NCBI GenBank assembly: GCA_016748015.1
Contig: JAAOMT010000706.1
Coordinates: 44,577 to 108,576 of the forward strand
Source of the DNA: Geosiphon pyriformis uo1
Taxonomy: Eukaryota > Fungi > Glomeromycota
Direction: 5' to 3'
DNA: 64,000 bases
Part shown: piece by piece, positions 1-64,000 of the stretch
Layout: every line of letters begins with the position of its first letter
How positions within the stretch are numbered: the stretch's first letter is position 1
Notes under the pieces: model-generated
Seen by the model: only the letters and a program-made list of their open reading frames with translations
Database searches by the model: none
Told to the model about the DNA's origin: nothing
Program-made: the position numbers and the translations under genes

Positions 1-1044
1 TTGCTGTGGAGGTGTTCTCTATGCATGATATTAATCCTGCTGTATAGACACCTGTCTTGGAGAAGTATCTTGACGCTATTTTCAAAAAAACAATGGATAA
101 TTACTAAACTAAAGTCCAAGCTAAACTGTCAAAGGATGGAGATGAGCGTTTTAGACTTTATTGTGAAAAAGTTCTCACTAACTTGTAAACATTAATATCT
201 ATTTGTATATTAATATTAAAGAAGATACCAATAATTGCTTTCATTTAGTTACTACCTTATAGATGTCAATCCTACAATAAACAAAAAAATAAGGGAACAA
301 AAACACATAGTATATCAAGTATTTTTTTTATTTAAATATTATGAAAGAACTTTTCTTAATCTTGAATTCGATTGGATTGAATCATAAGCTTGCACTGCAA
401 AAATAATGAAGTCATTAACCAATTCTGGGATTTTGCGAATGGATATTAAGGCAACAAGATCTTATGATGAATTAGATATTTGACACATGGAAGTTGCAGG
501 CCCTCCTTATAATGCAAGTGAGGAGCACATTTTAGATGACTCAAAAAAAACACTGGACTGATATTCTGAATTTAATTACAATATTACGGGACCACCTCGA
601 TTGCAAAGTGAAATTTGCAGCAAAGATTAGGGTTTTTAGCATCTAGTCAATAAGTAAGTGCATGGTATATGGTTTATATTAAGAGGTTGTATTTTCTAAT
701 ATTCCATTTCCATCACTTCAGACAATCAACTTACCCTTTATGCTTTCAGCATGCTTCCTGATAGACATTTTCTTGTAACAGAGCTTGCTACAGCCACAAT
801 ATCTTTCAGTTTTAATGCTTGGAGCCAATATAAAGCTGTTTTCAGAATGATAGCTATCTTTTATGTATGTGTTTAGATTAGGTATCTGAGCATACTTTTA
901 TTTCTGGTAATTTATATGGTGGTATTTTTTCTGTAGGAAGAAATAATAAAGCAGGAGGTGTTGATGGAAAAAATTAATCAATCTGTACTTAGAACTAAAG
1001 AAACAAAGGTCCGTGATGTGTTAAGGATGCCTGAGTTAGAATAA
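1..1044 (+). pseudogene. 3' part of a decayed multi-exon gene of a Glomeromycota-type hypothetical (possibly nuclease-fold) family
   Basis: Reading segments DIKATRSYDELDI*HMEVAGPPYNASEEHILDDSKK and a terminal exon EEIIKQEVLMEKINQSVLRTKETKVRDVLRMPELE* (TAA 1042-1044). GT-AG introns at about 654-721 and 865-937. In-frame stop and frameshift present. The family assignment is from memory only. Confidence 0.5.
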
Positions 1045-2519
1045 ATGTCATTTATTTTGTAATTTTTTACCAGTTAGTTTCTCACTAAGTAATAATCAAT
1101 TTATTTTATAATATTGTCATTAATTGCTCTTCTAACCCTTTTTTCTCGTTTTCTATTCATGAATGTTGCTTATCTAATATTTTTTAATATTGACTTTCTA
1201 TTTGCTATGGCTATTCTATTTTTTTTTCTTTTCAATAAGCCACTTTGATGATTAGAAAATATATGACCTGCTATTTTTTATTGAATTGAGATATGCTTTG
1301 AAAAAGTTTGGTTTACTTATATATGTAATTTAAATAACAAAAACTGAAAGTATAATGTTTACAAATAGATTAAGATTCATTATTTTAATGCTATTAATTA
1401 AACAAAATACAACTTTTAAAATTTTCAAAAAAAAAGGCTTAGCTGTCTTAATTGAATGCAAAAGTTTGTATCAATAACGTGCATTGTTTTTCATTAACAT
1501 CAGATTGATTTCAATCCAAAAAAATAAAAATTTTATATGTCATAAGTTTTATTCTAAGAAAAACAAAAAAAAACAATTAATTTATAAATATATATTATAT
1601 TTGAATTACAAACTTAAATTGGAAAATCAAAAATTTGATATGGAATTAAAGTATTAATAATAAACTTAATATATATATGTGGTGTCAAATACAAAAATGT
1701 GAAAAATGCGCACACTAAAATTGGCTAGTAAAAAAATATTCGATTGTAAATGTTCTTTGTGATAATTTTAGTTTATAAAACATAATAATAATTTCTTAGC
1801 TTTTTGAATTAAATAAAACTTGGATTTAAAAGGATTGGTAATAGAATTTAAATAGTTGAAAAAAATAAATATTAATTAAATCACAAAGTGAAAACAACTT
1901 AAAATAAAACTAATAATAAAACTTACCAATGACTCAAAAAGAAATAACATTAAATTTTATTAAATAGCCGTTTATAATAAAATATCTATAATAATAAACG
2001 GTTGTGTTAAAACCTTGCTCAAATTAATAAAGAAGCTTTATCTTGAAAATTTATCTGTTAATTTCTAAAATTTCATTTTGAACATAAAATTTGGGTTTAA
2101 GAATAAATATCAATCTTTTAAGAAATCTTTTTGCTATCATTTATTTACGTTACACAAGTACAATTAACTTTTCATGGTACCATTGTTTGTAAAATTGATC
2201 GTCAAAGCTTTTTGAATAGTTAATAAAATTATCTATAAATTAATAATGATTTTATTATTATTATTATTATTTTAAAAATTTTTTCTGAAAAAGATAAACA
2301 AAATATTTTGCAGTTAGCTATAGCAAATTCACAATTAAATTAATTAAAAATGATGAATATATGAATAATTAAATTTTAGAAACAAAAAATAGAATCTAAA
2401 GCTAATTCTATTTTGACTAAATATTTTAATATATTATTAATGATATAATTTAATATAATTTGCAATATTCACAAATAAAGAATATAGATATTAAGCATAA
2501 ATGCAAAATTTTAATTCAC

Positions 2520-3196
2520 AAGAATTCAAAGCAAAAATACTCCTCTTGTTTCAAAAGTATTTGATGGCAAAACAATAAAACTCTTTATATTAAAAATCTT
2601 ATAATCTACGTATAAATTTTCTATCGTAAAATTAATTGTCAACTTACTTTTCAGCTTTAATCCTGTAGCAATTTTTTGACATAATTTTTACCTATTTTTA
2701 AAGTTTGAGAACAAACCTCTACTGATATGCTTTTTTGCATGGTGTTTAATCAAATAGTTTTCAAGTTGATCAACAGTGTTTTTTAGAATAAACTCGTCAA
2801 CAGTATTAAGCAATTCTAAAACAATAAGTACTCTGCGTTTATCAAGAGAAATCTCACCATTATAAATATATCTGTGCAAGAAAATAAAACATATAAATTT
2901 ACATTTGTTAAAATACTTTCAAGCAAATAAAAACCCTTGCCTGAGAATAATCTCAAAAATTTTAAGTAAAGTATTAGGTTTAATGAAGATTATGGTATTA
3001 TTTTCCTTTTTTAATCCAATTACTAGAGTGTTACAGCAAAATATTGTGATCTTGCTGCTAAAATTTACAAATGAGCATAAATAGTTCTGATAATGGGCGT
3101 TTCTCCAATAACAATCTTAACATCAGAGAAATTCTGACAATCTAGTAAATTTCTGAAATCATTGGATAAACCGTGAAAAAATTGCTGGAGTGCCAT
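2520..3196 (-). pseudogene. BTB/POZ-domain protein pseudogene
   Basis: ATG at 3196 gives MALQQFFHGLSNDFRNLLDCQNFSDVKIVIGE, then FYAHL*ILAARSQYF, then WIKKENNTIIFIKPN..IFEIILR|YIYNGEISLDK...LELLNTVDEFILKNTVDQLENYLI. This matches the BTB motifs (DVxI, AHxxILxARSxYF, ILxYIYxG). Stops and frameshifts present; intron 2872-2940. The 3' limit is approximate. Confidence 0.85.
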
Positions 3197-4454
3197 CGGT
3201 AAGATATAAGAAGCTTTGAAATATTGATATAAAAAGTAACTAATATATAGTTTATGTTAATAAACAAAGTAATGTATAAGTAAAGTTTTATTTACAAAGC
3301 TGTTTATAAAAAAAATAAAAAAATTATTGTAGCAAATTAATTTGGCAGCCAATTAATATTTAATTGCTTAAAATAAAAAATAAAATAAATAAAACATTTA
3401 GTATTAAAAATTTCATTTTTTTTACGAATATATATACATAAAAAATTATAAATTATAAATTAATATAAAAACCCTGAGATTTTTATATTTATTTTATTAG
3501 CTTTTTTATCAAAATATGAGTTTTTAATTAATTGAATTTATTTTGCTTGTTTAAAAATATATTAATTAATTTTTATATAAGCTTTTCATTAATTATTGAA
3601 TATTAAAATAAATAAACTTAAAAAAATTAAAGTTTATTATAGTTTACTTTCATAAAATCCTAATAAAAAACAAAACTTTATGTTTTAATAAAAATTTAAA
3701 CTTTGAATTAAATTTTGATTAATTAATTTATTTTTATTAAAAAAATTATTATTATTAATATATTAACAAAATATAGTTAATTATTATTTAATAAAATATA
3801 ATATTACAAATAATTTATTTGAATAAAATAATATAACTTTTAATATTTAGTTATAAAATATTAGCTTCTAGAAATTTTGTTAATTTTAAAAATTTTGATG
3901 ATTTTTTTAAATGATTTACTTATAAAATATTTTTTATAATAATATTAATAGTAATATTATTAAAAATTAATGTTTTAATTACATTCAATTTAATTACAAT
4001 TAATAAAGTTAAATATTGGTTTTTTACTTTTTTATTAAGTTAATAATTTTTAATAAAATTAATTTTAAAATGTGTTTTCTTTTTTATTAAGCTATTATAA
4101 TATTAAATTATTTTGTTATAACAGTTAAATTAACAAATTGTTTTAATTAAAAATAATTGGTCTAAGTTATTAAAATTTTAAAAATATTATGTTAATTGTA
4201 TTGGCTTTAAATAAAAAGAAATAAATATATTTTATTAACAAGATAAAAAATTTGATTTATAGATTTTTGAAATTACAAAAATATTTTTTTATTAAAATTA
4301 AACAAATAAAAATATAATCAGATTTTATTATTTTAATTAAGTTTTAAATACTAATTTAAAAAATAATATCTTGATCAAAAAAATGTTTTTTAACTTTAAA
4401 ATACTTTTTTTTTAATTTAAAATTACTTATATATATATATATATATTATTTTAA

Positions 4455-4485
<31 letters not shown>

Positions 4486-4710
4486 ATTATTTTGTTATTA
4501 TTAATTATAATTAGTTATTTTATTTTATATTTTTTTTATATTATTATTAGTTATTTTGTTTATTTTTTGTAATTTTTTTTTTTATTATTATTATTTAACA
4601 AGCAAGGTCCAAACACTACCTAGAACTATACATCAAAGAAATGATCTAAACTAGGCATGAATCATGCACTGTCTACACGTGACCAGCTACTCGAGCCAGT
4701 CAGGACAACA

Positions 4711-7700
4711 CTACGCAATTATATTAATTGAAACCAGGTCACCAATACCTGAAAAAAAAAAGCAAGATTTGCGAAAGCCAAAACGGATGCCAAAAGCTTC
4801 AGCAATACCAAGCAGTTTAATCACACCATCTGAGAATCTTGAAGTCAAACCAGAAATTGAGACGGAAACCAAGCCATCCACCAAGATCAAGCCATTTCTT
4901 TCTATGTAAGCATGATGCTTAGCATGGACCAACCAAATGTTATCCCTGAAAGCGACACAAATAGAGCGTACAAAATCAGCAATTTTAATGTCAGCAACTT
5001 TGGGAACATGGAAGACAGAAACAGCCTCCTGAAGCCATCCCTTGAAAACAAAACCCTTGCAAAGAGTTGAGAACACTAGGAAATCCGAGGCACAGGCTAA
5101 CAGCAGCTGTAAAACGCATGAAGCAGAAAGGAAGAGACCAGAAAGCACCTTCCAAGAAGACATACAGGATTCCAAAATCCGATGACAAGCCACATCATCA
5201 ATAACACAAGAAAACACATGATCAGACACCTCCATCTCATCACAATACAGACACAAAACACTAGGGTAACATTTATCATAAATGCGTTTTCGAACAGCCA
5301 TGGAAAGCCAATGGTGCAAGGCTTTCATGAAGTAAGTACAAATATCAGCAGTGCACCTGCTGGTAAAACCAGTTGCCATATGCAAATCAGGGTGCCAAAC
5401 TTTGGAAGAGACAAGCCAATCGACATCTGAGTGCAAATCACTAGCTAAGAATCTAGAACTGGAACTGACCTCCTAGTGCACCTGACAGACAGCATGAAAA
5501 ACATCATAGACAAAGTGTCTAGAATTGCTAGAAACAATACCGCCATCCACCAACAAAAACTGTTCAACCACACGAGGAGGAAGAAACCAATCAGAGAGAG
5601 CTGCAGCGTCAGCAATGCTATTGGCACAATTATTTTTCAACACACCAAAGTGGCTCTTAACCTTGTGCCAGTTAACTTTCAAATTCTTTCCACGTATAAT
5701 ATTCCTAATATGCCGGTGCTCAATCCAACACTAATTGCAAAAGTCAGAACACACCAAGTCAACCTCCAACTTGCAAGCATCCAAAGCTGCCTGGCTATCC
5801 AAAAACAGATGAACAGAACAATCCACAGGTATGCATTCCAGAGCCAACGCTACAGCTTGCAACTCCGCCAAAGTAGATGACATCAGACTCTGAACACAGA
5901 TACCCAAACCCAAGTCAATGTCCTCAAAAAAAGCAGCAGCTCCAGCCCTACAACCAGTCGTGCCCAAATTTTTTACTGACTTATTTGTATACACAGACAA
6001 ACTATCAGCACCAACCCGAGAAAGACGATCATATACAGACACAAAACCATCAGAACCACAAATGTCTGTAGGGCCAACACCACTCAAGGCCAATGGAGAG
6101 GAAAACACACCACTAAGAAATGCAACAGAGTGCCCGAACCACTCAGGAACTGGGCCACAAGGATCCAGTTTCTTCCACCACTTAAAGGTGTACCAGTCGA
6201 AAATATCCCCATGATGATCCCAAAGCTAATCCACAAAGGCAATGCCATAACACCAGAGAGAAGACAAGTATTTGAAAAACAAGGATTCACCCAGAACAGC
6301 AGATATAGGCACCCCATCATGAAACCAAAAAGAACTGGCTAAAGAGCCACCCAAAGACAAATTGCATTTAAGAAAAATGTGTACCATACCTGACAAGAAA
6401 TTATTGGGAATGCTGACACGAATACGAGCCAGTGAACTCAATAGATGAATAGAGTGCCAGCACATAACTTGCAAGTCATGAGACCTGTAACTAAACAATT
6501 GACTTAGAATCCCGCAGGAGTTTGCAAAACTAATAAGTGAAGCAACCTTGCTTTTAGACTGACATTGTGAGAAAAATTTCAGACCATAAAAGGAAAGATG
6601 ATAAATCATGTCACTAGGAAAATCGAAAGGAAAACCAGATTTAAGTTTCAAACCCTTGTGAATCAGAGCATCCCACTTGTCACACACACTAACAAGGACA
6701 AAGCTGAACTGCATCCTGTAGCTGACTATAAGATGGAGAACTACCAATACCAAGTACAAGAACTGCTTATCTGAAACTGCTTTTTTTAGAACCAAATTAC
6801 TGAAAAAATGAATGTCCGAATGCACTTTAACCAAACTAGGCTTAGAAAGACCATTAGTTGAGAGAAAGATACCAAAATACCAATAAGATTCACCTTTTTT
6901 GGTTACGGAAATGAGTGAACCACTAATAAAAAAAGATGGATTGCTGATCCTGGCATTAATAGGAATGGCCACAGTTTTGTCATTATTGATTGAAATGTTA
7001 TTAATTCAAAAAAATTCACTAGCAACATTGAGAATATGTTGAGTGGCAGCCTAACTGCTGCCAACCTAAATTGTGTCATCAACAAAGGTTCTAACAGTGA
7101 AAAAAGTAGAAAACCCAGCTTAAGATTCAGCACAACCACTCCTGGAGACAAAATGGGAATTGAGTTTATACCTGCACACATTCTTCTGACGCTTGACTTC
7201 ACACAAAAGAGGATCATAAAATATGCACCAAAGAAGAGAGGAAAAAACTTCACCTTGGTCCAACCCGTCATGTACACTATAACCATTAGTTAAACTGAAG
7301 TCCATCATAACCCGATTGGTCCGATTTCTATGAATATTGCCAAAAAAATAAATAAACTTGTCACACATTTTGATCCTAACCAAACACCTCTCGAGATGCT
7401 CCCATCCAACAGAGTCGTACACCTTTTGCATGTCCTGCAACACCAGCTAGAGCTCCTGATTCTTCTCCAAAGCATCTTCAACAACCGAACCAATAGCAAA
7501 AATAGGAGTCTGGATAGTAGTACCCTTCAAAACTGAAAAATTATTCTCATGAAGAATATCATGAGCACTGCATGCTAGCAATATCCTGTCAGAGAGAATC
7601 TTAGAGAGGATTTTGTGAGCCGTCTCGATCAAGGCTATAGGTCAGGTATTTATAAGAACATCTTCTCACTCATATGGTTTAGGGATCATCAAAACCTAAG

Positions 7701-9390
7701 CTTCCTTCCAAGGACCAGGCACAGACTCATGAGACAGACAAGAATTCAGAAGCACCAAGAGCATATCCAGAACAGACCTATCACTATGCATCCATAGCTT
7801 ATTTGAAATACCCGAAAAACCAGCAGCCTTGCCAATAGGCAGATCAGAAACCACGCCAAACAATTCCAAAAACTCAATTGGCTGTATTACACCAGAAAAA
7901 GCCTCATCAAAAACGTAATTCAATGGCTGATACTAATAGTGCCATACATCAGGGATATAAAAAACCACCCTACGCCTTCTAGTCCACCCTTTCATAATAT
8001 TATCTACCTTCAATCTTACAGGACCAGGTTCCAAAATCAGCTCATCATTCACAACTAAGTGGTCCAAAACGACCTTATGGAAAGAGCACTCCAAGACGCT
8101 CTGAATAGTGTGACCCTTGTTCAGCTCAAAACTTTCCATCCTTTTTTTGATCACTGACTTGATTTGAGATTTTTCTATATGCCTCAATTCTGCCATTTTA
8201 AGTAAGCGATAAGTTTTTCTGATCTTGGAGAGAGCTGATTGAACAGTATCAAGAGGAGAACCGGAGAGAAAGAGAGATCTGACCACAAAGGCGTTATCAT
8301 CATTAAGAGAACCCCAGACATCCAACAGTGAAATGAATTCATCACAACAAATCAACTGAGAAGCTTTAACCAGCTTCGATATCAAAAGTTTTAATTTATG
8401 AAATTTGGATGATTCTTTAGTGAAAACACCATCATAGTCCTTAAACCATTTCTTCTTAAACACCTTATCAGCTAAAAGAACCATTATCTTGTGAACAACA
8501 TTCCACATCACATCCAAATCTGAAAATCACTGGGAGGCAATAAAATCATCAGAGAACATGGCAGCATTAGCTGCTATAGCACCCTTGAACCTGTTCTATT
8601 TCACATCATCAGCACCCTTAAAATTAAACTTCCAATGATCTCTATTCACCTGTTTGCAAAGAGAGTTCAACTGCATATCCAGCAAACCACCCAAACCCAA
8701 AGACACAGAAACAGCCTGATAATCCATTTCAAAATATTCACCAACATCTGAAACACCATGGTGCACTATTGCATTAACCAAATTTGAAGAAACCAAAACA
8801 TAGTCAATTGTTTTTCTAATACCTTTAGAGTTTGCCCAAGTAGGCATTTTCACAGCTGGGCTTCTGACCAAAGAATTAGCCAGACCCAAATCAAGGCACT
8901 TCCTAAAACTTGCACACTTACAAGAATCATCTTCATTGAAATCACCACCAAGAACAGTAAAAGAAGATTCATTGACAGCTTTCACAATGAGAGAGTTGAT
9001 TTTACCAGCCTGAAAAAACTGAACTGCCAAAAAGACACCAGCATAAAGCCCCAGAATTGATACAGAAAGTTTACCCTTGAAAAGTAATTTAATGGACAGG
9101 AGCCAACCAGGCACCTCAGAAACCTTGTACACATGACAAGCCAAAGAAATGTCCAAGACAACAGCAATACCCGCACCTAAGTGACCAGAGTTCAAACCAG
9201 AAGTGAACACTCAAACATCATTGAACTTATCTGCAATCCACAGACGAACCTTGCTCCTCAATTTCATTTCAATAACAATAAAGACCATATTGTTCATTTC
9301 TTTATGCCACCTAATAATGTCTTTCTACTTAGTGAGATTGTTCATGCCCCTGACATTGCATGTAGCAACTTTCCAGACCAAACTGCTCAT
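4711..9390 (-). pseudogene. LINE ORF2 (AP endonuclease, reverse transcriptase, RNase H, C-terminal Cys/His finger), disrupted
   Basis: Starts ATG 9390 MSSLVWKVATCNVRGMNN. Fragments 8596-9210 (APE), 7120-7923 (RT), 5473-6108 (RNase H) and 4711-5436 (C-terminus) are separated by stops and frameshifts. Confidence 0.92.
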
Positions 9391-11179
9391 TGAGTGAGGG
9401 GTAGAGATACCGAATGCACACCAATACTATCTACTTTGGCCAAAAGGCCCAGAACCGTTTCCATTAGACACTTCATACTGTCTTCCAGCTTAGACATTGA
9501 AGACATATTGAAAGACACCACTCCTGCGACATTCCCACCACTAGTAGATGCACCCGAACCCTCACTCATCACTACATCCGCTCCTTGATTCTGTGATGAA
9601 GGGGTCACTAATGGCTGACATCCAGGGCTAGGCTGGAGAACCATTGGCCCAAGTGCATCCAACCTCTTAGCCAGCTTACCAATTTGCTCGTGAGGCTGGC
9701 AAAACTGTGCTCAAGAGCGGCAAACCTATTGTTGACTTCTATCATAACCAGTAGGGGTAGCTTCATTTCCGAAGAGGAGCCATTATTCACCAAAACATTC
9801 TGATTAGAGAGGGAGAGTGAAGAAGACCCGTGAGCAACCTTTGCCCAAGAGAGACCACCAAAAAAGACCAGACAGGCAACTGGAGCTAAGCATTTGGCAT
9901 AGATGGTTGCCAGCCTGCTTTTATCTGTATCTGAAAAAACCCTACGCAGCAAACTACCAGAAGAAAATTTCCCACCAACCACACAACTCAATGACATGTG
10001 ACCCAATTTCTTATACTTGGCGCATTTAGTAGAAATAAGATGAGACCAGTAGAGATTGGTGTTCTTAAGTACTGGCATAGTTCTCACAGCAGCATCTAAT
10101 GATTCAGCAGAGTCGAAGCAAACAACAGCGCATCTGGCTTGAGCATATGTAACAGGATGACAATTAATGATGTATGTTTTTCCACTCACAAATTTAACAA
10201 AGTCCCAGATATTATGAGCATTGGTCCCCATTGGCAATGTGTAGAGCAGTGCCCTATGTCAATTTCTTGTGTCCCATGTCTTTTTGTCTGAATTAGCCCT
10301 AGTCACGCATACAGCATCTTTCCCGATCAGAATAAACTACTCAACAGCAACCAAATCAGTCTGATCCGATTGCTCAAAATCTACCACTGTCTTCTGCCAC
10401 AGCCCAATTAATTGCATTTTGATTGCCTTAACAACTCCAAACTCAGATAGCGCAGTGCGCACAGCCTTAGCTGATGTTCCAATCAGAATTTCTTTTACGA
10501 CCACAGCCCGATCTGACCATCCAGAAGATTTTTTGAGATCAGTGTTTACTAGGATCTTCACACTTATAGTCTTATCAGTAGCTTTCATTAGACTCAATTT
10601 GGAAGTGAACATCGCTCTGATGATCCCTAAGAATTTTGAGGAGGTGGATGCCCCCCCAAAACCATTGATTCTAGAAAATAATTTCCTTACTACCACAAGT
10701 TTTTCTTGAGAAGATTTGCCGGCAACTTTATCCAAGCCAATATCCAATGCGAATGACTTTCTTACTAGAACATTAACCAAGTTTTTCATAGGAGGGAGGA
10801 GCTCAAGAGAAGCATCTAAAAAAACATCATTATCATCACTACTTTTTGAGAAATCAATCTTTTCCAATGGCTTGCCCAATGCCTTTTTGGTTTTAACTTT
10901 TGAACTCATGGGTGTCTGATCATAATCCTCACCAGCCAAAGCACTATCTTCACCATAATCAAAACTGGTCTTCTCTACCAAATACTCTTCTTCCATATCA
11001 ACACTCTCAGACTCATTAGTGTTCCCAGTCTCTGAACCCCATGAACAAATACTAGGAACTTCAGTAGCAACTCCTTTATCATCGACACCCTCTGTCAATG
11101 CACCTTCTTTCCTCTTTTTCCTTGATGCAACTGCCTTAAAATCACTCTCAGAACCAGAAACTTTAATAGTCTTTTTCAT
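9387..11179 (-). pseudogene. LINE ORF1 (gag-like nucleic-acid chaperone), disrupted
   Basis: ORF pieces 10337-11179, 9608-10237 and 9387-9662 are collinear. They carry a basic RKKRK N-terminus, a degenerate zinc knuckle and a stop TGA at 9389-9387. Confidence 0.85.
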
Positions 11180-12460
11180 AATAGCAATAACAAAGCCAAC
11201 AGTAGCTTCATAATTAAAGAACAGTTTTGATTTATCATACTGAATAGTAAAAAAACTTTTTTTGAAAAAACTTTTAACTTTTTATTGGGAATTTTGGACA
11301 AAAAAGAAAAAGAAGTTTTTTTTTTTTTGTAATTATTTGGTTTTTTTATTTAAATAATAATATTTTTTTCTTTAAAATTAAGCTTTTGTAAAATTATAAT
11401 TGAAGATTGGTTATTTTTTTTAATGTTTTTAATTATTAAAATATTTATTATTAAGTTTAATAGGTCTAAAAAACAATATTAAAAAGATATTATAGCTAAT
11501 AAATTATTTTATAATATAAAATTAAGTTTTTTTTTTATAAATTATTTAACTTATTATAAAAATTTTTGGTTTAATAATTAATTTGTTTTGTTTAAATACA
11601 GTATTTTAATATTTAATTGTTTATTAATTTATAAAATAAATAAATATTAAAAAAAAAATTTTTATAAATGTAATTTTTAGCTTTAATTAAATTTTTAAAA
11701 TAACTATAATAATAATATTACTTTTTTTTAAATAATTTGTTTGATAATTATATTTATAACTTAATTTATTTTTATAAACTAATAAGTTTTTTTAAAAAAA
11801 ATAACTCAGAAATTTTTTATAATTAGTTTGTTAAATAAATATATATTTATATTTTTATAAGTAATATTGTTTTTTATTTATATATTAATTCAAATAATAT
11901 AAATTAAAAATATTATATATTAATATATATTTGGTTTATGATAATATTTTTTAATATATATTATTTAATAAAATATATTAAATTATATAATTTATATGTT
12001 TTTTATATAGAATTAGATATAAATAAATAAATTTTAAGCATTTTTAGATATTATAATATTATTAATCATAATAATTTTTTTTAATACTAATTAATAATAT
12101 AAAAAATAATATATAATATAACAAAAAAATAAATTGACTTTATTATTGTTTATATTACTTAAATAATTTTTAATTTTAACTTATTTAACATTTAAATTTT
12201 TGTTATATATAATATTAAAAATGTGTTTTCTCTTAATTTAACATTAATTATAAAAATTTAAAAAAAAATATATTAAGTTTAGTTTTATAAATAGCTAAAA
12301 CTGCTTAATTATTTAATAAATAATAATTATATTATAAATTAAAATTTATTTTAAAGATAAAACAATAACATATAATTTAATTAATATTAAAAATATTAAA
12401 TTATAAATTTTTATATTTATATTTATATTTAAATTAAAAAAATACACAAAAATATTATCA

Positions 12461-15400
12461 TTTTTTATTATTATTATATTTAATGAATAAAGTTTAAATA
12501 CTATTTAGTATAATACATCAAACTAAGTAATTTAAACTAAATATAAATTATGTATTTAACTATATATAACCAGTTATTTAAGCCAATTAAGACAATATTA
12601 TATATTTATATATATAAAAATTATATTCTTAATATCTGAAAAAAATGAACAAAATTTGTATATTAAAACCAATCTTAAAAATTTTAGCAATTCTAAACAG
12701 CTTAATTATATTGTCAGATAGCAAAAATAACAAGCTAATAACAACTCTAAAAATAATTTTATTTTATAAAATCAGACTATTTTTTTCCATAAAAGCTTGA
12801 TATTTAAAACAAACAAGCCAAATATTATTTTTATAATTCAGTCCAAAACTATATATAAAGTTTACAATCTTACAACTAGCTATTTTAGCATCTTTAAAAA
12901 CCGAAAAAAATTCTTAAAACCAGTTTTTAAAAACAAATCTCTTATAAAAAGTTAAATACACAACAATATTAAAAAAAACACAAAAAAAACAATTATAAAA
13001 CAAATAAAAAAAACTTAAACAGATCAGAAAATATTTTTTAAATAGTCATATAAATATCTAATAGCTTTTGTAAGTCTCACTATCTAATTTATAAGAAAAA
13101 ATGTAATTTAAAAACTTAATATTTCTATAAAACAAACATAAAACACTATAATAGTATTTATTATATAAATACTTATAAATAATTATAAACAGTTTGTAAT
13201 ATAAAGTAAATATAAAATAAAAACATGTTTTAACTGTAATTTTGCTTATAAATTCAGCCAATATATAGAAATCAGAATATCATATTAGTAATAATTTGAT
13301 CCAGTTTATGTTCTCAAATAAGCTGTCTTTTAAAACACAAGTTTTAAATTTAATCTCTCAATAAATATAATAGATTGTTTAAAAAATTTTATAAATAAAA
13401 CACTTTATATTTTCTAAAACAATTTTATAACTAGTTTTAATAAAATATTTATATAAACAAACTAAAAATATTACATCTAAAAATAAAATATTATTAACCA
13501 AACTATTAGCTTTTTTATTATTTAGAACACTTATATAGCTCTTAATTTTGTGCCAATTGATACTTAAATTTTTTTTAATAATATTTACAATGTGTTAATA
13601 CTTGATTTAACATTAATTATAAAAATCTGATGATACCAAAACTAACTCCAAATAATATGTATTTAAAGTTATTAGTTATTAAAAATAGCTCAATTATACA
13701 AGAAAAAAAAATACACTTCAAAACAAATACAATAGCCTACAATTTAACAATAATAAAAAAATTAATTTAAATACTATAATACTTAAATTAAAATTTACAT
13801 TCTTAAAAAAAGCTATAACACTAATCTTTATTTTAGTAATATTTAAATTATTTATAAAATTATCAATATAAACAGAAAAGCAGATCATATTAGTGCCCAA
13901 CAACTAATTATAAATCAAATTAAATTTATACAAACCAAAAATATATAAAAACTAAAAGTCATTAGTCAAAAATAAAATAATAGAGCAAAAAAACCAATTT
14001 ATTTAAAAATTTAATAACAAATTTGAACAAAGCCATAAAAATTTAGTCTTTCTAATATTTAAAAGTTTTTTAATTAAAAATATTACTTTTTTTATCATAT
14101 AACTGTTTAATATAGGTAATATTAAACTATTTAAGTAAGTAGAATATTTCAAAGAAAACAAATTTATTCAAAACAATTAACATTAAAGTATTATTTCAAA
14201 AACAAAATACTAAACATAAAAAATTAACTAAAGACAAATCATAATTATGAAAGATACAAATTATACTAACCAGAAAATTGTTTATTAGACTAACTTTAAA
14301 ACAAATCAAAAAGCACAAAAAATAATAGAAAAACCAGTTTAAAACTTGTAAATCAAAAAATTTATGATTAAACAAACGGCTCAAAATGTTACATGTATTA
14401 AAAAAACTTAGCATAAAAGCCAACTTGTTTTTAATATATATCTGTTTGAAAGTTTTTAAGTCATACAAAAAAGAATAATAAATTGTATTATTTGAAAAGT
14501 CTAAAAATAAACAAGATTTAGATTTTAAGTTCTTATAAATCATAGTATTCTATTTATTACACACACTATTAGAAACAAAACTAAATTGAATTCTATAACT
14601 GATAATAAAATATAGTATTGTCAAAACTAAATAAAGAAATTGTTTGTTAAAAATAGTTTTTTTTTAAATTTTGCCAGCAAAAAATTTAATATTTGAATAA
14701 GTTTTTACCAAATTAAGCTTTAATAAACCTTTTATTAAAAAAAATACCTAAATATTTGTAAGGTTTCTTTTTCTTAACTATTGAAATAAGCAAACTACTG
14801 ATTAACAAAAAAAATTTGCAACTTTATAGTTAATTAAAATGACCACTATTTTATTATTATTAATTAAGATATTATTAACCCAAAAAAACTTACTTATAAT
14901 GTTCAAAATATATTGAATTATAATTTAACTGTTGTTTACTTAAATAGTATTATTGACAAATATATTAATAACAAAAAAAGATGTTATATTAACTTGATTT
15001 TTTATATGTCTTATCTTAATTATAAACTTAAAATTGATCTTGTATTTATATACACTTTTTTGCTTTTTGACTTCACACAGCAGAAAATCATAAAAAATAT
15101 GCCAAAAAAGAGAAAAAAACACTTTATTCTAATCCAATCTATTATGTATTAATATTTATTTATTAAGCTAAAGTTTGTGATTTTTTTCCAAAATGTTTTT
15201 TATAACAAACTAATAGTAAAAATCAAAAATTGTGTAGTTATTTTTTTTAAAACTGAGAAATTATTCTCATAAAAAACATTATGTTTACTACAAACCAAAA
15301 AACTTTTGTTCAAAAAAGTTTATAAGCAGTCTCAATTAGTACAATAGATTTTGTGTTGGTTAAAACTTTTTTTTACTCATATAGCTTAAGAATTATTAAC

Positions 15401-16420
15401 ATTTAAGCTTCCTTTTAAAACTAAAAAACCGATTTACTTATTAAGCAACTGTTAAAAAAATTCAGCAAAAAGCCCAAAACTAAAAGATTACAATGTTTTT
15501 AAAGTTTATTAGATATTCCAAACAAACCAAAAGCTTTCTCATTTAAAAACTCTATTATAATACTTAATATTTTATCAAAGCCAATCTTATTTATAATACC
15601 AAAAAAAACATCATTAGTTAAATAAGTTAAGAGCAAGTACTATTAATGTTAATTATCTAAAATATTCTTTAATATTCACACTTCTTTGTTTATCTTTTTA
15701 TAATTAAATCTATTTAAAACTTAACTTTTTCAGACTTCAGCACCAAATTCTTACCATTCACCAAATAATTCAAAATCATCTTGCAAAAAAAACACTCCAA
15801 AATACTCTTGATAGTGTAGTCTTTGTTAACTTTAAAACTTTTTATTCTCTTATTAATAACAGTATAAATTTTTACAACTTTAGCTCACTAAAATTCAGCA
15901 AGCTTTAACACATGATATATTTTCTCAATATTAACTAACTTAAATCTGACTGTATTAAGATTGACACCCAATGCCAAAAGATCTCGAACATAACATATAT
16001 ATAGATTATCAAATAACAACCAACAAAAAATTAAATCATTTAACTCACAATTAAAGCCCAAATATAAAGTTTGAACAATTTTAGATACTAAAACTTTCAA
16101 TTTGTGAAAGTGCAATAAAATTTTAGTGAAAACACTATTAAAATTCTTGCTTCAAGATTTGGAAAAACTTTATTGGCCAAAAATTAACAATTTTTTTAAT
16201 AATATTTTACATAGAATCTAAATCAAAAAGCTCTTTTGAGAGACCAATATATTTACCAAACACAATAATATTTGTCAGTATAGCATCCTTAAATTGAGTT
16301 TATATGGCTACATTAGCTCTCTTAAAGTTGTATTTCTATTAATTTTTGTTAACTTGTTTATAAAAAACACTCAAATACACATCTAAAATACCAAAAAAAT
16401 TAAAACTAAGACAAAAAATT
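12461..16420 (-). mobile_element. Second, 5'-truncated and heavily C>T/G>A-decayed copy of the same LINE family
   Basis: Collinear with about 4580-8710 by eye: the 3' UTR at 12480-12600 matches 4594-4715, FWHIFYDFLLCEVKKQ matches LWCIFYDPLLCEVKRQ, and FHKLKVLVSKIV matches FHKLKLLISKLV. It has a (TAA)n tail at about 12461-12478 and a deletion of about 155 bp in RT near 15180. Confidence 0.9.
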
Positions 16421-16940
16421 GTAATGTCTAAATAATTTTAATAAAAAATCTAACAAAATACATTTAGTTATTTATTTTTAAATTTGAATTACATTAATAC
16501 AACAAAAATTTATAGAAAATTTTTGAATAAATTCAAATAGTTTAAAAGATTTAATTATTAAGTTTTAAGTTAACTTATTAAAAATTTTGAATAGTATTTA
16601 ATAATAAATATAAATAATTTTAAATTAAATTAATAGATTAGAATGTAATAAAATTAAATATATATTAAGAATGTTAAATCTAATTTCTGAAATAAAATAC
16701 GTAATTTGCATTTGTAAAAAATAAATTAAGAATAATTATTTATTTTATATATAATTTTTAAAATATTTAGGTATAAAATCTGATAAACAAAAACAAAGTA
16801 TTTTTTTGATTGTTTAAAAACTCCTTAAAAATTATAATATTTTTATTTTATAATTAACAAATTTACTTTAGTGCCTAATAAATATGTACATGATTTTGGT
16901 TACAGCCAAAATAGCTTTTTATATATCATTTTTCTAAGCT

Positions 16941-19660
16941 ATGAGCAATAAAAAGAAAATTACTAAAGACAAAGTTAGTACTTCTTTGGCAGTCAATGCT
17001 GATTCGACTATAGAAAAAAAAGAAAAATAGATGAGAATCAAGATTCTATAATCCCTGAAATTAGTATATCTAATATATTTAACTTAAGTATATATCTTTT
17101 GAATTTAAAACTAACTCAAGGTAAAGTAGACTTGGTATAAGTATTATTTTTTGGAGAATTATTTATTGTCATCTACAAAAAAAATAGAGTTCAAAAACTT
17201 TGGCATTAATGATAAATCTGCCCAATATGATGTGGGCAAAAAAGAAGTTGAAGAAATCAAAAAGTGGGCTCTACAATAAGTTAATGAGTTTCTTAAAAAA
17301 AAGAGCAAAGAGTTATTCCTTATAAAAAAAAATTTTGATATAATTAAGACTAACAAAATATCTGGTCAAACCTTTCTGTTATTAACCAAAAAAAAACTTA
17401 TACAAAATGGCATGAAAAAAGAACCAATAATGGCAATTGTTACTTTGGTTAAAAAACTTAAAAGTGAAGAGCAAGGTAATTAGTGAGTGAATATTGTAAT
17501 CATCTGTTAATTTATGATCAAATATTAAGAAATAAGATCATATTGTGAGAATAATTAGAATGCATAACAACATACACATTAAGAGAAATATAGAATAAAG
17601 ATAATAAATATTATTATATCTGTTTTCGTCTATTATTTTGATATTTTGTTTACTACCTATTTTTTTTTCTTTCCTTTTTTTTCTTTTATAATTATGTTAA
17701 AAAAAGCTAAGTATTAGGTAAAGAAGATTTATACAGATAATACCAAAAGTAAAAGCAATAAGGCTTTAGTCACAGATACATTTAAGTACAAGTTTGTAAA
17801 CAACCAGAATTTTGTTGCCAACTTTTACAGTCACATCAAATTTTGTTTGTTAAAGTGTTACAAAAATGATAGTTATTCTCTATATATTATATTGATTCAA
17901 AGCTTCAACTATAGGATGTTCTGCCTTATCACAGAGATTGCACAAGATATCTATGTTTTATATGTGTGCTTTTGACCACCAAAGAGCACAGGCTATTCTT
18001 TTTCATCAAGCATTGCATTCAACATTCTTGAGGAAATGCAGTTCGCAAAAATCAGCTGGTTTGAAACATTTTTAGAATACACAGTTGCTGCACTTGGTTG
18101 TATAATTCAAGATAGTCTGACATTTTCCAAATATTAGAAAATACAGATGGATTTCAGCAAAGAGAAGAAGTTCTGAACTGACATTACTACTGACCTACAA
18201 CATGCACTTAATGTAAGTTTTCTAAAGATAAAAAGTATTTCCAAGCAACTATATATAACTTCTGAAGTACTCACACTCAAATTTATGCTGTGTCTAGATA
18301 AGTCACATATTCTGACTACAACAATTCACAAAACAAAGAAACAATCTCTATTTAGGATGATTTGATGTGCTTTGTAAAATATTAAATGAAAAACCTTTAT
18401 GTGTATTATATTAGATACAGCTAGTTGTCTGTCCAATTTCATACCAACTGTAAAACATGAATTTTTTCTGCAGCTTTCAAATATCAAGCCACTTAAGTTG
18501 CTTTTGCCATTCATTAATATTTCAATAATAGATGCATTGTTTATAGAACAAGTAGAAAATCTAACTGACAGATTTTTTCTAAGTCATGTCTTGTGGACTG
18601 CATTGCTTAAGTTTGGCATATCAATTAAAAAAGCAGTTGAAACCACAAAAACAAAGTTGTTTGGTGGCACTGCAATCAATTTGCTAAGCATTTTTTTTAC
18701 TGCTAAAACTAATAAACAGTTGGCCATGATTATTGTTATTATGTCTGTACTAATTTCTGTAAATATCTCATTATAATTGCATTTATTACATCTGCTAATA
18801 AATAGCTGCATGGCTATTTGTATTTCCATTAAAGAAAACAGAAGCCAAATGCTTATGATGTATCTATCTGAACTTATTTTTGCTGAAGCTATTATTAAAA
18901 AACAGTTATATGATACTAGTGAAAGTTCTTTAGCTGTTTGTAATATCATTTCAATGTGAATTCATTGATGCCAGTTACTATGACAAACTTGTTGCAAATA
19001 ATTACATAGTAGAATTGCTTACAAAAAAGTCAGGACAAAAATAGATTTTACACAAAAAAATTATCTTTCAAAGAATTCTTATCTTATTGTTTAGTAATTA
19101 TGATGCTCTAATTACAACTAACAATTCTTGAAAAGGATTGAAACTGGATAAATTATTACTGGAATTCATTCTATGCTTTAATCATTTTATATAGATAGAA
19201 TATATTCTAAACAGTAAATTGCTTTAAATGACTGTTTAAATAAAGTACAGTTGCAATTTTGAAGTTTAATTAACCTGACATTGACCTTTTTATTCTACTC
19301 AAATGATGAAATGCTCAATTTACATATGTTACAAAATCAGTAAAAAACAGAAATGTTTTATAGGAAGGTTTTAATTATACCAAAAACTTAATTTATAAGA
19401 TAAAGCTGCAGTATATATTCAGAGAACAGAATGTGATGACACTGTTATCATTCTTACACTTATGTTTCTATTGATCCTTGGATGACAAAAAAAAAAGATT
19501 TTATCTGTTCAAGTAGATGAAGCAAGAGAAGTTTGATTAATACTTAGCTGTCTTTTCAATAATATCATTTGTCTGTATTTCTCCTAAGATTAAAGAACTG
19601 AATATAATACTAATAGCCTATGTTAGTCTATTTAATGACATGTGAAACAGTAAGACAGTT
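16941..19660 (+). pseudogene. Decayed SAM-like domain + P-loop NTPase gene (Crinkler-associated NTPase type architecture)
   Basis: 17245-17476 reads EVEEIKKWALQ*VNEFLKKKSKELFL..NFDIIKTNKISGQTFLLLTKKKLIQNGMKKEPIMAIVTLVKKL, a SAM-like pattern (W..V.FL...L...I.G..FL.LT...L..G). Degenerate Walker A QSFNYRMFCL at 17898-17927 (reverts to QSSGYGxSRL). Walker B-like FMLCLDKSH near 18280, then IILDTASCLSNF. Many stops. Ends are approximate. Confidence 0.7.
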
Positions 19661-20303
19661 ATAGACAGAATAACAATAGTAAAAAGTTTTGTTCTGTTAT
19701 ATTATTTATTAGACAATTGAAGTATATATTTTTATGTATGAAACAGCAATTATATAGTTTGCAGCTGGTTAAATTTTTTTGTAACAAGCTTTGTAATAAA
19801 AGCATATTGTTTTTAATTATTTTTTATTTGGCAAGCAATAAGCTTTTATAAATGATGATTTTTAATTATAATATCTGTATAATTAAAATTATTAAAAAAA
19901 AATATATTAGTTAAGTTGGCTTTTTATTTTCTTGTTCAAATTAATAGTAGTAATAATAATAATCTAATACAATTATTGTTAGCCCAAAAAATTTGATAAG
20001 TATTTAATATTGGGAATTTAATTGATAATTAATATTAAATAATGACTGTTTAAAAATAAGTACAAATTGCTAAAATTTTTATATATAACTGTTAAAAATA
20101 AATTTATAGTTTTTAAGTATTTTAATTAAACATAATATTACTAGAAATTATTTTGTAATATTGTTAATACCAATTTTATTTATTAATTATATTGTTAATA
20201 AAACTTTTAAAGTTTTATTTATTCACCAATTGATTTTAGGAAAATCTTATGTGATACATGTACATTATGAAAATAATATACTGAATTTAAAATAAGATTT
20301 GAG

Positions 20304-20469
20304 CATTACCATTACCATTACCATTACCATCAAAAATCAAAAACATTTACATTTTACTAATCAAAAAGTATTGTTCAAAGAATTGGAAAATCCAATGCTT
20401 ACGGCTATTTTTCTATTACCTCTAAGAGTCTCAAATTGAATATGATGATGATGATGATGATGATGATGA
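20304..20469 (+). repeat. Microsatellites (CATTAC)n at about 20304-20330 and (ATG)n at about 20442-20469
   Basis: Directly visible short tandem repeats. Confidence 0.85.
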
Positions 20470-21509
20470 ACTTGACAGATGTTTTTAATATTAGTTATTT
20501 TACTTTGAAAAAATTCAAGTATCCTACTACTGTAGTTAAAAAATTATTATTTATAAACGTAATTATGAATATGTAAAAGAATTAAAAAGAATTTTTAAAA
20601 GTTATACTTTATTTCTCAAAACTTTTTTTAACCAAAAATAATTATAATTCAACTAGTTATTTTGAACAATGATAAAAAACTGTTTTAATTGCCAATTAAC
20701 TGGTTAAAAAATTTTTTGTGGATTTCAAAGCACTATGAAATAATAATAAAGGTATATATCCAAAGTCTAAATATTAATCTATTTTCAAAAGTTAAAAACG
20801 AGAAAAGTTTGAAGTATAATTTTAAAAAAGTTTGTAAAATTTGTTTCAACTTGGTATTCCTCTCCCTCCATTCCCATTCCCCTTCCCCTTCCCCTTCCCC
20901 TTTGATTTGGAGCAAAATAAAACCCTTTCTTACATTATAAATGTTTATATTACATGTATTCGAATACTAGATCCTCGATCTGAATAGGTAAATATTTGTT
21001 TTTCCTTTCAGAATGATTTTCATCTAGAAAATAAAACACATGAGGACTGAATTTAAGGAATATATATATATTATCTTTTTTAGTGAATCCCCATTTAATC
21101 AATTGATATTTGTCTGATTTATAATCACACTTTCGAAACTCAAAATTCTTGAATTTTATAGAGCCACACATTATATAGTATAAAATTTATTAGTTCTTGA
21201 GAACGTCACTTTCTTGAAAGATTATTAAAAATCATCCATTAGTGACTTTATTTATGATCAATATATAATATGAATCATTATAGTATTTGAATAATCGATT
21301 GAAAATAATTGGTAAATTTGTTATTCAAGATAAATATTCTTTTGATATCATCATATCGCACAAATACTTTCTTTTAACAGATGAATTTTTTTTTCCATTT
21401 TCCTGACAAAAAATTTTTTATTATGATTATGATTTTTATCAAGTAGCCGACACATTTTCACTTTCATTGACAGAAAAGTTTATAGCTATTAAATCTTGAA
21501 TTCCAAGTT

Positions 21510-22943
21510 TCATTGACAATAATTCATAACTACACCCATATATGGACCAGAATGTATCAAATCTCGTGGGACATCATCAATCGATTGACCAGCGTTGCAT
21601 TCCTTTATTTAAATATGGCAAATAATTAATGATTAAAATTTAATGGAACTAAAAATTTTCAAATGATGCTACCCACCATATTCTCTCCAGACATCCCACC
21701 ATGTGGGAATAATGTTCCATCTAAAATCTTATTTACTTTCCATCCTCTAGATTCATAATGAAATCCTTGACACTCCCATATTCTTGCCTCTTCAATACAC
21801 TCACATCTTGTGGAAGTAATCCAAAATTCTAATTCATGGTGTCCTAGAAAATATCTTCCAGTCTCACGCTTAGGAAAATGTGGAACGTGATCATTGCTAT
21901 GAGTCACACGGTTTACTTCTAGCCATTTATTAACTAATTGGGCGAAAACAACATTTCCAATTCGAGGAGCACCGAATGTTACCACTTTTACAACAGGATC
22001 AGAAAATCTAAACCTATTTCCAGAGCTTTTTTGATCCTTTAAATAAGCCTCAATCTTCCATGTAAGGGCGGCAATAGTTGCGTATGCTATGGAATATATA
22101 TACTCTATTTTTAAAACTTTTATTTTTAAAAATAAAAATAAAAATAAAAGATTTAAACATACCACCACCTACACCCCATCCTGTAAAGTAGAATTTAAGA
22201 TGTTCAGTTGATTCCATTTTTCGGAGAGTACTTTCATGAGCCACAAAAAAAGTTTTTTTTATGGAAAGGAAATTTTTTTGCCATTCTTCATCCACAAGAA
22301 CCAATTTATCGGGTATTAGATTGTCTACTTCGAAAGCTATGAAATTTGGTCGTCGATTTTCCCATTCATATTTCGTCAATTCTGGCCCTACAGTGAATGT
22401 AAAAATTTTTTGTTAAGCTAAATCTTTGGAATAAATTATTTATAATAGTGTTTTGACAAATAGATTTTACCAGAGAAAGCAAAAATTACAGATGATAAAT
22501 CTTTTCGCCCGATAGTAACTAAGTAGAATTGATTATTTTAAACTCTAAACTGAAGATTTCTTCTTTTTCTTTTTCTTTTTCTTTTAACACTAATATATCT
22601 CACCTGTGATTCGACGGCCACTCAATGGAGGGGTCTTTGCACAAAATGCAATATTGGATGAAATAGCCATCATTAAACTTTCTTGTATAAATTCATCAAA
22701 ATACGTGGAATTCGTTAGTTTTTTATTCGGATGATGAAGTGAACGTGAATTTATAGTATTTTCCCGGTTATTCAAATTATAATTATCCAAATTTAAATTC
22801 ATTCTTTGAAATGAACTTTGATTTTCTAATTTTGACGACAAAATCTTGATCTGCTGATATCTCGGATCGGACAAAAGTGAATTTGTAAACACTGAAGAAA
22901 TAATGACATTAAATGTCCAAAAAATAATTACGAATATCCACAT
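21510..22943 (-). CDS. Lipase class 3 (alpha/beta hydrolase) fold protein lacking the nucleophile serine; N-terminal hydrophobic segment
   Basis: Five exons splice in frame with GT-AG introns: MWIFVIIFWTF...AISSNIAFC...RIT|VTIGRKDLSSVIFAFS|GPELTKYEW...FYFTGWGVGG|AYATIAAL...VVTFGAPRIGN..FA...RVTHSNDHVPHFP...HHELEFWI...GENM|ECNAG...IHSGPYMGVVMNYCQ* (TGA 21512-21510). Confidence 0.9.
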
Positions 22944-24509
22944 GAGGGACGAAAAATTTCGATTGAATTAAAATAATATAAGAACGAGAATAAAATGGTA
23001 TAGGGCAAATTTTTAAACCACCACAGATATTTTGAAAATGATATATGACAGTTGGAAAATTCCTGATCCACGATCAATTACATGCGTGGGTAAATTTAAA
23101 CGTAAAAAAAAAAAAAACAATCGTCAAAATATTTAAAACGGTGTTTATGAACTTACTAAGCTAGAATATGTTTGTAACTTGGAAAGATTATTGATTTCTA
23201 AATATTTATTTTGAGCTCTTATTAAAATAGCTACATTTTTTTCTAAATACATGTACATCTAACCTAAAAATTGAACCCTTTGGGATTAAAAATTTATTTC
23301 TAACGACAACATTAATATCTTCACAAAAAGTAAATGGTCGAATTTTTTTTTTGAAAAAAACTTTGATTTTCACAACAGTCTCTTCCTAGTATAGGTCCCA
23401 TTATTACTAATAATATTTAAAATAAACAATTTCAAGGAATTGCTGCAAAAAAAATGGGTCCAGCAAAAAGCATCCAAGTTTTTCAAAGATTTAGAGTTTA
23501 TGAGATTATACAAAAAAAACTGAATTTTGAAAATTTAAATTTTGATTATTTTTTATGTGACAATTTTTTACATTCTCTTGAATTTGATTAAAATAGGTAA
23601 CAAAAAATTATTACCTATTCAATAAGACCAATAAAACTTTTTCATGTTTTTATATAGATATCTTATTTATTTATTTTACTAACCATTTTACAATATAAAA
23701 GAAAATGAAAATTAACTAGTTTTTTTCTGACTGTTTATAAAATTTTAATTAAAACAATAACAACAACAATAATAATAATAATAATTATCTTTTAAATACA
23801 ATTTAATAAATACTTTTATACTTTGTTTTGTTTTTTCTTCATTTATTTTATGTGTTTGTTTAAAATATTAAACCAATTTTAATAATAAGAAATAATTTTA
23901 TAATTTTTAATACAATTTTTATATTATATTTTGTAATATCATAGTTCAGAATAACAAAATAATAAATAACAGAAGGCAAAAAAATTGGGAAATGAATAAA
24001 ATTAATAATCAATTATTTCGGTTTTTTATTTTAAAAAAAATCAGTTTTAAAAACAAAATTTTATTTTTTATTTTTATCGTTTTTTTAAATTTGTATATTA
24101 TTAAAATTTAAAAGCCTTATTACCAGAAAACAAACAAACAAACAAACAAACAAACAATCTCAACTTTTTTAGACATTCTTTATGGTTTGTTGCATATATT
24201 CAAAGGGTTGTTAATATCTGATTTTTTAAACCTTTTTTTTAATTCTATTTTTATTATCAAAAACAAATTTTTTCAGAGTAAAAAGCTCAACATTTTTTCT
24301 TTAAACATTAAAAAAATAAAAAGACAATTAATTTTCAAAATTTAATTATTATATAGACTAAATCTGTATTTTAATATTAATTTTTAGTAATTTTTGTTGA
24401 CAAAATTTTCATAATTAAAAATATTATAATTTATTAAATGAGTAGCTTTATCTATTGAATCAAAAACTGTATATAAATAATTTTATGATTATGAAATTAT
24501 TTTTAAAAA

Positions 24510-24720
24510 TTCTTGGGCTGTTTATTGGTATCAAATGGGAGCTCAGGCTGGTGATTTGAGGTTATTAGCGGTACAAATAAAAAAGACTTTATCCATCGGA
24601 ACCGGAAATTGAATGTAGTCAATATAATTTTGCCCTATTGTTACAGTCGAGGAATTGGGATTGAACAAGATAAAGAGATGGCTCATTACTTTTTAAATCC
24701 ACCACAACTTATTGAGAATA
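24510..24720 (+). pseudogene. SEL1-like repeat gene remnant
   Basis: AVYWYQMGAQAGD and, after a frameshift, SQYNF/YCYSRGIGIEQDKEMAHYF are SEL1 consensus fragments with no intact ORF around them. Confidence 0.7.
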
Positions 24721-27700
24721 GTTCTTGTTGATTTTTATGTTAAAAGATCTTCTCTGGGCGCTTAAAGTTTAATTTTAGTTGGAAAAAGCTTTCATAAAAT
24801 TTAGTTGATTTGTTCTTTTTTTGATGGTGGAGCAAATTTTTCATTCAAAAAGTTTTCCTTGTGACTTTTGAAAATGAAAAGCAAATCATTAGAAGAGAAA
24901 AGAATATTAATATATTTTGTAGCATAATTTTTTTCAAAAATCCCAAGTCTTTGTTGAAAAGAAATTTGAAAAATTTTAATGAAACCAGTACGGTATTGAC
25001 TATTTATAACAAATTTGAAACACTAATTGGTTATCTTCGAAATAATTCTTTTATTTAAAAAAAAGTTTCGGATATAAAAGACTTAGTGAAATACAAATGA
25101 TATCAAGTCACTCATTTTATATTTATATATATTATTTATCTTATCTAATATTTGTAATAAACAATTTTATTATTATTGCGATAATTAATAAAAACCCTTG
25201 AAAAATAAAATATACTTTATGATTTCAAAGAAGTTAAAATATCTTTCTAGCAGTATGAAATATTATCTGTAATTATAGTTACTTTATTTTAGAAGTACTT
25301 TACAATTCTTAGGGTAAAAGATTTTCATAATGCTAAATAGTAATAATAAGCTATTAAAAGTTTTAAATTTAATTTACTAATCCTCATCAAAGAATATACT
25401 TATATGCTGTTAAGAAATTACTATTGAAACAAACAGTTAAAAATGGTCCCACATTTTTTCTTATTATGAGAAAAAGCAAAATTTAGTAAATATTTTAGCT
25501 TATTATATTTAGTCTAAAATCTTCGAGACTTTTAGATTTTTGAGATTTTTAAGAATTTAAGAAATAAGTATATCAAGAGATTACATGCCATTATATTTTT
25601 TGTAATAACTGCAAAAATTTTAAACTTTTATCTTAGAAATCTTAATATAAATATATTTCTTCTTATAAAACAAATCTACAATACAAAATTTACTATACTG
25701 TTAAGAATACATCTTTTTCCACAAATTTTAATAGCAAAGCCCAATATTAAATAAAAATCCTAGAATATCAGAAAAACTAATTGATTTTACTAGCAATATT
25801 AATAGAATTTGGATATTACTCATTTGCCAATAAAACTGTTGAAAATTAAATACCATCATTTCTTTAGATAAAAAAATTTATATAAAAACTAGTTTTTTTG
25901 TTCTGCTGCATTTTTTTGGGAGAATTATACAGACTAGTTTATATATTTGACACTAAGTACAATAAATGTACTTTAAAAATTAATCAATAAATTTACTGTT
26001 AAAATTCGAAAGTAGAAATGCACTATTAAAGATATCGACAAAGTTTTATTTTTTTTAAAAAATAAATCAAAACATTGCAATTGCAACAAAATATAAATAA
26101 AAAAATGAAATAGCTATTAATAAATCATTGAATTTTAATTCCCAAAAAATAATATTTTTTGGTTAACATTTCTGACGTAATTAACACAAAATATTGACAT
26201 GACTTAAGAAGTTTCGCAAATAAACAAGTTTTACCATATAATTAGTAAAAACTCCTGGCTTTACTCCTAATATTGTTATTAAATTCTCACTTTATGATAG
26301 GCCTTACAACTTAACACTTATATTTTTATTTAGTGTAAATTTTATCTTAAACACTGGAAATATAATAAAAAGATTTAATGTATAAAGCAAATAATCTAGT
26401 AAATTTGAAAATAAATAACAAATAATTTTGTTTTTGCTCAAATATCTTTGAATTTTAAATTAAGCAATATTCATTTATTTCAAAAAAAAAAAACTAATGT
26501 CTAAAGACTAACAAAATTCAAATACTGTACCTTTAACCAAAAAGTATTAATAAGCTTTAATTAAAAAACTCTTTCAATCAACATCAAAAAAAACTAAATA
26601 ATTTTTTTGTTAAAGAGTTTTTTGATTACATTTTTTGTTATTTTGAATTTTAAAAATTAATTTTTTATGAAATAAACAATTAAATCATTTAAGAAACAAA
26701 TTACAACCAATATTTTATCAATTTTATCTTACGAATATCTATAAAATCAATTTCAAATAAAATATTTCTTATATACTTGATATTTTTATTTTTATTTTAC
26801 TTTGTAAATTTGTTATTTAAAATTTTCATTATCAATTAATGTATAAAAATATTTTTAATTTTAGCAGTAGCACTAATTTTAATTCAAGTAAATTCTTTAT
26901 TTTTTAATGAGTTTTCAATGTTTTATATATTCTTAAAATTGTAAGAAATTAAATTTTATAGCTTTTCTAATAAATAATATAAGCTTTCTGTAATGTATAA
27001 TCTCATTACACAAAGTGACAATTTTCAAATGAATTTTAAAGATTGTAATAATTCTAATGACTTAAAATTGCACTTCCATCGTTATTTTAAATGGTAAAAA
27101 ATATTTGTTTTTGTTTATTTTTTTTAATTAAGGAGTAACTTGAAAAGCTGAAATATGTACACAAATAAGTCGCCCAAAAATTATTTGTAAAATGAATATT
27201 ATACAGTAAAAATGCTCAAGAAAAAGGACACATTTTTAGAGAGTCTGTTATTTGCGTTAAAATTAAAAAATACTTTGTTAAACTAGAAATTTTTTCAATC
27301 TCATGCTCTAAAGAAAAGTTGAGGAAAATAAGAAAACTTGAAAACTGCTTACAATATTTTTTATTTATTGCATTGATTCTTTAAGAAAACTTTTAAGTTA
27401 AGGAAGTGCACCAGGTTTAAATTCTTGAGCAATTTTTTCTTGTTTCTCTAATAATTTTTTTTAATAATTATTCTTGGCTACATAGTCTAAAGGATATTGG
27501 GGCACTAAAAAGATTAAATTAGCATAAAAGATTCAAAATGCTGATACTAGCGGCAAAGAGTAGAGTAAAAGAAGACAATAGGCTTTGAACACTGCCAGTT
27601 CAGCGTTGAAAAGTAAAAGGTTGGCTAAAAAAAATAATACTGATTACAGAAATATATATATGAATCAATTATCTTTGTGTTTTAATCCCGATTGAATCTA

Positions 27701-28370
27701 ACTGCTATAAAGAAGGAATAAAATGAAATTCGAACCCCAGTATCTATTTAAATAAAATTAATGAGATTAATGAATTATGAAAATATATCCGTTTTCCCTT
27801 TCTATTCAATCATACCATTTTAATACTTTAATATGAAAGTAGCCACTAATCAATCAATTTAAATAGATTATAAATATAATGTAATTTGTTGTGCTTTTAA
27901 AAAATCTTTTAAGTCTCAATATTCTAGAACCATTTCATAACAAAATAATAATTATTCTATGTCTTATTTCAAAATCATTTAGTTTGTTTTTTTGAAGTTA
28001 CAATAATTTGAAATATATAAAATGTAAAAGATTGAAGTTTATAGAAGAAAAATTTATTAGTTTATCCAAAATGTCAAAATTCCACTTTTAATATTTCAAT
28101 CATGTTTATATATAATTTTTTTGAAAAGGAAACGCTTTACAGTCAATAATCTTCACACTTGAAAATGAAGGTAAACTTCTTTTAATAATTAAACTATATA
28201 TGATAGTCTATACTATATTTTTAAGAACCAATTCCTCCCTCAAATTCATCATCTGTTCTAAGTTAAATATCAATAAAAACAATTAATATAATTATTAAAC
28301 TGCTCACTGATTTAGTCCATTTAATCAGAACTTGAATTCATCGATCGTGTAATTATCACGACGAATTGGT

Positions 28371-31300
28371 CTATAATTGCTGATTTAGTGAAATCCCCAA
28401 TTTCAACTCTAATAAAAGGTGTTTAAACTAAAGGTTTTTTAAAATATTGATCACAATAAATGAAAGGCTTACCATTTGTAGAAAGTCTAGATTTTGAGAT
28501 TAATCGGCTTATATATCTTGTCGTATCTCGGAGAGCATATTGTGTCTCTTCGGAAATAAGTATTTTTTCACGGATAGATTGATTTAAGTTACAATTATCG
28601 CGAGCTGCAATAACTTTTTGTTGAAGTTCTTCTGCGGTGTCACGGTATTGCGGATCACAATGCCAATTCTTTACAATAATTTCCTGAATACATTGAGGTG
28701 TATGTTTCTTGATTATAGGACGCTTGCCATCAATCACACCCAATTGAATGTGAATAGGATCTATGTCACCCAAAGGTCTTTGTCCTGAAATAATTTCACA
28801 GGAAATGATGGCAAAACTGTATACATCGCTGTATTTAGTATGAAAACCCCCATTGCAAATCTCGGGCGCAAGATACTCAAGAACACCATAAATCTTGCCG
28901 GACTGTGGAGCGTAATCTGCGGGACGACAGAGTCCAAGATCAGAAATGACAACTTTTAAGGGTTTTGTTTTCAAAACTAGGATATTTCCAGGATGCAAGT
29001 CCCCATGCACCAGTTTTGATCCATGTATAAACCTTAGGCCACCAGCAATTTGAAAAAGAATCCGTAGACACATATCCCAATTAAGAGTGTTTTCGTTCGT
29101 CTTGAGAAAAGCGCTGAGGTCTCCGTGTTCTGCAAACGGTAAAACCATACCAAATCCATCGGTTGTAACATCTTTGGTTATTCCATAGCATTCAAGAATG
29201 TATTTGCAAGGGGCACTTTTATGATGCGCAATAAACTATACAAGTACAGTATTTAGTGTTAGAAAAGAAATAGAATAATAAAAATCTCATAGATTTCTCA
29301 ACAGAAATACCTCATGTGAATTGATATGTTTCATATTTTGGCTATCTTTAAAATATTTCAAAGCAACCTTTGTAACCCCAGTTCGTTCATACTTTTGAAT
29401 TTTCTTGTCCCAACATAGAATTCTGCCTTTCTCCCATCTGCCTTCTTTAACAATACCAAATCCTCCTGCTCCTACCTGATCTAAACATATAATCTCATTG
29501 GGAGAAATCCATTCCAGACACCCTCTGCAGTTTTCAGAATTACGCTGTGTATATAGTATATATTGATCAATATTATCATTTCCACTATTCCATGTTTGCC
29601 AAACCTTTGAAAATCTTGAATCTTCACAATATTTACACCAAAGTGGATCTTTTAATGTTCTATTGCATTCTAGACATTTCGGCAATCCGACTTTAAAGGT
29701 ATAATCACTTTTATCAGTATCACAAAATGGACATATAGGAGGTCCATTAATGATTATACCCAAGTTGCCACATTTAAAACACTTGAATTCATCTGAAAGC
29801 TGGTCAAAGAAAGCTTCAAAATCTAAAAATTCTCCTTTCAAATTATCTGGGTATTTAAAGCCTCGATTTTGAAATCGTAAAATGATATATTCCAGATCTT
29901 TTTGATCCTCTAAAGTGAGGTTATGGATATTCAAATCAGGAAAATCCCTTAGATAGCACAAGTTATTTGCTCCCGCTGCTTTTAAATAGAGTAGAAATGC
30001 TTTCTCGAGGTTTTTTGTGGTTCCCCATCCACTTTGATAACACCATCCAAGATTATATTGTGCATTTTGATTTTCCGCCTTTGCTGTTTTTAAATATAAT
30101 TGAAATGTTTCTTCTATATTTTTCACTATTTCCCATCCATTTCGACAATACGTTCCAATACTGGTTTGTGGACTCGGATTTCCCACTTTTTCCATATCTC
30201 TAAGAGCGATTTGTCCAAGTAAATGTCCTGCCTCTGCTGCCTTTGAATAGAGTTTAAATGCTTTTTCTGAATTTTTTTTCGTTCCTTCTCCATTAGCATA
30301 ACAAATTGCAAGATTGTATTGTGCACTTAAATGTCCTGCCTCTGCTGCTTTTGAATAGAGCTTAAATGCTTTGGCTGAATTTTTTGTCGTTCCTTCTCCA
30401 TTAGCATAATAAAGTGCAAGATTGTATTTTGCATCTAAATGTCCCGCCTCTGCTGCTTTTGAATAGACTTCAAATGCTTTTGCAGAATTTTTTCTCGTTC
30501 CCCTTCCATTAGCATGAGAAAGTGCAAGATTGTATTGTGCCTTTAAATGTCCCGCCTCTGCTGCTTTTGAATAGAGTTCAAATGCCTTCTCTGAATTTTT
30601 TGTCGTTCCCCTTCCATTAGCATAACAAAGTGCAAGATTGTATTGTGCATCTAAATGTCCCGCCTCTGCTGCTTTTGAATAAAGTTCAAATGCTTTGGCT
30701 GAATTTTTTGTCGTTCCTTCTCCATTAGCATAACGAACTGCAAGATTGTATTGTGCACTTAAATGTCCCGCCTCTGCTGCTTTTGAATAGAGTTCAAATG
30801 CTTTTTCTGAATTTTTTGTCGTTCCCCTTCCATTCGCATAACAAAGTGCAAGATTGAATTGTGCCTTTAAATCTCCCACCTCTGCTGCTTTTGAATAGAG
30901 TTCAAATGCCTTCTCTGAATTTTTTGGCGTTCCCCTTCCATTAGCATAACAAAGTGCAAGATTGTATTGCGCCTTTAAATCTCCCACCTCTGCTGCTTTT
31001 GAATAGAGTTTAAATGCCTTTTCTGAATTTTTTGTCGTTCCTTCTCCATTAGCATAAAAAAGTGCAAGATTGTATTGTGCCTTTAAATGTCCCGCCTCTG
31101 CTGCTTTTGAATAGAGTTCAAATGCTTTTTCTGAATTTTTTGTCGTTCCCCTTCCATTAGCATAACAAAGTGCAAGATTGTATTGTGCTTTTAAATCTCC
31201 CACATCTGCTGCTTTTGAATAGAGTTCAAATGCTTTTTCTGAATTTTTTGTCATTCCTCTTCCATTAGCATAACAAAGAGCAAGATTGTGTTGTGCCTTT

Positions 31301-32802
31301 AAATGTCCCGCCTCTGCTGCTTTTGAATAGAGTTCAAATGATTTTTCTGAATTTTGCGTCGTTCCTTCTCCATTATCATAACAAAGTGCAAGATTGTATT
31401 GTGCACTTAAATGTCCCGCCTCCACCGCTTTTAAATAGAGTTCAAATGCTTTTTCTGAATTTTTTGTCGTTCCTTCTCCATTAGCATAACAAAGTGCAAG
31501 ATTGTATTTTGCATCTAAATGTCCCGCCTCTGCTGCTTTTGAATAGACTTCAAATGCTTTTTCTGAATTTTTCGTTGTTCCTTTTCCATTAGCATGACAA
31601 AGCGCAAGATTAAATTGTGCCGTTGTATGTCCCGCCTCTGCTGCTTTTGAATAAAGTTGAAATGCTTTTTCAGAATTTTTTGTCGCCCCTTCTCCATTAT
31701 TATAACAAAGTGCAAGATTATATTGTGCATTTAAATCTCCCGCATCTGCTGCTTTTGAATAGAGTTTAAATGCTTTTTCTGAATTTTGCGTTGTTCCTTC
31801 TCCATTAGCATAACAAAGTGCAAGATTGTATTGTGCATCTAAATGTCCCGCCTCTGCGGCATTTGAGTAGAGCTTAAATGCTTTTTCTGAATTTTGCATT
31901 GTTCCTTCTCCATTAGCATAGCAAAGTGCAAGATTATATTGTGCATTTAAATGTCCTGCCTCTGCCGCTTTTGAATAGAGTTCAAATGCTTTTTCTGAAT
32001 TTTGCGTCGCCCCTTCTCCATTATTGTAGCAAAGTGCAAGATTGTATTGTGCATTTAAATGTCCCTCCTCTGCCGCTTTTGAATAGAGTTCAAATGCTTT
32101 TTCTGAATTATGCGTCGTTCCTTCTTCATTATCATAACAAAGGGCAAGATTATATTGTGCATTTAAATGTCCCGCCTCTGCTGCTTTTGAATAGAGTTCA
32201 AATGCTTTGGCTGAATTTTTTGTCGTCCCTTCTCCATTAGCATAACAAAGTGCAAGATTGTATTGTGCATCGAAATGCCCCGCCTCTGCTGCTTTTGAAT
32301 AGAGTTCAAATGCTTTTTCTGAATTTTGCCTCGTTCCTTCTCCATTATCATGACAATGTGCAAGATTGTATTGTGCAAGTGTATTACCCGCCTCTGCAGC
32401 TTTTAAATAGAGCTCATATGCTTTTCTTTGATCTTGTGAAGTCCCAGTTCCATTATCATAACAACGTCCCAAGAAGAATTGTCCAAGAGAATCCTTTGCA
32501 TTCGCTGCTTTCTGAAATTCTAGAAATGCTTTTGTTAAATTAGAAATAGTTCCAATCCCATGTTGTAAAGAAAAGCCGAGTAAAATATAGTTTATCGATC
32601 GCTTTGAACTTTTATTATTCAAGCAATCGAATAAATCTTCAGGTGTTTTCTGATTGTGCACAAGATATTTTTTCACTAATTCACCAACTTTTGAATGTTC
32701 ACTAGCTGGAAAAATGGCCAAATTTTCTTTGATGACAATCAATGTTCCTTCAAGCCAGTCGAGGGGTGAAGTTGCGTTTTCAATTGATGGGGTTGAAGAC
32801 AT
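28371..32802 (-). CDS. SEL1-repeat / Cys-rich linker / protein kinase (TKL-like, non-RD) fusion protein
   Basis: ATG 32802 (MSSTPSIEN); about 24 SEL1 repeats; two CxxC..CxxC units; WNSGNDNID..LEWI. Kinase motifs GAGGFG, VALK, HGDLHPGN, SDLG, YLAPE, SDVYSF. Intron 29236-29310 joins SHE|FIAHH in frame with the 28423-29148 ORF. A probable last intron starts at 28472, so the exact 3' end is uncertain. Confidence 0.92.
30226..32385 (-). repeat. Coding tandem array: 20 near-identical 108-bp (36-aa) SEL1 repeats
   Basis: Consensus HLxAQYNLALCYxNGxGTTKNSEKAFELYSKAAEAG repeated 20 times without indels (2160 bp). Confidence 0.97.
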
Positions 32803-35159
32803 GATTTTCAAGTAGCGCAAAATAGATTATTGACCCTTGAAAATTTTGTCTGGGTAAAGAAGGATGTTTAAAGAGCTCGTCTTGCTGATAAATAAGGATT
32901 TCAACCTCTAATCGCATTTCCTGAAAAGGCTAGGCCTTGAAGAAAATTGGAAACGGTAGAAAATTCTGAAAACACACATTGCTTAAACGGGTAGAGATGG
33001 TCTTATTGCTGTTTTAATAAAACCTAAAGTTGAGATGTTTTTCTTGTAACAATGTAAATGCATATCTCCTGCCGCTTCCAAAAATATTTTTTAATATCAA
33101 GAAAAGGTATAGCACTCTTCTTTACAGTAATAGGCTTTAAAAACGTAAAGTAATTTCCTTGGCTCTCCCTTGTAAAAAGTTTATCTTGAATTTCAGTGAG
33201 TCAAGACAAAGTATTCTGGAAAGAAAAGCGTCATAGTGGAAAGAATATTGTATTGTCGCTGATTATAATTTCAACTTGAAATATTTTATTAACAATAATT
33301 AGTCTTTTTTATTTTGTCTTGATATTATACATTTACAATGACAAAATATCTTACAAAGAACACCAGATGGCCAAATACTTGTTACCTCTCATGCCCCATA
33401 TTTTAGAATAAAATATCATAAATGCATGATTCATTTAAAAAACTACATAATATTTGACCAAAATAGCTCTAACAATCTAGCTATGGTCTTCAATTTTTGG
33501 ACGAAAATAGTTCTTAACAATCTAGCTATCATCTTCAAAATACCAAGTTTTCAACTCCTTTAAACAAAAGTAATCTGGTCCTAATTTTATACAAAGATGG
33601 AATCGCTAAATTGCACAATGACATATAGCTAGAAAAAATTCATAACTGTACAAACAAATAAAAACTTTTATGCCCTTAAAAATTTTTTTGGGGGGAACTT
33701 TTGATTCAGTTTTATCACAAAGTAAACCCATTTTGCCCTAAAACCTCATACAAAGATCTTTTCACCACTGGATTCAGAACTAACTATAAATGCTAACATA
33801 TAATTTATTTGATAAACTTTGGCGAAGTCTGTATATGTAACAATGGGAGCTTTATTTTTTTTGTCAGATGATGATAACAGAGCCAGAGTTTAGATTAGCT
33901 AAATTTATTGTTTTTGTTTCTTATTAATTAAGAGTTTATAAATTAAAAACTTTCAAGAATAATGATAATAATAAGGCACTGTTTTTACTTTACAGTATAT
34001 ACGTCTAATCAAATATAGGTCGGTTTCCAAGATTTATTTTAAACGTTAGAGAAAATAAATACACATCTTTTTCAATATTGAATTCTGATGTAAGCTTTTA
34101 TTCTAACAATAATATTTTTTGATATTTTATTTAAATTTAAATTTTTTTCTATTGTATTTTAAAAATGATATGTAAATTTATATAAATAATTGTTTTAAAC
34201 ACCGATTAATCTTATTTCATGAGTGTTTAATTAATTTTAGATTAAACAATTATAATAAATATTCAAACATCTTAATCTTATAATTTTTAAATTAAGCAAG
34301 TAATATGTTTAAGATTAATATTTTGCTAAAATATATTTTTAATTTAAATTTGCTAAAACAATTTTCAAATTATTTTTCCATAATGTTATCAATTTCCAAA
34401 AAAGAAAGCGAGATTTACATTATAATATTATATGTTATTTATTTATTAAAAAAATTATTTTATTTGTAAAATTAGTAATTTAATATTTATTAATTATTAA
34501 GCTTTTAATTAAATTTAAATAAATTATTTTTATTGATAAATTTGTTAAAATTGAAATACAATATTAATTATAATTTTAACTAAAAATATACACGAATGAT
34601 TATTTATTATTATTATTATTTTAAGAATAATCCGCAATAATTGTAAATATCACAAGTTTAAATTTATCAAATCAAATTGTTTACTTTTAATTTTTAATTT
34701 TTCAATTATATTTTTTAGCATATTTTAAACATAATTAGCAATAAATTTTTTTGTTTAATCTATAAAGAAAGCTCATTTTTATGCGATATATTTTAAATTA
34801 AAATAACCTCATATTATTTTGCTTGTTTTAGTTTGTAATACCCTAATTTTTAATATATAATATATCAAAAAAGATACTTTTTTTAAACAAAATTATAAAT
34901 TTAATATTGTGTTTAATAGATACTATAATTTATAATTTATAAATAAAATAAAATAAACAAAGCTTAAGAAAAAAATAATGTTTACATGTATATATAATTT
35001 TTTATAATATAAAAGTTATTTTTTGATTAAAAAAATTTAAGACAATATATAATATATTACAAAAATATTTGACTTTTGTAAAATTAAAAGAGAAAAAATA
35101 AAATAAAAGTTAATTATTCATATTTTTAATAGATTGATAAATCTTTATTTACCAACAAA

Positions 35160-35690
35160 CATAAAAAAAAATGTTTGCAATATGCAAAAAATTATAAAGC
35201 TTCTGATTGGAGTCAAGTTATATTTTCAAATAAAAGCACAATTTTTTTAAACTAATCAACATTAAAAATTTGGCAGTTTTCTAGTAAACTGGTTAGGTTT
35301 TAAAACAATGTCAATGCTGATTTTATGGTTAAAAATATACAAGCAAGATTTTCTTTCATCTGTTTATATGCTTTATGAGAACAATTATATAGAGTGAATC
35401 TTGCAAGAAGATCCTAATTTGTAACATCATTCTTTAGAAGGAGGAAACTGATGTTAATGTCATTTCATGGACATCAATTTTACCTGACCAAGATCTAATT
35501 GAGCATTAGTGATCAGAATATTTTTTTTACCAGCTTATTGAGTTATGAATGGTATGTGATGAAAAAGAAATAAGTATTGGTGTTTTTAAAAACTGTTAAA
35601 CAAAAAAACGAAACTAGTGTAGCAGCATATTATTGAAAAATATTTTTATTAAAGTGATACAAAACATTTTGACGGGCTCACTCAAATTAT
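35160..35690 (+). mobile_element. Tc1/mariner-type (DDE_3) transposase relic
   Basis: CLQYAKNYKASDWSQVIFSNKSTIF (compare DWxxVIFSDES), ILQED.. and VNVISWTSILPDQDLIEH* (compare WPxxSPDLNPIEHxW). Fragmentary; no TIR pair confirmed. Confidence 0.75.
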
Positions 35691-36874
35691 AAAAATACAT
35701 GAATTAATTCAAAAAATATTGTTTTTCAAATAATAGGTTTTTCTACTGAAATTTTTAATAAAAAAAACTCAGAGAGTTGACAGTCAATGTATTTGCCTGT
35801 TTTGTGTACCTTCATCCTGAAATTTATTTAATGAATAGGAGATTTTTTAGAAGAGCGTAAAGCGTTTCGATAGAAAACTATATATATTTTTTATTTATTT
35901 GAAAAGTGAATTTAATTAATTAAAATTTTATTTTATTTGTTAATGGAAATGTAATTATGTGATTCTATAATGTAGAAAAAAAACAGTTTTTAGTTTAACT
36001 TAGTTCAGATTTAATTCGACAAAATACACAAAAATTGATTTGGATTATACAGAGATTCCATCTAATTTGGATTATTTACTAAAACAATTTAAAGTTTATT
36101 TACTGAAAAGTTTTCAATTTTAAGAAGTTCTCATTATAGATCTGAAATTCTTTGAACCATTTTCTTTTATTTGAATTCTCACAATTTTCGAAGAATTTAA
36201 AACTTTTTTAACAAATATCCAAGACTTCAAAAAAAAGGGATTTTTTTTTAAAGACTAACTGTCATCATTTCTGAATAGAAGATTTTATCTCTTTTATAAG
36301 ATCTACAATTTTCAATAAAATATTTGACTCTATGTTTTTGCTTGATAGGCTACAAATAGAGATAATAATCAATTATAAGCGGAGACAAAGAGAATAATAT
36401 GTTAATCATTAAAAAATTTTGAATCCCCTTCTGCCATAATATCAAAAGATATAGGTGATCAAGCGCAATTTGAAGCGGAAGAATATCTCTAAATGGCGCA
36501 TTCTCGAATACTTGAAGTTTTTCAGAATACTAATAATGAAACAAGACTTGTTTCGAACAAAGCTTTAAATGATTGACAATTTATTAAATTCTTTCAACAA
36601 CGATCAATTTTCCCACTTTACGGAAATTTTAAGCCCATAATCATCTTATAGATAATTCTTAAACAGAGGAAAAAATAATGAAAGAGTAATTAAAAAGAAA
36701 TAATTTACACATGTTTTAATTTCAGATGATTAAATTGTTCTGGCCAGATGGTCCAAAGATCGATCCGGAATCTTTGATCTCTAATTGGAAAAAACATTTA
36801 TTATTATGATGACTCTTGTGTGTGTGTGTGTATATAATTGCAAATTTTCAAAAGAGATCAATTATAATTTTTTA

Positions 36875-38272
36875 ATGATGGATTCTTTCAATAAAACTAA
36901 AAAATTTTTTTTTATATTAAGTAGTCAGATTTTCCTGCTACTTTTTTTATTTTTAAATAGTTTTCAAATTCAATATGAAATATTTTCAAAAAATGAATTT
37001 TCCCTGGTTAATAGAAGTTTCGAGAAAACTTTTATATATCAACAGATTCAACATTCAATCAATGAAAATTTAAATCTTTCAATAATTTTCGAGGGAAATC
37101 CGAGAATTCATAAAAGAAATAAAACACCTAAACTATCTTCAAATCCTGCTAATCAAAACCTCCCACCTTATCCACGTAGGGCAATAGAAAATTTGACCCA
37201 TACCTATAAAACTTTAATGTTTCATATTGCACAATATGCGAATATGGCCTATTGCTCGGAAAGGCAAAAATCAAAAGGTACTTTTCTTGAATTTTTCATT
37301 TAAAATCTTGAAATTACATTAAACTTTTTTTAAAAAAAAAAAATAGTTCCAAGCTTTAAAATTGTCTATGATCAAACGTACAATCGCATGATAATTTATT
37401 TCGTTGGGGAAATGTTATCCCGTATGGAATGGGAAACTCGAAAAGTTAAACTGGCAAATATAACTTTTGAATTGTTAGAAAAAAAAGAACTACAACTATA
37501 TCAAACATATGTAGACGCAGTGTGGAATGAAGAGGTAAAAAAAATAAAAGAGGAAATGATTAAAAAGCTTGATCATTTTTTTTCGCTGAGTGTACCGTTA
37601 AATTTTGTGGGACATGGAGTTGGAGGTGGTAAGTTTCATATTTCATCTTTGAATTTAAAAATGATTATAATTTTTTAATTTTTATGAGACTCAAACAAAA
37701 ATTTAATATAACTTTTCTTTTGATAATGAAATGAAATCTAGCTTATGCCGTTCTCGCCGCTTTCTATTATCAAATTCACTGTTTTAACAATGGCTCACCT
37801 CACCAAAAAATACTAGTCACAACATTTGGTCAGCCGCGAATTGGTGATTTTTCATTTGCTATACTCCTCAACAAACTTATTAAAGTGCAAAGGATAACCC
37901 ATTCAAATGATTACGTCCCTCGCTCATTTCATCCCCCACCAAGATTTTTACACCATGATAGAGAGTATTGGATCGCACGTGATGAATGTGATTGTCTTGA
38001 CAAAATAGCACCTCTTGAGGATGGTTATTTTTATTTTGAATGCCGAGGATATCGACCAAAGTGGGGTTTAACCCACGGTGAGAATCCGGTAAATAGCCGA
38101 AATTGTTTGCTATTGCTTATATGATTTTCGAATTGGCTAAAATTACATCTATTTTTGATTTTAATTTTAATTAAAGGAATGTAATCAGGGCACAGTTGAT
38201 GATTTGGAATCATGGACTCATGTTGGTCCTTATTTTGGGGTTAAAATGGGAAACTGTGATAATCAAACGTAA
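36875..38272 (+). CDS. Lipase class 3 fold protein lacking the nucleophile serine; N-terminal hydrophobic segment
   Basis: Four exons splice in frame: MMDSFNKTKKFFFILSSQIFLLLFLFL...AQYANMAYCSERQKSK|VPSFKIV...MIIYFVGE...LNFVGHGVGG|AYAVLAAF...VTTFGQPRIGD..FA...RITHSNDYVP...HHDREYWI...GENP|ECNQG...THVGPYFGVKMGNCDNQT* (TAA 38270-38272). The start codon is uncertain. Confidence 0.9.
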
Positions 38273-39140
38273 ATTTATTTCTCGCGACTGTTTGGAATTT
38301 AATAAGAGAAGATAAAGTCGTGGTGGCGTACAAAATCTTTTAACAAAACTACCACAATATGATCAATAATTAGATTGCCTTCTAACATTAAATATATTTC
38401 TTTTTAAAATTAAATGAAATTTTGAAGAACCAATTTAAATTTATGTGAATAATATTTTGAAATCTTTTAGTCACAATTCATCTTTTTTTATTTATTAAAT
38501 AATCATAGGTAAATAACCCTTATTTATTCAATAATCAAATTATATGGTTAATAAATTTTGAAAATTCAGAAATCAAATTTTTGAAGCAAAATATCAATGA
38601 TTATTTCAAACACAAAAAGTTTTTCAATATTTCAAAATAAACCCCATCCTTATAAACTAACTTTCAAGTCTTTGTGATTTTTTAGTTCTTATTTGATTTT
38701 TATTCCCAAAGTTTTTTTCGCTGAAAACCCTTTTAATAAATGAATCATTCCTTTTGAAAAATTTAGAATTTTAATATTTTGTTAACTTAGGACAACTGAT
38801 TATTATTAACCTAAAAATATGACTTTGATATAACAGTCTTCCAGGCCTGGATTCATTTTATTCTGACGAATTAAATTAAACAGGAATTTAGTGTCACCTG
38901 AAAATTCTAATTGGATTTACATTTCTAACCCAATATATAAATAAGGAAAATATGAGTTATATTTTATTCAAAAAGTATATGTTTTATCAAGAATTTTTGA
39001 AATTGAATTCTCGAAAACATTAATACATAAATTTTATTCACAACAAACTATTCGAAAACACAATCAATTTGATTAAAACAAATATGAGAAAATCCATAAT
39101 ATTGTAAAACATCAATATTCAAGTTCGTTTTACAAATAAT

Positions 39141-40703
39141 TTAATTCTTTCCATACTTTTTTTGAGCATACTGTTCAAAGGTGGCTATAGAAGGATGCAA
39201 TTCCTTCGCAATAGAAAGATCACTAAGAGCCGCATCTTCTCCAAAGTATCCAAAATCCTTGATCCATCCATTCTGTCATATAAAAATCAAGTATTAAGGA
39301 TAATGAGTAAAAAATCAGAATTTGATATTTGATATAGATATTGACAATGAAACATTAAAGATAAAAAGTTTTCCAATCAATACCATTTCAAATATTTCTT
39401 CATTTGCCAAGTACGGGAACTCTTTGGCAGTTTCCTCTTTGGAAAGTGAGATGAATCGATGTTCTTTACCCCTCACTTGATTTTTGATGGTGGGAAATTA
39501 GTAAAATTCTTTTTAGAAATTTAGACTAGAAAGTTGGCGTCTAAGTAAAATATTAAATGTCATTTCAGTTACCTTTGGTCAAAGTTTCGGCAATTTTTTG
39601 AAAGGATATGTATTCTGCAGCGGCTGCAACCCTTTTGCCATTCCACTTCTGTGGTCCTTCTTCAATAATTTTAGCTACGATTGGCTAAAAGGGGGATTGC
39701 AAAATTGAACGTGAGAATTATTCATTAATTTAAAACCATTTTTAATAGAATTTTATATTCGAAGCTTACCCCTGTATCGTTGGAAGCATCAAAAATAGGT
39801 ATCAAAGAGTCAGCCTGAAAAATTGGAACTCTTATTTCTGCATAGCCTTCTTTATCGATCAATGGAAAGAATGCGCCAATGTTTGAAGAGTAAAAACCAG
39901 CGTAAACAAATGTAGAATTTGGAATTCCACTTTGACGAATGTATTCCTCGACTTGATTTTTTCCTGTAATGTTTATCGTAGTTCAATAAAAAACTGGCAG
40001 AATGATTTAAAAAGTTTTCATTATGTAAAAAAAAAAAAGTTTCTTAACCTGTGAAGTGAATAACATTATTGTAAAGTCCTTTTGATCCGGCGGCTGGGTC
40101 AGGAAGTGAGCTTTGTCAAAATATAATTGAAACAAAAGACGTGTAAAAAATCTTGGGTGAAATTCATATATTAAATTTGAAATTATTTTTCACCTATAAA
40201 TCAACCAATTAAGGCCGACTTTTTTTGCCGCATCTGCTACCAATTTACCCTGACGAACTTCCTCCCCTACATCGGTTCCCACGATCGACTAAAAGATCAG
40301 TCAATGAATTAATTATCACTTTTTAAATAATTGGTCATATAAGCTATCACAATTGATATATTTCAATTTCACTCACCGGATCCCAAAAATTAGTGACGAT
40401 CCATGCAACGTCAGCTCCCTTGAATGCTCGCTCCACATCTTCGCTATTTGATAAATTAGCCTTAACTACCTCGACACCTTTGGCTGCGAGAGCTTTACCA
40501 GCAGCCGAAGATGGATCACGAGTTAAGCCACGTACATTGTATTTTCCAGTGGCTAAAAGAGCATTTACTACTGAGCCACCTTGCTGGCCTATCAGATTAT
40601 TGGAAATTTAGTTGAATGGAATGAATTCAACAAATATATTAATGATTAATTTAATTCATTCACCAGTAGCGCCGCTTACAGCTACAATTGGTTTTGAAGA
40701 CAT
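39141..40703 (-). CDS. NmrA-like NAD(P)-binding atypical SDR family protein
   Basis: Multi-exon: MSSKPIVAVSGAT|GQQGGSVVNALL..YNVRGLTRDPSS..ALAAKGVEVVKANL...AFKGAD.AWIVTNFWD...EVRQGKLVADAAKK...IYSSLP...VIHFT|GKNQVEEYIRQSGIP..FVYAGFY...DTG|PIVAKI...FGYFG...TFEQYAQKKYGKN*. Confidence 0.93.
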
Positions 40704-40730
40704 GATGATGATGATGATGATGATGATGAT
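40702..40730 (+). repeat. (ATG)n microsatellite, i.e. (ATC)n in the 5' UTR abutting the NmrA-like start codon
   Basis: atgatgatg... run directly adjacent to the minus-strand ATG at 40703. Confidence 0.85.
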
Positions 40731-41573
40731 AATGATTAAGAGACTTGGAACGATAAAAAATTTCTTCGTTCGCCCAAGACCTAATATATCATAAAATTCT
40801 TTGCGGATCAACCAATCAGCATGAAACAATTCTGTCGTTATTGAATAGCATAATAATAGGTATAAAACCTGTTCGATTATTAATAATCTTGAATGGATTA
40901 GTTTTGTGTGTTGATCAAGTATTACAACATTCCAAATTATTTTATCTCAATTATTAAGTTGCTAGAAATTCATGACAAATACAAAATCGGCGGCAGATAT
41001 TTAACCATTTGAGATAAAATCACGTCATCTATTGCATTCTGAACAAAGACTTGTCCGAACTCATCTATTTTCTGGCAAATTCCAACTGGTCTTGTTAAAG
41101 AAAATATATGCAATAATTACTGAAAAAAATCTATTTATTTAATATGACCATTCTCATGTGCAGTGAGAAGAAAATAATATTGCGTTTATTGATTATATAT
41201 TAATTTAATATTCTTTAATAAATATATGTAAAATTATATTAAATTATTGTTATGTTTAATTTTTTTCATTTAATTATATAATGATTTTATCAATCAAGGT
41301 GCCATAAAATCTAGTAATAAAAATTAATTGTCAAAATTATTGAGCTTATAGCAAAAGTCATCATAAAAATAATAACTGTTCTTATATTTAAGGTTAAATA
41401 TAACATCAACTAGAATCAACATAATAGAACAAACAAGAAAACTATATTAAATCGGAACCCGAGTGAACCATTTATTCTTAATCATTGCATCGAGGTCGTA
41501 CAATTTCTAGGATCACTTGTTGATGAAACTTCAATTTAAATAATAAAACATTAAATTTACAATTAACTTACTC

Positions 41574-41646
41574 GCCTTCTTAGCTCAGTTGGGAGAGCGT
41601 TAGACTGAAGATCTAAAGGTCCTGTGTTCAATCCACAGAGGGGGCA
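41574..41646 (+). tRNA. tRNA-Phe(GAA): tRNA-Phe(GAA), intronless
   Basis: GCCTTCT-TA-GCTC-AGTTGGGA-GAGC-G-TTAGA-CTGAAGA-TCTAA-AGGTC-CTGTG-TTCAATC-CACAG-AGGGGGC-A. 73 nt, all four stems pair, anticodon GAA. Confidence 0.97.
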
Positions 41647-42835
41647 AATGCTGTAAAATCCCATAACGTAATTCATCCATTATCAGTTTTTTAATCAAGG
41701 AATTAACGAAATTATTATGGTCCGATTTTTACCAGATTGGGATTCTTGAAAATAAATTCTATTAATGAAGCATAATTCACGTGTTTCAGATTTATTAATA
41801 TTTTTGGCAAAGTTAATAAATAATATTTCTATTAAAAATTTATTTAAGATAATAAATGTTATTATAACTTATAAAGTATTTTATTATGTTAATAAGATAA
41901 TTTATTACAAAATTAATAAATGAAGAAAATTGCCATAATCAACTATCGTTGAGCTATTAATTTTAATTATCATTTGTTGAGCTATTAATTTTAAATTATC
42001 ATTTATTGACAATTAATAATAATTTATATATTCGTTTTTTTTTTAAAAAATAAATTTACATTTTTGATACTTCTATAAAGAATTATTTTTATTTTTTTAT
42101 TTTATTGTGCATACACGATGTATTTTGATTTAATTATATTTAAAGTTATAATCGATTTTTATATTTTTTATAAAATGAAAATAACTTTGAAATTTTTAAT
42201 AATGTTAATTTTTTAAAATATTTGATCAAAAATTTTACTGTATTAAAATACGGTTTTTTACAAATTTAGATAAAATTTAATTTTCATTCCATTAAACTTT
42301 TATTACAACTTAAAAAATCAAATATTTAAGAACAAGGCTATTCAAAATATTCAAAATATTCAAAACAAACACCAAATCCAAAAGCTTGAGAAACTTTATT
42401 CTTCAAAACAATGAGAAAAGATGAAAGGCATTGTCTAAATAATTTTAAGAACTGGAATGTTTCGATTAACCTAAATCAACGGTAGTTTAATTCTTTGGCA
42501 TGAAGGCGAATAAGAATTAAGTATCAAGTTCTTTGGGTGTCTGCGATTTAATTACAATTTTCATCTTAAACTGTGAAATCGGAGACCTAAATTTCTTGTC
42601 GAAAATGATCGCATACAATTTTACAGAAGCATCACTGAATGTCAATGAGCATTCTCTTTTAACTTTGCAAGTAACCCAATAAGTGCAAAAAAAAGGCTTG
42701 AAACATTTATACTATCAAAATAATTCAAGTTACATGACGAATTAGGAACCTGGAAAGATTCCTTAAACGTACCACGGTTGGGACAAGAAATTCTTGGGAA
42801 AGCATAGTTTTGTATAAAAAATATATATAAGGCTT

Positions 42836-44409
42836 TTAACTAGATGAGAACATTCGATTATAAATATTTTTTTCTTTTTGCTGTGACTGTTTTTTCGCTT
42901 GCAGGATTTTATCGTGCAAAAGTCTAAGGGTGTTATCGTTACTAGCGATCTAGATGAGATGCGGGAAATGTAATAATGAGACCGAAATTTTGTGAACTTA
43001 TTTGTTAGGACAATTTCGAAGTGTTTGAATAAAAGATACCTGTAATCCCAAATTAACCTGCTCAATGGCTTTGTCGAACTCATTTTTACCGAGTAAGGCT
43101 TGCCCAAGGCGATAGATAGCTTTTATATTCTGAGGGTCTTGCTTGAGTACCTTCAATGTACCTTTATCTTAATAAAGTTTCTTTGTCTTTGAATTAAGCC
43201 TTACAGGGAAAATTTTCTTACTTCTCGAGAAAATTCCTCAGCTTTAGCGAAATCTTGAAGGGCCAATAGACATGCAGCTGTGTTGGAATTGAGGACAACA
43301 AATAAACTACGGTATTCTTCATTGATAAGTTTTTTGGTAGGGGTCTTCAATTGATCTTTGATATTGGGTTGACGAACTACATCTGGAGAATTTTGAGAGT
43401 AATACGTAGCTTCCTCTTCTATATATCTTAGAGACTGAAAGAAAGAGGTTAAGCAACAGGTATTGATTGAAATAATAAGAAACTTATTAGATCAAATATC
43501 CCAATAGAACCTTTTTATATAACTCGATGGCTCTTTGAAATTCATTCTTTTTAAAGAATTGATTCCCCTCTTCTTTTAGTTTTTTGAGTTTGATCAACCT
43601 GTGTTTCAAGGGTTCCTGTTTTTGAGATTTTTTAAATTGGCCATGGAGATAACAAATATCAGATGATTTAATGCTATAGTAGGAATTTTACATCAGTGCA
43701 GCGCAGTATTTCGATTTCGTAGTTTATCTCTGTATGTGGTGGTATTAACGGTGGAGACCCAATTGATCCAAAAGCTAATTAAAGAGAAATAATAATAATA
43801 ATAATGAACAAGAAGTTTTGACGCGAGTCCTTCATTGAAGATATTGATCGATTGAGCGAAAACACCATAACCAAATTTTACAACTTACACTAACCATATT
43901 CCGCGGCAATTAAGACTTCAGCCTTCTCTCCAACACACATGGAATTGAGTGCCTCTTCAAGTCCACGAATCACCTGGCCTTAAGGTTTGATTGCAAGAAT
44001 AAAAGCGAATTAATCAACACAGCTTCAGTCGATCTCCTATAGAAATCAGCTCGCAAAAGAAGCTACCTGAGCCAAGCTGGAAAGTTGTAGGCAATCCTCC
44101 TCGCTCTGCAGAAGAGTCAATTACTTCTTCTTCTTCTTCTTTTTCTTCTTCTTCTTCTTCACATGATTCGTTCCGTTCAACCTTCTCGCCCCTTTTCTTT
44201 GTGACTATCTTTCCTGTATAAAGCACTGTAATAAAAAAGATGAATTTTCAAAATTCGGAATTTTGCATTCTCAATCAAGTTGAAGCAATAAGTTTTGCCT
44301 ATTACTTCCCAGAAACAAAAGATCTCGGTGCAACCGTGGGCCCACTTCCTTCTCTTATAATGCGTTTCTTGACGCCTTTATCATCAGTTATTGGTTTAAA
44401 TTCTGTCAT
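42836..44409 (-). CDS. FKBP-type PPIase domain + TPR co-chaperone (large immunophilin)
   Basis: MTEFKPITDDKGVKKRIIREGSG..FVS|VLYTG...IDSS..PTTFQLGS|GQVIRGLEEALNSMCVGEKAEVLIAAEY|AFGSIGSPPLIPPHTEINYEIEIL. TPR part LKEEGNQFFKKNEFQRAIELYKK...LNSNTAACLL...DPQNIKAIYRLGQA...EKNIYNRMFSSS*. The first intron needs a non-canonical donor (see findings). Confidence 0.9.
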
Positions 44410-45127
44410 AAGGGTTTTGATGAGAGGAATCTAACAGCTACAGAAGTTTTTTTAACTATGGGATGCCTTGTACACAACTGATTTGCTGATCACAAACGAT
44501 GAATATATAAATTGATCATCTTGAGATATCACTTATTTAATGGCCTAGTGCATGAGCCAAATTAGACGCAACAAGGTACCCTCATTTTCCAGTGATCTTT
44601 ATAGAAAGGAAAGGATAAACATTAAAGAAAATCCAACTCTGAAGCTTCTTGAGAATCAGGGATCAGATAGTTGGGCCTCGTCATGGAAATCCCATAAGGG
44701 ATCGGTCGGAAATTTGAAAATTACGGATAAGGGTACTGGAATATAAGTAGTATCTTGAGGCTATTAAAAATCGCATAAATATGGGGAATTTTATTTGAAG
44801 CTTTTATACATAAAGAAGGATAAATACGATTTTTGTCTAACAAAATTTCAAATAAAACCGTCAAATTACAACTGACTTGACCTTGGTCAAGAACGAGTGT
44901 CCATGTTCACAAAAAGAGACTCATGCAAGAATATTATTTTAAACAAAACAATTCGGAATCTAAAGGTTGATAAAATAGAAGGCAATCAAGACCAATCCCA
45001 AATGGTCATATTCTCAAATGAATATCAAAAAAATAAGATGGAAAATGCAATAAATCCACCAGGTGTCCTCCAAATACATACCATTCTCTGCTACCATAAG
45101 AGATATAGAAATCCTAAGATCTTGTTT

Positions 45128-46761
45128 TCACCTTAAAGAACCAGACTCGAAAGATCGTGGACCAGTATAGCCAATAAGCCCGAGATATTGGAGATCAATA
45201 TTATCCTCGTCACCCTCCGACCGTAATAGTTTGACAAGAACAAATTTTCCAGACCTTTTTAAGAAAATAAAATTATTTTCGAGTTACAGCTTATGAAAAA
45301 ACATCAAGGATAAAATACGCATTGAATACCGTGTCGGACTGAAAGTATGGGATGTGTAATATGTTGAAGAGTCCAAGTGAAAATACGCAGCTGGCCAACC
45401 GTCTTCTATTCTTCCATTTTCACCACTTTCTATAAGAGCATCGTAATCGGAACGGGTAAAATCGTCATATTTTGAAGTGGCTTTTAGTCAAGATTGTTGA
45501 AAACAATCAAAGAGAATTTCAGTTTTTTAAATTGTTTGACAAAAAAAATGTAAAAGTTGAATAGTTTCATACCTTCCAAAGATATGGGCTCATGGGAAAC
45601 AAAAATGAGGCCTTCTTTACCTTTAAGGGGACAAAATAATGAGATGATGCAAATTAAAATAAAGATGCATTTATAAGTAAAAAAATAATTGATTGAGGAC
45701 ATACATGGGGCAGTATAACCATGTGTCGGTGCTTTTACCACAATTTTTGTGAGGACAAAAGCTGAATCCATGACATCCTGAGTTTGATCGTTGAATCGAA
45801 GTATGATATTGATGTTGGTACTCTTTTTGGAACTAAAGAAATCACTCAATTTTTAAAATCACACCGATGTATGTATAGAACGAAGGTTATGGAATCGAAA
45901 AATGAAGTACCAACCAATACACGAGATTATCGTTTCTAAGTATATTCTCAACATTGTACGCCTCGCTGTGTAATAGAAAAGTAGATCATGTTAGGCCATT
46001 GAGACAATATTAATCATCAAAAAATGTTTCTATTGTGAGGATGTTTTGATGGAGTTCCTTCGTTAGCTCTCTTTCAAAATTCTGAGATTGTGTTGCTTAT
46101 CATGAAAATTGTATCGACGCTGAAAATAGAAGACCAGCAAAAAATTGAAGGTCTGATTTTCCAATCTGCAATTCCCTAGACCCCGAGGTATAATTTTGTG
46201 GTACAACATTTTCAAGGGAAATTGCCATCGATATTGATAACACTGAGCCATGGTCATTGATCACTATTCTCTTCTCGCTTAGGTATAAAACCTTGCAACA
46301 AATTACCTATAAAATCCACCATCACAGTATATAACGTTGAAGCATAGCGGAAACTCGCCGGTCGTATTGTATGTGTTACGCCATTTTCTCTTCAATCTAT
46401 TGTCTCGTATGGAACTTCGCCTATGCAAAGCAAGTGATCCAGCACGCGTAGGTGAAGTTTGTCGACTAGTAGTAGCGTGTTGCAAGCTCCGGGAATTTAA
46501 TAATTCGTCAAATCCTTCATTTCGACTTGAAGAACTATTATTACTTAGTGACTGAATAAAGGTTTGGAAGGTGTTTGAACGGGATAATTGGTGTAGCAGT
46601 GCTGAAGAAAAAGGCGGCGGTGGCGTTCCTGTTGTTGTTGCTGCTGGTTGAGATATTAGACTGTTTTGCGGGGCTGAATCTGAAGTTGTAGAGTTACTGC
46701 TATCACTCGACAAGGGAATCTCTGTCAGGTCTAAAAAATTATGGTTTGAAGTTACTCTCAT
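45128..46761 (-). CDS. Uncharacterised protein: Ser-rich low-complexity N-terminus plus a conserved-looking beta-rich C-terminal domain
   Basis: Exons splice in frame: ...FPLCFNVIYCDGGFY|SEAYNVENILRNDNSCYC|SKKSTNINIILRF...FVLTKIVVKAPTHGYTAP|CKEGLIFVSHEPISLE|ATSKYDDF...PAAYF...PT|RSGKFVLVKLLRSEGDEDNIDLQYLGLIGYTGPRSFESGSLR* (TGA 45130-45128). Confidence 0.85.
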
Positions 46762-47199
46762 TTCCTTTTTGAATTGTTAGATTCACAAGTAAGTTTGGTT
46801 ATTCGCTCTGTGATTTTCACTTCCAAAGTGAGTCCTGTAACGGATGGCTGTTATGTAACGTTAGTATCCCTAAGAAACTTAAAGCTTTGAAGAAAATTTT
46901 ATGGTTAAGTGTCCCGGCACTCGAGCTCTTTTTTACGCCCAAATTGACAATGTAATCGACACTTGCAAATTCTATTGACTGTGAATGATCTCCGAATCAT
47001 AATAATAGAACATCTAGTCAAATTGAAACTAGCTTGATTTAGTTCCGACTCCGACTGGATGTCGTGACTTGTCTTACTGCACATAGTTCCCATGATCAAA
47101 ATCATCACTGGGAAAGAGAACAATATTGATTGAAAACAATGCATTTAAAAGTTCATAATTGATAAAGTTGAAAATAAATAATTCAAATATTTAAAAAAA

Positions 47200-50100
47200 T
47201 GGTTTAAACAAACATGTATTCTAAATTTATAAAAACAAATATGCATAAAAACAAATTTAATTATTAAATTATAAAAAACTCAAGTTTTTTAAATATTTGT
47301 TTACATATTTTCTTATAATTTTTTTTAATACTATAATTATCAATTTTAAAATATTGAAATCAAATAAAAATAATATTTTGTAATTTAGAAAAGTTATTAA
47401 ACAGTTAGAATAATTTAAGTTATCTAATTTGAAATTTTTAATAAATTCGTCTTAAGAAGAAACACAATATTTAAAAATAAAATAATTTTTATTAAAAGTT
47501 TTTTGGTATTATTTTGCAAATATTATAATTAAATATGTGAAATTATTATTTTTATTTGCTAAAGGTGTAGTCCAACCACTGACTATTCTCATATAACCTA
47601 ATTATTATACATTAGACATAACCAGCTACTGGAATTTATTATTCATTTATTTATTTTATTAAATTAATAAATGCATTAAATATTTATGTTAACATTAAAT
47701 TATAATTAATCATAACATTTTACCTAAATTGATTTTTGATAATAAACAATAAATATAAATAATAATATTATCATTTTCAATAATTTTTTATTTGTACTAT
47801 TGTAACATATTATTAATTAAAAATTAGTTATGTTAAAAAATATTTATAGTTGAATGCTTAAAAGATTTAAGTTTTTATTATCTAAATAAACATTTTGTCA
47901 AACAAAAAATTCATGATATCGCTTTATTAAAAAGTAAATTATTTTTTTAATATTAATATTTGATTAAAAATATACTAAATTATCATTTTAATTTAATACA
48001 TTTAAATAAAGTTTTTTAAAAAAAAACCTTTTTTTATTTTATATTTTCATAATTACATTCAAATCAATAAAAAAATACACCTTTTTATTTCTGTTAGTTT
48101 AATAGTTTTAATACTCAAAAAATCTTTTTGGAAATAAAAACAGCTAAACAGCATTTTTTTAAAATGCTTTTCTTAAATAATAAAAACACAAAATAGTTTT
48201 TAATTACTAAAAAGCACTATTTTTAACTTTAATTAGAAGTTTTTCTTTTTTTAATTTTTTTAAATAATTAACTAAAGCCAATTCTAACAAGTTCTAAGAT
48301 TTTTAATAGCAAACTAGTAAATAAATTATTATTTTTTGAACAACTTTTCTTATTATTGCTTAAATAACCAAAAAAACCAAAGAAACAACGTTTTTTTTTA
48401 AAATATCTAAAATAATATTTTTAAATTATTATTTTTAATTTGTAGTCTGTTTTTTCTTGTAAAAAATAATTTATTGGCTTTTTTAATTTTACTTATATTT
48501 TTATTAATTGTTTTATAATTGTATTAATCATAGTTCTTATTTTTAATCTAACTATAAGCAAAAATTTTTTTATTTTAAATAACAATAACAATAATAATAA
48601 TAACATATTATTAAAACTAATTCAGATTAGCATATAACTAAATTACTTAATATATTAAAGTTTATTTATTAATTTTAAAAACAAAACAAATTATGTTTTT
48701 ATATATAATTTTAATTAATCAATTTATTAAATTACCTAATTTCTATATAATATTATTAAAATTTTTTTTTGTTTTATAATGATTATTTTATTATTGATTT
48801 ATTATTGATTTATTATTTATAAGTTGTTATCAAAATTTTGGTTTAATTTTGCTAATATAATATATCTTTTAAATATTTAATTAAGATATTAAGTTAATAT
48901 TTAAATTCAAGTTTTTTAAATAATTGTTATTTGGTTTTAATATAGAAAGTTTTTAAATATAATAATTTAAGTTTTGGAAAATTGTTTAAAATTTTTTGTT
49001 TATTAATCTCAATAATTAAATATTTTGGATTTATAAATTACAAAAAATCATTTTTTTAAGCAATAATAATAATATAGTTAAACAATTGTAAAGTAACAAA
49101 AAAAATAATTTTTTTTTAAGTATTTATTTTAGTTAAAAAAAATTGTTTTTGTGAATTTAATTTTTATTTTAAGTATTAAAACTATTATTATGTTAAATAT
49201 TTATTGTAAAATATATTTTTAGAAATATTTATTGTATTATTCTATGTTTTTGAATGATAATTTTTTAAATTAATATAAATAATAATAAATTATTTATTAT
49301 TTTAAAAAACTTTAATAATTTTAATTTAAACTGGTTGAATTTCATCTAAATTATCTAAAATTTATTTAAGATACATGAATTTTAGCTTAAATTACATAAA
49401 TTTTAGTTTGAATTACTTAAAATTGCTCTTGTATTAAAAGCTCAGAGTTTTATATGTTCTTGTAAAATAAAAATACTTATTTTGTATTAATTTAATAAAT
49501 ATTCTAGTAAATATGAAAATAAAATCTGTAATATTAGAATTAAATTAATTTTTGGTTTATAATTTTGATTAACAATCTCGTTAATTTTAAATAATTTTTG
49601 ATTAATAATATCAATAATTTTAGGGAATTGCTAAATCGACCCACCCGCAGCACGTGATATTATTTTACGTCATAGTTTCGTATTCAACTATATATAGAAA
49701 CATATTAACGAATATTATGGTTGTCCACAACGAAGTGTTTTTTAATTATAAAACACTATAAATTACTTAAGGCATAAGAAAAAATTAAATATATAATCTA
49801 TATTCAATTTTATATAAGAAAAAGTTATTTTTTATTTTAATTAAACTAATATTTATTAGAATTACTAATAAATAAATATTAAAATTCTATATATATTAAT
49901 ATCACGTGTTGCGGGTGATTTAGCAATTCCCTAATTTTATTTTATTGTTAACAATACAATTAACTTTATTTATACTAAACTTTAAATATAGTAACCAAAA
50001 ATTGCCATGACCAAATTTTTATAATTAATAAATGAATTCAAATTCATTTTTTTGAATTTTTATATCTAATTTGCTCTTTTTATAACGAATTTTCACATAA

Positions 50101-53100
50101 ACATATATAATATTATGTGTAATATAACACAAAATTTCGTTTTTAATTAAATATATTTGAATAAAAATACATTAATAAATATTATTCTTAAAAAAATTAT
50201 AAAAAAATTAGATTTTTACCAAATATTTTAATCTTATAATTAAAATAATGTTATAATATTTGATAATTATATTATATAATGCTATAATAAATATAGCAAA
50301 AACATGATTTAATGTATAATAACAAATTATACATAATTGTTAATTAAAAACTGGCATTTTTTAAAAAAACAATTACAAAATCTTTTGATATTAATAGAAA
50401 TAAGAAGAAAAATTTGGAAATACTTCTTAATATAGTAATAATCTTTTAGTAAATAAATATATTCACATTGAAAATGAAAATATTTGAACAGATTTTACTA
50501 ATAAAAATATTTATTCAAAAAAATTAAAATAAAAAAAAAATTAAAACAGTAAAAAAAATTGAAATAAAAAATAAAATAATATTTAAAACATTAATAAATA
50601 CAGTTTTAAAGTATTTATATTAACAAAAATCAAATTTGGTAAAATTAATAAAAAAGTAAAAATTTTAAGAAAATTAATTAAATAAATTAGATTAGTTATT
50701 CAAAAAAATTTAAAAAACTAATTCTAATTATTATTTTAAGAATAAAATAATTGAGGAGTTTTAGTAATTTATTTTTATTTATTTTTATTTTTATTTTTAT
50801 TTATATTTATATTTATTTATTTTCTATTTATATTTATTATTATAATTAAAGTAATTTTTATAAACTTTTTATTAATAAATATATAATAAATTGTTATTTT
50901 TTTTAAAATTATGTCTTGTTATTTGATAAAAAAATTGACCAAAATTAAATAAATTATATATATTATTATTATATAATATATTTAATTAATTATAACAAAC
51001 TTTGATTATAACCAATAAAAAATTCTCATAACAAAAAATTCAATAAAATAAAGTTAATTATAATTATTATATAAATTTTATTTGATAACAATAGTTTAAT
51101 TGGTTTAAAATTAATTATTAAGAACAATATTAAGCTTTATTATATAAAATTTGCATTTTAAGTTTTTTTAAATATGATTATTCTAATTAAACGTATTAAA
51201 TTACTTTTTATTATTATTTTTAAAATTGCTAAAATTTTTATAATTTCTGAATTTAATATTGTTTTTGTTGTTATTACTTTTTTAATGTTTTTTTAAATAT
51301 TATTACAAATAATATTAAAATATTAGATAGCGGTTGGACTTCACTCGTTAAATTGCATTAATAAAAAAAATATATTAAAATAGTTTAGATGTTTTTAATA
51401 GAGTTTTTAATATTAAATTAAAATAGATTGGCTAATAACAATATAATATTATGTATTTTAAGTTTTAAATTATTGTTATTATAGTATATTGATTAATTTT
51501 AGTAAAAAAACAATTTAATTAAAAAGAAGTTATTATTTTAAAATATATTTTTAAAACCAAGTTGATAAATTTTAGCTGTATTAATTTTGAAATTAGTAAA
51601 TTAGTTTCTTAAATAAAGAATTATATTTATATTATTTTTTAATTTCTAAATTCTATTTAATGTAATTATTAATTTTAGTTTTTAGAAAAATTAAATATTT
51701 AAAAAAAGCCAAATTTAACAAAAAACTTTTGTTTATTGGTACTGTTTTAAGTATTAAAATTTAAATTATTTGGTTTTTAATTAAATTTGTAATAATTCTT
51801 AAAATTTTAAAAGTTAATTTATTAGTATAAAATTACATATAAAAGCTGTTATTTTTTGAATTTTTAATTTTTGTCATTAATTTTATACAATTTAAAATTG
51901 GCTTCTTTAAAATTTTAATTGGTAAAATTGTTTTTATTGATTAAATTTATTGGTTTTGGTTGTTTTTATTACAATATTAATAAATATTTTTAAAAAAGTT
52001 GTATATAATTTAAATAAAAAAATAACTAATCTTAAAATAAATAATATATTTAATAATATAAATATTAATAAAAAACTTTTGTTAAAATAATAATTATAAA
52101 AATTTTAAATTTTTAATATTTAGTTTAATATAAATATAATAATTATATAAATAATAAATTAATTTTAAATAACAATAATTTTATTAATATTATAATTAAA
52201 CTAAGTAAATTAAGTAGGTTTTTTTTATAAATTTTAATGTAATATAGTTTTAATTAATTTAAATAACTGTTTATTTATAAAAAATATATAAATTATACTT
52301 ATTTTAAAGTTTATTATAATTATATTGTTATAGTTAAAACCTTTATTTTTTAGTTTTATTTATTTATTTAATTATAATTAATTATATGTATTAGTTACTA
52401 ATATTATTAATTAATCATTTTATTTTTAAAAATAATCATTAATGTAATTATTGACATGATTAATAACTTGATTAATAACTTAATTATTGATTAAATTATT
52501 GATATAATTACTAATTTAATTTTAAATATTTAATTTAATATTTTAAATTCGTAATTTTCAAAAAATTATTATTTAAACAAATATTTTTTTATTAACAATA
52601 TAATTTAAATCAACTATATTTTTTCTTTTAATTTTAATATTTATCTTAAAATTTATTACTTTTTTGTTTAAATTACCAACAATTCTTTTAAATATAACAA
52701 TATTTTTTTCAATTATAAAAAAAAATTTTTATTTTAGCATTTAAAAAAATTAAACAATTTTGTAATTAAAAAATTGAAATTTTAAAGAAGTTAAAACTAA
52801 TAACAAATTTAACAATATTAAAAAATAAAAAAAACAACAGTTTTAATAAAAAAATTTTAAAAAATAAAATACAAACATTTTCAATTAAAAATTAAATGAT
52901 TTAAATTTTAATACTTAAAACAGTATTAATATTTAAAAGTTTTTTATTTGATATAGCTTTTTTTTAAAATATTAATCTTGATAACAATAGTATTTAATCA
53001 AATTAAAATTCAAAAATAAAAATAATAATATATTTTAATAATTAAAAAGAATTAAGAAACCAAAAATTAAAACAACTATAATCACAAACTTGAGAAATTA

Positions 53101-54900
53101 ATTTTATTAATCTTAAAGATAATACAATCAAAAAAAATATTTATTAATTTAATCTTAAATACATTTTTAAAAATAATAATTTTTTTTAATTTAGAAAAAA
53201 ATTTTAATATTATTTTTTATTACTTTAATTGATTAACAAATAAAAACAATTTTAACAGTTTTATAAAACCTAAAATATACAATAATATATTATTAACCAA
53301 TATATTTTAAATAAATTCTGAAAATTTTATCAAAATACTTAAAACATTTTTAATATTATTTATAAAAAGTATAAAAAAACATTATATAATATAATAACAA
53401 CAAAAACAGAAACAAATGTTTTATAAATTTAAGAATAACAAAAAAATAATTAATAAACAAAATTTAAGCAATAATATTCAAAAAAAAGCTTAACATTAGT
53501 TTTAAAAACTGATTTCATATCACTAAAATTATATATAGACTAAAAAACAGTCTTAATATAAGCCAACTTAATTTTAAAAAAGATATTGAATTCCAAAATA
53601 CAGATCATTTATTCAGTATATCTTTAATAATTAATAATTATTTTCTAAGTGTTTCTAAAAATATTATTATCGAAAAACAAAAAAGAAAAAAAATTTTTAA
53701 TCTTTATTTTGAAAACCAAATAATTTTATTGTTATTATTTAAAACAGATAATCGATTGTTATTTACAACCATAATAAAATTTAAATAATATAATTAATGT
53801 TAATAATACAATACTAACAGAAAAACCAAAAAAAATAAAAGAAATAACCAGCTTCAAAACAATAGAACTAATATTAAAAACATCAGTAATTTTTTTTTAG
53901 CATTTTAAAAAATTACTATTAGATATAGCAAAAGATTAAAGAGTTTGTTTCTTAGCAGTTTTAGTCTTTTTGGTCATTTGAGAAATAGTAAAAAAAAAAT
54001 TTAATTAAGTTAAAAAACATGGCTAATTATATGTTAAAATATATAAATTGAATTTAATATAAATATATATTTATTAAATATATTTAAATAATATTATATA
54101 GAATTAAAAAAATTAAATTTTACTGTTTTTTGTTAGTTTCCTTAACTAGTTTTTATAAAAAATTTTAATTTAATATGTTTTATAGTATAATAATTAATTA
54201 TTACATAATTACAATTTCGAATTCTATAATTGGATGACTGATTATGTTGAAAATATATGATCCACATTTATATTAACTAATTTGTAACTAAAATAAACAG
54301 TAAAAAAATCACATTTTGTCAAAGCAATAAAATAATAATAATTATGTAAAAATGTACAAGTTTTAAACATAATATTTTAATAAACAACCAAAAAAAAATG
54401 GTTAAATAATAAATTTTCTAACAAATTTTTTGAATATTATGTATAATTTTGGTTTTTATTTAATATATTTTATTTTATACACAAATTATTTTAACTTTTA
54501 TTGATTATTATTTTTATAAATAACAAAATAGTTAATCTTATTATTAGCATATTATATTTATTTTTAATATAATTTTACAAACTTTTGCATAAACATAATT
54601 TAACATAAAAATAATGTAATAATATTATATATAATTTAAAACAAATAATATTTTAAATTTATAAAAAAGTTTTTTTGTTATTTCTTAAATTTTAATTATT
54701 ATTACCAGTTGAAAGTTAGATTTTAAAAATAATTTAATATTTTATAATAATTTATTTAATTTTCAATTATTTAATTTAGTTATTTAATAATTCATTTTTA
54801 ATAATAATAATTATTTAATATTGTTAAAAAAATTAATATTACATAAATTTATATAAAAAACGCTTTTTCTTTTAAAAAATATATGGTAGTGAAAATTCAG
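47200..54900. repeat. A/T desert made of extremely decayed repeat relics
   Basis: Almost no G/C. Internal degenerate inverted homologies (51420-51782 vs 52883-53310; 48350-48395 vs 53940-53990) show it derives from repeated DNA. The family cannot be identified by eye. Confidence 0.65.
49623..49931. mobile_element. 309-bp MITE / non-autonomous TIR element with 8-bp TSD
   Basis: Left end GGGAATTGCTAAATC-GACCC-ACCCGCAGCACGTGATATTA; right end reverse complement GGGAATTGCTAAATC-ACCCGCAACACGTGATATTA. Flanked by the direct repeat TAATTTTA at 49615-49622 and 49932-49939. No ORF. Confidence 0.9.
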
Positions 54901-55085
54901 ATTATAAAAATAAATAAAATAAATAAATAAATAAATCCTGCTTAAATATTTAAAATTCTGAAATAATAGTTCAAAAGAATTTTTAATTTTCAATAATAAA
55001 CAAACTTGTATTTTATTTTTATCAGACTGAATAATCTATATTGCAACTTTAACCGTAAAATGTTACTTTCATCCATAGATTTGAA

Positions 55086-56588
55086 TTAAACCATCAAAAA
55101 AGCGTCTTGTTCAATCTTAAAACTTGAAAAACTTTTTGGCATGGTCTTTGTGTATGGGTCCGGTATTCTCGCTGATCCCGGTTTCGTTCTAAAATTTGTT
55201 GCCATCAGTTGATGTCGTGCGTTTACATAACATGCTAAAAAAATAAAATCACATGGCTTGCCAGTCCGCGATTTCATTGATCTGGAAGCTTTCTCGTCGC
55301 GGTCGCCCCTCACCGCTTACAAAGCAAACGAATCACCAAATGCTAGAAAATTAGAGAACAAATGATTCTAGATAAAATACGCGAGAACGGGCCGATGAGA
55401 TGCATTTCAAGGGTATGCTCCGAGTAACTTTTGTTACGGTAGTCATAAATCCATGCATCCCTAAATGACGTTGAGAGGTGACATTGAAAATTACAGAGAA
55501 ACATACGTCTAGACATTGCAGAAGGTATTGAGTATATCATGTATGTTGATCTTATCGAGCAACTCCTCGTGCACGTTTCTCGGTCGCGATTTTGTGAATA
55601 TTAACGACGTTGGACATTGAAAGCGCATCAAAGAGTGCCTTAAATAATTTGCCCATGCAATACTCCTATTTGACAATAGTAGACGTCCGGTCTCGAAGTC
55701 TTTTTAGTTCTTTTTCGGAAAGATGAACTTTCGCTTGTGGCTTGTTTGGAAGAGGAGAAATTTTTCTTCTCTAAGGTCTACAATGCCTCAATAGAGCAGC
55801 CTATATGAATTAAACGGAAATGTTGGAAATATGAAAAAAATTTTCATGAATTCAGGTGACATAGGTACAAATTTTGTGAATGCAGGCTGGCTTTCCAGTG
55901 AATTAATATCCTTGATCGCCATATTGGATGTGGAAAGGATCGGATAACGGTGAGGAGTTTAGAGGCTCTATATCAAGATACTCAGCATACAGACGTTTTC
56001 TCGTTTTAAGATGACGCGCCGAAGGAATCTATGGAATAGATGTAGATAAAGAAACGAAATAGTTATTTGCATAATGATATTCTCGATCATTGTTTGTGTT
56101 GTGCCGTATCTATCATGGTTGCATGACATTGTTTCTGCACAAATAAAATAACAGCAAAGTTCAGAAAGTTATCTGACGTAACAAAACTTACTGTTCGTAG
56201 AGTTATTCCTAACTCTAGACGAACAGCTGCTTCGGGCTCATCCCAGAAAGCTCCGACATATTTGATGACGTTGTCGATGATTCTAACAAAAATATTTTTT
56301 GTCTAATTCAAAGAATGCAAAGGGCAAATCACAACGATCGCGTAGATTATAAAATGAAAGCGGCGCGTAGAACATCCTCGTAGTCGTAGAAGTTGCAAGC
56401 AACTTGGCAAGCACCCTATACTGCTCCCGCATCAAATATATAATGCTTTGAAAATTTCCGCCAAACTTTTGTGGTGATTGCTCTTTGAAGAGCTCTACAG
56501 CCTCTTTAGAAGTAACGGCTCCTTTCTGAAAGAAAGCTGAAGTTGGTTTCATTGCAGCAGCGCTGGTAAAAAGCAATAAAAACGCCAT
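55086..56588 (-). pseudogene. Unidentified disrupted coding-like relic, CpG-rich
   Basis: Coding-like composition with intron-like GTAAG...CAG segments and short protein-like frames (IIDNVIKYVGAFWDEPEAAVRLELG; PQAKVHLSEKELKRLRDRT; HEELLDKINIHDILNTF). These are broken by stops and frame changes; no continuous model found. Confidence 0.4.
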
Positions 56589-57321
56589 TCAGCAGAAAGT
56601 CACTTTTATTTTGAATCTTGTAAACAATAAATACAAATTGCCGTTTTAGAATTATTCATAATTTGTCACTTAATATGCTTTTAAGAATGCTACATTGGAT
56701 AAAATAAAAGAAAAGTTTGAAAATTCAGGTTCTTCAGTGAGTTCCAGGACAGTGGAAAATTTTTATTCAATATCATAACCTGAAAAATAGGGAATGAATA
56801 AAGTTCACATTCACTTATTTCCAAATGATGGAAATTGAATAGTGGGTTGATTTTTCAAACCAATTAACAAGTGAATATTTTTTGCTAAACCCAATCAGTA
56901 AATTCCTTTGAAGTTTCAAAAGTGATGGCACACAAGCTTTCCATTTACACAAATCTGACCCATTAAATTTGAGGGTAAACCAAAAGATTTCCGTTTCACG
57001 CCTGAATGGGAAATGAATCAATTCAAATTTAGAAAGATTCGTGTTTCATTATTTTTCCGAAGATCATTTTTGGGAAAAAGAATCATTTTCAAAATTCGAT
57101 GACCAATCAAGAATTCAAAGGTTCAAGGGTTTCTTTCCCGATCCGAAAAGTTGGTTACTGGTGCGTAAAATTTATCCGGATAAGGTATGCGAGATTTGTC
57201 ATTTGATAAATCGATTAAAAAAGCCACACTTTCATTATCTCGGCTTTTTATTTATTTATTTTAATTTTTGCCAACTCACTCGATGGCTCTATCTTTTCAA
57301 TCTTTTTCGAATTTTCAAAAA

Positions 57322-58157
57322 ATGCCATCAGTTAAAAACTTTGGAGACATACTAATATCATATATCAATTCAAACTCTCCTCCTGTAAATACAAAGACGA
57401 CCACAACAGCCGTTATCGGTATTGCAGCTGGTCTATCACTTCTTGTCGCATCGGGCATTCGTCGGTCTACCATTTTTCAGCGCCAAACAATCACATCCAA
57501 CACGGAAAAAGAGGAGCAAAAACATGCGCAAGAAATCAATGAAAAACTGGCGTCCCATCCACTTGTCCAAGAATTGAGATCTAGCGATTCATTTCAAGAG
57601 TATATAGGATATCCATATTTGAAAGAAGAAACAAGAAAATATCACTTCACAGCTGCAACCCTTGTAGGAAAAGGAAGATTCGCGATACCACCTATTGTAT
57701 TTTTTAATAGAGAAAATATGGAATTAGTTGCGTTCCTACATATTGGAAGAGATATGTGTAGCCATGATGGGATTGTACATGGTGGATTATTAGCTACTAT
57801 AATGGATGAAATTTTGGCTAGAACGGTAAAGATAGAATTGGTTTTATTTCAAATTTATCATTCAAAATGATAAGAATCTAATATTTTTGAAAATGACTGT
57901 GTATTTCTTCCTTTCTTCAATCAATGAAGGTCATACCGTGCCTACCTGATCTTAATGGTGCAACAGCTTTTTTACATATAAATTATCGTGCGCCGTGTGT
58001 AGCTGATCAATTTGTGAAATGTTCTGGAAAAGTGACGAAACTTGAAGGACGAAAAGGGTTTGTGGAAGGAAAAATTGAAACATTAGAAAATGGGTTGCTC
58101 ATTGTTGATGGAAATGCGTTATTTTTGAGTATTAAAAAATTAGGGACACCAAAATAA
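57322..58157 (+). CDS. HotDog-fold acyl-CoA thioesterase (PaaI/THEM4-like), N-terminal hydrophobic anchor
   Basis: ATG 57322; TAVIGIAAGLSLLVA; HFTAATLVGKG; HIGRDMCSHDGIVHGGLLATIMDEILART|VIPCLP...TAFLHINYRAP...EGRKGFV..GNALF. Intron 57826-57929. Confidence 0.93.
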
Positions 58158-60253
58158 GCTGAATACTAAGAATTTTAGTGGTAATTGGTGAAAGTTTGAA
58201 ATATTGATGATGTTGAGAAAATAGTGTTAGATTCAAAATTTTCGGGATAAAAAGTTTTTCGATTTCAATTGAAATCTTTTTCATATTAAATTAATTTAGA
58301 AACTTGACAATAATAATGAAAAAGCAGATTTTTTTTTAGAAATTCGATTTAAAATCAAGAGTAATCATTGGTATTTATCACTCCAATAAAAAATAATATT
58401 GAAGCTTTTATCAGACATTTCGATTATCAAAGATCAATAATATCTAATCAGTAAAGGGATTGAAGCGTTTCATATGTACCATTTAATAAGAAGAGCAGGA
58501 ATTTTTATAGAGGATAGGGATTTAGCCCGATTACTTTATGGTAAAAAACCCAAACAATGTTATTTTTTAACCTTCACTAAAAGAATTAATATTTGAAAGG
58601 TTGGTATAACATTATCCGAGTGCTATTATATTAATTGAAAGACTGTATCCAACAAATTTTCGCCTTATAAAGCTAAATTTGATAATAATTAAATATTCAA
58701 TAATTTTAAAGCTGAAAATTGCTTGTTTCGAAGATACTTCGCTTGTAGAAGCCCTCTAACACATGTGAAAAGTCAAAATTTTGAACATGGTGTCCTTACA
58801 AGTGAGGAATCGTCTGAGAAAATACCTATATCAGATACATAATACTGGGCCAGTAACTTCGATAAGGTTTACTTACTTTGATATTGGAAAGTTATATTTA
58901 TTTTAACCTGTTCCATCGAGCGTTTGTCAATTGAATAATCCAATTAGTTTGAATTATAATAAGAAAATGTTAGATTTAACGAATTTTCATCTTGAGCAAA
59001 AAGCCTTTGACCATTCAACCAATTGAAAGTTTATTTTACTTATTTGGAATTTATTGGAACACCAAAATGTAAAGGATTAATTTGCAAATATACTTTTTAA
59101 AAGCATTCCTTTTGATCTAACTGTAAGAGCCATTCATCCCTCTTATTGCATTAAGAAATATTTAATAATATTGATCTCATATTGGATTCTCCGAATCTAT
59201 ATAATGTAGGCTTATTACCATGTGAAGTGGATTAGGAATATATTAACTGTTTATGATACCGTTTAGGAAAATTTTCAAAAGCGAATTTTTTGAATTTTGT
59301 CAATCTCGCTCGATAATAATATACATGTGCATGCATATGTATATGATTTACAGTATTAGGATTATTTGGGCTCTAAACATCAATTCCTAATTAAATGATT
59401 TTTTTTTATTTTTCTTCGCATAATTAATAATAAATTGATAATTTTACTTTCTTGATAAATAAATCATACAATAAAGATGAAAGTAGAATTTGATAAAGTT
59501 AAAAATTTATAAATAATATATTAGTTCGACAAATATAAATATTGTCTAATTTATATTCGATTACAGATCCCACAATATCATGATTACCTGTACATGTACT
59601 TTCCATTAGAAAGTTGTCCCTTTTATAAATTGTATTATTCAATAATTTAATTCTCAAGTTATTTTTATAGTTTAAATTAAATTTTGAAAAATAAATGAAT
59701 GGTAAACATTTTGAATATTAAATCATTGAGAGTTTGATATTCTTCTCTCTTCAATTTTTTATTATTATTTTAGTTTTTTATTATTAAAGTACTTTTTCTT
59801 CATTAAATAACCCCAAACGTCTTTTAACATTAGATCTGTTTTTATTGCAGATAGCATTGTTTTTGCCTAATTAGAAAAAAGCTTATTTACATTAAAAATC
59901 TCTTTAATAGCTACATTAATTTTTGACTTAATTTCATGTATTTTTATACATATTTGTAAATTATATTTAATAATTTGACTTTTTCGAAATTTAGAAAATT
60001 TTTCAATATTTTTATAAAAATATAATTATGCTCTAAAAACATAAATATAGAATTCAACCATTATTAAAAGAAAAAAAACAACAGGTTATACTCTTGATCA
60101 AAAAATTTAAGTGACATCTTAATGGTTTTTGTTATTATTTTGAAAAATGTTAAATTTTTATATATAGAATATATAACAAAGTAAAATATTTCACATATTC
60201 TCAATAATTTAATGATTACAAATGCTAACTTTATTATTAAACAAAATAATTAG

Positions 60254-60435
60254 GCTTATGATACAATGAACTGAGGCCAATTGGAAAGGAGTCTGTTAAG
60301 GATTAAGATGTGTAAAAAATTCATTAGGTTTTTGGTCATATTTATAATGATAGATTTAATAAAGTTATAGCTAAATTTGGGTTAAAAAATGAGTACCAAA
60401 TTCATGATGGTCTGAATCAAGAAGCCATGTTTTCT
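60254..60435 (+). mobile_element. Isolated LINE reverse transcriptase fragment (related to the 4.6-11.3 kb family, opposite strand)
   Basis: AYDTMN*GQLERSLLRIKMCKKFIRF/GHIYNDRFNKVIAKFGLKNEYQIHDGLNQEAMFS (one frameshift) aligns with VYDSVGWEHLERCLVRIKMCDKFIYFFGNIHRNRTNRVMMDFSLTNGYSVHDGLDQGEVFS. Confidence 0.88.
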
Positions 60436-63400
60436 TTTTTTGTTTAAAACTATTAAAAACAATAAAAAAAATTTTTATTTTTTTATTTTTTATTTTAAAT
60501 TTTCAATTATTTTAATAAAATAATTAATTATACCATGATTTAAAAATTTGTAATTAGATATTATTTTTAAAATATATATGATAATATTTTTTATATTAAT
60601 TAAATTAAAAATAATAAAAATAATATCAAAATATATATATCTTAAGATTTAAGTTGTTGTATTTATATAAACAGCAAAACCAATTATATAATATTAAAAT
60701 ATTAAAAAGTATATTAATTAAAAAAATTATTAATAGAATAAGTTTAAGTTAAAAAACATAATAAAAAATAAAAAAAAAACAAACAAATTAATTAATTCAA
60801 CTTTATAATATAATCAAATATTAGTTAAAAAACCAAAAATGTATTATTTGACAATACATTAAAAAATATTATTATTTTTTAAAATTAAAAATATAATTAC
60901 AAAGATTTTAAAAATAATAAAATTATAAGTTTAAAAATTTTTTCACTAATTTAATATGTACTATAAAAATTTTAACTATAAAAAACAATTTTACAAGTTT
61001 ATATAAAAAAATTATATATAATATTAAAAGATAATATAAAATAATAATAATAAATATGGCCAAATGTTAATATATATTTATCTTAATAAATAAATTGATA
61101 TTGATATTATTCAAATTAAAAAAATATTATTGTTTTTGTTAGCATAATTATTATATTGTTAAATAAGAAAAACCAGTTTTGTATAATTAAACCAAGAGTA
61201 TTTTTTTTAAAAAATAAACGGGTTTAGAAACAGTAATAATAGTTTCAAAATATTTAAAAAATACAAAACTGTTACTTTGTAGTATATAAAAAAAATTAAT
61301 TACTGCTGATTAGAATAATCGTTTTTTGATATCTTGTTTTTTTGCTTATTTGAAAAGTGTCAAGAAAAATATTAAAGAAATAAAAGTTTTATAATAGAGT
61401 TAATGTTAAAAAATTTTCAAGACTTTCAATAATAGTTAAAAATGTTTTTACTATGGTTTCTTTAGAAAGAATTTTAATTTGAAAAAATTATTAGCCAAAA
61501 AAAAATGCTTCAATAAAAATTAAAAGTTTGTTTTAGATTTGTAAAATAGTTTATCTAATTGTTTTATTTTATTTTATTTAACGAGTGCAGCCTAACCACT
61601 ACTTACTAATTGTTTTTATCATTATAAATTTAATAAATTATATAAGTTAATTAATTATTTTTATTTAATTTTGTTAACTTAAATTTAAAATTTTATAACA
61701 AAAATTATTAGTTTTATTATTATTAAATATATTATTATGACTAAAAACTAATTATAATTCTAAAAATATTTGTTTGATTAAGATCTTTATGTTTATAAAC
61801 ATTATAAATTTGTTTACTTTTTTTACAAATTTAATTTATAATTTATTAATAATCTTATTACCAAATATATATATGTTTACTAAAGAACAAAAAAATAAAT
61901 TAAAATTTATTAAAATTTAAAAAGTGGTTTTTAATTAATCTCTTGTGCAGGATTTGAATTAATTAATTTTGAGAGACAAATAAATCTGGTTTATTGGCTT
62001 GGGTAATTAAGAAGATAGCTATAAAATCTTGATATTTTTATTAAAATTTAATAAAAATAAAAAATTCAAGCTCATTTGATTGAGCTTTTCAAAAAATTGA
62101 AAAAAATTGATTTGGGTAATGTTAAATTTTTATACAGCAGTAAATTATAAAGCTTAGTCACACGAATTTGAAAAGGTTTTTTCAAATATTGTTTTAAACT
62201 GAATAGAATTAAATAGTAGAAGATTGTTTAAATAAAATTATTGAAGACGATATTTATAACAAAATATCAATATCCAAGCGTTACAATGAAAAAAATTATA
62301 GAAAAAAAAACACTTTAACCAAAACATATTAAAGTCTAATTACTTTCTCTTTCTCAATCCCAGCCGTCTGCCTAATACTATTCCGTGTTTTGAAATGGTA
62401 TTGTAAAACTACCATAGCTTCCCGAGCTATCATTCTGTGATTTTTGCCTAATTTAAGTAGTAGGCCAGACCCACCGCCATTTTTTACTTGTTGCAGCTAT
62501 CATTTAAACTTTTTAAAAGTGATATGCATCGGGTTTTTTAACTTTGAGAGAGAAAAGAATTTTAGACATTTTTGGATTACTTTTGTTAGTGTCATTGAAG
62601 AGGTAAAAGTAAAGTGGTTACTTGAAAATTCTTCAAAAGGCAATATAAAATTTGAACAGTAATTTCGTGAGTGTCACATCAAATATCAATAAACCAAGTT
62701 AGAGTCACACACGGAAAAGATCTCTGCTACACACTTTCTTTACGGAACCCTTTTTTCGGAAAATCACTTGTCAGGAATCTGAAAAATCTCCTTTTGTTTT
62801 GTTAATCTGATTGTGTGTTTGAAAATTAGCGGTTATCATGAATGATGTGTGGTATGAATTATCCGTTGTTCTTGTATAGTTTCTAAAAACTGATATTAAA
62901 ACAATAGTGTTTGTATGTGATGTATCAATGATGATTTTTTTTTAAGATTGAATTCAAATGCTGAAACTATTTTTAAATGTTTGATCTTTGAAAATAAATC
63001 GTGACTTGATGTTTAATCGAATATTTGAATTCTCAGCCGGATTTTGTTTTATCCATGAAAAATATTTTTAAAATTTTTGACAATAGGATCGATTCACTAT
63101 ATTCCTTTACAATAGGTTAAAAATAATCATTTATGTAACTTAAGAAGTGAAGATGACCATATGTCTTGGATCATTGAAACAAGAATTAATCAAGGAAAAA
63201 GCTGAAATGTTTGATTCTCCATTGTTTCCAAATTCAGTCTAGTTGTTTTTAGCTATTATAAAAGTTTTTCCATAACCAGTTAAGCATTATTGAAATATTT
63301 TGAGAAATCAAATTTTCTAAATCAAAAAAATGATTGAATGTTCATTTTCGTAAAGATTTACAGAAGAGAGAGAGAGGGTGACAAATACGGTACATGTATC

Positions 63401-63840
63401 TTTAAAAAAAAATTTATTTCTTCAATTTGCAGAATAAAATAAAATTGAAATGTTTTTACCTAGTTGACATATGTTGAGCAATCATTTTAAAATAAATAAA
63501 TAAAGATAGTGTATGGTTACATCTACTTAATAAATAAATAAATAAAAATAGATAAATTGACTTTAATAATAATGTTATTCAATTAAATATTAAATAGTCA
63601 CTTACTTGCACGACGATTCTTGCAACCTGTTAATTGAAATTTTTGAGCCAAAGAAATTTTCTGCTAAAATAAATAATGTGTAAAATAAGATGAAAATTTT
63701 TTATTGAATTTGATAATATTTAAAGAAGAAAAAGATTTAGAAAACCAAGGGCCTGGAGTGATGACTTATTCTAAACAATGTTTTCATGTTGTTTGTGTTA
63801 AAAATCTTTTTAATGGTCATCACAATTACAATAAATAATT

Positions 63841-64000
63841 TAAATTGGTTAAATTATATTGAACTAAATAAGTTAAATTGGTTAAATTATATTGAACTAA
63901 ATAAGTTAAATTGGTTAAATTATATTGAACTAAATAAGTTAAATTGGTTAAATTATATTGAACTAAATAAGTTAAATTGGTTAAATTATATTGAACTAAA
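63841..64000 (+). repeat. Perfect 33-bp tandem minisatellite running off the window end
   Basis: Unit TAAATTGGTTAAATTATATTGAACTAAATAAGT at 63841, 63874, 63907, 63940 and 63973 (partial). Copies are identical and have no spacers. Confidence 0.95.

Follow-up and report, generated by a model that had tools for sequence, protein, structure and literature searches.

The window, that is, the whole stretch of 64,000 nucleotides of Geosiphon pyriformis DNA analysed here, contains LINE copies in different states of decay, four A/T deserts and gene-bearing DNA. LINE copy A (4590..11300, minus strand) carries ORF1 and ORF2 (endonuclease, reverse transcriptase and RNase H) and is lightly decayed, with a GC content of 40% and a CpG observed/expected ratio (o/e) of 0.28. 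Its ORF2 (9375-4728, minus strand) lies in a single frame with 16 stops, and its Pfam matches are weak and all under the curated cut-off (RVT_1 1e-5, RNase_H 0.004, Exo_endo_phos 0.002-0.008). LINE copy B (12480..16400, minus strand) is heavily decayed (GC 19%, CpG o/e 0.12) and belongs to a subfamily other than that of copy A, which it matches by blastn with E values of 3e-156 and 5e-46. It is followed by a partly decayed, CpG-stripped relic region (16400..20200, CpG o/e 0.08) that includes a weak SAM-like pseudogene (SAM_1, E 0.028, under the cut-off). A decayed DNA-transposase-like relic with the motif W..VIFSNKS (35100..35760, plus strand), labelled Tc1 in the preliminary description, gave no Pfam match in any of three frames.

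The deserts are marked by their extreme composition. Desert 1 (3300..4560, GC 9.3%) adjoins the 3' end of copy A, and at its edge near 4590 the GC fraction rises from 0.06 to 0.32-0.44 inside 50-100 nt. Desert 2 (11330..12460, minus strand, GC 7.3%) holds a near-terminal LINE relic of the RNase H region (12139-12261, minus strand, tblastn E 1.3e-5), and desert 3 (47200..54900, GC 12.4%) holds an ORF1-like relic (53459-53644, minus strand, tblastn E 6e-6) together with the arms of inverted pairs I1 and I3. A short LINE reverse transcriptase relic (60252..60447, plus strand, tblastn E 1.5e-11) lies at the border of desert 4 (60440..61900, GC 12.0%) and has a decay-aware DNA score of 184 vs 54-61 for shuffled sequence. 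Decay-aware scanning with copy A as query (14 scans) yielded one further relic only. An alignment of desert 1 with desert 2, which lacked a transition excess, was rejected as A/T noise. Control sequence is provided by gene-bearing DNA (36000..47100), the source of the introns, where CpG is near expectation in most 500-nt bins, and by a Sel1-repeat gene (29287..32826, minus strand) with an open frame of 1179 codons. The latter is composed of about 21 tandem 108-nt units and is not hypermutated (CpG o/e 0.60); its variant alleles comprise 23 T>C, 14 C>T and 34 transversions.

The preliminary description held that the C and G residues surviving in the deserts sit mostly in ApC and GpT. This survival is real, since the AC/TC ratio (1.75, 2.47, 1.56 and 1.82 in deserts 1-4) exceeds the range of 50-nt block shuffles in all four (0.75-1.62, 0.82-1.83, 0.95-1.19 and 0.78-1.34), but it was overstated: across whole deserts about half of C is preceded by A (0.48-0.57), and simple arithmetic on base composition predicts about 0.44-0.46. 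The original hand count over 52021..52440 is reproduced exactly, with 22 of 27 residues in ApC or GpT, three in TC and none in GA or CG; no other part of desert 3 is as extreme. The same ratio is 0.62-0.84 in five genic or young-LINE intervals and 1.26 in the decayed-repeat interval 12460-20000. The idea that ApC is specifically spared is not supported, as GpC is kept at least as well; the spared class is thus RpC, and the signal is an extra loss of TpC. The RIP indices of the deserts (TpA/ApT 1.03-1.08; (CpA+TpG)/(ApC+GpT) 0.79-1.0) pass the usual thresholds. The low substrate index is caused by the survival of ApC and not by the loss of CpA, and standard RIP indices would therefore call the deserts positive for the wrong reason.

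With copy A as the context reference, the survival ratio of C after T to C after A is 0.47 for the deserts together (0.45, 0.36, 0.49 and 0.42 individually), 0.47 for copy B and 0.75 (0.63-0.90) for the relic region at 16400..20200. It is 1.16-1.51 in introns and gene-proximal DNA, which serve as a compositional control rather than as a measure of mutation rate, and 1.21 in the Sel1 gene. The introns alone, which are TpC-rich, give 1.51 (1.01-2.26); this set consists of 10 GT-AG introns, 4 of 14 hand-picked candidates having been dropped for wrong ends. TpC depletion is limited to repeats, the load differs between individual copies and the edges are sharp. The earlier proposal of a regional, repeat-limited, two-strand C>T process beyond CpG decay is supported. 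An ApC excess could also arise as a compositional artefact, through slippage of A/T tracts or the ancestral base content of the LINEs. T runs could inflate desert odds at neighbouring positions, and the hand count came from an extreme spot. This explanation is largely refuted and scarcely credible, because young LINE sequence has an AC/TC of 0.84, GC-matched gene-proximal DNA is biased in the opposite direction to the deserts, and substitutions counted in 106 and 220 protein copies show the bias directly.

Substitution rates were obtained from the 106 LINE protein copies, which represent one LINE family read via its proteins. C>T at non-CpG sites amounts to 2884/38999 (7.4% per site), about 11 times the rate of T>C (397/57247, 0.69%) and about 40 times that of any single transversion (0.08-0.19%); at RpC sites alone C>T is still about 30 times a transversion. 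CpG rates were taken from Arg columns, load quartiles and the TCG/RCG comparison, majority-filtered CpG rows being biased and left out. The resulting hierarchy places CpG far ahead (about 68% lost among copies still yielding ORFs), followed by TpC (9-13%) and then by CpC, ApC and GpC (5-8%). The lesions named in the preliminary description are all present: SNKS at 35226 (plus strand), VYTN in the RNase H at 5991 (minus strand), where the family majority residue is D, Trp>stop changes at 6 of 33 positions in the ORF2 of copy A, with TAG accounting for 10 of its 16 stops, and massive Arg>His/Cys/Gln/Trp decay. In CGY Arg columns, 670 of 2123 residues are still Arg, with about equal decay on either strand.

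Outside CpG, the context is set mainly by the 5' base. At CpG-free sites TpC is lost at 9.5% vs 5.5% and 5.3% for the two RpC classes, as had been suggested for TpC, and the trinucleotide values run from TCA (13.1%), TCC (10.2%) and TCT (9.1%) down to ACN (5.0-7.6%) and GCN (5.2-6.5%). The odds ratio for T at -1 is 1.70 (1.47-2.0), with smaller T effects at -3, -2, +2 and +3. CpC, put forward as a second target, shows an adjusted odds ratio of 1.0 (0.86-1.19) for 5'C, with CCT the sole raised CpC context; of the expectation that YpC would exceed RpC in repeats only, the TpC half stands and the CpC half is not supported. The pattern matches neither CpA RIP nor TpCpG mutagenesis, as anticipated: relative to A at +1, C and T give 0.85 and 0.83, and TCG vs RCG gives 1.14 (0.77-1.60; 16 vs 14 sites), so that CpG decay is without a 5'T effect. 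A further 220 proteins replicate the bias (D>N 492/2509 and E>K 415/2188, against V>I/M 624/5067, A>T 326/3404 and G>S/R 318/3270). At the DNA level, loss from copy A to copy B is 163/218 for TpC, 120/180 for CpC, 108/190 for ApC, 98/176 for GpC and 39/47 for CpG. Among the rows listed, 28 C>T changes private to copy A (5' base T in 9, C in 7, A in 7 and G in 5) are uninformative. In contig records from one run (16,724), transitions make up 2646 of 3105 variable places. Every name among the LINE homologues listed is G. pyriformis (34/34; at least 120 of 533; 86/86), so there is no comparator species, and two metagenome scans for LINE relatives produced 251 and 359 pattern matches with none confirmed.

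Both strands are affected, TpC losses at CpG-free sites being 8.9% for the coding and 11.0% for the template strand, and no per-copy strand skew was detected (0.99 vs 0.97+-0.14). Clustering is weak: the share of same-strand neighbours, 0.551 vs 0.530+-0.006, is a slight excess. These features bear on an APOBEC-like TpC deaminase acting on retroelements or on single-stranded DNA in heterochromatin. TCA, the top non-CpG context, is typical of APOBEC3A/B. The preference is just 1.7-fold, however, no strand-coordinated clusters were seen, and the about equal damage to both strands within copies excludes cDNA editing. Such a deaminase is very improbable, and the deaminase-like alternative of the preliminary description is accordingly disfavoured.

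Ultraviolet light is a further candidate, given that the bladders of Geosiphon are found at the surface of the soil: the TpC surplus would reflect sunlight-induced dipyrimidine damage, poorly repaired in heterochromatin, on top of methylation decay. The surplus falls at TCA, TCC, TCT and CCT, and pyrimidine flanks raise the rate. CC>TT tandems number 59 vs 34 simulated, or about 43 after scaling for singles, which by arithmetic leaves about 16 extra doubles, about 2% of mutated CC codons. RpC sites are barely touched by UV, yet here they already mutate about 30 times as often as a transversion, and with C>T at 5-8% there the process is not confined to dipyrimidines. Methylated TpCpG is a UV hotspot, yet TpCpG is not faster; T>C changes show no dipyrimidine excess, and the introns are TpC-rich. 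A UV origin is quite unlikely. Somewhat less so, though still doubtful, is the deamination of unmethylated C with poor uracil repair in silent chromatin, in which methylation would explain the CpG part only and the 5'T bias would come from base stacking or glycosylase preference. The broad context, the gradual action on both strands, the lack of any detected dependence of non-CpG C>T on distance to CpG and the smooth pyrimidine-flank effects over +-3 nt are all in its favour. Against it, a 40-fold excess over transversions would probably require near-total regional loss of repair, and a chemical 5'T effect would be expected at CpG too, where the ratio is the 1.14 given above.

A RIP-like process, in which duplicates are sensed by homology, perhaps in a cryptic sexual stage, and struck by methyltransferase-like bursts with a 5'T preference, would account for the excess of C>T over transversions and for the sharp-edged damage limited to repeats. 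It also fits the scarcity of near-identical copies among 154 LINE proteins (1% quantile of pairwise distance 0.18), the slight same-strand neighbour excess and the adjacent same-strand doubles, which exceed simulation for Gly>Asn/Lys (40 vs 26+-5) and Pro>Phe (19 vs 8+-3) and match it in the control (14 vs 15). In opposition, CpA is merely about 1.2 times CpC/CpT, per-copy strand skew is absent, load scales smoothly with CpG loss, and the linked Sel1 repeats are intact at 83-91% identity, though selection could mask damage there. RIP signatures have been described as unique to Ascomycota and absent in G. margarita. RID is reported in the AMF clade in the accessible part of one study (PMC8298701), contrary to the accessible part of another, which lists no DNMT4/RID for R. 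irregularis (PMC12344493). Overall, a RIP-like process appears unlikely, if the least so of these alternatives.

The most likely reading, which we favour somewhat over all others combined on the basis of sequence patterns, is that C>T on both strands of repeats follows from CG and non-CG methylation by a putative DIM-2/DNMT1-type enzyme and subsequent deamination. A repeat-targeted methyltransferase of this type would methylate transposon copies in both contexts, and the methylcytosines would deaminate to T, spontaneously or with enzymatic assistance. CpG methylation may be near saturation, which would make the CpG rate insensitive to the 5' base, while partial non-CG methylation would report which sites the enzyme prefers, namely those with T on the 5' side and pyrimidine-rich flanks; damage would build up gradually during mitotic growth. 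When copies are divided into quartiles of load, the CpG hazard is 6.3-7.5 times the non-CpG load in each of the four, and the two are correlated (rho 0.66, n=90). This near-constant ratio speaks against the separate, additional process proposed earlier, and because non-CpG load tracks CpG loss and RpC is about 30 times a transversion, a single broad process that prefers T 1.7-fold is the simpler account. Shared copy age would also give a coupling of non-CpG and CpG loss. The deserts lie approximately near the equilibrium of the measured spectrum, with predicted C:T odds of 0.062 after T and 0.14 after A vs 0.080 and 0.170 observed.

Background from other fungi is consistent with methylation followed by deamination, as far as the accessible portions of the sources extend. 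In Z. tritici, all non-CG methylation needs Dim2, and mitotic C>T rises more than tenfold with it (PMC8016269). R. irregularis is listed with two DIM2 and one DNMT1 (PMC12344493), and Phycomyces encodes DIM2 and bears CG and CHH 5mC on its TEs (PMC11258239). By LC-MS, 32.5-49.5% of C in R. irregularis is 5mC (PMC8298701), and CG sites make up 13.8% of C (10.1101/2021.03.30.436303); as far as figures from different isolates and methods can be compared, this would call for much non-CG 5mC. Several observations run against the methylation reading: the excess of adjacent doubles, the drop of the TpC/RpC ratio from 1.97 to 1.49 as load rises, the equilibrium prediction for 5'C and 5'G (0.106 and 0.082 vs 0.214 and 0.255 observed), the A-to-B regression, in which -2T is significant (1.72) and -1T is not (1.33), and the absence of context bias in copy A alone, where counts are small. 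A 5'T preference of DIM-2 was also not found in a literature search, and the Dim2-dependent mutations of Z. tritici, which hit CpA and leave CpG alone, differ from the pattern in Geosiphon.

A bolder possibility, to which we give only modest weight, is that Geosiphon possesses a mutagenic defence of its own outside Dikarya, in which a methyltransferase-type enzyme with 5'-T reading converts repeat C to T. If so, this reading would be absent from any described RIP-like system, every transposon family would have been reduced to a GC content of about 10%, and context variants may differ from one Mucoromycota lineage to the next. Literature searches found no report of such repeat defence for this fungal group, and surveys place RIP-like mutagenesis in Ascomycota, with none reported for Gigaspora; in the 12 of 19 supplementary files accessible for a 1,239-genome screen, table S1 has no row for Geosiphon. 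Under the methylation reading, substantial non-CG methylation is predicted in Glomeromycotina, which would bring the very high LC-MS value for 5mC into line with the small share of CG sites; the accessible text of the AM methylome papers examined describes CG calls only. The 16-context mutation table is directly comparable with a methylome, and CpG-adjusted TE ages in the Geosiphon genome are likely inflated.

Taken together, non-CpG C>T in Geosiphon repeats is comparable in magnitude to RIP and has its context set by the 5' base, unlike the fungal signatures consulted in the literature, for which the 3' base or TpCpG is the defining feature. Like RID-dependent RIP in Neurospora crassa and other Pezizomycotina, it is two-stranded, repeat-confined C>T that leaves sharp-edged A/T-rich blocks, but it lacks a strong CpA preference and a per-copy strand skew, CpG dominates (about 6-7 times non-CpG), and linked Sel1 repeats are undamaged, perhaps through selection. 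It differs from APOBEC3 editing in its low selectivity (1.7-fold) and its action on both strands. With plain CpG methylation decay, as in genomes with Dnmt1 class IIA/Masc2 (PMC4352252) and the CG-methylated TEs of R. irregularis, it shares CpG as the fastest context, yet its non-CpG C>T, at about 40 times a transversion, takes the GC content of old copies down to about 10%. In Pucciniomycotina (Horns et al., 2012, PMC3318451), a 5' T likewise raises C>T in TEs, and an unusual methylation preference was proposed as the link; in the accessible part of that account the T effect is seen at CpG only, whereas in Geosiphon it is absent at CpG and present elsewhere. Dim2-dependent decay in Z. tritici is similar in being TE-confined C>T beyond CpG, and a related AM fungus is listed with an enzyme of the DIM2 class; according to the accessible part of PMC8016269, CpA is hit and CpG spared there, whereas in Geosiphon CpG is fastest and the non-CpG bias lies on the 5' side, at TpC.

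The window carries short-intron fungal genes (coding for lipases, a kinase domain and a Sel1-repeat protein), LINE copies and four A/T-rich deserts (3300-4560, 11330-12460, 47200-54900 and 60440-61900). The genes include two class 3 lipases, distant paralogues whose introns are laid out similarly (21659-22967, minus strand, and 36785-38124, plus strand) and a Sel1-repeat frame of 1179 codons with 22 Pfam repeats, directly upstream of a 270-codon kinase-domain frame, the two at 28423-32826 (minus strand) probably forming a single spliced Sel1-kinase gene. A 33-nt tandem repeat of at least five copies (63792-64000) continues past the window end. LINE copy A (4590-11300, minus strand, 40% GC) is lightly decayed, while the heavily decayed copy B (12480-16400, 19% GC), of a different subfamily, is alignable to it. 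A third LINE relic lies inside the second desert, an ORF1-like relic lies inside the third and an RT relic adjoins the fourth; most desert DNA matched no element family. At the 3' end of copy A the step in GC takes 50-100 nt, and most other edges are about 100-200 nt wide; edges this abrupt argue that mutation load is a property of the element and not of its neighborhood. Among the named matches listed, all LINE homologues were G. pyriformis hypothetical proteins (34/34 and 86/86; 120 listed of 533), as were 9/9 tested among 148 further representatives. Among annotated G. pyriformis hypothetical proteins, hundreds (set P0001-P0374) are gene calls on dead LINE copies, inflating the proteome of this species.

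The mutation spectrum was obtained by placing 154 named LINE proteins on the codons of copy A, clustering them and scoring changes against the cluster majority (106 proteins in 8 clusters, with 48 in smaller clusters left out); sequence contexts were read from copy A DNA. Non-CpG C>T reached 2884/38999 (7.4%), compared with 397/57247 (0.69%) for T>C and 0.08-0.19% for any one transversion; these rates, inferred at the protein level, come from one LINE family in one species, set against a single-copy control that is compositional. In contigs from one run, 2646 of 3105 variable places in a large LINE family are likewise transitions. C>T was highest at TCA (13.1%), TCC (10.2%), TCT (9.1%), CCT (8.4%), ACA (7.6%) and GCA (6.5%), and lower at CCA (5.9%), ACC (5.8%), CCC (5.7%), GCT (5.4%), GCC (5.2%) and ACT (5.0%). 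At sites unable to be CpG, rates by 5' base were 9.5% for T, 7.3% for C, 5.5% for A and 5.3% for G; TpC was hit on both strands (template 11.0%, coding 8.9%) and exceeded both ApC and GpC in 8/8 clusters. The preliminary description had proposed a process favoring TpC and CpC. Regression over ±4 nt (969/1021 sites, excluding CpG and sites above 35%) retains the first, with an effect of 1.70 (1.47-2.0) for T at -1, but not the second (1.0, 0.86-1.19, for C; 0.9 for G); CpA was about 1.2-fold above CpC/CpT, and T had weak effects at -3, -2, +2 and +3. A replicate of 220 further proteins, polarized by nearest neighbor, agrees (D>N 19.6% and E>K 19.0%, against 12.3% for V>I/M, 9.6% for A>T and 9.7% for G>S/R). 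Aligning copy A to copy B gave raw losses, confounded by subfamily divergence, of 75% for TpC, 67% for CpC, 57% for ApC, 56% for GpC and 83% for CpG, with a non-significant regression effect of 1.33 for T at -1. The bias was not visible in copy A alone or in 28 contig-derived sites, both too few.

CpG decay is far faster than non-CpG decay. In CGY Arg columns, Arg is retained in only 670/2123 residues, with about equal His and Cys outcomes, and the CpG hazard is 6.3-7.5 times the non-CpG load in all load quartiles (rho 0.66, n = 90).

AC/TC is 1.56-2.47 in the four deserts, each above block shuffles, and 0.62-0.84 in genic and young-LINE intervals. The initial hand count at 52021-52440 is exact (22/27 C/G in ApC/GpT; GA 0, CG 0, TC 3), although this is an extreme spot: ApC is enriched in every desert, but only 48-57% of C follow A overall, and the sparing is not specific to ApC, as GpC survives even better. 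The survival ratio, the non-CpG C:T odds after T relative to after A, is 0.47 (0.41-0.54) in deserts and 0.47 in copy B, vs. 1.16 (0.97-1.38) to 1.43 (1.09-1.88) in GC-matched gene-proximal windows and 1.51 (1.01-2.26) in 10 GT-AG introns (14 first picks, less 4 with wrong ends). By this compositional control, TpC loss is restricted to repeats, as had been anticipated. Intermediate ratios at 16400-20200 (0.75) and 24500-27600 (0.74) make these intervals look partly decayed. Equilibrium C:T odds predicted from the measured rates are 0.062 after T (observed 0.080) and 0.14 after A (0.170); the prediction misses after C (0.106 vs. 0.214) and after G (0.082 vs. 0.255), perhaps through clustering of survivors in patches that are less decayed. 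The third desert also holds an element of about 310 nt (49621-49933) with terminal inverted repeats of about 35 nt, CACGTG in each, and retained CpGs (10 in its bin, where 4.6 are expected); it is likely either a young MITE or else a protected site. Two inverted-repeat pairs in the same desert (51251-53417; 74-76% complementary) may be the remains of a palindromic or head-to-head element that has decayed. A BTB/POZ-domain pseudogene with stops (2702-3301, minus strand; Pfam E 1.5e-5) indicates that multi-copy host gene families decay too. The Sel1 tandem array is intact, which could reflect selection.

Taken together, the C>T process is real, strong and confined to repeats, in the order CpG >> TpC > other contexts. 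The lack of per-copy strand skew (0.99 vs. 0.97±0.14) and an only slight excess of same-strand neighbors (0.551 vs. 0.530±0.006) speak against editing of cDNA and strong processive bursts. Adjacent same-strand doubles number 59 against 34 simulated (about 43 once scaled for singles), with 14 against 15 in the opposite-strand control; this excess fits processivity over short patches or a minor contribution from UV, although not decisively. Distance to CpG had no effect on C>T. The simplest reading would be one gradual repeat-targeted process, in which CG methylation would be saturated and non-CG methylation partial with a preference for 5' T, methylated C then deaminating to T; both the methylation and its enzyme are inferred.

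In R. irregularis, 32.5-49.5% of C is reported as methylated by LC-MS, and the AM clade is said to retain DNMT1, DNMT2, DNMT5, DIM-2 and RID (PMC8298701); a later table lists one DNMT1, two DIM2, and no DNMT4 or DNMT5 for R. irregularis (PMC12344493 supplementary), for which 13.8% of C is placed in CG sites (10.1101/2021.03.30.436303). Phycomyces TEs are described as bearing CG and CHH 5mC (PMC11258239), and Z. tritici Dim2 as needed for non-CG 5mC, with mitotic C>T at CpA up more than tenfold (PMC8016269). In G. margarita, RIP signatures reportedly went undetected (10.1101/2021.03.30.436303), and a kingdom-wide screen reports RIP-like signatures in Ascomycota only (PMC12543289), Geosiphon not being found in 12/19 of its supplementary files. 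The portions covered of PMC11952901, PMC13297926, PMC13443276 and PMC5751038 do not report the present pattern, nor was non-CpG/TpC-biased repeat mutation found in the Glomeromycotina literature covered.

CpA, CpT and CpG signatures have been linked to Dnmt1 classes (PMC4352252). The process described here is best filed, as a new form, under methylation-driven repeat mutagenesis. Its outcome is like that of RIP, but the CpA preference of RIP is not reproduced by so small a CpA excess. It likewise differs from Pucciniomycotina, where the TpCpG context is reported as strict (PMC3318451), in that 5' T has no effect at CpG (1.14, 0.77-1.60).
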